Part shown: in pieces, positions 1 to 63,552 of the stretch
How the letters are laid out: every line of letters starts with the position of its first letter
Numbering within the stretch: position 1 is the stretch's first letter
The notes under the pieces: generated by a model
Told to the model about the DNA's origin: nothing
Seen by the model: only the letters and a program-made list of their open reading frames with translations
The model's database searches: none
Translations under genes and position numbers: made by a program
IMG/VR virus record: IMGVR_UViG_3300022744_000006
Coordinates: 1 to 63,552 of that record
Source of the DNA: a virus
Lineage: Duplodnaviria; Caudoviricetes
Direction: 5' to 3' (one strand)
Length of the DNA stretch: 63,552 bases

Positions 1-127
1 CGTTCCCGGGGTCATCGTCATGCGAAATCATTGAGCTTTCCCTCACCTTTCGCAGAGCATAATCGACCACCGTAAACAATTTTCTTTTTAAACCTGTTGA
101 CAACGCCGCAAATAGCGCCTAGGTTCT
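1..127. repeat. 127-nt exact terminal direct repeat (copy at 63426-63552); circular-assembly overlap
   Basis: cgttcccggg...cctaggttct is identical at both ends; 127 is a common maximum assembler k-mer. Confidence 0.95.
97..125 (+). promoter_or_regulatory. sigma70-type early promoter
   Basis: TTGACA-N17-TAGGTT with an upstream A/T tract, ahead of the + strand early operon. Confidence 0.7.
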
Positions 128-221
128 TTCCATCGGCGGCAAACACAGCGCCGGACGGCCGAAGGGAAGCGCGAACATCTCCCCCTAGGCCACACAGCCC
201 TACCCCAACCTAGGAGCCACC

Positions 222-491
222 ATGCCCTCATCAGCAAGAGACGCAATCGAGAAAAGCGCAGTGCGCAACACGATCGTCTCGTTACCCTTCCATCCGGATT
301 TGGCCAAGGCGTTGCTTGCCGAAGCCGAGGACGATGTGATTCTGGAGCACCGCATCAACGGGTCCATCTCTCACAATCGTTGGGAGTTCTGGGGCGACGA
401 CATGGACCTTGGCGAGTGGCGAGTTCACCTCGTTCTCGAGAACCAGGACCAAGTCGCAGCGGCGGTGTCTTTGTCACTGGTGGGGGCATGA
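222..491 (+). CDS. hypothetical early protein (probable paralog of 5055..5252)
   Basis: AGGAG RBS; ARDAIEKS...EWRVHL resembles AREAIRKS...EWRVEV. Confidence 0.7.
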   Translation: MPSSARDAIEKSAVRNTIVSLPFHPDLAKALLAEAEDDVILEHRINGSISHNRWEFWGDDMDLGEWRVHLVLENQDQVAAAVSLSLVGA

Positions 492-985
492 CCATGACCA
501 AACACGCCTACAAGCTTCAAGCCGTCATGGTCGACGGAAAACGCCACTTCATCGCGTCTTACGGCGACATCGAAACTGCCCTACGCAAGTCACTCGCCCA
601 CCTCCGCGAAGAGTTCGGCGAGATCTGCGAAATCCACTCAACCGGTCAGGACAACCTTCCCTTCTACTTCACCCAACCCGGCAACAAGGCGAACACCGTC
701 GCTGAGATCAGCCGCTACGCCGCCGTCCCACCCAACCGCGACCTGGCCATTGCCGTGCTCATTGAGCAAGATGTCGCCTACTGGGGCGAGGAGGAGCGCG
801 AAACAAGCGTGCGCCTCAACAGCAAAAAGACCTACGGCTTGGCCCTAAACACGCTCTGCTGTCGGGCACAGCTCCACGAAGGCGAGCCCTGGTTGCTCGG
901 CTTCACCGACGCCAAGGCTCTCAAGCTCGCCACGGAAAAAGCTCTCACCGATTCGGATATCGCGTTCCTACGAAAGGGAGGATGA
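488..985 (+). CDS. hypothetical protein
   Basis: ATGA overlap with the previous stop; operon-like packing. Confidence 0.65.
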   Translation: MTMTKHAYKLQAVMVDGKRHFIASYGDIETALRKSLAHLREEFGEICEIHSTGQDNLPFYFTQPGNKANTVAEISRYAAVPPNRDLAIAVLIEQDVAYWGEEERETSVRLNSKKTYGLALNTLCCRAQLHEGEPWLLGFTDAKALKLATEKALTDSDIAFLRKGG

Positions 986-1326
986 CTGACATGTCAAAAC
1001 AGAACCGAATCTTGCGCAACCTGTCGAATGGCTCCATCTACCGCATTGCCAAAGCTGGTCACGAAGCAATCGAAGCGGGTAGGACGCCCACCCGCAAGCT
1101 CTACAAGATTGGGTACCCTTCTGTGTTGGGTGGCTACGCGCTGCTCCATCCCGACGGAGTCTTCCGCTACTCTGTAGCAGGTCACTGCATGTGGACCGAC
1201 CCCCACATCGCGGAGGAAATCCGCCAAAGGTACAGCAGCACCAGGGCAAGCGGCGGCTACAGGCTGAAGGTCCTTGACGCTACGTACGAGTACAGCTTGT
1301 GGCGCAAGTCGTGGAGATGGTTCTGA
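982..1326 (+). CDS. hypothetical protein
   Basis: ATGA overlap, GGAGG RBS. Confidence 0.65.
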   Translation: MTDMSKQNRILRNLSNGSIYRIAKAGHEAIEAGRTPTRKLYKIGYPSVLGGYALLHPDGVFRYSVAGHCMWTDPHIAEEIRQRYSSTRASGGYRLKVLDATYEYSLWRKSWRWF

Positions 1327-1643
1327 TGAACCCCAAGAACCTACCCCCACACTCGGCGCCGGTCTTCCGCCACCCACGGGGCAACGCCCACGTAGTTGAG
1401 TGCCTAAGATTCGCACTCAAGCTCTACCAAGACGGCAGAGCAATCCAGCTTGACCGATCAGCGCACTATCGCTCTCAACTGCTCTTCTCCCTAGCTGTTG
1501 AGGCAGACCGAGCGGCTCAAGCATTCCGCGAGCTAGCCGTGAGCACAGCAGCCGACCTACGCGACGCTATCGAGCACAGCGAGAGCTCACGCGACAAGTC
1601 CGAGAATGAAGCCGTCCCACCTATGAGCGGCCTACTCCGCTAA
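1326..1643 (+). CDS. hypothetical protein
   Basis: TGATG overlap with the upstream stop. Confidence 0.6.
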   Translation: MNPKNLPPHSAPVFRHPRGNAHVVECLRFALKLYQDGRAIQLDRSAHYRSQLLFSLAVEADRAAQAFRELAVSTAADLRDAIEHSESSRDKSENEAVPPMSGLLR

Positions 1644-1650
1644 CCAAAGA

Positions 1651-2052
1651 GTGAACACCGACATGAAATACTCGAAAAAACCAGCCCGCAGCGACATCTT
1701 TCACGATCTCACATTGAAGCTTGACCTTTACGAGGCGGAGCTTGCCGCCCACAAGAATCGCGTCAAGGAACTGTTTTACCAGCGCGCCACCGAGCTTGCC
1801 GATCTTCTAGAGCGATACGAGACGCTAGGTCTCGAGAAAAAGTATGGCCGCAAGGTCTTCGTGAACAGCGTGTCATTCGACTCGGCTGCGCTTCGCTCAC
1901 TAACAGAAGCTGAATACACACCGGAGTTTGGGGAGGGTCTTGCCCGCACCACGGCACAGCTCGCAGAAATGATCACAACGGCGACAGAAGAGGAAACTCA
2001 ACATCTTTTGCGAATCGAGAACGCGTTGCGCAAAAGCGGCTTCAACGAGTAA
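1651..2052 (+). CDS. hypothetical protein (helical)
   Basis: ORF in operon context. Confidence 0.65.
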   Translation: MNTDMKYSKKPARSDIFHDLTLKLDLYEAELAAHKNRVKELFYQRATELADLLERYETLGLEKKYGRKVFVNSVSFDSAALRSLTEAEYTPEFGEGLARTTAQLAEMITTATEEETQHLLRIENALRKSGFNE

Positions 2053-2082
2053 CCCAACCCAGGTCACGAACACAGGAGACAC

Positions 2083-2433
2083 ATGTCAATGCTCAAAGCG
2101 ACCTTAGAAGCCCTCAACAACCTGGACGCATCCCGTCGACGTTATGATGAGGTTAGGATCGAAGCGCGTGCCCGCGCACTCACAGCCATCATCGACTGCG
2201 AGCAGCTAGCTCGCAGTCTAGGCAAACCAGTCACAGACTCCTCAACGCCATGGAGGGCAAAGGCGTTCGAGGAGGCCGTCGGCAAGATACAAGCCGAAAC
2301 TCACGAGATGGAAGATCTTGCAGTTGTCGAGCAAGCGCTCATGCGCTTGGTCTCGCTCGCTGAACGGCAAACCAAAACAAACTTTGACATGGCCGAGACC
2401 GTGTCTGAGATGTTCGAGCTTTCGCGCTCTTGA
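2083..2433 (+). CDS. hypothetical protein (helical)
   Basis: AGGAG RBS. Confidence 0.7.
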   Translation: MSMLKATLEALNNLDASRRRYDEVRIEARARALTAIIDCEQLARSLGKPVTDSSTPWRAKAFEEAVGKIQAETHEMEDLAVVEQALMRLVSLAERQTKTNFDMAETVSEMFELSRS

Positions 2434-2519
2434 GATTCTCCACGTTGTAGCAGCCGCCAACACGGCTGCGGGCAACGTGGAGGCAATCAAGCCTCATTGC
2501 TTTTCGGAGATAACTCGCC

Positions 2520-3419
2520 ATGGCAACCACCACCAAGATCACACGCATTGGTTTCAAGGGCTCTTCGTTCCGAGCGCAACCCGGACAAGTGGTCACACAC
2601 GAGCATATCCAGCGCTACGCTCCGAGCATTCTGGCCGAGGACAAACACTGTTCCCGATCCGAGCGATATCAGTTCATCCCGACGGGAGAACTGATCTACC
2701 AACTGTCTCAGTTAGGCTTCTATCCCACCGAGGTGGCCCAGGGCGGGTCACGCATCGAAGGAAAGCGAGAGTTTACTAAGCACATGGTGCGCTTGGGTCA
2801 CCCAAAACTCAAGTCACTAGACGGCACGCGGCTTGAGGCACTGATCTACAACGCGCATGACGGCACCTCATCGTGGACGCTATGGCTAGGAGGCATACGG
2901 TTTGTGTGTCTGAACGGTCATGTGTTTGGTGAGGAGGTTTTTTCAGCTCGCGTCTCGCACACCTCGCGTAACGCGATCGATCTGGTCGGTGAAGCGCTAT
3001 CCAGAGCCATAGCAGCCGGTGACACTGCGCTCGCCGCGATCGATCGGATGCAGACCACAATGCTAACTGAGGAACAGTCGAGAGTGCTTGCGGAACACGC
3101 AATCGACATGCGCTTTGAGGATTCTATCGCGAACACCGGCATTGTTCCGGTTGTCGCCGAGCAGGTCTTGGTTGTCAGGAGACAAGAGGACGCCGCCCCA
3201 AGTGTGTGGAATGTCTACAACCGCATTCAAGAGAGCCTTGTGCGCGGCGGGATTCACTACACGACCACTGATCGCAACAACCGCCGCCGACACGGCACGA
3301 CTCGTGCGGTGTCTTCGGTCGACGGTAACCGCACGCTGAATCAGCGGCTCTTTGCGCTGGCCACTGCGTTTGAAGCGCTGGCAAGCGGACGCAAGAATGC
3401 CCTAGACTTCGCGGTCTGA
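2520..3419 (+). CDS. DUF932 family protein
   Basis: Motifs SRSERYQFIPT, FTKHMVRL, NAHDGTSS, RFVCLNG, WNVYNRIQESLVRGG. Confidence 0.9.
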   Translation: MATTTKITRIGFKGSSFRAQPGQVVTHEHIQRYAPSILAEDKHCSRSERYQFIPTGELIYQLSQLGFYPTEVAQGGSRIEGKREFTKHMVRLGHPKLKSLDGTRLEALIYNAHDGTSSWTLWLGGIRFVCLNGHVFGEEVFSARVSHTSRNAIDLVGEALSRAIAAGDTALAAIDRMQTTMLTEEQSRVLAEHAIDMRFEDSIANTGIVPVVAEQVLVVRRQEDAAPSVWNVYNRIQESLVRGGIHYTTTDRNNRRRHGTTRAVSSVDGNRTLNQRLFALATAFEALASGRKNALDFAV

Positions 3420-3427
3420 TCTGGAAG

Positions 3428-3455
3428 CGGAGGGCGAGCTTCGTTTCGCCCTCCG
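3428..3455 (+). other. 10-bp perfect stem-loop after DUF932 (terminator, processing or stability hairpin)
   Basis: CGGAGGGCGA / TCGCCCTCCG; no clear U-tract. Confidence 0.5.
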
Positions 3456-3472
3456 ACCTTCGAGGTTAGAGC

Positions 3473-3688
3473 ATGAACAACAAGGGAAATCCGATTGTAG
3501 GAAAATGGGTAGGCCACGTGACAAAGGGGCGGCGCACAGCCGCCAATGGCCCGCTTGACGATCACTGGACCACCTACGCGACCTTCATTGAAGCCACGGG
3601 CGGTCTTGTCATCACACAGCCGTGCGAGGGCTATCACATCACATCTCACCTCCCGTCTGAGGTGATTCAGTGGCTAACGAAAGGATGA
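3473..3688 (+). CDS. hypothetical protein
   Basis: GAGGT RBS. Confidence 0.6.
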   Translation: MNNKGNPIVGKWVGHVTKGRRTAANGPLDDHWTTYATFIEATGGLVITQPCEGYHITSHLPSEVIQWLTKG

Positions 3689-3694
3689 ACGAAC

Positions 3695-3943
3695 ATGGTG
3701 ATCACGACTAAGCGGACTTCCGACAGAAACGGCAACGCCACGATCCTTGTGTACTGCGGCGCGCATACGCGTCCAGTGATGCGCGTGCAAGCTGACCCAG
3801 CGCTGTGCTCGGACGAGCAGCACAAATCCACAGCGCGGTCGTTCTTCGACCGTCAGTTCAAGGGACGTCCGGTGATGCACGGATGCGTTGCGCTTCCGGA
3901 CGTGTGCAATCACGACTTTGTGCATATGGGAGACCCTCGCTAA
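3695..3943 (+). CDS. hypothetical protein
   Basis: AAGGA RBS; operon packing. Confidence 0.6.
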   Translation: MVITTKRTSDRNGNATILVYCGAHTRPVMRVQADPALCSDEQHKSTARSFFDRQFKGRPVMHGCVALPDVCNHDFVHMGDPR

Positions 3944-4288
3944 ATGCTCTCTACTTCCAATCGCAACGAGGCGGAAAGCTACGCTCAAGATCGCGGTGTG
4001 CACTTCGGGCGCGCCAATGATGGCCGCTGGTACGCGGGCAAGCCGTATGAGCTCGCAATGACGGGTTGTGTGTGGATGTTTTCTCGCGACGGGGCGCTGG
4101 TAATGGGTCCCAACGAAAGTGTCCGTAGGCGGTTTGATCGGGTAGTAGAAAGTGCTCGGGTCGCTCTTTCGGGTCGCGGTATGATCAACACGACAGACAC
4201 GCACACGCTTGAAGCTGTCACCTCGGGCTTTCCCACAGAAGCCGAAGTGGAAGCCGCTGAGTCCGTGTTCAAAAAATGGAGTCGATAG
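3944..4288 (+). CDS. hypothetical protein
   Basis: Abuts the previous stop; GGAG RBS. Confidence 0.6.
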   Translation: MLSTSNRNEAESYAQDRGVHFGRANDGRWYAGKPYELAMTGCVWMFSRDGALVMGPNESVRRRFDRVVESARVALSGRGMINTTDTHTLEAVTSGFPTEAEVEAAESVFKKWSR

Positions 4289-4290
4289 CC

Positions 4291-5058
4291 ATGCTTGCCA
4301 CATTCGTACCGTCCTCAAAAAACTCCAAGCTCACCAACGATCCGAAGAGCGCAGCGATTGCGACTACGTACGTCTCTATCAAAGCTTCGTGCCCTCCTAC
4401 CTGCAAGCTTCGTGACGCAGGTTGCTATGGACAATCTGGCAACGTCTCGCACACAACGCGACGACTCGACAAAGCGGCTTCCGGACACGCTCCGCTAGAG
4501 GCCGCGAAGTCAGAGCATGATGCCATCACCTCTGCCATATCTGCGTTTCGAGGAGGCATGGTCCCGCAAGACGGCCACGGGGGGCGCGGAAGGGATCTAC
4601 GACTTCACACTGTTGGCGATACGGCAAGCCCAGAAGCAGCAAAACTGATCGCGCTTGCGGCTAAGCGCTGGACAAGCAAGTGCGGCTCTAAGCCCTATGG
4701 CTACACGCATGCTTGGCGTTTGGTGACACGTAAAAGCTTCGGTCGGCATGTGAGCATGCTCGCTAGCATCGACTCCCCTGACGAGCTTCAGGAGGCTCGC
4801 AAGCGTGGTTACGCTGTCGCTGCATACACCGACCGGTTCGAGTCCGATCGGGTGTACTTCGACAAGTCACTCGGAAGCAAGGTGCTTCCCTGTCCAGCGC
4901 AAACACGCGAGAACGTTTCGTGCGTCTCATGCAGAATGTGCATGAATGACGATCGGTTGAAGGCTCTCGGTCTTGTCGTGATGTTCGAGGCACACGGCGC
5001 GCGAAAGCGCGCTGTTGGCACCGCTGCGAAAAACAGAAGGTTAGAGGTGATCAAATGA
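4291..5058 (+). CDS. Gp88-like Cys-rich (radical-SAM-related) phage protein
   Basis: SCPPTC..GCYG, LRLHTVGD, YGYTHAW, CPAQ...CVSCRMC and FEAHG motifs. Confidence 0.7.
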   Translation: MLATFVPSSKNSKLTNDPKSAAIATTYVSIKASCPPTCKLRDAGCYGQSGNVSHTTRRLDKAASGHAPLEAAKSEHDAITSAISAFRGGMVPQDGHGGRGRDLRLHTVGDTASPEAAKLIALAAKRWTSKCGSKPYGYTHAWRLVTRKSFGRHVSMLASIDSPDELQEARKRGYAVAAYTDRFESDRVYFDKSLGSKVLPCPAQTRENVSCVSCRMCMNDDRLKALGLVVMFEAHGARKRAVGTAAKNRRLEVIK

Positions 5059-5252
5059 GTGACGACGCTAGAGAGGCTATCAGGAAGAGCCTCAAAGACG
5101 GTGAACCACACCGCATTGACTGGTCAGAAGACGCGGAGGAATATCTAGGGCCTATTAGCATCTACTCCAAGCCCTTGGGTAACAGCATTCTCTACGTAGG
5201 AGAAACAGGGGCCGGCGCGGAATGGCGCGTTGAGGTTGTGATCTTCAAATGA
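5055..5252 (+). CDS. hypothetical protein (probable paralog of 222..491)
   Basis: ATGA overlap; shared N- and C-terminal motifs. Confidence 0.65.
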   Translation: MSDDAREAIRKSLKDGEPHRIDWSEDAEEYLGPISIYSKPLGNSILYVGETGAGAEWRVEVVIFK

Positions 5253-5584
5253 GAAGGTCGCGAGCTAGGTTCATTCGCGAGCTAGGCATTCTTCGCCTAT
5301 CTCGCGAGGAAATCGCGGCAAAGTGCGCGCTTGCTGGATACCGTCGACCGTCTTCGCAGGCTATGCACCGAGCATTGACCTACTCACCCACCGGAATGCC
5401 GCGCGGTCGGCCGCGCAAGACACCAAGCTTCAAACAGCTTGCGGCTGAGCTTGTTGACGCGTACCAGGCTGCCGTAGACGCCGGAGTACCGCTTGCGGTA
5501 ACCAGAAGACTGAAAAACGTAGTTGTGTTGGCCGAAGAGATGCTCGACCAGGAGGAGAAAACAAAATGTCACAGCAAGCTTTGA
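5249..5584 (+). CDS. putative DNA-binding protein (HTH-like plus AT-hook)
   Basis: LSREEIAAKC helix; PRGRPRK AT-hook motif. Confidence 0.55.
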   Translation: MRRSRARFIRELGILRLSREEIAAKCALAGYRRPSSQAMHRALTYSPTGMPRGRPRKTPSFKQLAAELVDAYQAAVDAGVPLAVTRRLKNVVVLAEEMLDQEEKTKCHSKL

Positions 5585-5787
5585 CGATCATTCTGTTTGT
5601 ATTCATGCTCGCGTGCTGCCCAAGCGGCTGCTCAAGTCGAGGCGTTCCCAAGGAAGCGCTCGTGATGAACTCCACACCGGAGTCTGATTACGGCACATGC
5701 TACAGCCCAAAGCCACGTTGCCAGTTTGGCGAGATGCCGTTCTGCTCGTGCAACATGGCCATGCGTTGCCGCTGGGTCTGCCCATGA
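5566..5787 (+). CDS. small Cys-rich exported or lipoprotein
   Basis: Hydrophobic N-terminus ending LAC; Cys-rich C-terminus; GGAG RBS. Confidence 0.6.
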   Translation: MSQQALTIILFVFMLACCPSGCSSRGVPKEALVMNSTPESDYGTCYSPKPRCQFGEMPFCSCNMAMRCRWVCP

Positions 5788-6005
5788 CAGACGAGCCAAA
5801 GACTGCACGCTCTAGGCCGGGAAAGCGCCCCGCTGCTCCCGAGCGACCCGCTCAACCACCCAAGCGTGAGAAGGTGCCTCACGCATTCAGCAACCCGCTC
5901 GCGACCACTGGTTGCGATCCTGGGTACTCCGGTACTGATGTCGACACATCCGTGTTTGACTCCCCATGTGACAACGGTTCCGGCGTGTGGAGCCAGGAGG
6001 ATTGA
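5784..6005 (+). CDS. hypothetical protein
   Basis: ATGA overlap. Confidence 0.45.
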   Translation: MTDEPKTARSRPGKRPAAPERPAQPPKREKVPHAFSNPLATTGCDPGYSGTDVDTSVFDSPCDNGSGVWSQED

Positions 6006-6007
6006 CC

Positions 6008-6577
6008 GTGATGGATCTCGTTCTGATCGTCTTGACGATCGCAATCTCCGCGTTCAACGCGGTATCCGTCGGTGCTATGTGGACCGAATCCAAGGGAGCT
6101 GGTTGGTTCGCTCGCGCTGTAGCGTGGTCCGGTGCTGTTATGGCGGCAGTCGGATTCACGTACATATCAGCGCTGTTCATAATCGTGTGCTTTTCGTTGT
6201 TTGGCTTGTTGGACCGACACACGGCGGCACTCGCGATTGAGCTGTCGTATGCGGTAGTTTTGTTCCCAACACTCGGATCGGGGCTCGTTCTCACCGTTCA
6301 CTCGTTGATCGTGGCATGGCGCAAGCGCACTTTCGGCGACACCGCTGTCGCGGCGTGGAACTTCTACGCCATGTGCGACAACACGATCACCGCCTGCGAC
6401 TACGACGGATCGCTTCTGTGGGAGTCCGATCCCGACGTTGACGCGGATGAGGATTGGCAGGTTGCTCTCTTGGTAGTCCTATCCGCAACGTTCGCGGGAG
6501 TTGCCATCACATACTGGATCGTGCGAGCGGTGAATCGAGCAGTCATCGAGGATGCCAGAAGGGCTATTGAGTCATGA
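6008..6577 (+). CDS. multi-pass membrane protein
   Basis: AGGAGG RBS; about four hydrophobic segments. Confidence 0.7.
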   Translation: MMDLVLIVLTIAISAFNAVSVGAMWTESKGAGWFARAVAWSGAVMAAVGFTYISALFIIVCFSLFGLLDRHTAALAIELSYAVVLFPTLGSGLVLTVHSLIVAWRKRTFGDTAVAAWNFYAMCDNTITACDYDGSLLWESDPDVDADEDWQVALLVVLSATFAGVAITYWIVRAVNRAVIEDARRAIES

Positions 6578-6786
6578 CAGCGGGCGAGGTGATGTCGGCA
6601 TACGATCGGGCAGTTTTCCTGGGGGCAGTCGACTCTTACGATGACTGCATTGGCGGAAGCTTACGCGCTCCAGATGGCGCTACATCGGAGTGCGTGGAAG
6701 CTGTCGCTGAGTACCGAAGAAGAGAGATCGCACTACACAGTGAAACTGCGGGGCGAGCGCGTCGCGAGTACTACAAAGGAAAATGA
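6574..6786 (+). CDS. hypothetical protein
   Basis: ATGA overlap. Confidence 0.55.
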   Translation: MTAGEVMSAYDRAVFLGAVDSYDDCIGGSLRAPDGATSECVEAVAEYRRREIALHSETAGRARREYYKGK

Positions 6787-6789
6787 GCA

Positions 6790-7407
6790 ATGACACCTGA
6801 AATACTTCAAACGGAAACTGTCAGATTTATACAGCTGCTGAACGGTATGAAAGTGCTCTCGGTCGCGAAGATCATAGAGCAGCAGCTGTCAGCTAGCCCG
6901 TCATTCGCAGCAACGGCCGTTACCATAGGTACGTCATTGTTCGTTGACGCGCGCCGCCACTCAGAGTTAGCGGCGTTTGCTGCTACGGCGTCCAGGATTC
7001 TCGATGATAGCGGTGAAAAGTTTGTCAGAAGCGAGGGCAACGGCGAAGACGGGGAAGACGCGATCCTATCGCACTTGGAGCAGCTTCCGAGCATTCTCGC
7101 TGGCTATATGGCATCAAGCCTGGCGGTGAATCACCCCGAGTTTCTTGGAATCCTAATCGCTCTACACAGAACGCGCACCCAGCTCTTGCCGGGCGCCAGC
7201 GACATCGAAGTGGACTTCTACAACAGAAGTCTACGTGTACTGAGAAAAGCGCAGGCTGATCAGGCGGTGTTTGCGTCCATCTCCCCATCCGCAGCTTCCG
7301 GTGATGTCAACCGAGAACGAAGCGCTGCTACAGGCGATCTGGACCATTCAGTTCGCCTGGCCCGATCGTGGGGGTCTCAGGAGGGCGGAAGCAAAGGCAC
7401 TCCTTGA
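6790..7407 (+). CDS. hypothetical protein
   Basis: AAGGA RBS; 205-aa ORF. Confidence 0.65.
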   Translation: MTPEILQTETVRFIQLLNGMKVLSVAKIIEQQLSASPSFAATAVTIGTSLFVDARRHSELAAFAATASRILDDSGEKFVRSEGNGEDGEDAILSHLEQLPSILAGYMASSLAVNHPEFLGILIALHRTRTQLLPGASDIEVDFYNRSLRVLRKAQADQAVFASISPSAASGDVNRERSAATGDLDHSVRLARSWGSQEGGSKGTP

Positions 7408-7589
7408 TGCCTACTTCGATGCAAAGATGGCCCTGTCGCAAGCCCTCATCGATGCAAAGCGGTTCGCCGACGATGCATCCGCACAGCGCTCCCTGATCGA
7501 TGAGCTGACCAAACAGCTTGAAAATCGAGAGCAGAGAGACTAGAAGCGAAATCTGTGGTCGTGATGTCATGGCTGGCGACACTTCCACA

Positions 7590-7624
7590 AACGCCCCGCC
7601 CCGGATTCCCCGAGGTGGGGCGTT
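7590..7624. terminator. hairpin between convergent operons (probable terminator)
   Basis: AACGCCCCGCC / GGTGGGGCGTT inverted repeat at the +/- junction. Confidence 0.55.
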
Positions 7625-7628
7625 CGAT

Positions 7629-8477
7629 TTACGGGACTTGAGAAATGGCGAACACGGGAGAAGCCTCGAACACCGGATCGCGGTGGCCGCCGTAGACGTA
7701 GGTCGGTGACTGCGACGCCGGGAGCATGCGTCGGACGCGCGCGATCACTTTGCCGGGGCTTTCGCTCGGATATGACGCGAGTACTTTCCGAAGGGCACCC
7801 GTGAAAGCCCCGTTGTTCGTGCCGTCCTCCGCCGTTTGATTGTCCTGGCACGCTCCGAACGCCAGCAATGAAGCCTTGATCTTGGATCGGCTCCTGGCGC
7901 TGGCCTTGGCGAGCGCATAGACCCCCTGATTTCGGAACCATACCGAGCTGACCAGGTCATTCGGCATGGCTCGGGATGAGCTCGCCAGTGGCCGGTCGGT
8001 CCCGGCCGAATGCATGACCCTGGCCATCGTTCCGGAGTGGCAGGAGTCAGACACGAAAAACAAGCGCACCCCGGCCGCGAACCTGGACCAGGCAAGCTCA
8101 AGTTCATCGTCGATGATTTGCCGATCGTACATGCAAATCGTCTCATCATAGCCGTTGTCGTTGCCATCCTGATCGGGCACTTGTCCGCCATGCGAGCTGG
8201 ACGTGACAACAACGATGTCGCCCGGCTTTGCGGTCTTGGACATGTCCAGTAGCCAGCGCAACACGACCGAGCTCACAGCCTGCTTAGTCAGCAAGATGTC
8301 GGTGGCGAATCCCTTGGATTTCAGCAGATCGCGCATGTCTTCGGCATCCGCTTCGCATGCATTCAGCCGGCCCGACCAACCGTCGTAATGCGCCGGATCT
8401 ACGGCGTTCAGACCGATGCAGAGCGCGTACCCTTTGCCGGGTTGAACGGTTGCCTTTTTCCAAAACTTGAGGTTCAT
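7629..8477 (-). CDS. metacaspase (caspase-like peptidase C14 family)
   Basis: ALCIGLN, LNACEADA, catalytic SSHGGQ (His) and DSCHSG (Cys), ACQDNQTA, GAFT; ATGA overlap with the endolysin stop and GGAGA RBS. Confidence 0.92.
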   Translation of the reverse strand: MNLKFWKKATVQPGKGYALCIGLNAVDPAHYDGWSGRLNACEADAEDMRDLLKSKGFATDILLTKQAVSSVVLRWLLDMSKTAKPGDIVVVTSSSHGGQVPDQDGNDNGYDETICMYDRQIIDDELELAWSRFAAGVRLFFVSDSCHSGTMARVMHSAGTDRPLASSSRAMPNDLVSSVWFRNQGVYALAKASARSRSKIKASLLAFGACQDNQTAEDGTNNGAFTGALRKVLASYPSESPGKVIARVRRMLPASQSPTYVYGGHRDPVFEASPVFAISQVP

Positions 8478-9046
8478 CGCCATTCTCCAATCTCGAAATG
8501 CATGGGGTCGATCATTTTTCCTCCCCAATCCGCTCCGCACACTATCCCGGCCTCCCAGGTTGTGCCGTGGAAAGGATCGATGATCGGGACATGAACGGTG
8601 CGCGCCTTTTCGATGATCGGCCCCAGCCATCCGATCTCCCCTTGCTTCGCCCCAGGCGTCGAGCGCCGGTTCTGCTCGGGGTTGAAATCCATGGCAATGC
8701 CGCGGCTGTGCCGGCTCAAGAACGGCGCCCAATCCCGCGTGTAGTCTGACGTGTCCGGAAGGTTCGCGCCCCGCATGATGCGTGGAACGAAGCTGCCCCC
8801 GAACGTCAGAATGCACTCGCATTCTTGGCGGCGGAACGATCGGAACCACTCCTCGAACACTGGCGCGGCGCGCTTGTGCACGCGGATGTGCGTGGTGATC
8901 TTTGTTGGAATGGGGAGCTTCAGATTGACAAGGTTGTCGGCCTCCCACTTCAGCGGGACCTTGACCTTGCCTGACTCGTCTATCGTGAACGACAGATCGA
9001 AGTTTGTGATCAGTCGAGACTTGGTCAGCTGTTGAACCACGGGCAT
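8474..9046 (-). CDS. endolysin, M15-family Zn endopeptidase
   Basis: SRHSRGIAMDFN (SxHxxGxAxD) and WGG...DPMHFE motifs. Confidence 0.88.
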   Translation of the reverse strand: MPVVQQLTKSRLITNFDLSFTIDESGKVKVPLKWEADNLVNLKLPIPTKITTHIRVHKRAAPVFEEWFRSFRRQECECILTFGGSFVPRIMRGANLPDTSDYTRDWAPFLSRHSRGIAMDFNPEQNRRSTPGAKQGEIGWLGPIIEKARTVHVPIIDPFHGTTWEAGIVCGADWGGKMIDPMHFEIGEWR

Positions 9047-9273
9047 GTCTCACCTTCGGTTTCGGGCGACTTCACCGCCCGACACAAGACGCACTGCGGG
9101 TGAGGCAACTTCAGGTATGGCTGCTGACCAGGAGTCCAGTCAGCGTACACGTTCCACACATGTTGCATGCTCGGGTGGGCCGGGCGCGCGGCTGCTGGCG
9201 GCTTCCCGCGAACTAACAGCTTTCGCAGGAAGCCAGCCAGCCTGACTAGCCTGGACCGAACTGCATCCATCAC
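9025..9273 (-). CDS. hypothetical protein
   Basis: Short ORF with CxxC upstream of the endolysin. Confidence 0.45.
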   Translation of the reverse strand: MMDAVRSRLVRLAGFLRKLLVRGKPPAAARPAHPSMQHVWNVYADWTPGQQPYLKLPHPQCVLCRAVKSPETEGETCPWFNS

Positions 9274-9296
9274 CGCACGCCAAGTGTATCACATTG

Positions 9297-9563
9297 TCAG
9301 GTAACAACGGGCGTCTTTGCTAACATTTGTAGCTCAGCCAGAGCCCTTGCTCTACGGGCGTTCTGAAGCTCGTACACCGCCTCCGACGGTGTGAGCTTTC
9401 CGTCTGCCTCAATCTGGGTAAGCGCTTCCAGCCGCTCGAACGCGGCCAGCAGCTCAGCCTCTACCTCGCCCATCTCCCGCAGGCTTTCTGCGTCGGCCGG
9501 ACGGGAAGACGCGCGGGCGTAGGCGTGCACAAGCTCCATGTGTTTGTCTGTGAAGTGACTCAT
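9297..9563 (-). CDS. hypothetical protein
   Basis: ATGA overlap. Confidence 0.6.
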   Translation of the reverse strand: MSHFTDKHMELVHAYARASSRPADAESLREMGEVEAELLAAFERLEALTQIEADGKLTPSEAVYELQNARRARALAELQMLAKTPVVT

Positions 9564-10267
9564 CCTATGAACCTAAAGTTAGGGTTGAAACGAAACACGA
9601 TCCTGACACCCCAAGCGTCGCCTTCGGCGAGCTGGTTGTACTGCATCGGCACATGAAGCTTTCGCTTCTTGTTGTCGTTTGCCGAACCCAACCAGTACAC
9701 CATCTTGGCCTTGTTCACGCGAAAGCCCGACCACAGATCGTACGACCCATCGCGCACATGATGCATGGTGTGCATGTAGGAGTCGTCATCCGAGTCTCCA
9801 GGATGGATCCAAACGTAGCCGATTGCACCCAGCTTATCGTGCAATCGATCGTACTTCCCGCACTTCGGGTTCCATTTGAAATCGTACCCGCAGTGCTTCT
9901 CCGAAAGGGCCGCGGCACACGCTGAGTAAGTGGTCCTGCGCCACATTCTCACGCATCGACTGTGACCAGGTGTACCCTTGGGTGGCCAGTTTCTCCAGTG
10001 CGGCACGTGCATTGGGATCGTCACGATGTAGTCGTTCTCGACCCACGTCGACGCGACAACCAGGAGCTTCCCCGTGGCGTCTACCGACGGGATTTGATCG
10101 CCGCACTTGGACGGGTCGATCAGCTCAACCGAGTTGCTCTTTGAGCCATTCCGCGATTTCTTTCTGGCGGAGCTCATCGCTCGTTTTGCTGCAGCGCGCA
10201 GCTTCTGTTGCGGCGTCAGATCGTACCGCATCAACTCCTGGAGCCTCCCCATTGGCCAGTTTCTCAT
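9560..10267 (-). CDS. RusA-like endonuclease or resolvase (divergent; start uncertain)
   Basis: DDDSYMHTMHHVRDG resembles DxDN..K..D; C-terminal GVRIVF; lies downstream of dnaB. Confidence 0.4.
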   Translation of the reverse strand: MRNWPMGRLQELMRYDLTPQQKLRAAAKRAMSSARKKSRNGSKSNSVELIDPSKCGDQIPSVDATGKLLVVASTWVENDYIVTIPMHVPHWRNWPPKGTPGHSRCVRMWRRTTYSACAAALSEKHCGYDFKWNPKCGKYDRLHDKLGAIGYVWIHPGDSDDDSYMHTMHHVRDGSYDLWSGFRVNKAKMVYWLGSANDNKKRKLHVPMQYNQLAEGDAWGVRIVFRFNPNFRFIG

Positions 10268-10474
10268 TTTTGTCTCCGAATAGTCTTAGTTGGTTGTGCT
10301 GCTCTTCCAGCTGCTTCTGGTACTTCGAGTATGCCTGCCCAGAAGGAAGGGGCTCGTCCGGAGGGGTCCACCCGCGTTCCCTCCTCTTTGCCTCCCTTGC
10401 AAGCCTCTCAAGCTTGCTTCCGAAGCGCATGCCGGCTTCTGTTGCTGTTGGTGGCTTCGCCATCATACCCTCCG

Positions 10475-11773
10475 TTACGCCGCGACGGGCGCGTCTTCGA
10501 ACCTGCAGTAGGCTTTCTTGAACTTCACCTCAACCTGGCCCAGCGGACCGCCTCGCTGCTTTTTAAGGTAGATCACGCTATCGTTGGTCTCGTCAGATGA
10601 CGAGATGAACAACACCACGTCTGCGTCCTGCTCGATCGCTCCCGACTCGCGTAGATCGCTGAGCTGCGGGACCCTTCCCTCTCTCGATTCAACTCCGCGA
10701 TTCATCTGAGCGAGCAAAATCACTGGGCAGGCAAGCTCTTTCGCGAGCAGCTTGCACTCGCGGCTGATCTCGGCAACGTCTTGCTCCCTGCTGCCCGACT
10801 GGCGCTCCGTCTTGACCAGCTGCAAGTAGTCGATGACGATCATACCAAGCTTTGATCGCATATTCTCGCGCCGAGCATGCCGCGCGATTTTCTCAATCGT
10901 CCAGCGGGCAGAGTCGACCACCAACATCTGCTTTCCGATCAGCTCGTGCATGGACGCGCTCATGCGGCGGAACTGATCCACGTTGAAACCTCGTCGGTTG
11001 ATCACTTTCGAGTCTACGTTGGAGCGCCCCGCAAGTACGCGCTCCGCGAGCTCCTCTTTGCTCATCTCAAAGCTGTAGATGATGACCTTCTCCCCGAAGT
11101 CCATCGCCGCCTCAGCACACTGCAACCCGAGCACGGTCTTGCCAGAACCGGGGCGTCCGGCAATCACCACGCTCTGCCCGGCCTTGAACCCGTCGAGCAA
11201 CCCGTCAAGCTTCTTGAGGGGTGCAGGGATGAACCTTGGAGCGCGCTTATTGCCGCGCTCAATGTCCATCGCATCACGCACAATCGGCTCCATGAGGTTC
11301 TCGATCGTGTCGGCCCGCACGGCATCCTCGCGGCTCGCCAGCGCCGCGCCGATCTCTGTTCCCGCAAGATCGATAATCGTCTCGGGGCTCGCCACGGCAG
11401 CCGGCGCGTGGGCCCATTCAAGCACCTTGCTGCACGCGTTGATCAGCTTTCGAAGGACCGCGAGGTTCTTGATCAGCGCTACCGCGCTGTCGAGCGCCTG
11501 GCCGGAAAGATAGGCATAGCCCGAGTGCAACATCTCGTCACAGAACTGGATTTGATCGGACCTGCCGGCGCAAGCCGCGCGTAACGAGACCATGTCGAGC
11601 TCGCCGTTCCGTTCGATCACGTCTCGCGCCGTTTCGAACATCCGGGAATGGAGGCTCAACGAGAAGTCCGACGGCCCGAGCGCTGCCATGCACACAGCAG
11701 CCGTCTCAGAGGAGAACACCAGCGCTGAGATCAACCGCTCCTCAAGCTCAACGTTCGTCGGAGGCTTAGGCAT
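10475..11773 (-). CDS. dnaB: replicative DNA helicase, DnaB family
   Basis: AGRPGSGKT Walker A, FEMS, IDYLQL, LLAQMNR, LSDLRESGAIEQDAD, KQRGG. Confidence 0.97.
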   Translation of the reverse strand: MPKPPTNVELEERLISALVFSSETAAVCMAALGPSDFSLSLHSRMFETARDVIERNGELDMVSLRAACAGRSDQIQFCDEMLHSGYAYLSGQALDSAVALIKNLAVLRKLINACSKVLEWAHAPAAVASPETIIDLAGTEIGAALASREDAVRADTIENLMEPIVRDAMDIERGNKRAPRFIPAPLKKLDGLLDGFKAGQSVVIAGRPGSGKTVLGLQCAEAAMDFGEKVIIYSFEMSKEELAERVLAGRSNVDSKVINRRGFNVDQFRRMSASMHELIGKQMLVVDSARWTIEKIARHARRENMRSKLGMIVIDYLQLVKTERQSGSREQDVAEISRECKLLAKELACPVILLAQMNRGVESREGRVPQLSDLRESGAIEQDADVVLFISSSDETNDSVIYLKKQRGGPLGQVEVKFKKAYCRFEDAPVAA

Positions 11774-12785
11774 GCTGCGCCGCCTCCGCTGCCCACCTCG
11801 CACGAACCTCGTCCGCCTTTTGACGCATGGCAATGCGCGGGAACAGCGCCAGGAGATCGGCTTTCGTCTTCTCGTGCTCCTCCTGCGTGATCTCCATCTC
11901 CGGCTCCGGCTCGGGCGCTGGCAACGTGGGAAGTGATGGCTTCAGTACAGGCTTGGTGTATCTGGCGAGATATAACACCAAGTTGGATAGCCTGCATTTT
12001 ATCGACTTCGGGTCTTTTTGGTGATCTCTCACCATCCGCTCCACGACAGACTCAAAGAGCTTGTCGTCGGAGCCGCTTTCTTCGCGCGCAGCGGCCGCCA
12101 CAAGGCGCGCGGATTCTAGATCTGGGGGAACCTGCGCCGGTGTGCGTCCCTGCCCTCTGGCGAACAGCTCGTGCACGCGTTGGGCATCGGTCGAGCGGGG
12201 CGGCGAATCCAACTCTGGCCAGTGCGGCATCGCGGAAATCGGAGCTGGGGAAGAGGGAACAGGGGTAGCCGATGAGCGTTCCCCTCCCCCCTTCCCTGTT
12301 AGCCTCGTGCGTGCGTGCGCGGGCTCGCGTGCGTGCACGTCCGGGCGTGTGCGATCGCGCGCGGGTGCGCGTCTCTCTTCTGATCTTTCTCTCTGATCTA
12401 GAGAAACGACAGGGCCTGATTCCGCACACTTAGGTTGAGTAGACTTTGCGATGCGTTTACTTAACTCGGGGGGTTGGTCAACGCATCGCAAAGTCTCCGC
12501 AAAGACTTGGGGCTCAAAATGGAGTTGGACTCCGTCCTCATCCTGGGTAATAAAACCCGCCTTTACGAGCTTGTTCACTGCCGACTGAACGGCGGCCCGG
12601 TCCGACTTCGAAGGCAAGTCCAAGTCCCGAACCAGGAGATCGATGGAGGAGTTAAGAGTGCCGTTTTCCGATATTGACCAAAGTCGGATCATGACGCTCG
12701 AGTGATGAAACGAGAGCTTGCGCCAGGCCGGAGGGAGCTCGGCCGGTAGTGGCCGAAACTTGTACGGGACCTTGGAGGACTTCAT
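11766..12785 (-). CDS. putative replication initiator (lambda O-like position, wHTH N-terminus)
   Basis: Immediately upstream of and overlapping dnaB; AVNKLVKAGFI winged-helix-like segment; internal repeat tract. Confidence 0.65.
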   Translation of the reverse strand: MKSSKVPYKFRPLPAELPPAWRKLSFHHSSVMIRLWSISENGTLNSSIDLLVRDLDLPSKSDRAAVQSAVNKLVKAGFITQDEDGVQLHFEPQVFAETLRCVDQPPELSKRIAKSTQPKCAESGPVVSLDQRERSEERRAPARDRTRPDVHAREPAHARTRLTGKGGGERSSATPVPSSPAPISAMPHWPELDSPPRSTDAQRVHELFARGQGRTPAQVPPDLESARLVAAAAREESGSDDKLFESVVERMVRDHQKDPKSIKCRLSNLVLYLARYTKPVLKPSLPTLPAPEPEPEMEITQEEHEKTKADLLALFPRIAMRQKADEVRARWAAEAAQHA

Positions 12786-13154
12786 GGGATCCTCCGGGTT
12801 GCGGACGCGCTCACCGTGACGTACACTGGTAACTGAAGCATTCTTGGTTCTCCTGTTCGGTCGCTGTTGAGGTGTTGGGTCTCGACAGCGGTTACCCCGG
12901 ACGGGGTGGTACAGAGAAGGTCTGGTTGGTGTGTTGCTCGTGGCGCCCGGTCGATGAAAGTCGGCCGGGCGTTTCGTTTGTGGTGGCCATCCAATCCTCC
13001 TTAGGGGCTCGCGCCCGGCAACGCGTGCGTCTGGGGTGGTACCGCTACACGTCGCCGGGCGCTTCGCCGAGGCGTCCAGCGCGGGATCAGGGGTTGTCCC
13101 GCTAGGCCAGAGCGCCCCCCGCTCACCGCTCGCCAGGCGATGACCGGGGGACGT

Positions 13155-13457
13155 TCAGGCGAGTCGCCAAGCATACTCCGGGATCTCGCACATCGTACTG
13201 AGCCGCTCCCGCAGTTCTTCGCTCGGCTCGCGTTTCCCGCTCATCAACAGGCTGAGCGTCGACTGAGAGACCCTGAGCTCTTTCGCCATCTGTTCTTGGG
13301 ACAGCCCGTGAACGCGCATGAACACGCGCAGTGAGGTAATGGGATTCGAGGTACGTGCCAAGGCGGCCCATGTCTTACCCACTTTCAGCTGTCTCACGAA
13401 CCTACCTACCTCGTAATCATTCGGAACCTTCATACTCGGCTTACGTAATGGGTCCAT
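13155..13457 (-). CDS. XRE/Cro-like HTH regulator
   Basis: LSQEQMAKELRVSQSTLSLLMSGKREPS; start uncertain (13433 or 13457). Confidence 0.85.
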   Translation of the reverse strand: MDPLRKPSMKVPNDYEVGRFVRQLKVGKTWAALARTSNPITSLRVFMRVHGLSQEQMAKELRVSQSTLSLLMSGKREPSEELRERLSTMCEIPEYAWRLA

Positions 13458-13517
13458 GACCGAATTGCAACCGTCGTCACATGAAAACGTAGCTCGAAAA
13501 TAAATACGCAAATAGCG

Positions 13518-13546
13518 TTGACTTTGCGTTGCCTCGTGAGTAGGTT
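13518..13546 (+). promoter_or_regulatory. sigma70-type promoter for the recombination operon
   Basis: TTGACT-N17-TAGGTT, with the same -10 as the promoter at 97-125. Confidence 0.7.
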
Positions 13547-13590
13547 CCAGTCGCGTTCGAGACAACAGGGGTTCTGAACGGGAGGATTTC

Positions 13591-14118
13591 ATGACGCGAG
13601 ATCAACATATGGCTGATCCGGGGGATGTGCCGGACGGCCCCGAGTCGGAGAACGATCGGGAGGATCGTCAGCTGCGCGAGAGGCTGGCTGAGGAAGAGGC
13701 GGCCGCAGAAGCGGATCGTCGCAATGCGGAGTGGGACAAGCACATGACCATGCTGTCCGAGCGCGACGGGAGATCGGAGGAGTGGAAGGCGGCGGAGCTG
13801 GACCCTGCGTGGGATGTTCCCGCGGAAACGACAGAGGTGTCTACCCCGCGCGAGTACGACATCGAGACTGCCGGAATGATGGTGACCGTTCGGTCTTGGC
13901 TGGAAATCGCGAAGAAGGAAGCGTCTGGCAAGGACACAGCCGAAGAGCAGATCGACGATTTGGCGGCGTTGCGCGCTCTTGTCGACGAGACGGTGGCATT
14001 TCTGATCCAGGCAGAGATTGCCAGACTCAAAGGCAAGGCTGCCGAGCTTGGTTTATCGGTGTCAGAGCGCAAGACGCGATCGGACAAGGGCACGAGCAGA
14101 AAGGGGCGCTCGTCATGA
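13591..14118 (+). CDS. hypothetical acidic protein with basic C-terminal RKTRSDKG motif
   Basis: GGAGG RBS. Confidence 0.75.
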   Translation: MTRDQHMADPGDVPDGPESENDREDRQLRERLAEEEAAAEADRRNAEWDKHMTMLSERDGRSEEWKAAELDPAWDVPAETTEVSTPREYDIETAGMMVTVRSWLEIAKKEASGKDTAEEQIDDLAALRALVDETVAFLIQAEIARLKGKAAELGLSVSERKTRSDKGTSRKGRSS

Positions 14119-15101
14119 CGGATCAGGTTGTCACTTCAGAAAAGCCTAGGGGTATCTTTTCTTGCATGCTGGAGGCGCAAGCTGCGTTCGGTCGCGTCGG
14201 GATCCCCAAAAACAGCATGGCCGACTTTGGCGGAGGCTCAAAGCGAGCGTACCGGAGCATTGATGATGTGCTACCGGAAGCGAACGCGATTCTGACGGCT
14301 GCAGGGATAGTGATACTTCCGTCCGTGGTCGACGTTGAGTACAAGAGGTACGATGTCGAGAAAGGATCGGGAAATAACAAGTACACCACGACTACTACGG
14401 TTGCGTTGCTAACGATCGAATATCGCATCGTGTGCGTTGAAGACGGATCGTTCGTAACGATCCGTTGGATCGGGGAAGGTGTAGACGGTAGCGATAAGTC
14501 ATCCGGAAAATCAGGTTCTTATGCGTACAAGAACTTCTTGGTGAACACCTTCTGCATCCCTGTAAAGGGTCAGCCGGAGCCGGAGCGGGACAATATCCCG
14601 CAACCTTCAAGCGGGAACAGCGAAAGCAAGGCGGCATCGCAGTCGTCCCCGGCGATCGCTGTCCCGCGTGTGAAAAACAGCAAGCTCAAGAATCACGGAG
14701 CTTTGCTGTCTGAACTGACCGACGATGAGGCTTCGGCGTACTGCCGGGGCATGGTGCACCAGCTTGAGTCAACGAAGCAAAAGCTTGAGGTTCCTCCTCA
14801 AGACCAGGAAGCCAAGGACAAGCTCGTGAAGCTCTCGTCTTGGCTTGAGAGAGAGATTCGGACGGTGTCCGGATATCTGGTGAAAGAGAGAAACCTTCCG
14901 AACTGGAACATCTCCAATGGCGAGGTCGGGAAGTCCGTTCACCCTGACACGCGGGGAAAGCGGGTTGTCGACCTGACTGACGAGCAGTTGGTTGCGCTCA
15001 TCGCTCACCTAGAGCGACTGGGGGAGAGCGAAGAAGTAAACAGGCGACTGGCACTGTGCGAAATGGTTTTCGAAGCAAGAAAGAACGGTGACCAGCCATA
15101 A
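14115..15101 (+). CDS. ERF-family single-strand annealing protein
   Basis: YRSIDDV, GEGVDGSDKSSGKSGSYAYK...FCIP; ATGA overlap. Confidence 0.85.
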   Translation: MTDQVVTSEKPRGIFSCMLEAQAAFGRVGIPKNSMADFGGGSKRAYRSIDDVLPEANAILTAAGIVILPSVVDVEYKRYDVEKGSGNNKYTTTTTVALLTIEYRIVCVEDGSFVTIRWIGEGVDGSDKSSGKSGSYAYKNFLVNTFCIPVKGQPEPERDNIPQPSSGNSESKAASQSSPAIAVPRVKNSKLKNHGALLSELTDDEASAYCRGMVHQLESTKQKLEVPPQDQEAKDKLVKLSSWLEREIRTVSGYLVKERNLPNWNISNGEVGKSVHPDTRGKRVVDLTDEQLVALIAHLERLGESEEVNRRLALCEMVFEARKNGDQP

Positions 15102-15118
15102 CGAAAGAAGCCGCTGAC

Positions 15119-15985
15119 ATGAATGCCGATGAGGAGAAGGCCGCTCTCATCGGTGCGCTAAACGCTGACTTTCACAGGATGTCTCGCGTCGGATCGGACG
15201 TAGAGCTGTCCACGGGAGATGTGATCACAACGGTCGAAGAGTCTAGCCTTGGCGTCCGCAGATGGAACATGCACGTTGCTTACGTAGGACGATCCACCTC
15301 GGGAAGGTTCTGGATGTGGTCTTACGACAGGGGATTGACGGAGAATCAGGAGGACAGTTTCGACTCCGATCACAACGTCAAGGAGGTGTGGCCGAAGAAG
15401 GTCGTCCGAGAATCCACGGAGTGGCACAGCCAGCCGACGGTGGAGAAGCCATCTCTCGCGTCTATTGTCGCGAGGTTCCTAGATGCAATGGAGGAGAGCG
15501 GAGGTGAGACGGTTGACGCGGTGGAAGAGGCCGCGGCGCTGTACGCTGACAAGATCGAAGCGTACCGATCCATCGTCCCGGTGATAGAAGCACAGGCAAA
15601 GAGTCTCAAAGACCAGGCAGCGCTGCTCAGGGAGAGATCAGATCGTTTGTACAGCAAGATCGACTCGCTAAGGGAGCGTGTTGTCGACAGCATGTACGCC
15701 GTTGGCACGCGAAAGGTCAGCACGAGCTTCGGGAACGTGACGCTCGTGCAATCGAAGTCAGTGCAGGTGGGTGACGCATGGGCGATCACCATGCATGATT
15801 CTCATCCAGAGTTTGTTCGCGTTTCATACGCTCCCGATAAGACGGCGCTGAAAGAGCGGTGGCTCGCCGAAACCAAGAGACTGGTCGAGTCCGGTCTTTC
15901 CAAAGCACAAGCGGAAGCGCATGCCATCACCGCGCTTCCGCCTGGGGTGGACATTGTCACCAAAGAATCAATCCGCGGGTTGTGA
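15119..15985 (+). CDS. Gp157/Mu-Gam-like protein with an extra N-terminal domain
   Basis: Coiled coil followed by KVSTSFGNVTL, PEFVR...PDKTALKE, PGVDIV...SIR. Confidence 0.7.
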   Translation: MNADEEKAALIGALNADFHRMSRVGSDVELSTGDVITTVEESSLGVRRWNMHVAYVGRSTSGRFWMWSYDRGLTENQEDSFDSDHNVKEVWPKKVVRESTEWHSQPTVEKPSLASIVARFLDAMEESGGETVDAVEEAAALYADKIEAYRSIVPVIEAQAKSLKDQAALLRERSDRLYSKIDSLRERVVDSMYAVGTRKVSTSFGNVTLVQSKSVQVGDAWAITMHDSHPEFVRVSYAPDKTALKERWLAETKRLVESGLSKAQAEAHAITALPPGVDIVTKESIRGL

Positions 15986-16262
15986 TGGCGTAACGTGTAG
16001 CCGGTGCCACGATCTTGTCTGGAGGATGGATACGATCGTGGAAAAGCCTTGGTTGTGTTCGGAATGCAGGAGGATGCGTGCCAAAGAAAGAAACGAAGAA
16101 GGATCCGCCGGTGCTGGTGAGGCACCGGATTCGCTGGAAGGATCCTGACGCTCCAAGGGAGCTCAGGAAGTTTGGGGCGTGCGGAGAGTACTTCATCGCC
16201 GAGATCGAGATTGGGCCGAAGTCGGGGGTCGGAGTTATTCGGCTCAAGAAAGAGAGTATGTG

Positions 16263-16697
16263 ATGGAAGGGATCAATGAGGCGTTGCTGGTCGGTAACCT
16301 TGGACAGGATCCAGAGCTTCGCGCCACAGGTTCTGGGACAAGCGTGCTCACCATTCGACTCGCGACAACCACGCGTTACCTGCAAGGTGACACGTGGAAG
16401 GACAGAACCGAATGGCATACGGTAGTCGTATGGGGAAAGCGCGCTGACGGCCTGGCGAAGGTGCTATCGAAGGGTTCGCGGGTTCTCGTCAAGGGAGAGA
16501 TCCAGACGCGAACGTGGGAGGACAAGGCCGGAGCAAAGCGCTACAGCACCGAGATCAATGCCAGATCTGTTCTGCTGATGGACAGCAAACCCGGATCTGG
16601 CGATCACAAGGAAGACTTGCACAAGAGCAAGCAGCCTGATTACGGTCCGGACCCAAACGGAACCGATTCGCTGAACGATGATGACATTCCGTTCTGA
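16263..16697 (+). CDS. ssb: single-stranded DNA-binding protein
   Basis: LVGNLGQDPELR, TEWH, KGSRVLVKG, acidic DDDIPF tail. Confidence 0.97.
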   Translation: MEGINEALLVGNLGQDPELRATGSGTSVLTIRLATTTRYLQGDTWKDRTEWHTVVVWGKRADGLAKVLSKGSRVLVKGEIQTRTWEDKAGAKRYSTEINARSVLLMDSKPGSGDHKEDLHKSKQPDYGPDPNGTDSLNDDDIPF

Positions 16698-16773
16698 GGC
16701 GTTAGTTTTGTCGCGAGCGTCCGGCGCCGACCAAGAGCCGGACGCTTCTTCGTCCACGCGAGGAAATCACACA

Positions 16774-17016
16774 ATGGATCACTGCGATTGCATTCGAACG
16801 TACGCCGACGCGAACGAGCTCGCTTCTAGCCTCGACGCGAGCAGGACGATTACCGTGTGCTCGGCGGCCTACGCCGATTTGCTTTACGACGTGATTCCCA
16901 GGCTGCACTACTCAGCCGGCGCGGCCAGCGGAAAGCACTTGGTCTTCCGCGGCAGCCTGGTGGTTGTGCGCGACAACACGAAGCACGATAAACACCCAGA
17001 CTTCATGCTTCGCTGA
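16774..17016 (+). CDS. hypothetical protein
   Basis: GAGG RBS. Confidence 0.55.
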   Translation: MDHCDCIRTYADANELASSLDASRTITVCSAAYADLLYDVIPRLHYSAGAASGKHLVFRGSLVVVRDNTKHDKHPDFMLR

Positions 17017-17304
17017 CGGGTTGCGTCGCAAGCTTCCAGCACCAACGCGTCACCTTCTGATGGGGCGAAGTCTCCGGGTGGGTTTCTTGGAATGATCAGT
17101 CCCGCCCTCTCGTACGTCATGAGAAGGTGGCCGCAGTATTTTTACGGCGCCGTTGCCTTGGTGGCCTGCGCCGGGCTGCACACGGCGTGGATCGGTTCGT
17201 TCACTCGGGTCTGATCGCCGACGCGACGTGCGCCACATGAGGCGCGTGATCTCTTCCGGGTCGTCAAAGGTGTACTGCTGGGGGTCCATGTGGGCCCCAT
17301 AGCA

Positions 17305-17595
17305 CTACTCCACAACTATCGCAGGCAGATTCAGCAGAGTGATCTGCTGGGTGACGCGAAGTCCGGAGTTGCTGCGCGCGGCGAGCTCGCCAGATACGAG
17401 CTCGGACGAGGTGTTCGGGGCAGCCCTCGCCCCTTCGAGCGCTGCGGCGCGCACGTAGAGCTCAAGCGCTTGCCGGAGAACGTCCATGTCTTCGGGCTTC
17501 AACCTGGACCCGGCGCACTGAGCGAGCATCGTCGAGACGCAGACGGTCATCGCGTCCACGATCCCAAGCAACCTCTCGCTCAGCGTCTCGTCCAT
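17305..17595 (-). CDS. hypothetical protein
   Basis: TAATG overlap with the upstream stop. Confidence 0.55.
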   Translation of the reverse strand: MDETLSERLLGIVDAMTVCVSTMLAQCAGSRLKPEDMDVLRQALELYVRAAALEGARAAPNTSSELVSGELAARSNSGLRVTQQITLLNLPAIVVE

Positions 17596-17888
17596 TACTT
17601 GGTGACCTTCTCAACCTCAACCGTCGCCGGCTTGGGCGGAGCAAGCGTGTCACGCAGAGCGTCGCTCACGTCCTGCAGTCGGAAATCTCCGAGCCGCTTG
17701 GCCGTTTTGGCGTACCCAACGATAGCAGCGCCAGCCACTGCCATCAGCTTCGCGATGGACGGAGACAGCAAGCCAAGAACGGGAAGGCCCGCGCTCTTGA
17801 GGATGTCGTCAAACCCACCGACGAAGATCAGAACCGAGCCAAGCGCGTAAAGACCCGTGCGCAAAACCTCGGGATTCATACTGCTCAC
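17595..17888 (-). CDS. small two-TM membrane protein, possible holin
   Basis: Two hydrophobic segments and a charged C-terminus; at the end of the late operon. Confidence 0.5.
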   Translation of the reverse strand: MSSMNPEVLRTGLYALGSVLIFVGGFDDILKSAGLPVLGLLSPSIAKLMAVAGAAIVGYAKTAKRLGDFRLQDVSDALRDTLAPPKPATVEVEKVTK

Positions 17889-17905
17889 CTACTACTTCTA
17901 AGTGC

Positions 17906-19885
17906 CTACTGCCGTATCCTGCGCCGGGTTGCACCCGCCGCGACTTCCACCCTACTCCGCGCCGATTCACCTCCGGTGAACCCGGAGCTTGGTGGTAGCA
18001 CTCCGAAGAATACAGCAGATCCGGTTGTTGTGCCGCTACCAGCTGCAGAAATCTGAGCCGCTGCAACCATGACAGAGTTGCCAGTGGTCTGACTGCTTGC
18101 AACGGCTGCTGTGGTCTGGAAGATGGATACAGATCCGGATGTAGTTCCAGATCCAGAAACCGGGGTGACCAGCGCGCGGGCAGGACCCGTTACCGTTCCT
18201 GACGTGCTCGACCCGCCGGTAGACGGGATCGGGGTGAACCCTGTCGGGTTTGCCGAACCGTTGGTGTTCGCGGCGCCGGCAGCGGCTATGTTGGTCGACC
18301 AGCCGACGGTCGCCGCGCCGGACGTGCTTGTTCCGCCGCCGGCCGACTCGGCCACTGAGACAGTGTTCTGTGCCGCGCCGCTCGTGCTCGTGCTTGCGAT
18401 GAGCACGAGTGTCCCGAGCATCTGGACGGTGCCGCCGGTCGAGGTTCCGCCGGCTGCGTTGACAGCCACCGCTGCCGAAACTGCCGCCGTGGAGCTCGTG
18501 CTTGCCCCGCCGGCCGCGCTTAGCGCTGCGGACGCGGACACGGCTGCAGAGCCGGACGTGGACGCGGAGCCTGCTCCCGGCTCCGTGACGACCACCTGCT
18601 GGGTCGCGGTGCCGGAGGTGGAGGACGACCCCGAGCTCGCCAGAGACGCCGTCGAGGACAGTGCAGCGCTCGCCGTCGTGCTGGTCTGACCGACTGATGC
18701 ACCGAGGGACGCCGATGCTGCCGCGTTCGCCGCGCCGGATGTGCTCGCGCCGCCGGCTGCGTTGCTTCCGACCACGACATTGGCCGCGCCTGCTGTCGAG
18801 GACGACGCTGTGCCGGCGATGCCAAACGCAAACGAGATGCCTACTGTCGCTGTACCGGATGTGCTGGCAGAGCCCGTGCCCTTGCTGCCGACGACAACGT
18901 TGGCAGTCGCCGATGTGGTGGCAGATCCGGAGCTGTTGGCAGAGAAGTTGAAGGTCGCCGCGATGGATGCCGCGCCGGACGTCGACGTGGATGCGGTGCC
19001 AACGATGGCAAGCGGGGCGACGCCAGAAACGGATGCGGTGCCAGCAGTTGATGCCGATCCGGTTGCCGTGATCGGGAGCGTCATCCCGAGCGTGGACGAC
19101 ACCCTCGTGATCGTTGCTGTGCTGGTAGCGGTGATCGCGCCGGCCGGCGATACGAGCCTGCGTACAATGCGGTGGTGCTTTGCGCGCGCTTGGACGATTT
19201 GGATCGGGAACCCAAACGTAACGTTGCTTAGAAGACTAACACCGTGCGCGTCGGCTCCGCCGGATTGAAGATCGGGATCCCAGTTCCTGCGCTGCGGAAA
19301 CGTTGAGAGCGTCCTGGCCTGCCGCGTGTCGGAGTCAGGGGCGGAGCGGAGCGTGTTGAGTGACTGTATGCTTAGGTTTGAGTCGAAGACGCTGTCCCAC
19401 TCAACCTCTACATCGAACCCTGACGTGTTCCACGTTTGGCTTGAAACGTAGTCAAGGTTTGCGGCTCTTGCCGATACATTTGAAAACGTGGTCGTGCCAG
19501 CCGAGACGACACGTTCGCCCGCGCCGTAAGATCCCCAATAGAGCGTGTATACGCCAGAACCGTCGCGAGAAAGCGCGGCAAAGTAAGACTTTCCGGTGCC
19601 CACTGTCAGCGTGGGGCCAATGATCGTCTGGGATGTTCCGCCGGCTGAGATGCGCGCTATCAGCCGGCCGGATGTGTCCAGCGATATGCTCTCGCCGTTT
19701 CCAGATCCGAGAACCGTGTCGAAGTTAAAGCAGAGGAGAGAGCAGAGCTCAACCTCACCAGTCGTTCCTACGGCCCAAACGCGAAACAGCGTACTGATCG
19801 TGTGCGGAGTGCCTCCCTTTCCGATGGATGTTCCAGCGGATGAAAGCCCCACCCAGTAGCTGCTTACGTCTAAACCGTAGGACAT
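17906..19885 (-). CDS. tail fibre or virion surface protein (beta-sandwich N-terminus plus Ala/Ser/Thr/Gly repeats)
   Basis: Repeating GxASTSGxA units; tail module position. Confidence 0.7.
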   Translation of the reverse strand: MSYGLDVSSYWVGLSSAGTSIGKGGTPHTISTLFRVWAVGTTGEVELCSLLCFNFDTVLGSGNGESISLDTSGRLIARISAGGTSQTIIGPTLTVGTGKSYFAALSRDGSGVYTLYWGSYGAGERVVSAGTTTFSNVSARAANLDYVSSQTWNTSGFDVEVEWDSVFDSNLSIQSLNTLRSAPDSDTRQARTLSTFPQRRNWDPDLQSGGADAHGVSLLSNVTFGFPIQIVQARAKHHRIVRRLVSPAGAITATSTATITRVSSTLGMTLPITATGSASTAGTASVSGVAPLAIVGTASTSTSGAASIAATFNFSANSSGSATTSATANVVVGSKGTGSASTSGTATVGISFAFGIAGTASSSTAGAANVVVGSNAAGGASTSGAANAAASASLGASVGQTSTTASAALSSTASLASSGSSSTSGTATQQVVVTEPGAGSASTSGSAAVSASAALSAAGGASTSSTAAVSAAVAVNAAGGTSTGGTVQMLGTLVLIASTSTSGAAQNTVSVAESAGGGTSTSGAATVGWSTNIAAAGAANTNGSANPTGFTPIPSTGGSSTSGTVTGPARALVTPVSGSGTTSGSVSIFQTTAAVASSQTTGNSVMVAAAQISAAGSGTTTGSAVFFGVLPPSSGFTGGESARSRVEVAAGATRRRIRQ

Positions 19886-19893
19886 ATATCTAC

Positions 19894-20088
19894 CTACTCA
19901 GCAGGCAGCGTGCTCAGCAAGCCTTCGTACTGGACCATCGTGTTGTACGCCGCTGCGCGCTGGGTCAGGACGGTAAGATGAGCGTCCCACTCCATCGTGT
20001 CCACGCCATCCAGACGCGTGTTGTGATGGTCGATGATCGCTTGGAGAACCTCTTTGTACTTTGCTAGTGATGTTGCTGGCATTGCCAT
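19894..20088 (-). CDS. hypothetical protein
   Basis: Small ORF packed between tail genes. Confidence 0.55.
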   Translation of the reverse strand: MAMPATSLAKYKEVLQAIIDHHNTRLDGVDTMEWDAHLTVLTQRAAAYNTMVQYEGLLSTLPAE

Positions 20089-20089
20089 A

Positions 20090-21406
20090 TCAGACTTCGC
20101 TCACTTCCATGCTTGCACCAGCAAGCAATGTCGTGGTGCCGCTTGCCGTTGGCCGCAACATGCGGAACGAAAGCGTACCGGACGCTGTAGACACGATTAT
20201 TCCGCCGCCGAAGTTCATCATTTGCGTTGCGTTTGCTGCAGCTGTTCCCGCAGTGGTCGCACTCGCTACTGCATTGTTCGCGGTCTGAACAATCCAGGCG
20301 AAGTAGCCGCTCGCGGGAGTCGTCCAAACACCAGAAGCTCCAACGCCAGTGACGGTGCCAGTGTAGTTCACAGCAAACTGCAGCGCTTGCGCTGTTGTGA
20401 CTGTGGATATTGCGCCATTTACCACAAACCTGTAGCTGCCTGCGCGAGGCAGTGTGAACGTCATACCTGTTACGTCTGCTAGGGTTGTAGACGTGACAGT
20501 GAACGCGGAGATGACTACCGTCTTTTTGTATTTTGGAACCCATGACGAACCGTTCCACTGCGGAATATCGCCCGACAAAGGAGACGTTACGTTCACGACG
20601 GCTGTAGCGGCATATCCTGCGTCTCGTATGTCCAGTCCGCTGGTTCCGAAGAACTTGGTGACGTTACCATCTGTGACGGACGGGCCACTGTTACGAACCA
20701 CGCTGGCCAGCGTTGTGCCGCTGCCCACAACGTTTCTTCCGCCGGTGTCGGCGAACACGACAATCTCACCGTTGACGGATGAGCCAGGCGTTTCTGTGGA
20801 TATGGCAACTGCCGACGCGAGGATGCCGGAGTCGGATAACGCGCTTCCGGCAGTGCCAGACCACGTGGCAATGTTGCCGGTCACCGAGTTTACCGGGCCG
20901 TTGACGCTGTTCAACGAGTCCGAGTAGCTCACCGAGACTCGGTGGTTGATCGTTGCGTCCGCGGTAGCGTCGTTCCTGACGACTCGCAAATACGCGAGCC
21001 AATCTGCGGAAAGGCCGTCCGCCGATGCCTGCGGAATGGTGATCGTTGTGCGAACCGAAGCCTTGGCGGTGGATGAAATCGTCCCCGAGCCGCTGACCAC
21101 GGTGGCATTTGCGGGCGCCTCCGCACTCTCTGCCGATCCGGTTGGGTTCTGCGCTGACAGCGATACTTCCCACGTCACCGTGCCAGCAGTGAGCGTCTCG
21201 GCATACCAGTCGATGGCGACGGTGATGTTGCCGCTGACGTAGCCGACAGCACGAAACGGATAGGTGATAGCTCTGGTCGTGTCGCTGCCGAGGTAACGCC
21301 AACCAGTCGGGCCGTTCTGCCCAAGCGCAGGCGTGTAGAGCTCGTTGACGCCCGTCCCGGAGTTGTATCCAGCTGGCGCGTCGAAGTCGTGGACGATTGT
21401 TCCCAT
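20090..21406 (-). CDS. tail fibre protein
   Basis: Three GPxSxxxGNI..F..T.G..I.D.G fibre-like repeats; SGDIPQWNGSSWVP motif. Confidence 0.75.
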   Translation of the reverse strand: MGTIVHDFDAPAGYNSGTGVNELYTPALGQNGPTGWRYLGSDTTRAITYPFRAVGYVSGNITVAIDWYAETLTAGTVTWEVSLSAQNPTGSAESAEAPANATVVSGSGTISSTAKASVRTTITIPQASADGLSADWLAYLRVVRNDATADATINHRVSVSYSDSLNSVNGPVNSVTGNIATWSGTAGSALSDSGILASAVAISTETPGSSVNGEIVVFADTGGRNVVGSGTTLASVVRNSGPSVTDGNVTKFFGTSGLDIRDAGYAATAVVNVTSPLSGDIPQWNGSSWVPKYKKTVVISAFTVTSTTLADVTGMTFTLPRAGSYRFVVNGAISTVTTAQALQFAVNYTGTVTGVGASGVWTTPASGYFAWIVQTANNAVASATTAGTAAANATQMMNFGGGIIVSTASGTLSFRMLRPTASGTTTLLAGASMEVSEV

Positions 21407-21409
21407 GGA

Positions 21410-21853
21410 TCAGCTCGGTGCGAGTTGGAGCTGCAGCGCTCCAGGTTGTGCGGTGATCGAGATTCCAGCCGCAGACACCTGCGAAGGCAGGCTGATGGCT
21501 CCGTATGCCACTGACGTTGCCTCGGTGACTCCGGTGCTGGCGGTCCAGTAGACGATGTGGGTGAGTGGGGTTGCCCCGGTCGACCACGCCGCCGAGCTCG
21601 GGCCCCATGTCACTGTCGCGGAGTTTGCGACAAACGTGGTGGCGCCGGCTGCTGGCGCGGAGTAGGCAGAGAACGACATCAGCTGTCGCGCATAGCCTCC
21701 CGTTCCGATCGTTGGCTCCGCAATCGCGCTGACATCGTCACCGGGGTTCGCTGTCGAGAACCCGGCGTAGATGGTAGTTGGAGGCGAACCAGGAGTCTGA
21801 TTCGCCACGAACTTGATCAGCGTACCTCTAAACGATCGAGTGAACCCCGCCAT
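21410..21853 (-). CDS. small tail protein (paralog of 22112..22567)
   Basis: EP..GTGGYARQ, NSATVTW...SAAWST, QVSAAGISIT. Confidence 0.75.
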   Translation of the reverse strand: MAGFTRSFRGTLIKFVANQTPGSPPTTIYAGFSTANPGDDVSAIAEPTIGTGGYARQLMSFSAYSAPAAGATTFVANSATVTWGPSSAAWSTGATPLTHIVYWTASTGVTEATSVAYGAISLPSQVSAAGISITAQPGALQLQLAPS

Positions 21854-22115
21854 GCTGCTCGGCCTCTCGCTGCTTTGCCGTCGGCCTGTCTCCGTGGCCA
21901 AAGGCCATGAGAACTACCTCTTGCGGAGAAACGATTGTGAAGTGAAGGTTCAATACGGAATCGTCGACAAGGAACGCCCTGCCAGAGGCGTACCTCGCAA
22001 CGTGCATCCGCTTGTTCTCGTCTCCCCAAACGAAGATCGAGGTGACAGAAACGCGCTCGCCCGTCTCGTTCTCTGTAAAGAGGATGGGCGGTTGCTCTGG
22101 AGTAGCAGGATTCAT
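21828..22115 (-). CDS. hypothetical protein
   Basis: ATGA overlap with the upstream stop. Confidence 0.5.
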   Translation of the reverse strand: MNPATPEQPPILFTENETGERVSVTSIFVWGDENKRMHVARYASGRAFLVDDSVLNLHFTIVSPQEVVLMAFGHGDRPTAKQREAEQHGGVHSIV

Positions 22116-22567
22116 GCGGAGATGAATCCCATGGACAAGCCGCTGATGGCGACGGTCAACGTGATTCCGGAGGCGTTCACTGCCTGCGGAACGGCGATCG
22201 CCGCGCGCCCGACGAACGTTGCTTCAGTCGTCGGAGACAGCGTCGCTGTGTTCCAGATGGTCAGAACCTTCAGCGTGGTTGCCGCTGTCGACCATGCCGC
22301 CGAGGACGTCCAGCTGATGGCCACGCTGTTCAGCGCCGGAACGGTCGCGTCGAGCGCACCGCTCGCGGGCGTCGCCCAGCTGATTGCCTGGCGCGCGTAG
22401 CCGCCGGTGGAGCTTGGTTCTGTCGTGCCAGCTGTGACGTTTGAACCGTCGTCATTCACCGACGTGTTCGTGTCCAGCCCGGCGAACATTGACTCAAAGG
22501 TGCCGGTCCCGAGAACCGCCCACTGCTGCATCTTCTGCCGGTATCGCCGGCCCCAACCTGTTGCCAT
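22112..22567 (-). CDS. small tail protein (paralog of 21410..21853)
   Basis: EPSSTGGYARQ, NSVAISWTSSAAWST, QAVNASGITLT. Confidence 0.75.
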   Translation of the reverse strand: MATGWGRRYRQKMQQWAVLGTGTFESMFAGLDTNTSVNDDGSNVTAGTTEPSSTGGYARQAISWATPASGALDATVPALNSVAISWTSSAAWSTAATTLKVLTIWNTATLSPTTEATFVGRAAIAVPQAVNASGITLTVAISGLSMGFISA

Positions 22568-22577
22568 TTCTCACGTC

Positions 22578-22599
22578 TATTTCTCATCCCGGAGAAATA
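22578..22599. promoter_or_regulatory. conserved late-gene hairpin, copy 1
   Basis: TATTTCTC-ATCCCG-GAGAAATA; core 14 nt upstream of the ATG at 22567. Confidence 0.8.
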
Positions 22600-22612
22600 C
22601 ACACTAAGAGCC

Positions 22613-22981
22613 CTACAGATTTGTTCGTGCGCGGCGGAGTATCCCGTCGGCCGTCTTTCTGATCACTCTGAAATACTGGTCCTTTTCGTTGCACCAGTAG
22701 TCCTTTTCCACGCCAGCGGCCAAGGGCCACGACACGGTCGACGAAGCTGCGGGAAGAGACGAGCTCGGCCCAAAGTGGATGAAGCAATCGGTGTCGGCAA
22801 CAAACGTCACCCAGCACCCACCGATCGGGATTCCTCCCGACAAGACCAGTGCCGCGGCGGTGCTCACCGCTGTCACCGCAACGGTTGGCTCGATGGCAAT
22901 CGGATCTGCCGATCCATCAGTCTCTGTCGATCCCGACGCGTGCGGGGGTCGTTTCGCAATGGCTGCGCCTTGGCCAAGCAT
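22613..22981 (-). CDS. virion structural protein (putative)
   Basis: Late operon; beta-rich. Confidence 0.65.
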   Translation of the reverse strand: MLGQGAAIAKRPPHASGSTETDGSADPIAIEPTVAVTAVSTAAALVLSGGIPIGGCWVTFVADTDCFIHFGPSSSLPAASSTVSWPLAAGVEKDYWCNEKDQYFRVIRKTADGILRRARTNL

Positions 22982-22982
22982 A

Positions 22983-23402
22983 CTACACGCTCCATGCGCT
23001 CACTGTCGCGCTGACGGACACAGTCCCGCCGCCCGAAGTGAAGTCATACACCGGCCTGATCCACTTCGGAAAATCCGAGTAGGACAATATCACTTCGTAC
23101 GTCCCGATTGCCGGCGAAGAGACGGCGAGAAGGCCAGTGGTTGGAGTGAATGTGAACCCTGTCGGAAGAACCGACAGCTCTTTCCCTGTCGCCAAAGTCG
23201 GAAGCGACAAAGGCGTGATGTCGAGCGCTCTCGCGTCGTCGTTTGTTCCCGTGAGCGCCACGGTTCCGACGAGCGTAGCCGCCGTCACCGTCACGAACAC
23301 CGACATCGTTAGCTTGTTGCACTGAGAAACCTGCACGGTGTAACCGCTAGCGTCCGCGCTTCCTGCTCCAAGCAGTTGCTGATTTTTTACTATGTCTGCC
23401 AC
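22983..23402 (-). CDS. virion structural protein (putative)
   Basis: GTG overlapping the upstream TAG; GGAGG RBS; beta-rich. Confidence 0.65.
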   Translation of the reverse strand: MADIVKNQQLLGAGSADASGYTVQVSQCNKLTMSVFVTVTAATLVGTVALTGTNDDARALDITPLSLPTLATGKELSVLPTGFTFTPTTGLLAVSSPAIGTYEVILSYSDFPKWIRPVYDFTSGGGTVSVSATVSAWSV

Positions 23403-26341
23403 TAACGGCCTCCGTTGCTGATGATCAGCGGGAAAACATCCTCCGCGAAGCGCTTGTCGGTGCGATAAAGTCGCTCCGTTGTCGCTGCGCGATCGTCGTC
23501 TGTCTTGTCTTTCGAGTAGTCGTCTGCCCAAGGCATGAACGAGCTCGGGTCAGCCTGCATAGCCGCTTTGACATCGCGGCCGAGTGTGATCCCCGTGGGC
23601 ATGCCGGGGATGCTGCCGGTGGATGGTCTGATCGAGTCGTGCACCGACGTTACCGTGCTTGCAACGGGCAGCCTTCCGTATGAAGCGACGCGATCCATCA
23701 TCGCGGCCGTGTCTTTGCTCAGCCACTGGGCCCGGTAGGCGTTCGCTCGGGGTTGGATATGCTGGCCAAGCCAGTAGCCGCCAGCCATGCCTGCGGCGCC
23801 GCCAAGGGCCGGTGTTCCGACTAAGGAACCGGCCACTCCTCCGATGCCGCCAAGGATGTAACCGAGCTTGTTGTCCTGCATGTTGAACAGCTTGGGCGGT
23901 GCCTGATTCGCCGTGCGCTGACCTGCGTCCGCGAGCAACCCTGCCGCGTGCTCGCGGGCTTTGTTCACGGACCAGTCCGCGGCCAGGCTAGGACTGGCGT
24001 TTTCGGCGCCGATATCCATCGCATGGTCGACGGCGGCGTACTCATCGCGCAGGTATTCGTTGCGCACGCTCGGGACGGAGTTGACCCCGATCGGTCGGCC
24101 GATGGCGCGAGCGTCGTGGTACATGTGATCGAACGGCACCCCTGCCGTCCCTCCCACGCTGTAGGTTGGATCGCCCACCGTGCCCTGAACGATTTGCTCG
24201 GGGGGTTGGCGAGGCGGGAGCGGAGGCGGTGCCGCGGGACGCGGGGCAGCGGCTGGTGGGAGCATATCCGGAGGTGGCGGAGCTTCCATTCCGGGGGGAA
24301 CTGGCGCCGCTGCGCGCGGCGGAGGTGGCGGAGGCGGCTGCGCTGGAGCCCGGGGAGTCGGCGCGGGCGGAGTGTATCGGGCTGACGCGGGCTTCTGCAA
24401 AGGGCCAAGCTCCTCCCCGATGGGAGGCTCCTGGTACCTTGCTGACACGGGCTTCTGCAGCGGTCCTTGTTCGAGCGTTGGCGGCCCCGGAGGCTGGTAC
24501 CGGGCGCTTGGGCGCGGAAGCGGTGGCCCTCCGATATCTCCTCGCTCCATCCCGTGCTGGTACTCGAACTCTGCCAGCACGGCGGGGTCGAGCTCACCAG
24601 ACGCTACCTTCTGCGAGATGATGTCGTGCTCCATGAGCGCGCCGATGTCGTCGGGTGGTGGAACGTTCGCCCTTCCCTGCGATGCCAGCGCATCGATCGC
24701 GTCTGGCTGGTCGGGAACGGGCACGTTGATCCGCGGCGCGGCGCGCGCGCTGACTTTCGGGGCAGGCGGCGGAACTTCTGCCGGCGGCGGCGGCTGGTAG
24801 CGAGCGCTCGGAACATCACCGCGGGGCGGCGGCGGCGGCTGGTAGTGAGCGCTCGGACGAGCTTCTGTCAGGTCCGCATCCGACAGCTGCGTGACTCCGG
24901 GCTCCGGCGGCAGCGGGTTGCGGGCCTCGTCCAGCGCCGCCAGCTTCTCGACGGCGGAGTACGGATCGGCCCGGTCGATGTCCGCCGCTTCGAGCTCCGA
25001 CAGCGCTCCCACAGGGTCAGGAGGCATGGCCCCCGCGCCCGAGGGTGGAGCCGCGGACGCGGGGCTCTTGCTGGGCAGCGGAGGCGGCACAGCAGAAGGC
25101 TTTCGAGGAGGAGGAGGTGGCGGAACGGCCTTGGCTTCGACCGGCAGGTACTCGTCCTGGACAAGCTCCTTCGGCATGCCGGAATACTCGTCGGCCACCG
25201 ACTTCATCTCGTTGTATTTCCGCGTGGACGTTGGAACGCCCTCGACGTGTCCTGGGTAGCGGCTTTCCGCCACGGACATCAGCTGATCGGCCACGTCCTG
25301 CGGATTGGCCGTAGCGCCAGCTTCGGTGAGAGCTGCGGCGGCGGCTTCCTTCTTTGCCCGAACCTGGTCGACTACCTCTCCGGCCAGCCGACCCATTTTG
25401 TTCACCGGCTGCGGTCCATGCTGAGCAAGCAACCGCTCGGCCTCTTCGACGGTCTGCCGAAGCACTTCGGGCTTTGCCTTGATCGCATCGATCTCTGCGT
25501 CGCTGAGACCAGACGACTTGAGCAGCGCATTCACCCGCAAAGCTTCGCGGTCGGCCATGGCTCCGGGTTCCCTGAGCGCGGCAGCTCGCTTTGTCCCATA
25601 GCCCACAGCCCCCGCGCCGAGTAGGGAGCCAGCGCCGGATAGCATTGCGTCCGTCTTCGAGGCGTCGAACGCCTTGTCTACGTCTCCGGTGTCTCCATAA
25701 GCGCGAGAGAAACCTTGCGCTCCTCCGGTTACTGTGTTGGCGAGAATGTTGCCAGCAATCGCTCGCCCGCCGGTCATGCCGAACTTCGCGCCCGCAAGCA
25801 CCTTGTTTGCAGGTTGCAGCACGCTTGCCACGGTATCCGCGCCGTGGAATGCGTTTGGAGCCTTCCGTTCCGATTCTTCGCTCCAACCTCGAAGTGCCGC
25901 CGCTGCGCGCTTCACAACGTCTGGAGGGAGATCGCTGTTCTCGATGGCCCTCGGGATCGATCTGTCTGCGCCCATGGACAGGCCATGCACCCCGCCGGCC
26001 GCTCCACTCTCAAGCTGTTGGGCAACGGATGCGGTGTCAGCAACAGAAGGGCCTGCGCCTGGAAGTCGAACCTTGAAATCGTTAGGAACTTCAAAGTCGC
26101 CAGTAAGACGCTTGGTATCCGACAACTCCGCTTCTCTGTCAGTGCTGAGACCAAGCCCGCCTCTTACGCTACTTCTTAGGCTATCAAGCCCTTGGAGCCA
26201 TGCGGGCCTTTCATCAGGTGCGGGTGCGGCGGCTGGAGGTGGAGAATCAGCGGAGTTTGACACTGACGCGGGGTCAACCGTCTCGTTAGGCGAGGAGGAG
26301 TCTTCTCCAAGCTCCTTCAGAAGATCTTCGTAGTCGGACAT
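23402..26341 (-). CDS. large Pro-rich putative ejection or internal virion protein
   Basis: 979 aa; Gly-zipper-like hydrophobic segments; SARYQPPP repeats; podovirus ejection-gene position. Confidence 0.7.
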   Translation of the reverse strand: MSDYEDLLKELGEDSSSPNETVDPASVSNSADSPPPAAAPAPDERPAWLQGLDSLRSSVRGGLGLSTDREAELSDTKRLTGDFEVPNDFKVRLPGAGPSVADTASVAQQLESGAAGGVHGLSMGADRSIPRAIENSDLPPDVVKRAAAALRGWSEESERKAPNAFHGADTVASVLQPANKVLAGAKFGMTGGRAIAGNILANTVTGGAQGFSRAYGDTGDVDKAFDASKTDAMLSGAGSLLGAGAVGYGTKRAAALREPGAMADREALRVNALLKSSGLSDAEIDAIKAKPEVLRQTVEEAERLLAQHGPQPVNKMGRLAGEVVDQVRAKKEAAAAALTEAGATANPQDVADQLMSVAESRYPGHVEGVPTSTRKYNEMKSVADEYSGMPKELVQDEYLPVEAKAVPPPPPPRKPSAVPPPLPSKSPASAAPPSGAGAMPPDPVGALSELEAADIDRADPYSAVEKLAALDEARNPLPPEPGVTQLSDADLTEARPSAHYQPPPPPRGDVPSARYQPPPPAEVPPPAPKVSARAAPRINVPVPDQPDAIDALASQGRANVPPPDDIGALMEHDIISQKVASGELDPAVLAEFEYQHGMERGDIGGPPLPRPSARYQPPGPPTLEQGPLQKPVSARYQEPPIGEELGPLQKPASARYTPPAPTPRAPAQPPPPPPPRAAAPVPPGMEAPPPPDMLPPAAAPRPAAPPPLPPRQPPEQIVQGTVGDPTYSVGGTAGVPFDHMYHDARAIGRPIGVNSVPSVRNEYLRDEYAAVDHAMDIGAENASPSLAADWSVNKAREHAAGLLADAGQRTANQAPPKLFNMQDNKLGYILGGIGGVAGSLVGTPALGGAAGMAGGYWLGQHIQPRANAYRAQWLSKDTAAMMDRVASYGRLPVASTVTSVHDSIRPSTGSIPGMPTGITLGRDVKAAMQADPSSFMPWADDYSKDKTDDDRAATTERLYRTDKRFAEDVFPLIISNGGR

Positions 26342-28549
26342 CTACTGCATCCTCACTTCCACGCCGCGTGCCTCGATGTCAGCTATTTGTGCCTGCGTAA
26401 GATTCTTGGGGCGCCAGTTTCCGCCTACCTTCACCATCACCGAAAACGTCTTGCCTCTGTCCTCGATGAGCGCCTTTGTTTTCTCCGGACTCGATGTCGG
26501 CATTGGAGCTGGCGCGACACCGAGATCTCCGGCTGACAGGTTTGCAGGCTTCATTGGGTGCCTGCTCGACTTGGGAGGATGAAACGCGTCTTGGTTTGGA
26601 TCCTCCGAGCCGTCGACATACGGCGAAGCTGCCGCCGCTGCCGCCGCATCGGCATTGCGCTCCGGGTAGTCGATGACGGCTTCTCCACTGTCACCGCGTA
26701 CCACGCTCTGACCGGGTGCCAGGCCCTCTGACCCGGCCCCGGCTGGCGCGGATAGTTGCTGGACTTGAGCCTTGGGGTTCCATTGCGCGGATCCCCAGTT
26801 GTCGGGCCGAAGTCCCATGCCCTGCATTACATCATGAGCCTCATTCGGAGATACGGAAGCAAAACCGCCGATCTTGCTCTGCACAATGTCGTGCATGGTC
26901 TTGAGAGCGATCTTGACGGCTTCGATCGGTGCGCCCGGACGCGTGCCTGCGTTGATCGCGTTGCGCTGCTCCTCGGTCGCTGAGAACGCTGCGCCAGAAC
27001 GGTTGTGAATCAAGTCGTCCTGGAAGTTCGATAGGACTCCGCGCACCTGAGTTGCAGCCAGAGCGCCGAGCTTGATGTCGTCATCTCCTGATGCGCCGCC
27101 AATGTAGACAGCAGCATCTCGAACGAGCTGCGGGGTGTATCCAGACTCGACGATCGGGTTGTCGTGGCCTGTTATGCCGATTCCTGGAACCGTCTTGCCT
27201 TCCTTCTCGTAGGCAGCGATTAGATCTTCTGCCCTTTGAATCTCGAACGCAACCGGCGCGGCTTTCTCCACGCTCTTCATGAACGTCTGACGGTGCGCGG
27301 CGGATCTGGTTGCCTTAGCCTCAGCTTCGAGTCGAAGCTGGTGCTCGCGGTTGAGTCGATTGTTCTCGTCGGTGGCGGCATCGCGCGCCTTTTGACGTTC
27401 CAGCTCCTGAGCTTGCTGAGGAGTCATCGGCTTGTCGGGAAGAAGTGCCATCTCCTCCTGAACCTGGCCGCGTCGAACTTTTCGAGCCGTCTCGGCCTTT
27501 ACGTCCGACACTTCGCCCTCGCCAAGAACTCCGCCGCGTGCTCGCCCAGCCGCCTTCACCTCTGCGGCGTGACCCTCTGCTTTGACCATCGGCTCAGACA
27601 GATTGAGCTTATGTCGAATGGTCGGCAGCGCGGCATTCCAACCCTTGTCAGTGAGATTTCTGTAAATATCGAGCTCTTCAGGCGGAACACCGTTGTTCTC
27701 AAGCATCTTGATCATGCTCTCGCGACTGGCAGCGCTGGCCGCGTCTTGAGCTTCCAGCCGGGCTTTCTTTTCGGCGGCCGTCTCGTTCAAGCGCTCCTCA
27801 CGCTCTCTCGTTGCCTTGATCCGATCCATGGCAAGGTACTGACTTACCGGATCGCCGCTGGCGCCCTTGCCGAGCGCCGCTTGCGCCACGTGCTGCCTGT
27901 ATGCGCGCTTGTCGGCATCAACCTGGCTGAGCAAGTTAGGGATGCCGTGCCCCTTGTTGAACGCCACGTCAGCGAGCAAGGCCCAGCCATTCACGCTCGG
28001 CTCTTCGCCAAGCATCTCGATGGCCTTACGCTTCTCCTCGTCTCCTCTGGCCCTGAGAGCGTCGAGCGGATCAACCTGATCGGGAACACCCTGCGGCTTT
28101 TCTTTCGCGGGTGATGCAGCCTGCGGCGGAGGTGTTGCAGCAAGTGCGGCCGCAGCCTGACCGACCATGTCAGGCTTCTTTGGAGCTTCGGTGCCGGGCT
28201 CGTTCATCGTGGTTTCAGCCAAGGCTTTCGCTGCCTGGGCGACGCGCTCTTCGTCTGGCTTCGGAATGGCCTTTGGGTCCTGCACGCCAGGCTGTTCGTC
28301 CAGCTGGTAGAGCCGGTCCGCGATGCCGGACATGTCGACGCTTCCCGGATCGTAGGGCTTGTCCGGGGTGCTGAGCTCGACGGGATCGTTTCGATCCGTG
28401 AGCGTGAAGTCCATGTCGTACGGGTCGGGAGTTCCGGACGGCTCCGGAGGCTTTGGAGTAGCAGCAAGCGCGGAAACCGCTGCCTGGCGCTCGCGCTCCT
28501 GCTCCTCCGGATCCAGCGGGTCGGTGTTGTAATCGAACGGTGAGGCCAT
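26342..28549 (-). CDS. putative ejection or internal virion protein
   Basis: 735 aa, helical and low-complexity; coupled to neighbours. Confidence 0.7.
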   Translation of the reverse strand: MASPFDYNTDPLDPEEQERERQAAVSALAATPKPPEPSGTPDPYDMDFTLTDRNDPVELSTPDKPYDPGSVDMSGIADRLYQLDEQPGVQDPKAIPKPDEERVAQAAKALAETTMNEPGTEAPKKPDMVGQAAAALAATPPPQAASPAKEKPQGVPDQVDPLDALRARGDEEKRKAIEMLGEEPSVNGWALLADVAFNKGHGIPNLLSQVDADKRAYRQHVAQAALGKGASGDPVSQYLAMDRIKATREREERLNETAAEKKARLEAQDAASAASRESMIKMLENNGVPPEELDIYRNLTDKGWNAALPTIRHKLNLSEPMVKAEGHAAEVKAAGRARGGVLGEGEVSDVKAETARKVRRGQVQEEMALLPDKPMTPQQAQELERQKARDAATDENNRLNREHQLRLEAEAKATRSAAHRQTFMKSVEKAAPVAFEIQRAEDLIAAYEKEGKTVPGIGITGHDNPIVESGYTPQLVRDAAVYIGGASGDDDIKLGALAATQVRGVLSNFQDDLIHNRSGAAFSATEEQRNAINAGTRPGAPIEAVKIALKTMHDIVQSKIGGFASVSPNEAHDVMQGMGLRPDNWGSAQWNPKAQVQQLSAPAGAGSEGLAPGQSVVRGDSGEAVIDYPERNADAAAAAAASPYVDGSEDPNQDAFHPPKSSRHPMKPANLSAGDLGVAPAPMPTSSPEKTKALIEDRGKTFSVMVKVGGNWRPKNLTQAQIADIEARGVEVRMQ

Positions 28550-30582
28550 TACACGCCCTGCCCTTGGTACTTGGCTCTGATCGCCGCCTTCTTGTCGTCG
28601 AGAGACTCTTGACCGATGCCAAAGCCTCCGAGCAAGCCCTTCCTCGAACCGATGATTGGCAGGCCAAAGATACCTTCGCTATCTGCCCGATCCTGCTGGT
28701 CCGCGGCAGCTAGCTCAGCGTCCATCGCAGCTTTGTTGGCATCGGATCTGCCCATGGCTACCTGATCGTTCTTGATCAGGTTGGTTCCGTTCCACGTGTT
28801 GTTGCCGATCGTCATGCCAACGATGCTGGCATCGTTCTGCAGTCCGCTGTTGTTCACTCCGATCGTCTCTCCGCTCAGTCCGAGGCGTCGATCGGTTTGC
28901 TTATCTGCGCCTTGCACCTTGCGTGTGTTCGCAAGGTCGACAGCAGAGATCACATCCTTGTCACGAGAGTAGTTGCCATTGATGACACCCTGCTCTCCAG
29001 AGAAGATGTTGCTCATGTTGTTTGAGTTTTGCGAGTTGGCATTGAGTGTCAGGGCGGTTTTGTCGGTGGTGCGACCCCACAAGGCATCCCGCTCTTTCTG
29101 GTCGAACGAGTCTTTCCATGAGTTACGCTGAAACGCGTCATCCTGCATGGTGTTCGCCTGGTTTGCGTAGCCAACCTGACCCTGAAGTCTGGTTTGCTGG
29201 TTGTTCGCGCTGGCCGTGTCGGCAGCGACTCCGCGCTTGTAGGTCTGGTCGAAGCTCGACTCTTGAGCTCGCTCAGCGCCCGTCTCGAACAGGCCAAGGG
29301 CCGCGAGCTGCCTGTCGGCGTTGGACGTTGCGAGTTGGTTGCCCTGGGCGTTGAGGCCAGAGGCGAGCTGTCCTTGCAGCTGCAGCATCTGGTTCGATCG
29401 CTGGACGGCTCCAGCCGCTGCGCCCAAGTCGGTGAGGGTGCGGTCCTGCGAGATCCTGGCGCTGTCGAGCGCGTTCTGCGTGAGCTCCGCGCCTCCTCCG
29501 GCCATCCCGCGCCGGCGCAGGTCGCTCATCCTGGCAGACGAAAGCCCCCGCTCTTGCATCTCCTGGTCCTGGCGCGCCTTCTCGTAGATGAGCTGCTCGG
29601 CAGCCGTGACGCCAGGATTAGTGAGGCTCCCAGCCTTCATCAGCGCCTGCATGGCAGACGCGTAGGCGGCAGGGTCCTCCTGCCCAACGTGGACATCTTT
29701 TGAGCCACGTGACACGCCGCGAAGGTCGGAAAGACCCTCGTCTCGCATGGCTGTGTACTTGGGATCGGCGTAGGCGGAGGCGGCGACCGAGGTGTAGTCG
29801 AGACCGCCGGCCGCCGTGCTTCCAAGCATGCCCAGTGCGTTTTGCTGGGCGGCTAGAGCTTGCGGGTCTGCGATGTTCGCGGTGGATTGAAGCGGGGTGC
29901 TTAGGTTGTCGTAGACGCCGCCAAGGCTTGAAATCGCCGCATCGTTGCGTGAGTTGAGATCGCGCAGACCGGATGTGTAGGCGGCCAGAGACTGGGTCGA
30001 CGCCCCGTTGGCCGCGCCGGCAGACCTGCCGAGCTGAGTGGCAAGGTCCTGGGTTTGGCTGACGTAGTCGCCGTACACGGGATCCATCGAGTCGATGATC
30101 CCGCCCTGCCTTGCAAGCTCGGCTCGATTCGCTGCAAGCGTAGCGTCGGCTGTCCCCTGCAAGCCAGAGATGGCGTTTGCGTTGCGCTTTGTCGTTGCCC
30201 CGATGATGTTGTTTTGGTTCTGCACGCCAGGCGTGGTCGTGGTCCTCATTGGACCAGCGCCAGATCCGCCGTACGCGCCAACGTTGTCTGCGCCGGTAAC
30301 CTTGTCATTCAGCACGCGCGCCGCTTCAATCACCGCGGGGTCGTGTGACGGGTCCCTTCCCTCGCTGAGGGATTTGTTCCATGCGGCGTCGTACTCCGAC
30401 TTCGCCTCAGCTTTGTATTGAGCGACCTTCTCCGGAGTCCAGGGTTGCGCCTGCTGGATTTCCGGAGCTTGCAGGTTGTGACCGCCGTTGGCGTCCTGCT
30501 CGGCCTGGATCTTGGCGATGGTATCCGCCTGCTGCTGCGGAGTCATCGACTCTAGAAGGTAGGATGAGAAGTCGGTAGCCAT
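28549..30582 (-). CDS. putative ejection (DNA pilot-like) protein
   Basis: 677 aa rich in Ala/Gln/Asn/Gly; follows the nozzle-like gene. Confidence 0.7.
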   Translation of the reverse strand: MATDFSSYLLESMTPQQQADTIAKIQAEQDANGGHNLQAPEIQQAQPWTPEKVAQYKAEAKSEYDAAWNKSLSEGRDPSHDPAVIEAARVLNDKVTGADNVGAYGGSGAGPMRTTTTPGVQNQNNIIGATTKRNANAISGLQGTADATLAANRAELARQGGIIDSMDPVYGDYVSQTQDLATQLGRSAGAANGASTQSLAAYTSGLRDLNSRNDAAISSLGGVYDNLSTPLQSTANIADPQALAAQQNALGMLGSTAAGGLDYTSVAASAYADPKYTAMRDEGLSDLRGVSRGSKDVHVGQEDPAAYASAMQALMKAGSLTNPGVTAAEQLIYEKARQDQEMQERGLSSARMSDLRRRGMAGGGAELTQNALDSARISQDRTLTDLGAAAGAVQRSNQMLQLQGQLASGLNAQGNQLATSNADRQLAALGLFETGAERAQESSFDQTYKRGVAADTASANNQQTRLQGQVGYANQANTMQDDAFQRNSWKDSFDQKERDALWGRTTDKTALTLNANSQNSNNMSNIFSGEQGVINGNYSRDKDVISAVDLANTRKVQGADKQTDRRLGLSGETIGVNNSGLQNDASIVGMTIGNNTWNGTNLIKNDQVAMGRSDANKAAMDAELAAADQQDRADSEGIFGLPIIGSRKGLLGGFGIGQESLDDKKAAIRAKYQGQGV

Positions 30583-30929
30583 TAGCCGATCACCAACAAT
30601 CTAATGGTCGAGTACTTTTGACCATTGTTCAGGCCGGAGAACTTCGCTCGGACAGTCGACCCGCCAAATGACCAGTCTGCAGACGTTCCGGTCGACTGCC
30701 ATGTTCCATCCACCGATGCGGTGTAAACGTTCAGGACGGCAAACGGTGCCGCGTCGCTTGAAAACGAGATTCCATCAGCGGTTGAGTACACGTAGTCGTT
30801 GATCTCGACGAGCTTCATCGGCACGACGGACGACATGATCGATCCCATATCTCGGAAGTTTTCTCCGACAGATCGAGAGTCCGCCTTCTCGTCGGATGAC
30901 CACGTTCGGTTGCGAATGGAGGACTTCAT
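30582..30929 (-). CDS. virion protein (putative)
   Basis: Overlaps both neighbours in the late operon. Confidence 0.6.
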   Translation of the reverse strand: MKSSIRNRTWSSDEKADSRSVGENFRDMGSIMSSVVPMKLVEINDYVYSTADGISFSSDAAPFAVLNVYTASVDGTWQSTGTSADWSFGGSTVRAKFSGLNNGQKYSTIRLLVIG

Positions 30930-33610
30930 CGGTACGGCCTCTGATCAACAAAGTCGATGTAGTTCAGGCTGATCGCCTCAATGGCAATGGGCTTGGTGGT
31001 GGAGTTGTAGCCGCTTGCTGCGTACACGGTGAACTTCAACACGATCCCATTGCTAACCGCTGGGAAGTTCCTTGGAACAGTGAACCCAATCGAACACTTG
31101 TTTTGGCTTTGAGCGAGTGTAAGTGGGGTTGTAGTGTCGGCTGGGATCGTTCTAGACAAAGACGTGGAAAGGGCATCGCTCTCAAGAAGGCAGAGAGACT
31201 GAAACTTGTTGGGAGATCTGAATGTCACCGTAACGTCTTGCCAGTGCTTCATCGTATGTGGCGCATTGGTTCCAGCCCCAAAGATTGGCTGAAAACCTAT
31301 GACCATGTTCTCGTAGCTACCGTCTGTCGCTGTGATGGCTACTGTGGTCCTTCCGGCCCAGCAGAAGAGCGGGGAGCGAAGTATCTTGTTGTAGACAATG
31401 AACGTAGGCGACTCGTTGACAAACAAGCTTGGCCTGCGCCTGCAAAACGTGTCCGTCTTTGTGTTGTACGCCCAGATGTTTCCGTTGAACATGATCAAAA
31501 CGTCATCGTTCAACTCATCCACGGATACGACAGGTGGAAGGTTCGATTGGCCGTTGTACGACATTGCAAGAAAGTCGTTGTTCGGGATCGAATCTTGGCG
31601 AGCTGCGGACGAGTTGATCCGTCCATCGGAAAGCTCCCTGATCACACCCTCGCTTGTGATCGAGACAAACCCTCGCGTCGTAAGCGCAAAGACCATATCC
31701 CGGTGCGCGACCGCCGCGTCTGGTCCGGCAATGTCGATGTTCTTATCTACGGGATCAAGGTTCCAGTCGTAACCGTCGCCGACCGATCCGCCCGTGCCGC
31801 TCAGGCGGTACAGGCCATCACTGCAGAAGAACCAAACGCAATCACGCGTGCTGATGATCTTGTGGATGACTCCTGAGCCGGCAAAGGCGAAGTTGCTGGG
31901 CGGGCAAAACTCAGGCTGATTGTTCTCGCTCCATGCGTAGCCGTTTGGCTGGCGCACTCCGACGATCGCCTTCGGAGTCTGATTGTACTCTGGGAGAACC
32001 GGAGCGTAGTTGGCTCCGTGCGTTGCCCTGATCGAGGCGTCTTGAGAGCCGCGCATGCGGAACACGACGCCGCTGGTAGGAACGAAACTTGGATACACGC
32101 CAACGATTGAAGCGTTGGACTTCTGCGGTTCGAGCCCGATCACAGTTATGTCCATCGTGCCGTAGCCAATGCTTGCGTTTGACTGAACGAAGTAGTCAAC
32201 GAAGTTGGTGGCAGAAACGTTTACGCTGTACTCCGTTCCGTTGATCTCGATAGTGTCGTGACACTCCGTGAAAACACTACCACTGTACGAGACAGCGGCG
32301 TCAATGGTTATCGACGTTGCGGTCTTCGAGATGATCTTGTTTCCAAGAGGATTGAGAAGCACCGAGTCAGACGTTCTGTAAACGTACACCTTCAGGCCGT
32401 TTACGTAGCCGGTCGTGTCTGGGAAACCGGATAAAACAGCCGTGCTATTCGCGGTGATCGAGCTGTCATACCTTATGCCGATCCCTTTCGAGCGAATGGC
32501 TAAGCTGTACGTTGGGTAAATCGGTCCCCAGTAGTACGGGTTCAAGATCGTGATGACGGCGGGTTCAACCCTGTTCGCGTAGAAGGCATGGCCTTTGAAC
32601 GAGCAGGCCGTCTTTGACTCGACGGGAGGAAATGGGATCGCGCTCGCCCCTCCTCTTCCGGTGTTCGTGACCAGAGCTTCGCCGAGGGCGTTCTCCATGG
32701 TCCCGTCCTCGAACGAGTGGTAAAGGCTTCCGGCTGTTCGCGGAGCACGAGCGGACATGTAGAACGTTGTCCCGGTGGAGACCGGGAGGTATTTGTTCGT
32801 CCCAGAGTTGTATCCAACCGACTGGGATCTCGTGCGGAAGATCATTATCTCGTGCACATATCCGGCGTCTGGATACGCGCTTGATGCGGAAAACGTTCCC
32901 CACACAGAAGGAACCTGCGCGTTCACCGTGCTCAGGTTCGCGAAGTCGTAAGGCGCGCTCGGAGGAGAGAGAAGTTCGTATCCGTCGGGCTGGGTGATCT
33001 TGATCTGCGCGCACGCGGACATGTGCGAGTTGGCGGATAGAACTCCGCCCTCGGCATCGGGCACAACTCCGCTGTATGAACGGTAGTAGATCGAAGGCTG
33101 AGGAACTCCGCAAAACCTAGGGCCATGTGCCGTGTAGCGAGTGTCTCCAGGGGCCTTGTAGTAGTCGATCGCGAAGCTGGCGAACATGCCAGTGACAATC
33201 AACCTTCCCCTCATGAGGAGCACGCCGGTCTCTTGAGAATGGCTTATGTTCGTGCCGGCAAAGCTTAGCGGTATTGGAGTGGTGAGCTGGTAGTTGTCGA
33301 TCGTGCCGGAAGACTTGTCCGAAACAACGCATACCGCTTGCCAGTAACTGTCGGATGGAAATCCAAACGAGTCGTAAAACTGCCCGAGGTAAACGGTAAG
33401 CGGCCCTTCGGTGACGACGTAAAGAGCCCCCGCGAGCTTTGCGGGAAATGAGAAGTCGGAAGAAGCGGCGAGCTTGGGAACCTGTTCCACCGTTCCGAAG
33501 CTGCGAATGGCCGCGTTCTCACTAAACGCAAAGGCTCCGGCCGCGAACTGGCCCGCCTTGTTCGGCTCCGTGATCATTCCCTGGGGCTTGGTAACAATAA
33601 GCTTGCTCAT
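30926..33610 (-). CDS. tail nozzle or tubular-B-like protein
   Basis: 894 aa, beta-rich; AWSENNQPEF and WFFCSDGLYRLSG propeller-like motifs; directly after the adaptor. Confidence 0.65.
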   Translation of the reverse strand: MSKLIVTKPQGMITEPNKAGQFAAGAFAFSENAAIRSFGTVEQVPKLAASSDFSFPAKLAGALYVVTEGPLTVYLGQFYDSFGFPSDSYWQAVCVVSDKSSGTIDNYQLTTPIPLSFAGTNISHSQETGVLLMRGRLIVTGMFASFAIDYYKAPGDTRYTAHGPRFCGVPQPSIYYRSYSGVVPDAEGGVLSANSHMSACAQIKITQPDGYELLSPPSAPYDFANLSTVNAQVPSVWGTFSASSAYPDAGYVHEIMIFRTRSQSVGYNSGTNKYLPVSTGTTFYMSARAPRTAGSLYHSFEDGTMENALGEALVTNTGRGGASAIPFPPVESKTACSFKGHAFYANRVEPAVITILNPYYWGPIYPTYSLAIRSKGIGIRYDSSITANSTAVLSGFPDTTGYVNGLKVYVYRTSDSVLLNPLGNKIISKTATSITIDAAVSYSGSVFTECHDTIEINGTEYSVNVSATNFVDYFVQSNASIGYGTMDITVIGLEPQKSNASIVGVYPSFVPTSGVVFRMRGSQDASIRATHGANYAPVLPEYNQTPKAIVGVRQPNGYAWSENNQPEFCPPSNFAFAGSGVIHKIISTRDCVWFFCSDGLYRLSGTGGSVGDGYDWNLDPVDKNIDIAGPDAAVAHRDMVFALTTRGFVSITSEGVIRELSDGRINSSAARQDSIPNNDFLAMSYNGQSNLPPVVSVDELNDDVLIMFNGNIWAYNTKTDTFCRRRPSLFVNESPTFIVYNKILRSPLFCWAGRTTVAITATDGSYENMVIGFQPIFGAGTNAPHTMKHWQDVTVTFRSPNKFQSLCLLESDALSTSLSRTIPADTTTPLTLAQSQNKCSIGFTVPRNFPAVSNGIVLKFTVYAASGYNSTTKPIAIEAISLNYIDFVDQRPYR

Positions 33611-34563
33611 CGCAACCTTGCCCTTCTGAGCACGTTCAACGGCGCCCTGATCTTGCGCGTCTCCTCTCGCACGAGGTTCCCATAGAGATTCTCGAAGCGG
33701 GTGAGATCAGCCGTTACATCTCCGGCGAAGTTCGCAGCTTTCTGCTGGTATCCGCGCTGGATCAAAATCTTCGATGATGCAACGTCGACAACGCATCGGT
33801 GGAAGTCGACAGGGAGAACCGGCCACTCGCTCTGGCCGTACACTCGAACCCTGTCACCGGCGACCACGCTATCCAGCACGCACGGGGTGATGATGGTGAA
33901 TGTCGTGCCAGATACGGTAGCTTGTACGTCGCCAACGATTGGCTCAAACCACCCATCGGTTCTTACAATGTCGATCCTGACCGTTCCGCCAACCGCGACA
34001 GGATTCAAGGGATCGCTGTAGTCGAACGGAAGAACAGCAACGCCAATCTGCGCCGTTGAAGCGTTGACGCTGTTCACGTTTCCGTATGCCAGCGGCTGCG
34101 CCGGGGTGAGAGTGCTTGGCTTTCGATAGTGGGATACCCTGAGCACGAATCCGGTGCTGTCTGGAGTGGGGAAGAGGACGATGTCACCGCCGCGGATCGC
34201 GTAGTAAACCGGTGTCCCCGTGGTGCTCTTCGCGCCTTCGAACAAATCCGTGTGGCCCTCCTCGAGCTTGACGAGTCGAGAGAAGTCGATGGTGGACAAG
34301 CTGCTGGTCGAGCCGATGCCAATCTCCACCTTGCTAAGCACCGTGGAGCTCTGTCGGATTCTGTATGACTTCTTGCCGGCGACGCACGCATCGTAATACG
34401 ACGTGAGCCAGATGCCGTTTCGGAACCCAACGATCGTGTCCTGAAACTTCGTCGTGAGAGCGTCGGACATCTCGCGCAGAAGCACCGAGTCGGGATAGTC
34501 GACGGCGCCGTCCTCGATCTGACAGTTCAGCCGAAGCTGAGCAAGCATGTCCGTGGTGTTCAT
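33607..34563 (-). CDS. head-tail adaptor (tail tubular A-like)
   Basis: MNTTDMLAQLR N-terminus, GTPVYYAI...LFPTPD, LPVDFH; position. Confidence 0.7.
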   Translation of the reverse strand: MNTTDMLAQLRLNCQIEDGAVDYPDSVLLREMSDALTTKFQDTIVGFRNGIWLTSYYDACVAGKKSYRIRQSSTVLSKVEIGIGSTSSLSTIDFSRLVKLEEGHTDLFEGAKSTTGTPVYYAIRGGDIVLFPTPDSTGFVLRVSHYRKPSTLTPAQPLAYGNVNSVNASTAQIGVAVLPFDYSDPLNPVAVGGTVRIDIVRTDGWFEPIVGDVQATVSGTTFTIITPCVLDSVVAGDRVRVYGQSEWPVLPVDFHRCVVDVASSKILIQRGYQQKAANFAGDVTADLTRFENLYGNLVREETRKIRAPLNVLRRARLR

Positions 34564-34914
34564 TTAGTAGCCCGCATCTCCCCAGGGATCGTCTTTCCAT
34601 CCACTGGCCAGCGGAGCGTCAGGGTTACCTCCACTTTTGTCGGGCGTCTTGCTGTCGCTCTTGAGATAGGCTTGGAGCAACGAACCGATGTTGTTGTTCC
34701 GGGAGTTCTTTGCATTCTCCCCGATCTCGTTCAGGCCGAAGCGCATGTTTGCAGCTTCTATCCCGTACGGGTTTCCGCCTTCTGACTCTGCTTGCCGCTG
34801 CATGATGCCAAGACGAGTCTTGGTCATCAGGTTCTGCTTTTGACGAGCTTCTTCGGCTCGCGCCTGTTTGTCGCTAGCGGCTGCAGCGAGCAAGGCAATG
34901 ATGGGGAATGCCAC
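34564..34914 (-). CDS. small virion-associated protein
   Basis: GTG overlapping the upstream TAG; GGAGG RBS. Confidence 0.6.
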   Translation of the reverse strand: MAFPIIALLAAAASDKQARAEEARQKQNLMTKTRLGIMQRQAESEGGNPYGIEAANMRFGLNEIGENAKNSRNNNIGSLLQAYLKSDSKTPDKSGGNPDAPLASGWKDDPWGDAGY

Positions 34915-35999
34915 TACCAACCTCCTTGGAACCACCCACTGGCCATGCCAGCGAGTTTATTGAACCACTCTGGATCGAAGCTTTGCCCACGACCTTGCTT
35001 CTGTGGCGTCGAGGCTGGAGCTGCTGCAGCTCCCGGAGATGCTGGGGATGCTGGGGATACGGCGGGCGCTGGCGCGGCGGCTGGGCCAGCGTAGTAGCTG
35101 CCGTCTGCTGCCGTTGGCTGCGCTCCCTCCGGAACTCCGTACGTGTCTGCGTCAAGCTTGGCGCGCTTGACGTTCTCCTCCGCGACGAGCTTGGACACAA
35201 CGTCCGGGGCGTAGTAGTTGCCCTCTGAGTCGTACTGACCGCCGTTGCTTGCAGCACGTGCTTGAGCGGCTTTTACGCGTGCTTCTTTTTGGTCGTCATA
35301 CGACTCGTTGCCAGAAGCTTTCCACTTGGCAATGTTCTCCTGGTCGATCTGCGACTTGCGAACCGCGTTCTTGGAGTTGCTTCCGTACGAGTTGAGCTCT
35401 TCGAGCTGCTGGTCTGTGTAGCCGCCAGCGTACTGCCGCTGTGGGTTTGGCTTGGGCTTCTCCGCAGGGGCTGGATCTTGGGTCGGAGCTGCCGTATCCG
35501 ACGGAGTCTGTTGGCGGGGTTGCGCCGAGCCGCCGCCGCCGAATCCGCCAAGCATCGAGCCCATGGCAGAGCCAATGCCGCTCATCCCGCTCATCAGGCT
35601 TCCGATGTCGAAGCCTCCGGCTCCGGATGCTCCGCGCGGGGTAGAACCAGGGCCGAGCGAGCTCCCGAACGTCTTGGCCGCTGGGACGCCGGCCGAGGGA
35701 AGCTGCAGCCAGTTCCCAACGTCGCCGAGCGCGCTGCCGCCCGGACGCGGGGCCGTCATGACCGTTCCGGTTTGTCCTGGAGAAAATATCTGGGTGAGAT
35801 CCGGAAGGGTACCCCAGTTTCCCACCGCGCCGAGCGCGCTGCCGCCCGGACGCGGAGCGGCCATTGCACCGGGTGATCCTGGGAGGATGTCCCCGATGCC
35901 GGCCGCGGCGTTGTTCGCCCGAGCTTGCTTGTTGATGACGGCCGCAGCTGCGGGATCGTTCATGCCCCAAGCGGGCGCGCTGTTGAAGCTGTAGGGCAT
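34914..35999 (-). CDS. low-complexity Gly/Pro/Ala protein with an internal repeat
   Basis: TAATG coupling; APRPGGSALG.VGNW twice. Confidence 0.65.
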   Translation of the reverse strand: MPYSFNSAPAWGMNDPAAAAVINKQARANNAAAGIGDILPGSPGAMAAPRPGGSALGAVGNWGTLPDLTQIFSPGQTGTVMTAPRPGGSALGDVGNWLQLPSAGVPAAKTFGSSLGPGSTPRGASGAGGFDIGSLMSGMSGIGSAMGSMLGGFGGGGSAQPRQQTPSDTAAPTQDPAPAEKPKPNPQRQYAGGYTDQQLEELNSYGSNSKNAVRKSQIDQENIAKWKASGNESYDDQKEARVKAAQARAASNGGQYDSEGNYYAPDVVSKLVAEENVKRAKLDADTYGVPEGAQPTAADGSYYAGPAAAPAPAVSPASPASPGAAAAPASTPQKQGRGQSFDPEWFNKLAGMASGWFQGGW

Positions 36000-36880
36000 T
36001 ACACCAGCCAAGCTCCTTGGTTACGTGCCACTTCCTCGTCGGTCGGCGCGCGGGGGGCGGGGGGCGGGGGAGGACGCACCACGATGGGCGGAGCTGCCGG
36101 CGGCGCTGGTCGGCGCGCTGGCTGCTGAGCTTGCTGAGGAGATGGCTGGCTGATGGGGCGCTGCCCGGAGTCGTACGTGACCACTCGGCCATCACCCGTG
36201 GTGACAGTCCGCAGGATGGTTCCGTTGGGAGACAGGCCAGCGATCTGCTGGTCGCCGTTCCCGGCGTTGTCGTACTGGGTGTACTGGAACGACGGTTGAC
36301 CGCCGCTCGCGGGAGCAGACTGCACCTTGTACGGCCCGGTGTTTCGAGCTGGTTCGCTGGCGGTCTGCGGCGTCGATCCGCCTGCCCCACCGCCACTGCC
36401 AGCCGCCTGCGGAGCGGCCTGCTGTGGCTGCCGAGGAGCAGCCCAGGGGATGCTTGCCGCGAAGCCACCTGGCATCTGGAGCTGCCCGCCCTGACCTGCG
36501 CCGCCCATGATCCCGCCCGGCTGCTGCGCTCCCCATGCTGCGAGGTTGGGCATCTTTGGCGCGGCCGGCGCCGCTGCCGCTGGGTGATCGTTCTGCGCCA
36601 TCCAAGGCGCCTGAAAACCTGTGTGCTGCGCTGCGCCGCCGGTGCCCCATGGCAGCTTCGGCATCTGCGGCATCTGGAAACCCTGCCCAGCGCCGCCCAT
36701 GATCCCACCCGGCTGTGCTCCCCACGATGGCGCGGAGAAGCCGCCCGGCTTCGGGAAAGCGGCAGCTGCGTTGCTGGCCATCTGACCAAAGGCGCTCATC
36801 GCCCCGCCGAACGGAGAAGCTCCGCCGCTGGGCGCGCCGCCGGCAGAAGGAAGTCCAAACTTTGTCCAATCGACCGGCAT
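35999..36880 (-). CDS. low-complexity Gly/Pro/Gln/Met protein
   Basis: WGAQ(Q)PGGIMGGAGQG twice; abuts neighbours. Confidence 0.65.
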   Translation of the reverse strand: MPVDWTKFGLPSAGGAPSGGASPFGGAMSAFGQMASNAAAAFPKPGGFSAPSWGAQPGGIMGGAGQGFQMPQMPKLPWGTGGAAQHTGFQAPWMAQNDHPAAAAPAAPKMPNLAAWGAQQPGGIMGGAGQGGQLQMPGGFAASIPWAAPRQPQQAAPQAAGSGGGAGGSTPQTASEPARNTGPYKVQSAPASGGQPSFQYTQYDNAGNGDQQIAGLSPNGTILRTVTTGDGRVVTYDSGQRPISQPSPQQAQQPARRPAPPAAPPIVVRPPPPPAPRAPTDEEVARNQGAWLV

Positions 36881-37516
36881 TTAGAAGCTCCAGCGTCTCG
36901 GGCCCTGCTGCCCTCGTTCGAGCTCGTCATTGCGCTCTGCGCGAACGGGAGCCGCTCCTGGAGTTACTGCGGGCGTTGCGCCTGGCGCCGCTGCCGGCGC
37001 GCCCGCCACAGGTGCCGCTGGCGTCTTTGGCGCAGGTCGACCCCACGGGAGGTGGGCCGCAAAGCCCCGCGGCATCTGCATGTTGCTCACGCGCTCGCCA
37101 TGCATTCCACCATGCTCGCCATGCATTCCGCCGTGGCGGCGGTGGCCCATGCCCGGCATTCCCGGCGCTCCGCCGTGGCCGAGCAGATTCATCTTGCTTG
37201 GATCCCATGACCAGGACCCCGGCTTGCCGTCGGCGCCCGCTTCACCGCGAGACCACCCGAGTCGGCCGGCCATTTCATTCATGCGACCCTCAAGGTCGCC
37301 TTGCCCCGCACGTCCTTCGCGAGCTCCGCCGCGCGCTCCCCACACATCGCGCAGTGACGGCAACGGGGCTGAGCCTGGAAGCTGGACAGGTGCAGTGGTC
37401 GGCGCCGCGAGTGGGCCCTGACCTGGAGCCGCCGTCGGCGGCATGGCCGCGGGGGCCGCTGTTGGATACGCGTCAGGCAACGCCTGGCCCGGTAGCTGAT
37501 CGTCTTCTGGGTACAC
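36881..37516 (-). CDS. low-complexity Pro/Ala/Gly protein
   Basis: GGAGG RBS with GTG start; HGGMHGEHGGMHGE repeat. Confidence 0.6.
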   Translation of the reverse strand: MYPEDDQLPGQALPDAYPTAAPAAMPPTAAPGQGPLAAPTTAPVQLPGSAPLPSLRDVWGARGGAREGRAGQGDLEGRMNEMAGRLGWSRGEAGADGKPGSWSWDPSKMNLLGHGGAPGMPGMGHRRHGGMHGEHGGMHGERVSNMQMPRGFAAHLPWGRPAPKTPAAPVAGAPAAAPGATPAVTPGAAPVRAERNDELERGQQGPRRWSF

Positions 37517-37582
37517 GTTGCCTCCGAAAAAATACCGGGACCGCGCGAGGCAGACGACTCACGCGATCCCGGATAGCTGTTG

Positions 37583-38911
37583 TTAGGAAGCCAGCGCGAC
37601 GCCGCCGTTGGCGGTGTTGTTCTGGATGCCCGTGATCAGGAAGTTGCGGTACGGCATCTCAAACACAGGAGCCTGGTTCGAGAAGATGCGCATCGAAGCG
37701 CCCGCGTTGCTCGGCATGTGCGTGAAGAAAGCCTCCGCGCCGCCGCCGATTGGACGCATCGTCAGGTCGGTTGAGCCGACGCGACGGAAGTTGTCCGTGG
37801 AGATAAAGAACGCCTGGCCCTGCTTGGCGTACTGGTAGACGGTCACCTCGATGATTCCCGCTGCCGTCTCGTACATCAGCTGGCTTGCGCCCTGACGCTT
37901 CACCTTGTCGGTGTTGCCGGTGAAGCGCTGCAGAGCACTTGCCTCTTCGGCAAGGTCAGCGAAGGTCGGCGCGCAGACGAACAGCTTGCCGCCGTTCTTC
38001 ACGCCGTTGATGGACACGGCAGCCGCCATGGCCATGATCTTCGCGCGCGACAGGGCGCCGCCCGCGGAGAATGTCATGCAGCGCCACGGAGCAACCGACG
38101 CGGCGTTGATGCCGAAGATGGTACCCGTGTTGTTGTAGATGGCTTCGAGTCCGAAGCACGACTTGGTGCGCCATCCCAGCGGGACGATGCGGTCGTTCGC
38201 CGCGACGGTCGCCGCCGAAGCTGCCTTGGTCAGCGTAAGACGGGTCTGCGTGGTGCTCGGGCGAGCGTCCACGTTGACGTTGGTCTCGCGGAGCGTGGTG
38301 CCGTCAGCCTGGTAGATGTCGACCTTCATGCCGCTGCCGGCAGAGCCGGAGCCGCCGCCGGAGGCGATGATCCACAAGCCGGGGATCCAGCTCGCTTCCG
38401 TGAGGTAGACGACCTGCGTGGCGCCGAGGTTGACGCCGGAGACAGATCCGCCGACCACGCCGATGTTCGAGGCAATGGCAGTCGATGTGCCCGGACCGTA
38501 CGCCAGGGCGAGCTCGCGGTAGAGCGCAGCACCCTGCAGCATCGCCTGAACGGTCTGGTCGAGTGCGGTCTTGTAGGACCCACCCGTGCTGCCGTTGCCG
38601 TTGCCGTTGAGGCTCTTGTAGATCGTGTCGTACGACACAACCGACTGGAGCATGATCGTTGCGCCGTCGAGGTTCGCATTGAGTACGGTCGAATCGACCG
38701 CGGGATTCAGTGCGAATGCGCTGTTGTCGACGTTCGCGGTCTGGCCGAGCTCGAGGCCGGTCAGGACGGGAAAGTTGTAACCGAGACCGGGGCGGTTCTC
38801 GGAGGGAACGAAGTCACCGGCATCAGCCAGGGTGTGCTCGTCTGGCAGCGGGTCGATCCATCGACCGTAGCGCTGCTTGAACATACCCTGGACGTTAGTA
38901 AAACTCGCCAT
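37583..38911 (-). CDS. major capsid protein
   Basis: 442 aa; MFKQRYG N-terminus and G..YNFPV; downstream of scaffold and portal; strong codon bias. Confidence 0.85.
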   Translation of the reverse strand: MASFTNVQGMFKQRYGRWIDPLPDEHTLADAGDFVPSENRPGLGYNFPVLTGLELGQTANVDNSAFALNPAVDSTVLNANLDGATIMLQSVVSYDTIYKSLNGNGNGSTGGSYKTALDQTVQAMLQGAALYRELALAYGPGTSTAIASNIGVVGGSVSGVNLGATQVVYLTEASWIPGLWIIASGGGSGSAGSGMKVDIYQADGTTLRETNVNVDARPSTTQTRLTLTKAASAATVAANDRIVPLGWRTKSCFGLEAIYNNTGTIFGINAASVAPWRCMTFSAGGALSRAKIMAMAAAVSINGVKNGGKLFVCAPTFADLAEEASALQRFTGNTDKVKRQGASQLMYETAAGIIEVTVYQYAKQGQAFFISTDNFRRVGSTDLTMRPIGGGAEAFFTHMPSNAGASMRIFSNQAPVFEMPYRNFLITGIQNNTANGGVALAS

Positions 38912-39238
38912 AACACAGACTCCAAAACGATTAGGGGTTGATTCCCTTTCGCTCGGCGTGCCGTGCTACGTGCGTCTCTCTGAGTGCCGATACTGGGTGC
39001 GGAGTCCTCGGGATCGGGCCGGTGGTTTTCCGTCGCCCTAGCCGTTTCCGGTTGCTGCGCTAAATGGTCCGGTATGGGGTCAGAACTACAGGTGCAGGGT
39101 TCCTACGAAGGATGATTTTTTTCCGGAGAATCTATTGCTTGGGCGCGGTCATCGGACGGTTAGATTTGTCCGATGACCGCTCCTTCGCCGCCGCGCTCCG
39201 GGATGTGTTCCGCGGCATGTCTTGTCATCGACAGGCGG

Positions 39239-39266
39239 ATCTTACGTGATGCTACTCATACGTCAA
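39239..39266 (-). promoter_or_regulatory. sigma70-like promoter upstream of the capsid gene
   Basis: Minus strand TTGACG-N16-TAAGAT with an AT-rich upstream segment. Confidence 0.55.
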
Positions 39267-39309
39267 CTGCAATATAGTATGTGTACAAACGTATGGCGTT
39301 TAGAAGGTG

Positions 39310-40611
39310 TTAGACTCTTCCGCGAACCGCGTTGTTGAAGTCGCTGATCCGCATGCGTTGCTGCCGCTGTTGCAGGGGCGCTCCGGCAGGCCCTGGACCG
39401 GCCGACACTGGAGGAAGCTGCGGCTGTCGGCGAGCAAACTGACCACCTTGCGGAGCTCCGGAAGGGACGCGTGGTTGCTGGGCCGGCGGAGCCGCTGGCG
39501 CATCTCGTTGCAGGTACTGGTTGTGACCAGCAACATGCAACTCCACATCGTCCATCGCGGCGCGCATCACACGCTCGACGAACTCACTGGTCAGATCTTG
39601 TCCGGCAATGCCGGGGAGCTGCGCGTTGAAGTGTTTCTCGAACAGCGTCTGTGAGAGCGGAGTGTTCACGAAGCCGAGCTGAGCAGCGACCTTTGGCGCG
39701 ATGTGGCTCAGCTGCTGAAGGTAGATCTGTCTGATCTGCTCGACAGACGGGCCACCGTCGGCCTGTTGTTCCCGCGGCGCTTGCTGAGCTTTCAGCGTCC
39801 GATTCTCGATCTCCAGCCGCTGCAGCTCTGCACGCTGGGCACGCAAAGCCCGATGAACCTCGCGCTGCTCGGGAGTCATCCGCCGCTCGGCATCCAGCTG
39901 CGTGCCGTAGATGATTGCGGCCTTCGCGAAGCCTGGAAACTTGCCCAGGAACACCATGGCGTCCAGGAACTTATGCCCGTCGTCCATGTCGACAAGGAGC
40001 TTCTGAAGTCCAGCCTCGCGCTGCTCCAACGAAGCTTTGTACGCGTAGAGCTCGCGCAGCTTGTTCGAGTAGTCGGTGTGGAGTTGGTACCCCTTCACGG
40101 CCTCGGAAACTGGGATACGGAAGCGCTGGCCGTTCACCTGGGCGACCACGAACTTGTCGTGAAGCACGTCGGGGAGATCATCGGCCTTCTTCCACGCCTG
40201 GTATTCATCGATCCAAGCGCGAATCTCGTCGGCGCTCACCACCTGCGCCTGATGAACCTCGCCCTCGCCCTCGCCCTGTGGGATCGGGGCGAGCGGATCG
40301 TCCTCCACCGCAAGCGCCATTGATTGGGCGTCCTGCGGGGTGCCGAACGGATCGAATGGGTCAGCTCCTTGCTGCCGGTCGACCAGTCCAGGGTTCTGCA
40401 AGCCGATCGATTGGCCCGGTTGGCCGTCGGCGCCGAACACCGTCTGCTGCGAGAGCGCGGGCTGAATGCCGGCGCTCGAAAACGCATTGAACTCGCCAAC
40501 GCGAGCTCGCTGCTGCCCTGGAGCTGGACCGGACGGTTGGTTTACCGCTTGTCCACCCTGTGATGGAGCTGCGGTCTGCCCGCCGCCCCCTCCGCCGTTT
40601 GCGTCTGCCAT
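39310..40611 (-). CDS. capsid scaffolding protein
   Basis: Disordered N-terminus; VNGQRFRIPVSEAVKGYQLHTDYSNK motif; coiled coil; between portal and capsid genes. Confidence 0.8.
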   Translation of the reverse strand: MADANGGGGGGQTAAPSQGGQAVNQPSGPAPGQQRARVGEFNAFSSAGIQPALSQQTVFGADGQPGQSIGLQNPGLVDRQQGADPFDPFGTPQDAQSMALAVEDDPLAPIPQGEGEGEVHQAQVVSADEIRAWIDEYQAWKKADDLPDVLHDKFVVAQVNGQRFRIPVSEAVKGYQLHTDYSNKLRELYAYKASLEQREAGLQKLLVDMDDGHKFLDAMVFLGKFPGFAKAAIIYGTQLDAERRMTPEQREVHRALRAQRAELQRLEIENRTLKAQQAPREQQADGGPSVEQIRQIYLQQLSHIAPKVAAQLGFVNTPLSQTLFEKHFNAQLPGIAGQDLTSEFVERVMRAAMDDVELHVAGHNQYLQRDAPAAPPAQQPRVPSGAPQGGQFARRQPQLPPVSAGPGPAGAPLQQRQQRMRISDFNNAVRGRV

Positions 40612-40619
40612 ATATCAGT

Positions 40620-40635
40620 TTCTCATCCCGGAGAA
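40620..40635. promoter_or_regulatory. conserved late-gene hairpin, copy 2
   Basis: TTCTC-ATCCCG-GAGAA; core 9 nt upstream of the scaffold ATG. Confidence 0.8.
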
Positions 40636-40640
40636 TCCTG

Positions 40641-42920
40641 TTACTGGGCGCCCTGTGGGGGCGTGGAAGGTTCGGGAAGCTGTGTTCCTGATGGATGCAC
40701 CTGGCCGCTTGCCTGACCGCCGTCCTGAGCTCCTGCCTGCCGGCTGGACATCTCCTGATTGCCTGGCTGCGGCTGCGGTCCTGGCACAGGAGGACCGGCC
40801 GGCTCGGCTGGACTTCCTCCGCCGCCCTGGGCCATGCCCATCCCGCTAGGCCCTGGTCCGGGACCACCCGGTGGGCCCATCTGCCCGGATGCCAGCATGA
40901 GCTCGAAGACCATGTTGCCGCGCGGGTTCATGGGGTTCGGGTAGATCGGAGGGGGCGCTGTGATCCCCTGGAAGCCCGCGACGATTGGGTTCAGGTTCTG
41001 TAGGTAGAACTCGGTGTGATCGGCAAGGTGCTTCCTGATCCGCATGATCGCCTCCTGGTCAGGAACGTCTGCGGCCAGCAGCTGCTCAAGCATGCTGAAG
41101 TGCATAGGGTAGTGCTTGAATGGATCGTCGGCGTTGTTCACCTCGACGATCCCAAGCCCAGTAACCAGCATCTCGTTCTCCTTGCGGATCAGCATCTCGC
41201 AAGTGTTCTCCGTCTTGAGCCAACGAGTGGTGTTTCCCGTGGTGACCATCTCGTATGCAGCGGCTCGATCCTCCGGCGGCATGTTCCTCAGCGCCGTGAT
41301 TATCTGAAGCCGACCCGCCGCGCTCTGCATGAGCGGGCTCACCTGCTCGATGTCCACGCGCTGGACGCCGGAGAGATCCTCTTTGGTGAACTCGCTCACG
41401 TAGGAGCGCTGTTCGATCCCGGCGATGTCCACCAGGAACGGAGTCTCTCCGTAGCGCGTGATCATGTCGAGCAAGATGGTGGCGCCTTCGATCCTGAAGC
41501 GCCGCGCTGCGTCCTGCCTGAATGACTGGTAGCGAATGGCGATGCTGTCAAGCAGCGCGTTCATCTCGCCAGACCGAACGTTCGGGTCCGGATCACCACG
41601 GCTTGCAGCATTCTGCCCGCTCACGGTATCCATCATCTTGTGCAGGTATTGCTTGAGATCCGGTAGGGTCGGAGGCGGGGAAGACAGCTGCACTGCGCGC
41701 GGCATTTGTGCGCCGGGTGGAACGTAAAATGCAGTGCCCTGCGCTAGAGCGTCGATTGTAACCTCGGTGCCCTTCTCAATCGCCACGCTCTGGCGACCGA
41801 AGGATGCATAGTTTTGCATCTCGTCGGAGTTGACCTGATTGAGCGCTTGAGTGATCGCGATTAGGTCCCACGCATCAGCGTAACCGAACGTGCTTTCGAT
41901 GAACCGTCCCGATTGCATGATGGCAATCGGGAGACCGCGCTTACGAGGACACGGGCCATCCCAAAGGATGATGTCTCCGACCATCATCACATAGCGACCC
42001 TCCGGAACGGCAGCGCAGCGCTTGTGATAGAAGTGCTTTACCGTCAGCTGATCACGGTTGGCGTAGTACAGATCTTCGAGGCGGAACAGCGTGCCAAAGT
42101 CGTACCGATCCGAGTCGGTCCGCACCGCCAACAGCTGCTCTTTGAACATCGGGAAGTTGGCGATCAGTGACCAGCGGCTGTCTGGCTCGCGAATCATGCG
42201 CCATTGATGCTCTCCGGAGATCCGCGTTTCTTGAACGCATGACCACGGATAGAAGAGCGTCACAACGGGCTCGCCGGATTTCTCGATCGTGTAGTGCTGT
42301 CGCGTGGTCCCGTCGGGCAGCGGGATGTCGCGAGGGACCTTCATGTCGTCGCCGCCGAGGAAGTCCCAGCGGTAGTGCGTTCCGGCGCTTCCAAACACGC
42401 CGTCTCCCTCCGCAGCTTCCATGTCCAGCGGGGCGCTGTAGCGCTTGTACAGGGAGTTGATGATCTTGTCCGTGAGCGTGCTCTTTGCCATCGATCGATG
42501 GTCTGAGTTGCTCACGAGAGCGCGGAAAGCAGCCGGCTCGCCAAGCGCGAGAGATGTCTGGTGTCTGACGTACGGGCGAATCAGATTGAGGTGGAACCTG
42601 ATCATCTCCAGCTCATCGCCCGTGAAGCCGATGCTCTGCGTGGCGAAGTCGCGAAGATCGTCAGGGGTCAGCCCGTGGTGCGCCGCGTAAGCGACGATCC
42701 ACATAGCGAGAAGCCCGCGGTTGCGAGCGCTCTCGAAGAATGCCTCCTCCTTGGCAGCGATCTCTGACGTGAAGTCTTTGCCGGTTTTTCTGGCCCAGTA
42801 AATCTGTGACGGATCAACCTCCGGCTCGTCCTGGGTCGCGAGCGGATCAGAGCTCGGATCTTCCAGCGCGAGCGGATCGGTTGATTGGTTTTCTTGTGAT
42901 TCTTCTTGTTGCCCGTACAC
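40641..42920 (-). CDS. portal protein (P22/podovirus-like)
   Basis: 759 aa; NLIRPYV, QALN...S, VSGQNAASRG...RSG.M; Pro/Gln-rich tail. Confidence 0.85.
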   Translation of the reverse strand: MYGQQEESQENQSTDPLALEDPSSDPLATQDEPEVDPSQIYWARKTGKDFTSEIAAKEEAFFESARNRGLLAMWIVAYAAHHGLTPDDLRDFATQSIGFTGDELEMIRFHLNLIRPYVRHQTSLALGEPAAFRALVSNSDHRSMAKSTLTDKIINSLYKRYSAPLDMEAAEGDGVFGSAGTHYRWDFLGGDDMKVPRDIPLPDGTTRQHYTIEKSGEPVVTLFYPWSCVQETRISGEHQWRMIREPDSRWSLIANFPMFKEQLLAVRTDSDRYDFGTLFRLEDLYYANRDQLTVKHFYHKRCAAVPEGRYVMMVGDIILWDGPCPRKRGLPIAIMQSGRFIESTFGYADAWDLIAITQALNQVNSDEMQNYASFGRQSVAIEKGTEVTIDALAQGTAFYVPPGAQMPRAVQLSSPPPTLPDLKQYLHKMMDTVSGQNAASRGDPDPNVRSGEMNALLDSIAIRYQSFRQDAARRFRIEGATILLDMITRYGETPFLVDIAGIEQRSYVSEFTKEDLSGVQRVDIEQVSPLMQSAAGRLQIITALRNMPPEDRAAAYEMVTTGNTTRWLKTENTCEMLIRKENEMLVTGLGIVEVNNADDPFKHYPMHFSMLEQLLAADVPDQEAIMRIRKHLADHTEFYLQNLNPIVAGFQGITAPPPIYPNPMNPRGNMVFELMLASGQMGPPGGPGPGPSGMGMAQGGGGSPAEPAGPPVPGPQPQPGNQEMSSRQAGAQDGGQASGQVHPSGTQLPEPSTPPQGAQ

Positions 42921-42925
42921 CTCAC

Positions 42926-42951
42926 AACCGATCTCATCCCGGAGATTGGTT
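42926..42951. promoter_or_regulatory. conserved late-gene hairpin, copy 3
   Basis: AACCGATCTC-ATCCCG-GAGATTGGTT; core 11 nt upstream of the portal GTG. Confidence 0.8.
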
Positions 42952-43271
42952 CACTTCACCAAGTAGCCGAGCTCGGCCACGCTGAAAACGTCGTCTGGGT
43001 TCTCCAGTAAAAACTGGTGAACGCGCTCAACGTCAAGACGCTTCGCCCACGGGTACATCTCTTTCCCCGCGCACTCCGAGCACTGAGTAAACCAGGCGGC
43101 GTTGTTCGGGCATGGTTTCCAGCCCTCTTCCAACACAGCGGCCGTGCCGAGCTCAGCAACGCGCGTTTGTATGTCCTCAACGGAGACGCGCGGGCAATGC
43201 TCACACGTGCGCGGAGTGTTGATCATGCGATCAACAAGCTCTCGCGCCTCCTGCAGAGTGCCCTTGTTCAC
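42951..43271 (-). CDS. Zn-binding hypothetical protein
   Basis: GTGA overlap; CEHC and CSEC. Confidence 0.55.
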   Translation of the reverse strand: MNKGTLQEARELVDRMINTPRTCEHCPRVSVEDIQTRVAELGTAAVLEEGWKPCPNNAAWFTQCSECAGKEMYPWAKRLDVERVHQFLLENPDDVFSVAELGYLVK

Positions 43272-43819
43272 GCGTAACTCATGGTCACGAACTTGGGAAA
43301 CTCGCCGTTCTTTTTTCCGGCCGCATCGGGCTGGTGAAGCGCCCACGGGGCAGCGATCTTGCCCAGGGCGGAGAAGAACGAGCTGCGATCCAACCCACTG
43401 TCCCATCCCTTCTCGGATTCTATCCAGTGATCGCGCACGTGGATAGGCCCGTAAACCTTCACTTCCTCCGCAAGCTTGTCAGCTCCTGCGTGGATAGTGA
43501 TCCGCGCGCCGTCGACCGCCTCTTTGAACCCCTGTGCCTCGGTGAGTCGGCGCCGGCCGTACGACTTGCGGGCCACCACATAGACGACGGTTCCCTTGTT
43601 GAATCCGTCGACGTTGAGGCGCTCCGATAGGCACTCGTTGAGAAGCTCCTCGGGCACCTTCGGAAAGCGCTTGCGGAGGTAGTACGACGCCGCCTCAATC
43701 TCCTCGAATGGAGGAGAGAGAAACCGCGTGTTGTAGGTGATCTCGATCTCTGGTTCCGGAGCTTGAACCTGAGCCCTTTGTTCGTTCTTCTGATCTGCCA
43801 CTTGTCTGCTATTTCTCAT
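43268..43819 (-). CDS. hypothetical protein (true start may be GTG at 43801)
   Basis: ORF in the packaging module; annotated ATG lies inside the hairpin. Confidence 0.7.
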   Translation of the reverse strand: MRNSRQVADQKNEQRAQVQAPEPEIEITYNTRFLSPPFEEIEAASYYLRKRFPKVPEELLNECLSERLNVDGFNKGTVVYVVARKSYGRRRLTEAQGFKEAVDGARITIHAGADKLAEEVKVYGPIHVRDHWIESEKGWDSGLDRSSFFSALGKIAAPWALHQPDAAGKKNGEFPKFVTMSYA

Positions 43820-43833
43820 CCCGGAGAAATGGT
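43808..43833. promoter_or_regulatory. conserved late-gene hairpin, copy 4
   Basis: GCTATTTCTC-ATCCCG-GAGAAATGGT. Confidence 0.8.
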
Positions 43834-43834
43834 G

Positions 43835-44152
43835 CTACTTGCTGGCCTTGAGCTCGTCTTCGATGGTGCCAACCGTTCCGGATGAAAGCGCTGGCGCTCC
43901 ACTCTGAACCGGCTGATAGAACGCGGAAACGTCATCAGCGGGGCGGCAGAAATACACGTTGCCGGGGTAGGTGATGATCGCGTCGCCCTGGTGGACGTAG
44001 ACCATGACCTTCTCCTGTCCCTGAAGCATGGAGCCGACGATGGTATCGTCTTCGTGGAACGAATCCCTGGCAACAGCTGGATGCCCAACGGAAGAGTTGT
44101 AGAAAACAATGTCGACCTGCGCGGGCGGCGGAACCTTCTCTTCGTACATCAT
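43835..44152 (-). CDS. hypothetical protein
   Basis: AGGAG RBS; TGATG coupling. Confidence 0.65.
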   Translation of the reverse strand: MMYEEKVPPPAQVDIVFYNSSVGHPAVARDSFHEDDTIVGSMLQGQEKVMVYVHQGDAIITYPGNVYFCRPADDVSAFYQPVQSGAPALSSGTVGTIEDELKASK

Positions 44153-44565
44153 CAGAACGCTCTCCTGTTCTGGCTCTGAGCCATTACAACCTTGGTTGTC
44201 TCGTCTTTGACCACGGCAATGGCAGCCTTCAAATCCGCTGCGTAGCGGGTCATTCCCGTGTCGATCTTGCCCACCGTTTCCTGAAGCTCAATGAACCGGC
44301 TGCCAGCCTTGGCGTGTCCCTCCGACACGTCGGCGCGTACCATGTCCAGCTCGCTCAGAGCGCGCTGCGCCAGGCCATGGGCCTGCTCACACCGGGCATC
44401 CAACCTAGCCAAACTGGCCTTGATCGCGTTGATGTCGTCATTCACGGCACCCATCATGCCCATGAAAAGCTTCCGTTTGTCGGTCCAGCGCTCCAAGTCC
44501 ATCCACTTGTAGAGAAGAACCGTCGTGCACACAGTGCACACAATGCACAGCAAAGTAGTATTCAT
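44152..44565 (-). CDS. membrane-anchored coiled-coil protein
   Basis: N-terminal TM segment followed by coiled coil; ATGA overlap with the terminase stop. Confidence 0.65.
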   Translation of the reverse strand: MNTTLLCIVCTVCTTVLLYKWMDLERWTDKRKLFMGMMGAVNDDINAIKASLARLDARCEQAHGLAQRALSELDMVRADVSEGHAKAGSRFIELQETVGKIDTGMTRYAADLKAAIAVVKDETTKVVMAQSQNRRAF

Positions 44566-46403
44566 CTGCGACCTCCCTTGAACATCCGCAGCCTACCCCG
44601 TTGGTCACCGCCGCGCGCAAGCTTCTGAGCCTCTTCGAGGGCGATTTCGTGCGGGGCCTTGGGCACCCACGGAAGGCGCTCGACCACGGATACGCCGGCC
44701 GGAAAGTCCTTGAGGATGTGCTCGGGAGGGTGCGGCCGAAGGTTCTCGTATTGCTCCACCTTGCGGACGAGGTAGACCAGCGCGGCAAGGGCGTCAAAAT
44801 GGCCGTAGACCGGGTGCTGCGCGAGCTTTCCGCGCTTGTCGCGCTTGCCGGCGCGCACGTGATCGATGACACAGCCCGCGTCCTTGTGGAACCACATGCG
44901 GCCCTCGGACACCCAGTTCCGGAGGTTGCGGAGCATGGTCGTGAGCTCCTCTTTGGTCGTCGGGAGGAACTCCAGGCCGTAGTGCTCGTCGATGTCTCGG
45001 ATCAGCTGCTTGTCTACGTCCGAGACGCGTGACGCCGGGTTCAACTTGAAACCGGTCCGATCGTAGTAGGGCGTGATCGCGCCGGGGATCTTCTTGGTGA
45101 TCCAGTCGCCCGGACGGCGCTCCGTGTGCGGGCGCTCCTGCGACGGTACCTGAGCCATTCGGTGCATCTCCGGAGCAAGGTGCTCGTACTTGTCACCGCG
45201 GAGCAAGTCTGTCCATCCAGCGTGGTCACCATCGTGGCGCAGCGGAACGCGACGCATGCGGGTGTCCGGCCACTTGCCCCACAAGACGAACTCGCGCACG
45301 GCGCACACCGCGGAGACTTCCATGGATCCCGCGTTGCTCTTGGCCCAGCTGTCGAGGATGAGCAGACGGTCCGCATCCCAGTCGTACTCGCCGAACACCA
45401 GGGCGAACAGGTGTGTCTGTCCAGGGTCGGCAGCGACAAAGCCGTAGCCGTAGGCGGGGCGCTCGAAGGCGCGAACGTGGAGCTCGCGATCGAACTCGGG
45501 GACGGCCTTGAGGCTCGGGTCTCCGGCAATAATGTTGAAGTACTCGCGCTCGCAGTTCGGGTCCCCTCGCCCGCCTGCCATTCGAATCCAATACTCCTTC
45601 TCTCGCGCGGAGAGCTTGGAGTTGTCCATGATCGTGACTTCGGAGAACGCCCCGCGCCGTTTGGCGTCGGGCATCACCACGCGTTCCCAGTCCGTGTCGA
45701 GGTCCTCCGGCGCGGAGCTCTCGACGAACATGCGCGCCCAAGGCCGCTGCTGGTACTGGTGAATCAGAACGTTGCGGATCGAGTACTCAAGGTGATCGAT
45801 GAACGCAGCTTCCGAGACGAAGTCGAAGTCGTTCGCCTGCCCGCGAAGGGCATCCTTGTTCATGTCGATGCCGGCCAGCGCGAGTCGTGCGCCGCCCGTC
45901 GGGCCGTGCTCGGGCCAGTACAGACCGGCCGGCAAGATGCCGCGCTTTCCGTGATAGACAGGCACCGAGTGATCGGGCGCTGTCGCGAACGCCTGCGGGA
46001 TCACCGATCCAACAATCTCGTCGATGTTTTTCTGGAACGCGCTCGTCAACCGCATGCTCGCGGGACGCTTGTACGTGCGATAAAACCACACCGCGATCTC
46101 GTAGGCGATCCAGATGTACAGCGTGGTCTTGCCGAAGCGCTTGCCGCCCGCGATCACGTAGATCAGCGGGATGCTTCCAACCTCGTGGACCTTGTCCAGC
46201 TGCTCAATGCGGCGCCACTCCTGGATGGCGTCTCTGAGCGCGAGCTGGCCTTCATGCATGAGCCCGGAAAGATCACCAGTCTCCCATCCGAGAAGAATCA
46301 ACTCCTCGTCCGAGAGACTTTCCAGGACATCGTCAGATACAGACGTCTCGTGTATCAAATCATTGTCGTCAGGGTAGTTCACTCTCCTGCTTGGCCTTCT
46401 CAT
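44562..46403 (-). CDS. terL: terminase large subunit (true start may be GTG at 46382)
   Basis: GGKRFGKTT Walker A, LRGQ..D..FVSEAAF Walker B, EREY, ADPG and HFDALAAL nuclease motifs. Confidence 0.92.
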   Translation of the reverse strand: MRRPSRRVNYPDDNDLIHETSVSDDVLESLSDEELILLGWETGDLSGLMHEGQLALRDAIQEWRRIEQLDKVHEVGSIPLIYVIAGGKRFGKTTLYIWIAYEIAVWFYRTYKRPASMRLTSAFQKNIDEIVGSVIPQAFATAPDHSVPVYHGKRGILPAGLYWPEHGPTGGARLALAGIDMNKDALRGQANDFDFVSEAAFIDHLEYSIRNVLIHQYQQRPWARMFVESSAPEDLDTDWERVVMPDAKRRGAFSEVTIMDNSKLSAREKEYWIRMAGGRGDPNCEREYFNIIAGDPSLKAVPEFDRELHVRAFERPAYGYGFVAADPGQTHLFALVFGEYDWDADRLLILDSWAKSNAGSMEVSAVCAVREFVLWGKWPDTRMRRVPLRHDGDHAGWTDLLRGDKYEHLAPEMHRMAQVPSQERPHTERRPGDWITKKIPGAITPYYDRTGFKLNPASRVSDVDKQLIRDIDEHYGLEFLPTTKEELTTMLRNLRNWVSEGRMWFHKDAGCVIDHVRAGKRDKRGKLAQHPVYGHFDALAALVYLVRKVEQYENLRPHPPEHILKDFPAGVSVVERLPWVPKAPHEIALEEAQKLARGGDQRGRLRMFKGGRR

Positions 46404-46656
46404 CCCGGAGATGGGCCTTCAACGTGATGAAAACAGAGCGGAGTCTCTTGTCGAGCTCGACGACGTTCAACGCCCCGTCGGTGCACAGCCGAAGACAATG
46501 GGCGAGACCGGGCTTGCTGATCAACCGAGCTTTCACGATGAACGTGTCGAGCTTTTCAGCCCTCGCCACGGTGAAGCTCATGTCGTTCTCAGCGCGCAGA
46601 ATCGTCTCGCCAACTAGGTTGGCATGCCTGATCACTGTCGAGTCGGTGAAGCTCAT
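46369..46656 (-). CDS. hypothetical protein
   Basis: GAGGA RBS. Confidence 0.6.
   Translation of the reverse strand: MSFTDSTVIRHANLVGETILRAENDMSFTVARAEKLDTFIVKARLISKPGLAHCLRLCTDGALNVVELDKRLRSVFITLKAHLRDEKAKQESELP
46393..46417. promoter_or_regulatory. conserved late-gene hairpin, copy 5
   Basis: GGCCTTCTC-ATCCCG-GAGATGGGCC. Confidence 0.8.
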
Positions 46657-46673
46657 GCGCGGTCCTCAAAGTA

Positions 46674-47087
46674 TCACGGTTTTCGGAGTTTCCCCAGGTT
46701 CGGGTCGAGGACCGGGGGCGGTGGCGGGAGGAGTGGCCGGCGAACGTCGATGTAGTGCCCGGTCTCCTCGTCCAGCCGGAGGTGGTCTAGCGGGGCGTTG
46801 CCGCGGGCCGCAGCCAGCTCGGACTCGTACTGCGCCATCAGACGGCGGTTCGCCCGCGCCACCTCGTATCTAGAGATGGAGCGGGCGAGGACGCAGGACA
46901 CCAAAGCGAAGAACGTCAGCAGGCCGACAATGGGCCAGAGGCCGGGATAGGGCATACCCACAAGCCCCTTCACCACGACGGCAGTGAAGGCGTAGAAGAC
47001 CACGGTAAACGCGACCTTGAACGGCAGGTTTTTGATGCCTGCCACGTCAACGCGACTCACGAGGTTGGGTAGATGGGGCTCGTACAC
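46674..47087 (-). CDS. two-TM membrane protein
   Basis: Two hydrophobic segments. Confidence 0.6.
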   Translation of the reverse strand: MYEPHLPNLVSRVDVAGIKNLPFKVAFTVVFYAFTAVVVKGLVGMPYPGLWPIVGLLTFFALVSCVLARSISRYEVARANRRLMAQYESELAAARGNAPLDHLRLDEETGHYIDVRRPLLPPPPPVLDPNLGKLRKP

Positions 47088-47234
47088 GGGAGCTCAGCCT
47101 GAAGTGCTTGCATTTGCAGGCCGCCGCAACGCAGCCCGCGTCCGGATCGTGGAGTACATCGAAGTGCCCGCACTGGCAAATGGGGGCGGTCGGGAGCGCC
47201 GATCGACGAACGGTGACCATGGATTTGCGCTTGC

Positions 47235-48089
47235 TCATTCGTAGTTCCTCACCACGATCTCCCCGACCTTCTCCGGCGCAGCCTTCCCATTACTCATGGC
47301 GCGCTGCACCACGATCTCGGTGATCGAGAACGCGCCAAACACCTCGCGAGCGAGGTTGTTGTCGGTGTGCGTGAGCATGAACTTCGCCCTCCTGGCGCTG
47401 ATCGTTTTGCATGACTCCGCAAGCTCGCGGAGCTGCTTCTCGCCGAACTTGCCCGCCGTGTAGGCCGTGTGGCCGTCCTGGTGGACATAAGGCGGATCTA
47501 GAAAGAGGAAGTCGTCGGCCTTGACGCGATCAACGTCAAACTCACCGGCGCGAAAATGCATCCATCCGGCGAGCGCTCTGGCGCACGGGAGCAGCGAATC
47601 CAGGAGCTCGGTCGATGATGGTTTCCAGTTGTTGCCGTCGTTGTAGGGGACGTTAAAGTTGCCTGCCCGGTTGACCCGGTAAAGGCCCTTGAACCCCGTC
47701 TTGTTGAGCAGCAAAAACAACTGCGCCATCACTACCTTTTGGTGCCAGTGCATGTGCCCAACTCGCTCCAGGTGAATGAGCGAGTTGAACAAACTGCGCC
47801 TGGCCTCGTAGAGCTGACGAGACTGATTCGCGGCCATGGTAGCGGTGCCCTCCGCGATCTCCTGCGGGAACGCTGACAGCATCTCGTAGAACGAAATCAG
47901 CGCGCGATTCGCGTCCCCGAGCTCCCAGTCCGAAGCGAAGTCAGGGTGATGCTCACGCAGATGAAAGAACATCGCCGCGCCTCCGCAAAACGGCTCGACG
48001 CATCGCTTAGCTCCAGATTTTGGGAGCAGCTCGGACAACAGGGGAAGGATACGGCGCTTTCCTCCTGCCCATTTGAGTGGTGGTTGCAT
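47235..48089 (-). CDS. dam: DNA adenine methyltransferase (Dam-like)
   Basis: LKWAGGK, EPFCGG, GLYRVN..G.FNVPY, LDPPY. Confidence 0.92.
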   Translation of the reverse strand: MQPPLKWAGGKRRILPLLSELLPKSGAKRCVEPFCGGAAMFFHLREHHPDFASDWELGDANRALISFYEMLSAFPQEIAEGTATMAANQSRQLYEARRSLFNSLIHLERVGHMHWHQKVVMAQLFLLLNKTGFKGLYRVNRAGNFNVPYNDGNNWKPSSTELLDSLLPCARALAGWMHFRAGEFDVDRVKADDFLFLDPPYVHQDGHTAYTAGKFGEKQLRELAESCKTISARRAKFMLTHTDNNLAREVFGAFSITEIVVQRAMSNGKAAPEKVGEIVVRNYE

Positions 48090-48122
48090 TAGATCTCCTG
48101 TGCGCTCGTTAGGGGGCCTGAG

Positions 48123-48485
48123 TCAGTTGCCAATGGGGTAGTCTTGGTCGTCATCGTCCGAGCCTTGAGGCACCGCCCTCGCTCGCCCTCGACCCCCTCC
48201 AAGCTTCTTTTGGAGCGCTTCAAGTCCGAGCTGGTAAATCTCCTCATCGGATACGGTGTAACCCCGGTAGGGTGGGGGAGCCGATGCGGAGCGGTGCCGC
48301 TGGAGTTCTGACGCTCTGTTGAGCTCTGGAAGCACCGGCGGGGCGGCTCGGTGTCTCTGAAGTTCTGACGGGTCTCCGTCGAGCTCTGGAAGCACGGGGC
48401 GCTTCTTCTTGCCCCCGAAGAAAGCCCACCAGATCAAAAGGCCGAACGACAAACAGATTGCGATTGCTACGGTCTCAGCGGTCAT
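48123..48485 (-). CDS. membrane-anchored protein with a tandem repeat
   Basis: N-terminal TM segment; PVLPEL...SELQRHR twice. Confidence 0.65.
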   Translation of the reverse strand: MTAETVAIAICLSFGLLIWWAFFGGKKKRPVLPELDGDPSELQRHRAAPPVLPELNRASELQRHRSASAPPPYRGYTVSDEEIYQLGLEALQKKLGGGRGRARAVPQGSDDDDQDYPIGN

Positions 48486-48551
48486 TTGCTAAAATACCTA
48501 CCCTTCCCTACTATGGCGGCGCCAAGCCTGTGCAGGCGCCGCTCAAAGATT

Positions 48552-48953
48552 TCACTTCGTCTTGAATCCGCTCTTGCCCGCAAAGTTGATCAGCGCAGTC
48601 AGCACCTCCTGTTCGAAGTAGATCGTGTGCTCGAACAGGCCCTTCATCACAGGGTTTACGTCGAGTCGGATCATGCCCCCTTCTACCGATGCGTAGATCG
48701 AATCGCCAAGGTACTCAGACTTTTCATTCGCGTTGCGCATGTCGTTCCTTTTTATTCCGAGAAGGTCATCCGCGGAGCACCGAAGCCCCGCGCACAGTTG
48801 CCTGATCTGATCGAGCGTGGGCTTGTACCCGCGTTCGAGCGCAGAGATTCGCTTGGGAAGAATGCGAGACGCTGCCGCAAGCTGCTCTTGCGTCATGCCG
48901 TACCGCGTCCTGATGCGAATGAGCGCAGCGTAGAATGGTTCGCGCGTTGTCAT
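48552..48953 (-). CDS. XRE-family HTH regulator
   Basis: GMTQEQLA...ISALERG.KPTL...L..GL..SADDLLG. Confidence 0.88.
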   Translation of the reverse strand: MTTREPFYAALIRIRTRYGMTQEQLAAASRILPKRISALERGYKPTLDQIRQLCAGLRCSADDLLGIKRNDMRNANEKSEYLGDSIYASVEGGMIRLDVNPVMKGLFEHTIYFEQEVLTALINFAGKSGFKTK

Positions 48954-49357
48954 GCAGGATCGTCAATCCAGCAACTAAGATTGTCGCCCGACTCAAGAGC
49001 CTGTTCTTTGTGACGATATACATCTCTGCTGTACGTCGACATCGACAACCCTTCTGAGTGTCCATACCCTCCGCGATACCACTGGAACGGGGCGCGAGAA
49101 AGGATCCCGTCTATCGCTAACGACTTGGCGAGCGAACCGTACAACCTAGAAGAGAAAACAAAGGCATTCGCGTGATCCTGGAAGATGTAGTAGTGCGCCA
49201 GGCCATCCGGAGAGTGCGGCCCGAGCTCGTGTACAAGCCAGGCTTTGTAAACACCATCTGGCGCTTGTCGCGTTTTAACCCCTCGCCCAAAGTCACACCG
49301 ATCGCACATGTAGCGGAGCAGGAGCGTCATCTCGCTGCCGCATCTTGAACATTTCAT
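48950..49357 (-). CDS. Zn-ribbon hypothetical protein (paralog of 59813..60313)
   Basis: CSRC...M.L...Y.CDRC; LSRAPFQW..G. Confidence 0.65.
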   Translation of the reverse strand: MKCSRCGSEMTLLLRYMCDRCDFGRGVKTRQAPDGVYKAWLVHELGPHSPDGLAHYYIFQDHANAFVFSSRLYGSLAKSLAIDGILSRAPFQWYRGGYGHSEGLSMSTYSRDVYRHKEQALESGDNLSCWIDDPA

Positions 49358-49430
49358 GCGTCACCCCGTTCATTGGGTAAGCGAGGGCAAGCGATGTGCA
49401 GGAGCCACCTACCACACCGCCCGCCCCCGG

Positions 49431-49502
49431 CTAAGCACCCAGGACTCGAACCTGGAACCTTCGGATTTGGAATCCGATGCTCTGCCATTGAGCTAGTGCC
49501 TA
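49431..49502 (-). tRNA. tRNA-Trp (anticodon CCA); 3' CCA not encoded
   Basis: TAGGCAC-TAGCTCAATGGCAGAGCA-TCGGA-TTCCAAA-TCCGA-AGGTT-CCAGG-TTCGAGT-CCTGG-GTGCTTA-G cloverleaf. Confidence 0.95.
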
Positions 49503-49620
49503 TCGTACTTCTCAGTCTTCGAAGAGCAGCTCAGGATGCCCGAACGCATCGCCGAACACAAAGCTGCACCCGAAAGTAACCGCAACGGAAATCGCCAGGA
49601 TTATAATGCTTTTCTTCATG

Positions 49621-49863
49621 TCACAGACTCTCCGCAGAGACGAACTCATCAATCGCATCGGCGTCGTGATCAGCGATCAATCTGCCTTTCATCGCCCTCT
49701 TGACGGTCGCCTCCGGCATGAGCCGTGCCCATACAAGAAGCTGCCATGCCATGACCGTCGTAGACTCTCCTGTGGCAGCGTCGGTGACGGTCACTGGATT
49801 CTCAAGCGCGATGGCGGCGTCGTCGCTGATCTTCCGCCATCGCGCCGTGTGAAGAAGCCTCAC
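49621..49863 (-). CDS. hypothetical protein
   Basis: GTGA overlap. Confidence 0.55.
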   Translation of the reverse strand: MRLLHTARWRKISDDAAIALENPVTVTDAATGESTTVMAWQLLVWARLMPEATVKRAMKGRLIADHDADAIDEFVSAESL

Positions 49864-50288
49864 CGTTGGACCTTGCGAGACCTGTTGTAGAGCCAGGCGA
49901 GCGCTCCGGCACCGGCGACGGCAACGTATTTGATGACTTCGCTCAGTTCCGCCGCGTACGTGTGCATGCAGAACGCGGCTAGCGCAGCGGTTCCGCCAAC
50001 CACCACGATCGGGGGGACGTTGAATCCAGTCTCAGCCCGGATCTGATCCGCTACCCGCTCCGCTCGCCCGCCGCCATGCCCTGGATTGGGCAGGACGACG
50101 TTCCGATCGTTTGTTGAGTGAACGGTCTGAGCGTACCGCGCAGGCCCCACTTGGTCATCCATCTCGACAAAACGGGCCCGCTGAGGCATCACGCGAGCCA
50201 TAGGAGCCTGCTCGTACACGACGCCGTCGTCATAGTCGTGATCCTGCGTGTAGACTTCATGCTGCCGCGTTCGAATGATCTTTGCCAT
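49860..50288 (-). CDS. membrane protein (two C-terminal TM segments)
   Basis: Starts next to the upstream stop; hydrophobic C-terminus. Confidence 0.6.
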   Translation of the reverse strand: MAKIIRTRQHEVYTQDHDYDDGVVYEQAPMARVMPQRARFVEMDDQVGPARYAQTVHSTNDRNVVLPNPGHGGGRAERVADQIRAETGFNVPPIVVVGGTAALAAFCMHTYAAELSEVIKYVAVAGAGALAWLYNRSRKVQR

Positions 50289-50289
50289 T

Positions 50290-50754
50290 TCAACCCCATT
50301 TCCTGTAGGCGAACAGAGCCGCCCCTGCAACCGTTGCCCAAAGCGCTACGACGCCGATTGCGTGAAGCGCCACGTACATGCACGTCCCTGCCACAACTAC
50401 GTAGACACCAAGCGTGGTCGGCGTTCTGACGAGTGCCGAAGCTGTCTGGTACGGCTCGAATCCAGTGCTATGACGGAGTGTCAAGCTTCGTCCGGAGGCA
50501 GCGTGTGCCGCCGCCAGCCCCAGCTCATCGATCGAGAAGTCCTTATCGCTCCACCAGTACGATGTCCACTGCTGTTCAAGCTGAGCCACCGTCCACGGGC
50601 TTGTGGAGCCTGACGCCTCCAGTCTCTTGAGGTAGAGCTCGAAGAAAGCGCGAAAGTCCTCCGCCTTGCGACCAGTGAACGAGCAATACACCTCGCCAGT
50701 TCGAAAGTCCTCTTCGAACTCGGTCTCATTCAGCCGTTCGATCACTGTCCTCAA
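50290..50754 (-). CDS. hypothetical membrane protein
   Basis: Hydrophobic C-terminus; start uncertain. Confidence 0.55.
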   Translation of the reverse strand: MRTVIERLNETEFEEDFRTGEVYCSFTGRKAEDFRAFFELYLKRLEASGSTSPWTVAQLEQQWTSYWWSDKDFSIDELGLAAAHAASGRSLTLRHSTGFEPYQTASALVRTPTTLGVYVVVAGTCMYVALHAIGVVALWATVAGAALFAYRKWG

Positions 50755-50913
50755 TGGACACCTCCCCCTCGTATCCAGCCAGCTTCTGTGCGTCTGCCAG
50801 GGTTGCGTCCATCGCCTTGCGGGCGAGGATCATTACCAGGGCAGCGTCGTTTGGGTGAGCACCCTTCAACTCTGCAACTAGCTTCAAGAGCTTCTTGTTG
50901 TGAAACTTAACGA

Positions 50914-51381
50914 TCACTTTCCCCTGCTTCCCGGAAGCCGCACGTCGCGGTCGTTTGTAATGTGGACCGTTGCCACGTACCGATCCTCCTTGTTCAGTTT
51001 CAATCCAGCGATCTGCTCACCAACACGACCCCGCACCCGGTCCATCCTTGCGTCTTGAAAACACTCGCGCGGCATAGGGCGCAGGTTTGGGTTGGACGAC
51101 ATTTGAGCCCGCGCTTGCCTCTCAAACTCCAAGCTCTGACTCCACGTAGGCAGACTGGCGTCCGGCGCCGTCATCATTGGTGACGATGGTTTCGGGACAG
51201 ACTTGCACTTGCCAAGAAGCCACAAGACGAACAGCGCCATCCACACGATCTTGATTCTGCACACGCAGAACAGATCGGGTCTAGTGTGCGGAAGCAGGAT
51301 CTCGGGCTCTACGGTCAGGCCCAAAATAGCTATGACCAACGTAGTGATCACCAGCCACTGCCCGACGGTCCAGTACCTCAC
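50914..51381 (-). CDS. membrane protein
   Basis: GTGA overlap; two TM segments. Confidence 0.6.
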   Translation of the reverse strand: MRYWTVGQWLVITTLVIAILGLTVEPEILLPHTRPDLFCVCRIKIVWMALFVLWLLGKCKSVPKPSSPMMTAPDASLPTWSQSLEFERQARAQMSSNPNLRPMPRECFQDARMDRVRGRVGEQIAGLKLNKEDRYVATVHITNDRDVRLPGSRGK

Positions 51382-51677
51382 CGCCTGCCTCCGCCGAACG
51401 AGTACTTCCCGTATCCATCTCCTGGATCGGTGTCCCAGCGGCTCCAGAAAGCCGCCGATCGAGACTCTCTATCGCGCCGAGCACCCTCTCGCTGCGCTCC
51501 GCGGTCCGTCCACCACGACCAGTCATCAGGATCCCTGGACGACGGCCACAGAGAGCCTGGCGCAAAAGATAACGAACTACCACGGCGAGACTGATTGCTT
51601 GCAGAAGCGCCGCCCATTGCGACTGCTCCAACGGCAACAAGAACCGCCGCAACGGTGATCAACGTCCGTGTTTCCAC
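51378..51677 (-). CDS. exported hypothetical protein
   Basis: GAGGAG RBS; signal-like N-terminus. Confidence 0.6.
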   Translation of the reverse strand: METRTLITVAAVLVAVGAVAMGGASASNQSRRGSSLSFAPGSLWPSSRDPDDWSWWTDRGAQREGARRDRESRSAAFWSRWDTDPGDGYGKYSFGGGRR

Positions 51678-51868
51678 TCGTCTCTCCTCTGCTTTTCGGT
51701 TCGGATGTCGCGCCGAACCGTCGAGGAGTACATGTCACCCGAGACAGGATCCGTCAAGGTCGAATCAAAAAAAAACATCCGCGCCGTGTTTTAGCGAGCC
51801 TGCCCAGGACACGCGACTGTCGGGCTAGCCAGCTGTGGTCACGACGCGGACGCCACACCAATACCACA

Positions 51869-52120
51869 CTACGCTTCGCGGTGCATGCTCTCGCGAGCTC
51901 TCTTCTCCCGCTCTTCGCTGTCGAAAGCTCGCATAGACCGCGCGAGCTCGCCAAACCCAATGAAGCCAACAACGAAAAATGCGGCGAACAATAGCGCTGC
52001 TACAGCGTCGTTCGGCGCATCCAGCAGGCTCACCAGAACCCCGACTACGCATACGCAGCGCAGCAAGAACACCACCGACTGCACAAAGAACAGCCTGAGC
52101 TCAAACTCGTCTTCGTTCAC
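51869..52120 (-). CDS. small membrane protein
   Basis: AAGGA RBS; two TM segments. Confidence 0.55.
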   Translation of the reverse strand: MNEDEFELRLFFVQSVVFLLRCVCVVGVLVSLLDAPNDAVAALLFAAFFVVGFIGFGELARSMRAFDSEEREKRARESMHREA

Positions 52121-52344
52121 GCTGTTCCTTTCGTTAGCAGCTCACCCCGAATCGACTTGGACAACCGCCCAAGGCCCCAGAAACCGGCCCCGAGGAACAG
52201 AATCCAGAAGACGCTCTCGACGGGTTCGTCTCCCCTGGCCATATCAACTGCTTGCCATATGACCCAGTACGCGAGCACCCAGCGGAAAAAAGCAAGGAAC
52301 CGAGCCACCCACAAAACCATGCGGTCAAATCCGTTCTTGTCCAT
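52117..52344 (-). CDS. small membrane protein
   Basis: Two TM segments; coupled to the next gene. Confidence 0.55.
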   Translation of the reverse strand: MDKNGFDRMVLWVARFLAFFRWVLAYWVIWQAVDMARGDEPVESVFWILFLGAGFWGLGRLSKSIRGELLTKGTA

Positions 52345-52413
52345 GTGCCGGCTTGACAATGGTCACTTGCCATTCAATGGTCAAGCCGCTTTCGTACATG
52401 GTGTGCGAGGGCA

Positions 52414-52488
52414 AGGTTCGCGGCGCGTCGTCATGAGTCAGTGCGTTGGTAGGTCCTAGCGCACTGAAAAGCGGCGCGTCGCGAGCTT
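52414..52488 (+). other. long G-U-rich RNA hairpin upstream of the Ro60 gene
   Basis: 18-bp plus 12-bp stems; all non-Watson-Crick pairs are G-U on the + strand. Confidence 0.6.
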
Positions 52489-52508
52489 CAGCATGACCAG
52501 GGGTAGAC

Positions 52509-54302
52509 ATGGACAACAGACTCTTTGGACAAGCGCCACGTGGAGCAGTGATGCCCCCGGCAGACACCGTGAACGCCGCGGGTGGGATTGCGTATAAGCT
52601 CTCTCCGGAGGAAGCCCTGGCGCAGTACTGCGCTACCGGGATGTTCGGAAGCACATTCTACGCGTCAGCGCAGGACCAGCTCTCCGAGGTTGTGGAGCTG
52701 GCCAAGAAATGTGATCCGCGGTTTGTGGCGAAGTGCGCGGTGTACAGTCGCAAGCATGGGTACATGAAGGACATGCCCGCGGTGCTACTCGCCACGTTGA
52801 GCGTCCGCAGCCAGGAGATGAGGGTTGTTGATGGAGTGTTGCAGAGCGACCACCAAATCGCGTGCCGCGCCCTCCGGGCCGCGTTCCCGCACGTGATCGA
52901 CAACTATCGCATGCTGAGCAACTACTACCAGGTGCTCAAAAGCGGCGCGCTCGGCAGGAAGAGTCTGGGTAAGCTTCCCAAGCGTCTGATGCAGCAGTGG
53001 TTGCTCAACGCGCACCCGGTAACGCTGTTCAACGCGCAGTTCGGCATCCCGAAGCCCGGCATTCGGGAGATCATCCGATACGTGAACCCACGAGCGCTCT
53101 CAAAAGAGCAGATCGCTATGTTTGGATACCTAACCGGACCGGCCACGCGTGAGTACCGGCCAAGGAGCCCCGAGAGTCGCTCCAGGATCGAGCGCAGGAT
53201 CGCCGCGTCTCGAATGACCGTCGAGAGCCAGGACGAGAACAGTTTGACGGTCGACAGGTACCAGCCGGAGTTTCTCCCGGCCGTATTTCGCGCGTACGAA
53301 GCGTTCAAGGCGGCAAAGCTGGCGGGAAAGCCCGCTGACGTGAGCTTCCTTACCGATTGGAAGGTCGATTTTCGTGCCGTTGACAGCCTGGGATTGACCA
53401 GAGACGAGTGGGAGGCCGTCGGCCGGCGAGCGGGCGTCAAGATGGCGCTCATGAACATCAATACGTTCGCGAGGCAAGGTCTGTACGGTGACGATCCCAT
53501 CTTCAGGGACACCGAGTTCGCCAAAGAGATCGCCAAGAAGATCTCCGATCCTGCGGAGATCTTAGAGGCCCGCCTCTTCCCGCACGAGGTATTCAAGGCG
53601 GACCGATACGCTACCGAGGCGCCGATTCGCATTCGCGGGGCACTGATTCAGGCTCTCGAAAACTCCATCACGAACGTGCCGGAGTTGAGCGGCAACACGG
53701 TGGTTTGCGTCGACGTTAGCGGATCTATGGATGAGCGCGTTTCGAAGGGCTCGTCGACCCGCATCGAAGTCGCCGCTGTGTTCGCCGCAGCGCTGTTCAA
53801 GCGCAATCCAGGAAAATGCAGGATCCTGGCGTTCAATACGGACTCGGCTTTGATCCACGTGAGCACCGAACAATCCGCGATGCACATTGCCGGCTGCATC
53901 ATCGCCTGCCTTGGCGGAGGAACATCGCTCTCCTCCCCAATCTGCTACCTGAACGGTGCGAACCCGTACATGAAGCTGATGACTGGCCTGCAGAACGTGA
54001 TCATGATCTCGGACAACGAGTCATGGGCTGACCCAAACGTGAACTACGGCTACGCCGGTCCAAGCACCACGTTTGCCCGCGAGTGGTCCATCTTGAAGTC
54101 TCGCAACCCCGAGGCGAAGCTGGTCATGATTGACTTGGAGCCGAAGGCGAACACGCAGGCCCCATCCGCACCGGACAGACTGAACGTTGGCGGATTCAAT
54201 GACTCAGTGTTCCGGGTCGTCTCAAGCTTCTTGGAACCGACCAAGCGATCCAGATCCCACTGGGTTGATGAAATCGAATCAATCAACCTGATGGGCTGTT
54301 GA
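52509..54302 (+). CDS. rsr: Ro60/Rsr RNA-binding protein (TROVE plus vWA domains)
   Basis: VNAAGGIAY, LAQYCATG...TFYASA, AVYSR..GYMKDMPA, GRKSLG, LMNINTFARQG, MIDAS VDVSGSM, GGGT, ISDNESW, VGGFND. Confidence 0.95.
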   Translation: MDNRLFGQAPRGAVMPPADTVNAAGGIAYKLSPEEALAQYCATGMFGSTFYASAQDQLSEVVELAKKCDPRFVAKCAVYSRKHGYMKDMPAVLLATLSVRSQEMRVVDGVLQSDHQIACRALRAAFPHVIDNYRMLSNYYQVLKSGALGRKSLGKLPKRLMQQWLLNAHPVTLFNAQFGIPKPGIREIIRYVNPRALSKEQIAMFGYLTGPATREYRPRSPESRSRIERRIAASRMTVESQDENSLTVDRYQPEFLPAVFRAYEAFKAAKLAGKPADVSFLTDWKVDFRAVDSLGLTRDEWEAVGRRAGVKMALMNINTFARQGLYGDDPIFRDTEFAKEIAKKISDPAEILEARLFPHEVFKADRYATEAPIRIRGALIQALENSITNVPELSGNTVVCVDVSGSMDERVSKGSSTRIEVAAVFAAALFKRNPGKCRILAFNTDSALIHVSTEQSAMHIAGCIIACLGGGTSLSSPICYLNGANPYMKLMTGLQNVIMISDNESWADPNVNYGYAGPSTTFAREWSILKSRNPEAKLVMIDLEPKANTQAPSAPDRLNVGGFNDSVFRVVSSFLEPTKRSRSHWVDEIESINLMGC

Positions 54303-54327
54303 CTTTCGATCAAGATGTACCTATGTG
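54299..54327 (+). promoter_or_regulatory. putative promoter for the Y-like RNAs
   Basis: TTGACT-N17-TATGTG; predicted start near 54334 coincides with the 5' end of the RNA1 stem. Confidence 0.5.
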
Positions 54328-54332
54328 TCTCT

Positions 54333-54402
54333 TGGGTGGAAGAACGTTCGGGGATTCATCCTTGCAAAGATTGACCGGCCTCGAATAACCACAGTCCACC
54401 TA
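54333..54402 (+). ncRNA. Y-like RNA 1 (short, no tRNA domain)
   Basis: GGGTGGA/TCCACCT terminal stem, TTCGGGG/CCTCGAA second stem; GGAAGA...CACAGTCC motif shared with RNA 2; immediately downstream of Ro60. Confidence 0.7.
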
Positions 54403-54414
54403 GCATACGATTCT

Positions 54415-54551
54415 AGACAGGGAAGATGTAAGGCTATACATCGAAGATAATCCGAAGGTTGCCGCGTAGAAAACGGCTCGCGTCTGTAACAGGGGGCGAT
54501 AGCTCAAGCTAGAGCAACGGAGAGAAGTCTTGCGAACACAGTCCCTGTTCT
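54415..54551 (+). ncRNA. yrlA: Y-like RNA 2, YrlA-type with a permuted tRNA-like domain
   Basis: ACAGGGA/TCCCTGT stem; TGTAAGGCT/AGTCTTGCG stem; TCCG/CGGA anticodon-like stem; T-arm-sized GCCG..CGGC; closed acceptor TCGC/GCGA; D-arm TAGCTCAAGCTAGAGCA; followed by T9. Confidence 0.85.
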
Positions 54552-54575
54552 GTTTTTTTTTGAAAGGACACGAAT

Positions 54576-54764
54576 ATGCCAAAGGGAGTTACCACGATGA
54601 CCGGGACGCAGCGCACGCTGCTGTCTATCCAGGCCTCACTGAACAGCTTCAGTGAGCGCGTGAACGCCAAGATCAACGCGTTGACCGAGCGTGAAGCGAA
54701 TATCGCCAAGACGGGTGCGCCTAAGCGAGGCCGCAAACCCGCCGTCAAGAAAGCTTCCAACTAA
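54576..54764 (+). CDS. small basic protein (AT-hook-like KRGRKP)
   Basis: AAGGA RBS. Confidence 0.65.
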   Translation: MPKGVTTMTGTQRTLLSIQASLNSFSERVNAKINALTEREANIAKTGAPKRGRKPAVKKASN

Positions 54765-54950
54765 ACACTGCGCGAGCTGCGGCGGGGCAGCTCACCCAGC
54801 GACAGGATGCGCATGGTCGGACCGGACATTGATTTGCCGGTCATGTGCCATGCGCTTTTGGCGTTGGTGCGTGCAACACACCAGAACGAGAGAGCCGGGC
54901 CCGAGTTTCTATGACTGCGCACTCGTCAATCCGCCGGCCAGGGAGCCAAC

Positions 54951-55220
54951 GTGCAATCGAGACGACGGTTAGTTGTGGAGTGGTTCTCTGGGCTGATGCT
55001 CGACAAGCTACACCAGCCTCGCAACCTGGCTAAAGGCGACGAGTGGCACAAAGACTCTCTCGGCCTGCTGCTTTCGAGGCTCAAAGAGGAGCTTGGTGAG
55101 CTTGAGGCCGAGCTCTCTCGAGACCACATTGACCGTAGCGCGGTGGTGAGCGAAACGGTCGATGTGGCCAACTTCGCCATGATGCTGGCCGACGCGGTTA
55201 CCGGGTCACTCCCCGGCTAG
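54951..55220 (+). CDS. MazG-like nucleotide pyrophosphohydrolase (putative)
   Basis: LKEELGEL...ETVDVANFAMM acidic EExxE/ExxD pattern; GGAG RBS. Confidence 0.6.
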   Translation: MQSRRRLVVEWFSGLMLDKLHQPRNLAKGDEWHKDSLGLLLSRLKEELGELEAELSRDHIDRSAVVSETVDVANFAMMLADAVTGSLPG

Positions 55221-56372
55221 TACTCGAAAATCGTGTTCTGACCACGACTTCCCGAACGACGCGCGTTCCTTCAGGAACCGCGTCACTTTCGGAATCGAGA
55301 GCTTCGATGCCCAACCTCTCGACTCGTCTGCGCGTAGCCAGTCGATGAGTTCCTCCGCGCCGGCCGGCGTCGGATCCACCTCGGGCATAGTAGCGCTTGC
55401 CTCGCGCTTCTCCGCCTGCGCAGCGCGCTCAAGCTGCTTCCAGTACGAGGGAACAATGATCCTTCCCTCTGGCTTGACGATTACAGGCTTACAGCGCTTG
55501 CTCGGCTGCGGCGGATCGATGCTCTCGGCCTGGCCGGGATCGTCCCACGAGTCGCTCCATCCAAACTGGAAATCATGCCCCGAGCCAGGGTTGAACGTGA
55601 TGTCCTTCGATCCAACCTGCATGGCATTGGGAAGAGCCGGTGGGATGTGCACTCGCGTAGTGTACTGACCGTACCGCTCTTTGAAAATCCTTCCGATCCC
55701 ATCCAACGGGGAAGGTCCGACCAGCGCTCCGCTGTAGATGATCTCTCTACCCAGCTCGGAGCCGTCGGGCTTGTCGAACTTTTCCGGCTTCCATTGACAG
55801 CTTAGCTGTCTGAGCAGATCGTCTTTCGTTGGTTGGCTAGGCTTCCACCCAGGCTGGCTTTGCTCGCGGATCGCAGCATTCCAAGCCTCACTTGGCGAAA
55901 GCGCGACGTTCTTTGTGCGAGGTAGCCCTCTCTTGGGCCAGCTCAAGAACTCCGCACGGAAGTACGGCTCAGGGTCGTCTATGAACGTGTCTTGAAGAAG
56001 CTTTCGGACAACGGGAACCATTACGGGGATTTCCACGTCTCCGTACTTCGTCATCAGATCGTTTCTTGGAAGCTTGAGCGATCTCGGAAATGCCGAAATC
56101 GTCACACCCGCAGCGGATACTGGCTGTCGATACCCGAGCTCAAGCTTGAAAAACTCGTCCTCACCAATAAGCAACACCATCCTGGCAACCGTTCCCCAGG
56201 CTCGAGAGGCCGTCCATTCGCACACGTTGTCGTTCGTGTAGATCTGATCGTCCGATGACGGGTCCCATCGAAGCTTCACGCGCCGCGGCTTATAGGTCGG
56301 ATCTTGCGGAGGTTTGCCGTCCTCGCACTCCAAGCCCAGCGTAAAGAAATCCGCCTCGGTGATCTCCATCAT
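55206..56372 (-). CDS. hypothetical protein with segments resembling the tail paralogs and the capsid N-terminus
   Basis: AGGAG RBS; WTASRAW...VSAAGVTISA; IFKERYG...PGSGHDF. Confidence 0.7.
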   Translation of the reverse strand: MMEITEADFFTLGLECEDGKPPQDPTYKPRRVKLRWDPSSDDQIYTNDNVCEWTASRAWGTVARMVLLIGEDEFFKLELGYRQPVSAAGVTISAFPRSLKLPRNDLMTKYGDVEIPVMVPVVRKLLQDTFIDDPEPYFRAEFLSWPKRGLPRTKNVALSPSEAWNAAIREQSQPGWKPSQPTKDDLLRQLSCQWKPEKFDKPDGSELGREIIYSGALVGPSPLDGIGRIFKERYGQYTTRVHIPPALPNAMQVGSKDITFNPGSGHDFQFGWSDSWDDPGQAESIDPPQPSKRCKPVIVKPEGRIIVPSYWKQLERAAQAEKREASATMPEVDPTPAGAEELIDWLRADESRGWASKLSIPKVTRFLKERASFGKSWSEHDFRVLAGE

Positions 56373-56438
56373 CGTCTCCTGGTGAAGTGCGTGGGCCGGG
56401 CGGCGGGGAAGTCCACGCGCCCGACCCGAGGGCGGGGT

Positions 56439-56510
56439 CTACTTGCCCTTGCCCTTGCCCTTGCTCTTCTTTTTCTTGTCGTCTTTGTCGTTGTCTTTGT
56501 CGCAGCCCAT
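56439..56510 (-). CDS. candidate 23-aa charged micropeptide MGCDKDNDKDDKKKKSKGKGKGK
   Basis: AGGGA RBS, ATG...TAG; below the ORF-track length cutoff. Confidence 0.4.
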   Translation of the reverse strand: MGCDKDNDKDDKKKKSKGKGKGK

Positions 56511-56548
56511 ACATTTTCCCTTTTCAATGCGGCCGGTGGCCGCGGTGA

Positions 56549-56755
56549 CTACTCGTTGCAGGCAATGGCGGCGTTGGCCGTCATTACGCACTCGCGGAGC
56601 TTCCGGAATGCGGCGGTCCTGTCAGCGCTCGCTGGGACGCACTTTTCGATCGCGCGCGCCAAGATCTTCGCAGTGCTGCGAATCTCTTCGTAGCGCTGAG
56701 CCTGTCCTTCCTTTGGCGGGTGATAGGAAAACCAGTTGTCGATTTCATCGATCAT
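56549..56755 (-). CDS. Acb2/Tad1-like helical-hairpin protein (candidate cyclic-nucleotide sponge)
   Basis: FSYHPPKEGQ..RYEEIR...P.S.DR..AFRKLRECVMTANAAIA. Confidence 0.7.
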   Translation of the reverse strand: MIDEIDNWFSYHPPKEGQAQRYEEIRSTAKILARAIEKCVPASADRTAAFRKLRECVMTANAAIACNE

Positions 56756-56871
56756 CTTGTCCTTCTTTCTTCGGTTCCGGTATCGGCGGCGGCGGCTCCC
56801 CGGTGTCGTCCCAAAGCGACAGGCCGCGCTGCACTTCGCTCATAGCCGCCATGAAACGGTGGACGGCGTCG

Positions 56872-57213
56872 TCAACGCGGCAGGCTTTGGTCAACGTGTT
56901 CCGGGTCGTCTGGGATGTCCCCTGTACCCAGATCACCGGGGGCTCGGTCTGGAACCGCCACACTACCCTCGCGCGCTCTCTTGGCATTCTCGCGAGCTAC
57001 CACCATTCGCTCCACTTTTCGAGCGGTGATACGTCTCTTGGCATCCTCAGCGCGCCGCTCGTGCCGGTTCATGCGTCGCACGCCCCGGAGCTGCTCCGTC
57101 ACCGCATTGGGCTCTGGCTGCCAGTGGCAGCGCGGGCAGGCTATCGGCGGGATCAGGCTCCGGTCCTTGAATCCGCACTGACTACACACCCGCATCACCC
57201 GGTTAGCGTCCAT
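56872..57213 (-). CDS. Zn-finger hypothetical protein
   Basis: GAGGT RBS; CSQC...CPRC; MNRHERR. Confidence 0.5.
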   Translation of the reverse strand: MDANRVMRVCSQCGFKDRSLIPPIACPRCHWQPEPNAVTEQLRGVRRMNRHERRAEDAKRRITARKVERMVVARENAKRAREGSVAVPDRAPGDLGTGDIPDDPEHVDQSLPR

Positions 57214-57215
57214 GT

Positions 57216-57668
57216 CTACCTCGCGGCGGCCATGATGAGCTCTGCTACCCCAAGCCCAAGAGCGACCCCTACCGCTGTCCAGAGAATGGGAGATCGGTAC
57301 CACGAATCGCGCTCGTGAGCGAACCTATCCGCCCGGCTCTCCGAGACGACCAGGGCTTGGCTTACCTTGTCGAGCTCCAGCCGCTGCGACTCAACGATAG
57401 CGCGCTGGGTGCCAAGCTCCCGGTCGTAGATGGCATCGATCTCGGCGTGCTTGGCCAGTTGGGCCTGAAGCTCGGGCACCAGAAGCCACGCGCGGCGGAG
57501 CTCGTTCGCTTTGGCCTCGGAGAACCACAGTCCGCGCCGCTCGCGGAAGTAGAAGACCACGCACGGCGTGTCCAATGTCGCGTCGGTGACCAACTTGCAG
57601 GTGTCCTCGGCCCGCGCGGGCAACGCGCTAGAGACCAGCATCAGAAAACAGACGAGCAACTTCAGCAT
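57216..57668 (-). CDS. exported protein with C-terminal TM (spanin-like component?)
   Basis: Signal peptide, coiled coil, SWYRSPILW + TM; AGGAG RBS. Confidence 0.6.
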   Translation of the reverse strand: MLKLLVCFLMLVSSALPARAEDTCKLVTDATLDTPCVVFYFRERRGLWFSEAKANELRRAWLLVPELQAQLAKHAEIDAIYDRELGTQRAIVESQRLELDKVSQALVVSESRADRFAHERDSWYRSPILWTAVGVALGLGVAELIMAAAR

Positions 57669-57966
57669 CAGACAACTCCTCGCTACCCTTCCCCGTCACG
57701 ATCTCCACAGCGGCCCGCTCGTGCTGCGCCAACTCCGCCTTTGCGAAGGCAAGCTGGGCCACGTTCACGTTGGACTCCCCCTTGAGCCGCTCCACTTCCA
57801 TTCGATGCGTGAAGGCATCCTGTCGAAGCTTCTGGACACGCAGCGCATCGCGGAGATTGGACACCTCGTTCTTGCGCGACAACCAGAGCGCAACTGCGCT
57901 CACGATCGCTCCGAGCGTCAGAAGTAGGAACGATGGAAGGGAGAAGATCTTTCTGAGCACGCTCAC
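57628..57966 (-). CDS. N-terminally anchored coiled-coil protein (i-spanin-like?)
   Basis: TM segment then coiled coil; overlaps the next gene. Confidence 0.55.
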   Translation of the reverse strand: MSVLRKIFSLPSFLLLTLGAIVSAVALWLSRKNEVSNLRDALRVQKLRQDAFTHRMEVERLKGESNVNVAQLAFAKAELAQHERAAVEIVTGKGSEELSDAEVARLFSDAGL

Positions 57967-58433
57967 GCTGGAACCTCCTGCAACGACTCGAGCATCCTAC
58001 GCTCCATCGCCTGGACGCGAGCGCAAAACGCCCCGGCGTCGTCATTGTTCGCCGAGTCGACATCCAGCCGGCCGACCAGGACCAGGCTCTCCGGGCCCGC
58101 GGTGTGCAGGAACATCTGACACGTAATCGACTGGTTCAAGCCGTCCCGCCCTTCCAACTTCCAGCGCGTGGCGAACACTCGAGGGTGGCCCGGTGCCGGC
58201 TTCTTGGTCGCGCCGAAGTGCTCAGTAGTCTGCTTGCTCATGGGTACCTGTGCATGGGGTGATGTGGCCGACTGTGCCCGCACTCCGGGCAGTGCTTCTC
58301 GGGCTTGCACTTCGGCGCGGCGGCGCGCCACAAAGCAGTCAGGGCCAGCGTTATCGCCGACCCTGATACCATTCCCCACAGGAATGTCCAAACCCACTCT
58401 GGGACGTAGACGTACACGACGGGGGATTGTCAC
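57963..58433 (-). CDS. hypothetical protein
   Basis: GTGA overlaps at both ends. Confidence 0.5.
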   Translation of the reverse strand: MTIPRRVRLRPRVGLDIPVGNGIRVGDNAGPDCFVARRRAEVQAREALPGVRAQSATSPHAQVPMSKQTTEHFGATKKPAPGHPRVFATRWKLEGRDGLNQSITCQMFLHTAGPESLVLVGRLDVDSANNDDAGAFCARVQAMERRMLESLQEVPA

Positions 58434-58825
58434 CCCACCGGCGGCTCGGCGTCCAGGGTCTTTTCAATCCTGCAGCTCATGCACTCGCACCCATCCTCAT
58501 GCACCGGAAAGCGGGTCGCCAACATCCCCCTGATCGTGTCCAGGCGGTAGGTGGCGTACCGCAGAGACTCGTGCATGTCCCGCGCGCGCTGCTCCGCGGC
58601 CACTGCTGCCCGGAAATGCCTCTCTCGGTCCATGATGACCTTGGTGAGCTCGACCCCCATGTCGTCTCTATCTGATTCTGCCTTTCGACGAAGCACGTCA
58701 GCCCGCGCCAGCGCCGCAGAGTTCATCTGCCCGTCAATCAAGTCTTTCAGCCAAGCCACGACCACCTTCTTTCCGCGAACCACCATCTTACCGGATGGGC
58801 CGTTGCCCTTTGGCACTTCGGGCAC
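58430..58825 (-). CDS. hypothetical protein
   Basis: Coiled coil; HEDGCECMSC. Confidence 0.55.
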   Translation of the reverse strand: MPEVPKGNGPSGKMVVRGKKVVVAWLKDLIDGQMNSAALARADVLRRKAESDRDDMGVELTKVIMDRERHFRAAVAAEQRARDMHESLRYATYRLDTIRGMLATRFPVHEDGCECMSCRIEKTLDAEPPVG

Positions 58826-58925
58826 CTATCCGGCGATCTCGCGTGGTTCAATACCACGGTCCTGCCAGAGCGAATGAAGCACCACGCGCACTTCACATAC
58901 GGAAGATCGATGTGAAGTCTCTTTG

Positions 58926-59816
58926 TCACGTTGTCTTCCGCAACGTCTCCCACTTGTCAAATACCTTTTTCACTTCTGTTTGAAACTCTTGGGCAAGCTG
59001 ATTGTGAATCTGAGCTATCTGCGCCTCTACGCTCAAAAGTCGGAACCTAGACACCTTTTCCAGCTCTTCGTCCTTGTCCTTCAGACAACCCTTTAGCCAG
59101 TCAACCTCGGAGACGTATGTGGACTCCGCGTTGTCTCGCGCCTCGCGAAGCTGATCGTTCGTCTCTTTTTGAAGCTTGAGCTCTGCCTCCTGCGCGACGA
59201 GTGCGACTCTGAGTCTGTCTATCTCAATCTGCCGACTCTTGTCGATTTCGCCGGTGTCGTGTTTGTGGCTAGATTTGGTAGCAACCTCCTCAACGAGTTT
59301 ATCGGAAAGCTCGTTGAGCACTCTCTTCATGGCGTTTGGCCACGGGATCAGTCCGACACCATCCCGGACCTTCCGGGAAACCTCTTCAAGCCTATTGTAG
59401 TGAAGCTCCCGCTCTTCCTCGGCGTTGATGCGCTCTAGGGCCAGCGCGTCCTTCAGCCGAGTGATCTCTTCCTTCAGCTGCACGATGGTCTTGTTCAGGC
59501 CATCTACCTCATAACGGAGCTCGCGGTTCTTGACGGTCTCCATGTTCAAAATCTGCAGCGTTTTCTGGATGTCGATCGGGTTCATGTCGTAACGACCTTC
59601 TTCGATCGCCTTTGATGTTTTGAACCTGGTGGCGCGCCCAAGATCCAGCGCCTGAAGAGCGTTTTCACGTATCGTACGCAGCTGTCCAAGCAGTTCCTCG
59701 CGCGGCGGGAACACGAAGTCCGTCTGATTTATCAGCGTGGCGAGTGCGCCGACCACCTCTTGGATTTTGACGTTGGTCTTGACGGAGTTGTCGTAAATCG
59801 AATCTAGATTTTTCAT
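58926..59816 (-). CDS. coiled-coil protein
   Basis: ATGA overlap; extensive heptad pattern. Confidence 0.7.
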   Translation of the reverse strand: MKNLDSIYDNSVKTNVKIQEVVGALATLINQTDFVFPPREELLGQLRTIRENALQALDLGRATRFKTSKAIEEGRYDMNPIDIQKTLQILNMETVKNRELRYEVDGLNKTIVQLKEEITRLKDALALERINAEEERELHYNRLEEVSRKVRDGVGLIPWPNAMKRVLNELSDKLVEEVATKSSHKHDTGEIDKSRQIEIDRLRVALVAQEAELKLQKETNDQLREARDNAESTYVSEVDWLKGCLKDKDEELEKVSRFRLLSVEAQIAQIHNQLAQEFQTEVKKVFDKWETLRKTT

Positions 59817-60313
59817 TTTTTCACCGGGGAGAGCCATGCCGTGTTGGGGTCGGCAGGGAACCTGTGATCGGGGTAGATGGTGTACAAGTCTGGGGAAAGA
59901 ATGATGTCGCGCAGCGTTCCTCTGGACATTATCCAGTTGAACCGGCGGGTCGAAAGCACGCGTTCACAGGTTGCTTCGGGGTATCTAGGTCCGATAGCGA
60001 CGATGTACCTTGCCACGTCTGCTTCCGTTCTGAACACATACACTCCGTCCTCTGGAAGCGTGGCGCCTGGAATCCGCATGATGAAGCCACGGTAGAGGAT
60101 GAGCTCGTTGGGGAAGTCTGCGGAGCACCATTCGCAGCTGTAGACGAACAGTCCTAGCGACATGGTTCTGTGGCACGTCTTGCACTGGTCAACACGAAGC
60201 CGTTGGGTTCGTACCGGCGCTTCTTCGGGCCCGCCCTTCATGATCCCAGGCCGATGCTGGCCGTTCCAACGCAATGGACGGTTCGAGGCTGCTCTTGCTT
60301 TTGCCCAGATCAT
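59813..60313 (-). CDS. Zn-ribbon hypothetical protein (paralog of 48950..49357)
   Basis: CKTC..M.L...Y.CEWC; LSTRRFNW...G. Confidence 0.65.
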   Translation of the reverse strand: MIWAKARAASNRPLRWNGQHRPGIMKGGPEEAPVRTQRLRVDQCKTCHRTMSLGLFVYSCEWCSADFPNELILYRGFIMRIPGATLPEDGVYVFRTEADVARYIVAIGPRYPEATCERVLSTRRFNWIMSRGTLRDIILSPDLYTIYPDHRFPADPNTAWLSPVKK

Positions 60314-60687
60314 GACGCGCCTCTCATTTTTGAGAAGACTTCCATGACGTCAAAGCTTCCGGTCTCGGTTTGGGCAACCCAGTAAGTTTTGGACCCGTCT
60401 TCTGACTTGAGGCGGATGACGGCCGTTCCGGTTTTGAACAACTGCCTTGCCCTTCGGTATGCCCTAATCGCTTGGCATGACGCCGCGATGGTGGCACCTT
60501 CCCAGTTTCGAGCGGATACTTTCAGCGCGAAGGTGTCTCTCTCGTCTCCGCTGCCGTCAACGGAGAATGAGACTTCCGCTTCGAAATCCCGAATGTCTGC
60601 GTGGCGGAGCCGGCAGTCAGGGGTGTGGGTTGTTTTCAGCCCGCATGCTTCGCATGAGGCTACCTCTGAGGCTTTTCGCGTGTCCAT
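60310..60687 (-). CDS. hypothetical protein
   Basis: CEAC..HTPDC; coupled to the next gene. Confidence 0.6.
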   Translation of the reverse strand: MDTRKASEVASCEACGLKTTHTPDCRLRHADIRDFEAEVSFSVDGSGDERDTFALKVSARNWEGATIAASCQAIRAYRRARQLFKTGTAVIRLKSEDGSKTYWVAQTETGSFDVMEVFSKMRGAS

Positions 60688-60904
60688 GGTGCTGATGTAA
60701 TCTCATTCCGAGCGCGGTCAAGCAAATCGAAGCGCATTGCCAAAAACACGAGCATTCTGTAGCGTTTGGCATGACCAAAAGAGGCCATAGAAGCTTTTGG
60801 AATGCGTTTTTCTGCGCGCTGTTACTCGCGCTAGTGCTCGTGTTGCCGTTTTTGCTTCCATTTCCACATGGACAGCTGCCGCCAATCGGACCACCGTAGG
60901 CGGC

Positions 60905-61147
60905 ATGGGAAAGCCAATCACCAAAACCGACTGCAGCGGATGCATTGACGACTTCTACAACACGGAAGGGTCGAGGTTCTCCCCGGATGGCAAGTGCTGG
61001 AGCTTCGACGGGGCCACGATGGGGCCGGTGAAGTTCGTTCCGCTGGACATGCGGCCGCCATGGGACGGGCTTCCGTTGGAGGTAGCTCCGAACTGCTACC
61101 GAAAGAAAGGATCTGTTGCGCTTCGAAAGAAGGACTCGGGAAAATGA
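60905..61147 (+). CDS. small Cys-containing hypothetical protein
   Basis: CSGC.DDFYN...CWS...CY. Confidence 0.6.
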   Translation: MGKPITKTDCSGCIDDFYNTEGSRFSPDGKCWSFDGATMGPVKFVPLDMRPPWDGLPLEVAPNCYRKKGSVALRKKDSGK

Positions 61148-61374
61148 GGCTGCTCACACTGCAAAGCACACGGCTCGTGACGGATCAGGGGCCGCACGCT
61201 AACTACGCCAGCCCAGGCGTGCGCAACATGTACGGCTGCCTGCCGTGTCACCGGTGTGGAGGCGGGGAGCGTATGGCGTACAGCCACAAGCTGCCCACTG
61301 GGCGCAGCAACGTGATACGATGCTACGAATGCGGTCACGTGCAGAAAGCGGTGTTCAGATGGGCAAACCCATGA
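61144..61374 (+). CDS. small Zn-ribbon protein
   Basis: ATGA overlap; CHRC...CYEC. Confidence 0.55.
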   Translation: MRLLTLQSTRLVTDQGPHANYASPGVRNMYGCLPCHRCGGGERMAYSHKLPTGRSNVIRCYECGHVQKAVFRWANP

Positions 61375-61637
61375 TGAGCATCGGCAAGCTTCGGCGCGAG
61401 CTCCCGCTCTGGAGTTGGACGTTCAAGCGGGGCGGGCCCGAAGTCTATATGTACACCGGGACCAAGGGTGATCGGAGCGTCGAGATCTTTTCGCGCTCAC
61501 ACGTCGGAGAGTTCGAGGACCATTGCTATGTGACGTGGTACGCGGACGAGAAGAACTTGCCCGTTGTCACGTTCTGCTGCTGGTTATTCAACGAGCTCGG
61601 GGAGGATCAGAAGCGGGAGCAGGAGATCGGGGTGTAG
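61371..61637 (+). CDS. hypothetical protein
   Basis: ATGA overlap. Confidence 0.55.
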   Translation: MMSIGKLRRELPLWSWTFKRGGPEVYMYTGTKGDRSVEIFSRSHVGEFEDHCYVTWYADEKNLPVVTFCCWLFNELGEDQKREQEIGV

Positions 61638-62110
61638 CAGGCGCAGATGAAGGCCCACGCTTCGTACGGGTCCCAGGAGTGCACCTCGAACTTCACCTCG
61701 GCGCCCTCGGTCTCTTCGTTGTAGATGCCGTAGAGCTCGTACCGAACGGAGCTGTCCCCGGCGAAGCACGTCATCTCGTCCAGGGTGATTCCGTAGCAGT
61801 GCACGTTGTGCTCGCGCTTGGTCCACTCGAAGTAGCGCTCGGCGCTGTCGAGCAGGGTCTGGGTCTGGCAAACGGACAGCTCTTCGGAGTGCCGGCCGGC
61901 GACGAACGACGGCGGCGGGAACGTGTACTCGGGGTCATCGACGCGCCCGGCGCAGCCCGAGAGAGCGAGCGCGAACAGGATCGTTGCGTTGGCCGCAAAG
62001 AGGAACCAGAACCACGGCTTTGGCCACCGGTAAACCGCCAGGGCGGAGGAGAGTCCGATGAAGACCCCGAAGATGGTTGCGGCTGTGTGGTGTTCCATGG
62101 CTTTCGTCAT
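61607..62110 (-). CDS. membrane or lipoprotein
   Basis: TM segments, LSGC lipobox-like motif; ATGA overlap. Confidence 0.6.
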   Translation of the reverse strand: MTKAMEHHTAATIFGVFIGLSSALAVYRWPKPWFWFLFAANATILFALALSGCAGRVDDPEYTFPPPSFVAGRHSEELSVCQTQTLLDSAERYFEWTKREHNVHCYGITLDEMTCFAGDSSVRYELYGIYNEETEGAEVKFEVHSWDPYEAWAFICACYTPISCSRF

Positions 62111-62358
62111 ACCTCGCTGATTGGCCCCACCTTGGGGCATGAGAGTCGGTCGAGCTTGTGATGTGTCTCACGAAGCCTTGGATCGTGCTCCGTGAGGTAG
62201 TACATGGCCACGATGTGCTCCTTGCCGAAGCCGGCGAACCGCCCCTTTGGAGAGCGGAACCGGCGGAACCGCTTCACGCGCTCGCGCTTGGCCTTGGGCC
62301 CAGGCGCCAGCCCTTCCCGCTCCCTCAGCAGCCGCTCCAATCCATCCATTCTGCTCAT
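62107..62358 (-). CDS. basic hypothetical protein
   Basis: AGGA RBS. Confidence 0.5.
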   Translation of the reverse strand: MSRMDGLERLLREREGLAPGPKAKRERVKRFRRFRSPKGRFAGFGKEHIVAMYYLTEHDPRLRETHHKLDRLSCPKVGPISEV

Positions 62359-62937
62359 ATCATCCTAACCTGGTGGTATCTTTACAAAGAGTCGAGTCGC
62401 GTGTTAGAGTTACTGGGTTGAGAGAGAACGTCGAGGCGGTCTGGAGCCTTCTGAGGCGGAAGACGGCGGAGTAAGGTCCTCGGCACACCTGCAAGCGACC
62501 AGCTGTCCATGCTTCCCCCCGAGTCGCGCAGCGCGAGGGGGTGACACTGAAACTCGAGTATGGAAGAGCCTCATACCTGCGTCTCTGAGAAGAGAGGAAG
62601 AGGCTAACGAAAGAGTAAGCCCGAAGGGCTTTCTGCTGTCTTGGTCCTCATCCTTTCTTCCGCTGCTCATAGCGAAGCAGAAAGTGACCCATCCAGAGGT
62701 AAATGAAAAGGGCCCTGGAAACCAGGACCCCTCTCGCGACGATTGGCAGCGTCGTTGGCGGATCCGTACGTGATTCTGGAGTCCCGTGTCAATGGGGCCC
62801 CCTTTTTCGGGAAACCCGAGTTGGAAATCTAGCGTAGAGCCAACCCTTTGAAGTTTGGGTAGAAGAAAGTCGTGTAGACCCCTGGCCAGGGCTTCGAGCT
62901 CGATGCCCCCGTCGGAAACCAGTGGGTGGGCGGGGTA

Positions 62938-63456
62938 TCACTCTCTCGGGGGTAGAACGCCCATGGTCTTGTCAATCATTGGATTGTCAGTCGTTGTTGT
63001 TTGACTGACGTTGCAGCCATCGGCTTCAGCAGCCATTGGCGGCGGCGTTGTTGGCATGTCGACGACCTTGCCCTTGCTCAATCTCTTCGCAAGCACACGT
63101 CGAAAAGCCTCGCTCTGTACCTTCGCAGAGATGGAGCCGCCCTTAGCTGCATCCTTGTTCTTCGGCACAATCGCGTTAGCACGCTCAAGTACTGACAGTG
63201 CAGCAGACAGTTGGACCTTCAGAACTAACGCCTCACCTGACTCTGCACCTAACGCACTATGACTAAGGATATTACGTAAGGTATTACCAGCCGCTTCTAT
63301 CGACTTAATAATCTCCCTCTCAGCCAGCATGCTTGGCGTGACCAAGTCTTCCCCCCTAACCATCCGATTCTCTTCCAGTTTTGTCTGAAGGTCGGCCGTT
63401 CCTCCGTCTCCCTCATTAATGATGGCGTTCCCGGGGTCATCGTCATGCGAAATCAT
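62938..63456 (-). CDS. candidate terminase small subunit
   Basis: AAGNTLRNIL...VQLSAALSVLERA helical pattern seen in some small terminases; GAGGG RBS; weak. Confidence 0.35.
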   Translation of the reverse strand: MISHDDDPGNAIINEGDGGTADLQTKLEENRMVRGEDLVTPSMLAEREIIKSIEAAGNTLRNILSHSALGAESGEALVLKVQLSAALSVLERANAIVPKNKDAAKGGSISAKVQSEAFRRVLAKRLSKGKVVDMPTTPPPMAAEADGCNVSQTTTTDNPMIDKTMGVLPPRE

Positions 63457-63552
63457 TGAGCTTTCCCTCACCTTTCGCAGAGCATAATCGACCACCGTAA
63501 ACAATTTTCTTTTTAAACCTGTTGACAACGCCGCAAATAGCGCCTAGGTTCT

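What the first reader, a model, noticed from the sequence alone, without database searches (positions are those of the whole stretch)
22578..46417. Invariant 14-nt hairpin TCTC-ATCCCG-GAGA placed just upstream of five late genes
Exact copies in the same orientation lie at 22582, 40621, 42932, 43814 and 46398. The outer arms differ but stay complementary (TATT/AATA, AACCGA/TTGGTT, GCTATT/AATGGT, GGCCT/GGGCC), which indicates selection for structure. Each core is 9-15 nt before a start codon: tail protein 22567, scaffold 40611, portal 42920, and in-frame GTGs at 43801 and terL 46382. Most of these starts lack a well-spaced Shine-Dalgarno. On the mRNA the loop is CGGGAU, a GGA loop resembling a CsrA/RsmA site (CANGGAYG) with A changed to C, which suggests a translational operator. 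Against that, the imperfect outer pairs are G-T on the + (template) strand, which would fit a template-strand hairpin promoter or a DNA operator. Either way it looks like an undescribed late-gene regulon, and the trans-acting factor is unknown.
Basis: partly seen in the sequence, partly recalled or inferred. Interest (0 to 1): 0.82.

Follow-up and report, generated by a model that had tools for sequence, protein, structure and literature searches.

The report
Start-linked RNA hairpin replacing ribosome-binding sites
A small conserved hairpin with an unchanging six-base loop sits just ahead of several virion-assembly genes of an uncultured freshwater phage, where a normal ribosome-binding site would be, so it probably controls how those proteins are made, by an unknown factor.

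Summary
TCTCATCCCGGAGA occurs five times, all on the + strand (0 of 100 shuffles reach 5). The window is a complete 63.5-kb phage record with terminal repeats. Late genes are on the minus strand, so the mRNA reads UCUC-CGGGAU-GAGA.

Five related uncultured phage genomes or fragments and one metagenome contig carry the same element. I count 23 canonical copies and 3 loop variants, all in the mRNA sense and all in gaps between late genes.
- The 12-nt core is 88-100% identical between orthologous sites, while the outer arms diverge yet stay complementary (27 double-change cells against 10.4±2.5 in shuffles, 0 of 500).
- The start codon lies 19-26 nt after the loop.
- Only 2 of 25 sites have a well-spaced Shine-Dalgarno core, against 32 of 83 other ORFs.
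- 17 of 25 starts are GTG or TTG.
- For two gene families, one genome has the hairpin with GTG and no SD, while sister genomes have a canonical SD or overlapping stop/start coupling and no hairpin.

Best reading (0.5): an RNA operator for translation initiation, read through its loop by an unknown factor. It resembles a CsrA/RsmE hexaloop but lacks the defining first A. The wobble test does not settle which strand folds. No RNA data exist. The scan has noted other start-linked phage hairpin families on other DNA, but not this sequence.

The parts
22578..22599 (-). Hairpin copy E. On the mRNA it reads UAUUUCUC-CGGGAU-GAGAAAUA, an 8-bp stem that can extend to 12 with one mismatch. It lies 14 nt before the ATG at 22567.
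   Evidence: (36.2 bits)
22112..22567 (-). 151-aa fibre or head-like gene (weak Gp80/phrog_240 hit), ATG start, no SD core at spacing 4-10.
40620..40635 (-). Hairpin copy D, with a 5-bp stem. It fills the 29-nt gap between the portal stop (40641) and the ATG at 40611.
   Evidence: (28.7 bits)
39310..40611 (-). 433-aa gene between portal and major capsid protein. 'Scaffold-like' rests on position only; it has no family hit.
42926..42951 (-). Hairpin copy C, with a 5-bp perfect stem, or 10 bp with one A.C mismatch. It lies 11 nt before the portal GTG at 42920.
   Evidence: (32.8 bits)
40641..42920 (-). Portal gene (phrog_156), GTG start in 5 of 5 genomes.
43809..43832 (-). Hairpin copy B, with a 7-bp perfect stem. 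It lies 12 nt before the GTG at 43801.
   Evidence: (32.3 bits)
43268..43801 (-). 177-aa gene of unknown function. It is conserved in all five relatives and always preceded by a hairpin copy or variant.
46393..46417 (-). Hairpin copy A, with an inner 4-bp stem plus an outer GGCC/GGCC helix. It lies 15 nt before the TerL GTG at 46382.
   Evidence: (27.9 bits)
44562..46382 (-). Large terminase gene (phrog_2). The GTG start is supported by the conserved N-terminus (Y-P-D/E-D).

Best explanation
The element is an RNA hairpin family in the long late (virion-assembly) mRNA of a small clade of uncultured freshwater phages. Each copy has an invariant hexaloop CGGGAU on a stem closed by C-G and U-A, with freely covarying outer pairs. 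Its base lies 5-13 nt before the start codon of a cistron that has no usable Shine-Dalgarno sequence and mostly starts with GTG or TTG.

I infer that it is a translation-initiation operator. A factor that reads the loop, either a host CsrA/RsmA-like protein with altered specificity or an unidentified phage protein, binds the hairpin and sets how often ribosomes start on terminase, portal, the scaffold-like protein, a 177-aa protein and a fibre-like protein. The major capsid gene keeps a strong canonical ribosome-binding site.

Shown:
- the structure constraint;
- the position of the copies;
- their orientation;
- the lack of SD;
- the hairpin-or-SD alternation between orthologues.

Inferred:
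- that the RNA rather than the DNA is the active form;
- that the effect is on translation;
- whether the effect is activation or repression;
- the existence of a factor.
For: (1) Covariation. In 23 copies from 6 sources, 79.9% of cells in an 8-bp helix pair, against 65.4±2.2 in shuffles. There are 27 double-change cells against 10.4±2.5, reached by 0 of 500 shuffles. Slid controls give at most 13.

(2) Core against flanks. The 12-nt core is 88-100% identical between orthologous junctions. The outer arms are 25-64% identical and the upstream flanks 23-38%.

(3) Specificity. The covariance model finds the 23 copies (E <= 2.3e-4) plus 2 variants (E 0.044 and 0.058) in 320,361 bases, all in the mRNA sense of the late operon. 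Everything else has E >= 0.59.

(4) Position. The start codon is 19-26 nt after the first loop base (median 23). The upstream stop, where there is one, is 10-27 nt before it.

(5) Weak starts. An SD 4-mer at spacing 4-10 is present at 2 of 25 sites against 32 of 83 other window ORFs (Fisher p = 0.003). ATG starts are 8 of 25 against 55 of 83 (p = 0.005). The sites are not independent, and my ORF list is rough.

(6) Natural swaps. The 122-aa gene family has GGAG, GGAGG or AGGAG plus ATG and no hairpin in the window, G003 and G004. In G001 it has the hairpin, no SD and GTG. The 105-aa family has an SD in the window, G002 and G004, overlapping stop/start coupling in G003, and hairpin plus GTG in G001. 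At the G003 scaffold junction the CGGGAU loop is lost and an AGGA SD is present.

(7) Independence from upstream translation. In G001, G003 and G004 a copy follows a tRNA-Asn gene directly, so it works without an upstream terminating ribosome.

(8) Sense-strand wobble path. In the inner stem the scaffold junction shows CUC/GAG (window, G002), CUC/GGG with a U.G pair (L154) and CCC/GGG (G001). This path is tolerated only on the mRNA strand.

(9) Contrast with the capsid gene. The major capsid gene has a conserved canonical RBS in 5 of 5 genomes.

(10) Against a promoter. No sigma-70-like site lies at any hairpin in 36.5-50 kb. No RNA polymerase or sigma family appears among the 62 non-structural ORFs scanned with Pfam.
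Against: No transcript, 5' end or protein data exist; no RNA run holds the phage.

The wobble test does not favour the mRNA strand at outer stem positions 4-10. Sense G.U is 7 against 11.8 expected, and sense A.C is 20 against 20.6 expected. The complementary strand folds more stably at 14 of 23 sites, against 8 for the sense strand. The differences are not significant (P for AC minus GU = 0.15), but they lean towards the template strand.

In a 90-nt context the hairpin's closing pair has probability >= 0.5 at only 14 of 23 sites.

No candidate factor was found. None of the 4 complete genomes encodes CsrA. Models of two conserved small proteins matched no solved fold.

The host is unknown, so it cannot be said whether it has CsrA.

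The SD and start-codon contrasts use orthologous, non-independent sites and hand-picked starts.
Confidence: 0.5

Rival explanations
1. RNA processing or stability element. The hairpin marks where the polycistronic late RNA is cut, by a loop-specific endoribonuclease that needs an unpaired GGA as T4 RegB does. Alternatively it forms a protective 5' stem-loop on the downstream segment. Either way it sets the relative amounts of each cistron's mRNA rather than its translation.
For: The copies are intercistronic, in one orientation, with an unpaired GGA(U) followed by an A-rich 3' arm in many copies. T4 RegB cuts GGAG/U in intergenic translation-initiation regions and needs the GGA unpaired (PMC3014915, passages read). 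In three genomes a copy sits directly 3' of a tRNA-Asn gene, where tRNA maturation must create a new 5' end about 0-10 nt before the hairpin.
Against: A stabilising 5' hairpin does not need an invariant loop. This reading explains neither the hairpin-or-SD alternation nor the weak start codons. No RegB-like, barnase-like or other nuclease family was seen among the 62 ORFs scanned. RegB inactivates early messages, whereas these are late genes the phage needs.
Confidence: 0.2
2. DNA-level signal. One form is a late promoter or operator whose 12-bp asymmetric core is read on duplex DNA by a phage activator. The other is a hairpin extruded on the template (+) strand and used as a promoter, as with phage N4's virion RNA polymerase. 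Either would give very short leaders.
For: Outer-stem mismatches lean towards G.T on the + strand, and the + strand folds slightly better. The short distance to the start codon could give near-leaderless mRNAs that need no SD. SSB and a basic HTH-like 111-aa protein are among the few non-structural genes shared by all 4 complete genomes.
Against: Covarying arms around an invariant asymmetric centre are the opposite of a protein operator on duplex DNA. No RNA polymerase or sigma family was found, and a DxDGD-type motif occurs only in TerL and one 196-aa ORF; both are weak tests. The distance from loop to start codon spans 8 nt (19-26), which is too loose for leaderless starts from a fixed promoter. 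In addition, 17 of 25 starts are GTG or TTG, which from recall are poor for leaderless initiation in many bacteria. The inner-stem U.G intermediate would be an A.C mismatch on the + strand. The gaps are 29-50 nt, with no room for upstream promoter elements outside coding DNA.
Confidence: 0.15
3. The operator is specifically a binding site for the host's CsrA/RsmA, so that the phage ties assembly-gene translation to the host's Csr state. This is a sub-case of the best explanation.
For: A GGA sits in a hexaloop placed directly on a stem closed by C-G then U-A. This is the architecture of the high-affinity RsmE target ACGGAU in the hcnA RBS hairpin (PMC4005645, passages read). A spanin-like gene pair points to a Gram-negative host (inference).
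Against: The first loop A of A(N)GGAX is recognised specifically and, according to that paper, is not replaceable. Here it is C in all 23 canonical copies. The GGA is 14-21 nt from the start codon and so does not overlap an SD. A second GGA near the start is present in some copies only. The host and its CsrA are unknown.
Confidence: 0.12
4. A recombination or module-boundary repeat, like the PeSLs of T4-like phages, or a small selfish repeat that is tolerated in intergenic gaps and has no role in expression.
For: Presence varies between genomes at three junctions. In G001 two copies bracket genes whose arrangement differs from the window, and copies adjoin an inserted tRNA gene. PeSLs are repeats at gene boundaries linked to indels (PMC4122927, passages read).
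Against: PeSLs consist of a stem-loop plus a sigma-70 promoter plus an SD, and sit in variable non-structural regions. Here there is no promoter and no SD, and the copies precede core structural genes at the same junction in 5 of 5 genomes. The fixed distance to start codons and the loss of SD argue for a role in expression.
Confidence: 0.05

Closest known systems
Start-associated sequences (SAS/ESAS) of Cluster K mycobacteriophages (Pope et al. 2011, PMC3203893; passages read)
   Same: A short repeat specific to one phage clade. It lies in one orientation just upstream of many start codons, is conserved across subclusters and in front of different gene families, has an unknown factor, and is proposed to act in translation initiation.
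   Different: SAS is a 13-bp unstructured sequence (GGGATAGGAGCCC) that contains the SD core. It lies 3-7 bp from mostly ATG starts, is present in 11-19 copies, and is restricted to non-structural genes. The authors found no support for RNA pairing of the ESAS inverted repeats. The present element is a covarying hairpin without an SD, 9-16 nt from mostly GTG/TTG starts, with 4-7 copies, all in the structural operon.
CsrA/RsmE high-affinity RNA targets (ANGGAX hexaloop on a C-G/U-A closed stem; Duss et al. 2014, PMC4005645; passages read)
   Same: A six-base loop presents an unpaired GGA directly on a stem closed by C-G and U-A, in a translation-initiation region.
   Different: The first loop base is C, not the specifically recognised A. 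The GGA does not overlap an SD. There is no regular second GGA site. It is not known whether the host has CsrA, and the phages encode none.
T4 translational and RNA-level controls: split SD hairpins of genes 25 and 38, RegA operators, RegB cleavage at GGAG/U (review PMC3014915; passages read)
   Same: Phage intercistronic RNA structure or sequence that sets initiation at individual cistrons. RegB needs an unpaired GGA in an initiation region.
   Different: No SD lies upstream of the stem that folding could bring near the start (0 of 23 sites). No RegA or RegB homologue was seen. The T4 elements are single-gene or unstructured, not a repeated hairpin with an invariant loop.
PeSL promoter/stem-loop cassettes of T4-like phages (Comeau et al. 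2014, PMC4122927; passages read)
   Same: A repeated stem-loop-containing unit at gene boundaries, with presence or absence varying between close relatives.
   Different: PeSLs carry a sigma-70 promoter and an SD, their stems act as terminators, and they avoid structural regions. None of this applies here.
Phage N4 hairpin promoters and lambda boxB/nut hairpins (recalled, not checked in a paper here)
   Same: Small hairpins with sequence-specific loops, read on the template DNA strand (N4) or on nascent RNA (boxB).
   Different: From recall, N4 promoters have 3-nt loops and need a giant virion RNA polymerase, and boxB occurs twice per genome near early promoters. Here the loop has 6 nt, no polymerase gene was found, and there are 4-7 copies directly before late start codons.

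Membership tests
CsrA/RsmA binding hairpin | Unpaired GGA in the loop of a short hairpin | tested here: met
   The loop is CGGGAU in 23 of 23 canonical copies, and GGGA is kept in all 3 variants.
CsrA/RsmA binding hairpin | Core A(N)GGA(X), in which the first adenine is specifically recognised (PMC4005645) | tested here: not met
   The first loop base is C in 23 of 23 copies, and no A precedes GGA in either register.
CsrA/RsmA binding hairpin | Hexaloop directly on a stem closed by C-G with a penultimate U-A | tested here: met
   The closing pair is C-G in 23 of 23. The next pair is U-A in 20, C-G in 2 and U.G in 1.
CsrA/RsmA binding hairpin | A GGA site overlapping the SD or start, usually with a second site for the dimer (partly recalled) | tested here: not met
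   The GGA lies 14-21 nt before the start. A second GGA near the start occurs only in some copies, for example the window's TerL.
CsrA/RsmA binding hairpin | CsrA present in the host or the phage | tested here: inconclusive
   PF02599 is absent from all 4 complete phage genomes. The host is unknown; no prophage relatives were found in 2 scans of species genomes.
Start-associated sequence (Cluster K SAS) | 13-bp asymmetric consensus GGGATAGGAGCCC containing AGGAG, 3-7 bp before the start | tested here: not met
   The sequence is different, has no SD core, and lies 9-16 nt from the start.
Start-associated sequence (Cluster K SAS) | Clade-specific repeat in one orientation immediately upstream of start codons | tested here: met
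   26 of 26 copies and variants lie in the mRNA sense before start codons.
PeSL cassette | Stem-loop followed by a sigma-70-type promoter and an SD | tested here: not met
   No promoter-like site lies at any copy in 36.5-50 kb. A well-spaced SD is present at only 2 of 25 sites.
T4-type split ribosome-binding site | An SD upstream of a hairpin that brings it to a functional distance from the start | tested here: not met
   0 of 23 sites have an SD 4-mer upstream of the stem giving an effective spacing of 4-10.
N4-type hairpin promoter | A phage-encoded RNA polymerase that reads a template-strand hairpin | tested here: not met
   No polymerase family appears in the Pfam scan of 62 ORFs or the PHROGs scan of 20 late ORFs. 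The large late proteins were not scanned with Pfam, so this test is weak.
Any Rfam family | Match to a curated covariance model | tested here: not met
   Only tRNA-Trp passes the gathering threshold in the whole window. No hit lies at a hairpin with E <= 5 in 40400-46600.

The most novel reading that the evidence does not exclude
The hairpin is a Shine-Dalgarno-independent ribosome-entry signal. A loop-specific factor, possibly one of the few unknown proteins shared by the whole clade, or the ribosome itself, recruits or licenses 30S subunits at SD-less GTG/TTG starts. The phage would thereby run its terminase, portal, scaffold-like and fibre genes as a separate translational regulon that sets assembly stoichiometry, and SD and hairpin would be interchangeable modules in evolution.
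Probability: 0.3. Interest if true: 0.8.

Novelty: new variant of a known kind. Interest (0 to 1): 0.62.

Why it matters
Phage structural operons are usually thought to set protein ratios through SD strength and translational coupling. Here a clade has replaced the SD at five to seven cistrons with one structured RNA signal, while keeping a strong canonical site for the capsid gene. The swap between SD and hairpin can be seen between sister genomes.

If the hairpin proves to be a translational operator, it would be a compact and portable control element. It would also be a second, structurally different example of the 'start-associated' signals known from Cluster K mycobacteriophages, whose mechanism is still unsolved. 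It offers clear tests: loop, stem-breaking and compensatory mutants of a roughly 20-nt hairpin.

It also adds an uncatalogued RNA motif for the annotation of uncultured phages.

Tried and rejected
- Chance: rejected.
- Known RNA family: none in Rfam at the gathering threshold or at E <= 5.
- Cultured relatives: a 7-kb megablast and a TerL tblastn against 50,697 phage records found nothing. The capsid protein gave only a 24%-identity partial hit to a Silvanigrella phage.
- Host: two scans of species genomes with portal and TerL profiles found no relative. The Atlas look-up of DnaB gave only viral clusters.
- Expression: no RNA holder is listed; the 4 holders are freshwater DNA runs.
- Split SD: 0 of 23 sites.
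- Sigma-70 promoter at the hairpins: none.
- Phage CsrA: none in the 4 complete genomes.
- Phage RNA polymerase or sigma: not seen.
- Kissing partner: AUCCCG is absent from the tRNA-Trp and from the Ro60-adjacent RNA region, as read off the hexamer list.
- Trans factor by fold: the 111-aa basic protein (pLDDT 78) and the 82-aa H-C-C-C protein (pLDDT 73) gave no PDB match with E <= 0.001. The 235-aa protein gave no PDB sequence hit below E 0.17.
- Wider distribution: the 16-mer occurs outside the clade only once each in 6 unrelated viral contigs, without the start-codon context.
- More distant relatives lack the element in the DNA held: L157 (MCP 69%), L174 and L175 (TerL 46-47%), and L180 and L182 (portal 45-46%).
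- Strand of the structure by wobble pairs: unresolved.
- The duplex-energy part was faulty (uncapped values) and is not used.
- Supplements of the cited papers were closed and not seen. The SAS site tables in the supplements of PMC3203893 might refine the comparison.

Full report
WHAT IS THERE

The window is a complete virus record of 63,552 bp with direct terminal repeats. The 14-mer TCTCATCCCGGAGA occurs five times, all exact and all on the + strand, at 22582, 40621, 42932, 43814 and 46398. With up to two mismatches allowed, 100 dinucleotide-preserving shuffles give a mean of 0.64 and never more than 3. The reversed control gives 0.

The genes of this half of the genome are on the minus strand:
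- TerL (phrog_2), 44562-46382;
- portal (phrog_156), 40641-42920;
- major capsid protein (phrog_14242), 37583-38911;
- a weak Gp80/head-protein hit, 22112-22567.

On the mRNA the element therefore reads UCUC-CGGGAU-GAGA. Of 59 CGGGAT hexamers in the window, only these five have at least 4 contiguous flanking pairs.

RELATIVES

The phage has no near relative among 50,697 deposited phage records. Profile searches of IMG/VR and JGI metagenomes found collinear relatives with portal identity of 76-81%:
- complete genomes G001 (66.7 kb), G003 (75.0 kb) and G004 (74.5 kb);
- fragments G002 (19.5 kb) and G005 (7.2 kb);
- metagenome contig L154.

All carry the element. There are 23 distinct canonical copies: window 5, G001 7, G002 3, G003 3, G004 4 and L154 1. 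The G005 copy is identical to one in G003.

A covariance model built from the 23 copies recovers them at E <= 2.3e-4 in 320,361 bases. It adds two variants at the expected junctions: G002 upstream of the scaffold-like gene with loop CGGGA, and G003 upstream of the 177-aa gene with a shifted CCGGGAU. Every other hit has E >= 0.59. A third variant, CTC-CGGGAA-GAG, was seen by eye at the G004 scaffold junction.

All 26 copies lie in the mRNA sense of the late operon. None is in the early or replication regions.

STRUCTURE

In the anchored alignment the columns C-CGGGAT-G-G are invariant. For an 8-bp helix, 79.9% of cells pair, against 65.4±2.2 in shuffles. Six of 8 pairs show changes on both sides, and 27 cells carry double changes against 10.4±2.5, reached by 0 of 500 shuffles. 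Sliding the partner by 1-3 columns gives at most 13.

Between orthologous junctions the 12-nt core is 88-100% identical. The outer arms are only 25-64% identical and the upstream flanks 23-38%. For example, ACUGC/GCAGU in G003 corresponds to CCGC/GCGG in G004 at the portal junction.

An invariant asymmetric centre with covarying arms is the signature of a folded single strand whose loop is read. It is not the signature of a protein operator on duplex DNA.

WHICH STRAND FOLDS

This is not settled.
- For the mRNA strand: in the inner stem (positions 1-4) there are 2 sense G.U pairs and no A.C pair. The scaffold junction shows the path CUC/GAG, then CUC/GGG (a U.G pair, in L154), then CCC/GGG (G001). 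This path is viable only on the mRNA strand.
- Against it: at positions 4-10 sense G.U is 7 against 11.8 expected from column shuffles, while sense A.C, which is G.T on the + strand, is 20 against 20.6 expected. Other mismatches are clearly depleted. The + strand folds more stably at 14 sites and the sense strand at 8 of 23, with means of -10.0 and -9.0 kcal/mol.
- The excess of A.C over G.U is within chance (P = 0.15), and the copies are related.

POSITION AND CONTEXT

I chose start codons by N-termini conserved across genomes:
- TerL: V/L-(N)-Y-P-D/E-D;
- portal: V-L/Y-G;
- scaffold-like: M-A-D;
- fibre-like: M-A/S-G-F-G.

The start is 19-26 nt after the first loop base (median 23). That is 9-16 nt after the GAG(A) arm and 5-13 nt after the base of the extended stem. 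Where an upstream ORF exists, its stop is 10-27 nt before the loop, so the hairpin fills most of a 29-50-nt gap between cistrons.

Junctions with the element:
- TerL: 5 of 5 genomes;
- portal: 5 of 5, plus G005;
- 177-aa gene: 5 of 5, one of them a variant;
- fibre-like gene: 4 of 4 complete genomes;
- scaffold-like gene: 3 canonical, 2 variant and 1 lost;
- two further junctions in G001 only.

In G001, G003 and G004 one copy lies directly 3' of a tRNA-Asn gene embedded in the operon. The element therefore does not depend on a ribosome terminating upstream.

IT STANDS WHERE AN SD SHOULD BE

A GGAG, GAGG or AGGA core at spacing 4-10 is present at 2 of 25 sites, against 32 of 83 other ORFs of the window (Fisher p = 0.003). 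ATG is the start at 8 of 25 sites against 55 of 83 (p = 0.005). These are rough tests. The sites include orthologues and my ORF list is heuristic.

The natural swaps are more telling.
- The 122-aa gene (22613-22981) has GGAG, GGAGG or AGGAG at 6-8 nt plus ATG and no hairpin in the window, G003 and G004. Its G001 orthologue has the hairpin, no SD and GTG.
- The 105-aa gene (43835-44152) has an SD in the window, G002 and G004 and overlapping stop/start coupling in G003. Its G001 orthologue has the hairpin and GTG.
- At the G003 scaffold junction the CGGGAU loop is gone and an AGGA SD is present.
- The capsid gene, the protein needed in the largest amount, keeps a conserved TTTTGGAGT...ATG site in 5 of 5 genomes. 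It is preceded by a promoter-like site and followed by a strong terminator.

A T4-style split SD is excluded: 0 of 23 sites have an SD upstream of the stem.

WHAT COULD READ IT

The hexaloop on a stem closed by C-G and U-A is the architecture of the high-affinity RsmE/CsrA target, ANGGAX on a C-G/U-A stem (PMC4005645, passages read). That paper states that the first loop adenine is specifically recognised. Here it is C in 23 of 23 copies, and the GGA does not overlap an SD. A canonical CsrA site is therefore not met, and none of the 4 complete genomes encodes CsrA.

Pfam on 62 non-structural ORFs found the following, and no RNA polymerase, sigma factor or known RNA-binding regulator:
- HTH repressors;
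- DnaB;
- a D12 methyltransferase;
- SSB;
- Erf;
- a caspase-like protease;
- Acb2/Tad1;
- Ro60.

Only a few non-structural ORFs are shared by all four complete genomes:
- Ro60;
- SSB;
- a spanin-like pair, which suggests a Gram-negative host;
- a holin-like protein;
- three unknowns of 111, 82 and 235 aa.

Models of the 111-aa and 82-aa proteins matched no solved structure. The factor is unknown.

DISTRIBUTION

More distant relatives lack the element in the DNA held: capsid 69% (L157), TerL 46-47% (L174, L175) and portal 45-46% (L180, L182). The protein database holds portal homologues at 57-64% identity.

Outside the clade, the exact 16-mer occurs once each in six unrelated viral contigs without the start-codon context.

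MECHANISM

I commit to an RNA operator of translation initiation (0.5). The element is a folded single strand with a sequence-specific loop. It sits at the ribosome's landing site on cistrons that are otherwise poor initiators. It is interchangeable in evolution with an SD, and it works without upstream translation. I cannot say whether the bound factor enables initiation or restrains it.

Rivals:
- a processing or stability signal (0.2);
- a DNA-level promoter or operator, including a template-strand hairpin (0.15);
- a module-boundary repeat without a role in expression (0.05).

COMPARISON AND NOVELTY

The closest described kind is the start-associated sequence of Cluster K mycobacteriophages (PMC3203893). 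It has the same logic, but it is an unstructured SD-containing 13-mer before non-structural genes. PeSLs of T4-like phages (PMC4122927) and the T4 controls (PMC3014915) differ in their defining parts.

The 12-mer core appears in 6 papers of the searchable library. By their titles, all 6 are eukaryotic or methods studies. Searches for conserved intercistronic hairpins in phage late genes gave nothing comparable.

Earlier notes of this scan describe other start-linked hairpin or box families in other phages, but not this sequence, and no look-alike stretch in other windows. I rate the element a new variant of a known kind.

Noticed in passing
L146:7516-7592 (G001), L161:6483-6558 (G003), L162:1872-1948 (G004): A tRNA-Asn(GTT) gene is embedded in the late operon between the TerL-side genes and the 177-aa (or 105-aa) gene, directly 5' of a hairpin copy. 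The window instead has tRNA-Trp at 49429-49502, and G002 has a tRNA-Val.
   Followed up: partly
window 37535-37572 (-), 38912-39309, 39239-39266 (-): The major capsid gene is set apart from its neighbours. A 398-nt gap with a TTGACG-16-TAAGAT promoter-like site lies upstream. Its SD (TTTTGGAGT) is conserved in 5 of 5 genomes. A 15-bp GC-rich terminator with a T-run lies downstream.
   Followed up: partly
window 52509-54302 (+): The Ro60/TROVE-vWA gene is conserved (38-40% identity) in all four complete genomes of the clade. It is one of very few shared non-structural genes. I found no link to the hairpin.
   Followed up: partly
window 57216-57668 and 57628-57966 (-): Overlapping gene pair with a lipoprotein-like signal (LVSSALPARAEDTC) and an N-terminal membrane helix. 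It looks like an o-spanin/i-spanin pair, which implies a Gram-negative host.
   Followed up: no
window 9025-9273 (-): 82-aa protein with an invariant H...CxxC...C pattern, next to the endolysin and conserved in all four complete genomes. The AlphaFold model (pLDDT 73) had no PDB match.
   Followed up: partly
window 42951-43226 (-): Cys-rich (CxxC ... C ... CxxC) small ORF between the 177-aa gene and the portal. It is present in G002, G003 and G004 but not found in G001 by tblastn. The annotated ATG at 43406 overlaps the 177-aa gene and is probably too far upstream.
   Followed up: no
L017:1058-1090, L115:6399-6431, L168:999-1031: Three small viral contigs unrelated to this clade share an identical AUUCUC-CGGGAU-GAGAA hairpin in a conserved context, 8 nt after the stop of a ~100-codon ORF. 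I found no convincing downstream ORF.
   Followed up: partly
window 46369-46656 (-): A 95-aa ORF with high third-position GC reads through hairpin copy A and overlaps the TerL start by 14 nt. It has no homologue in the relatives, where upstream ORFs stop before the hairpin. Whether it is a real gene (a small terminase?) is open.
   Followed up: no
window 47235-48089 (-): A D12-class N6-adenine DNA methyltransferase lies just upstream of the packaging genes. Among the complete genomes it is shared only with G001.
   Followed up: no
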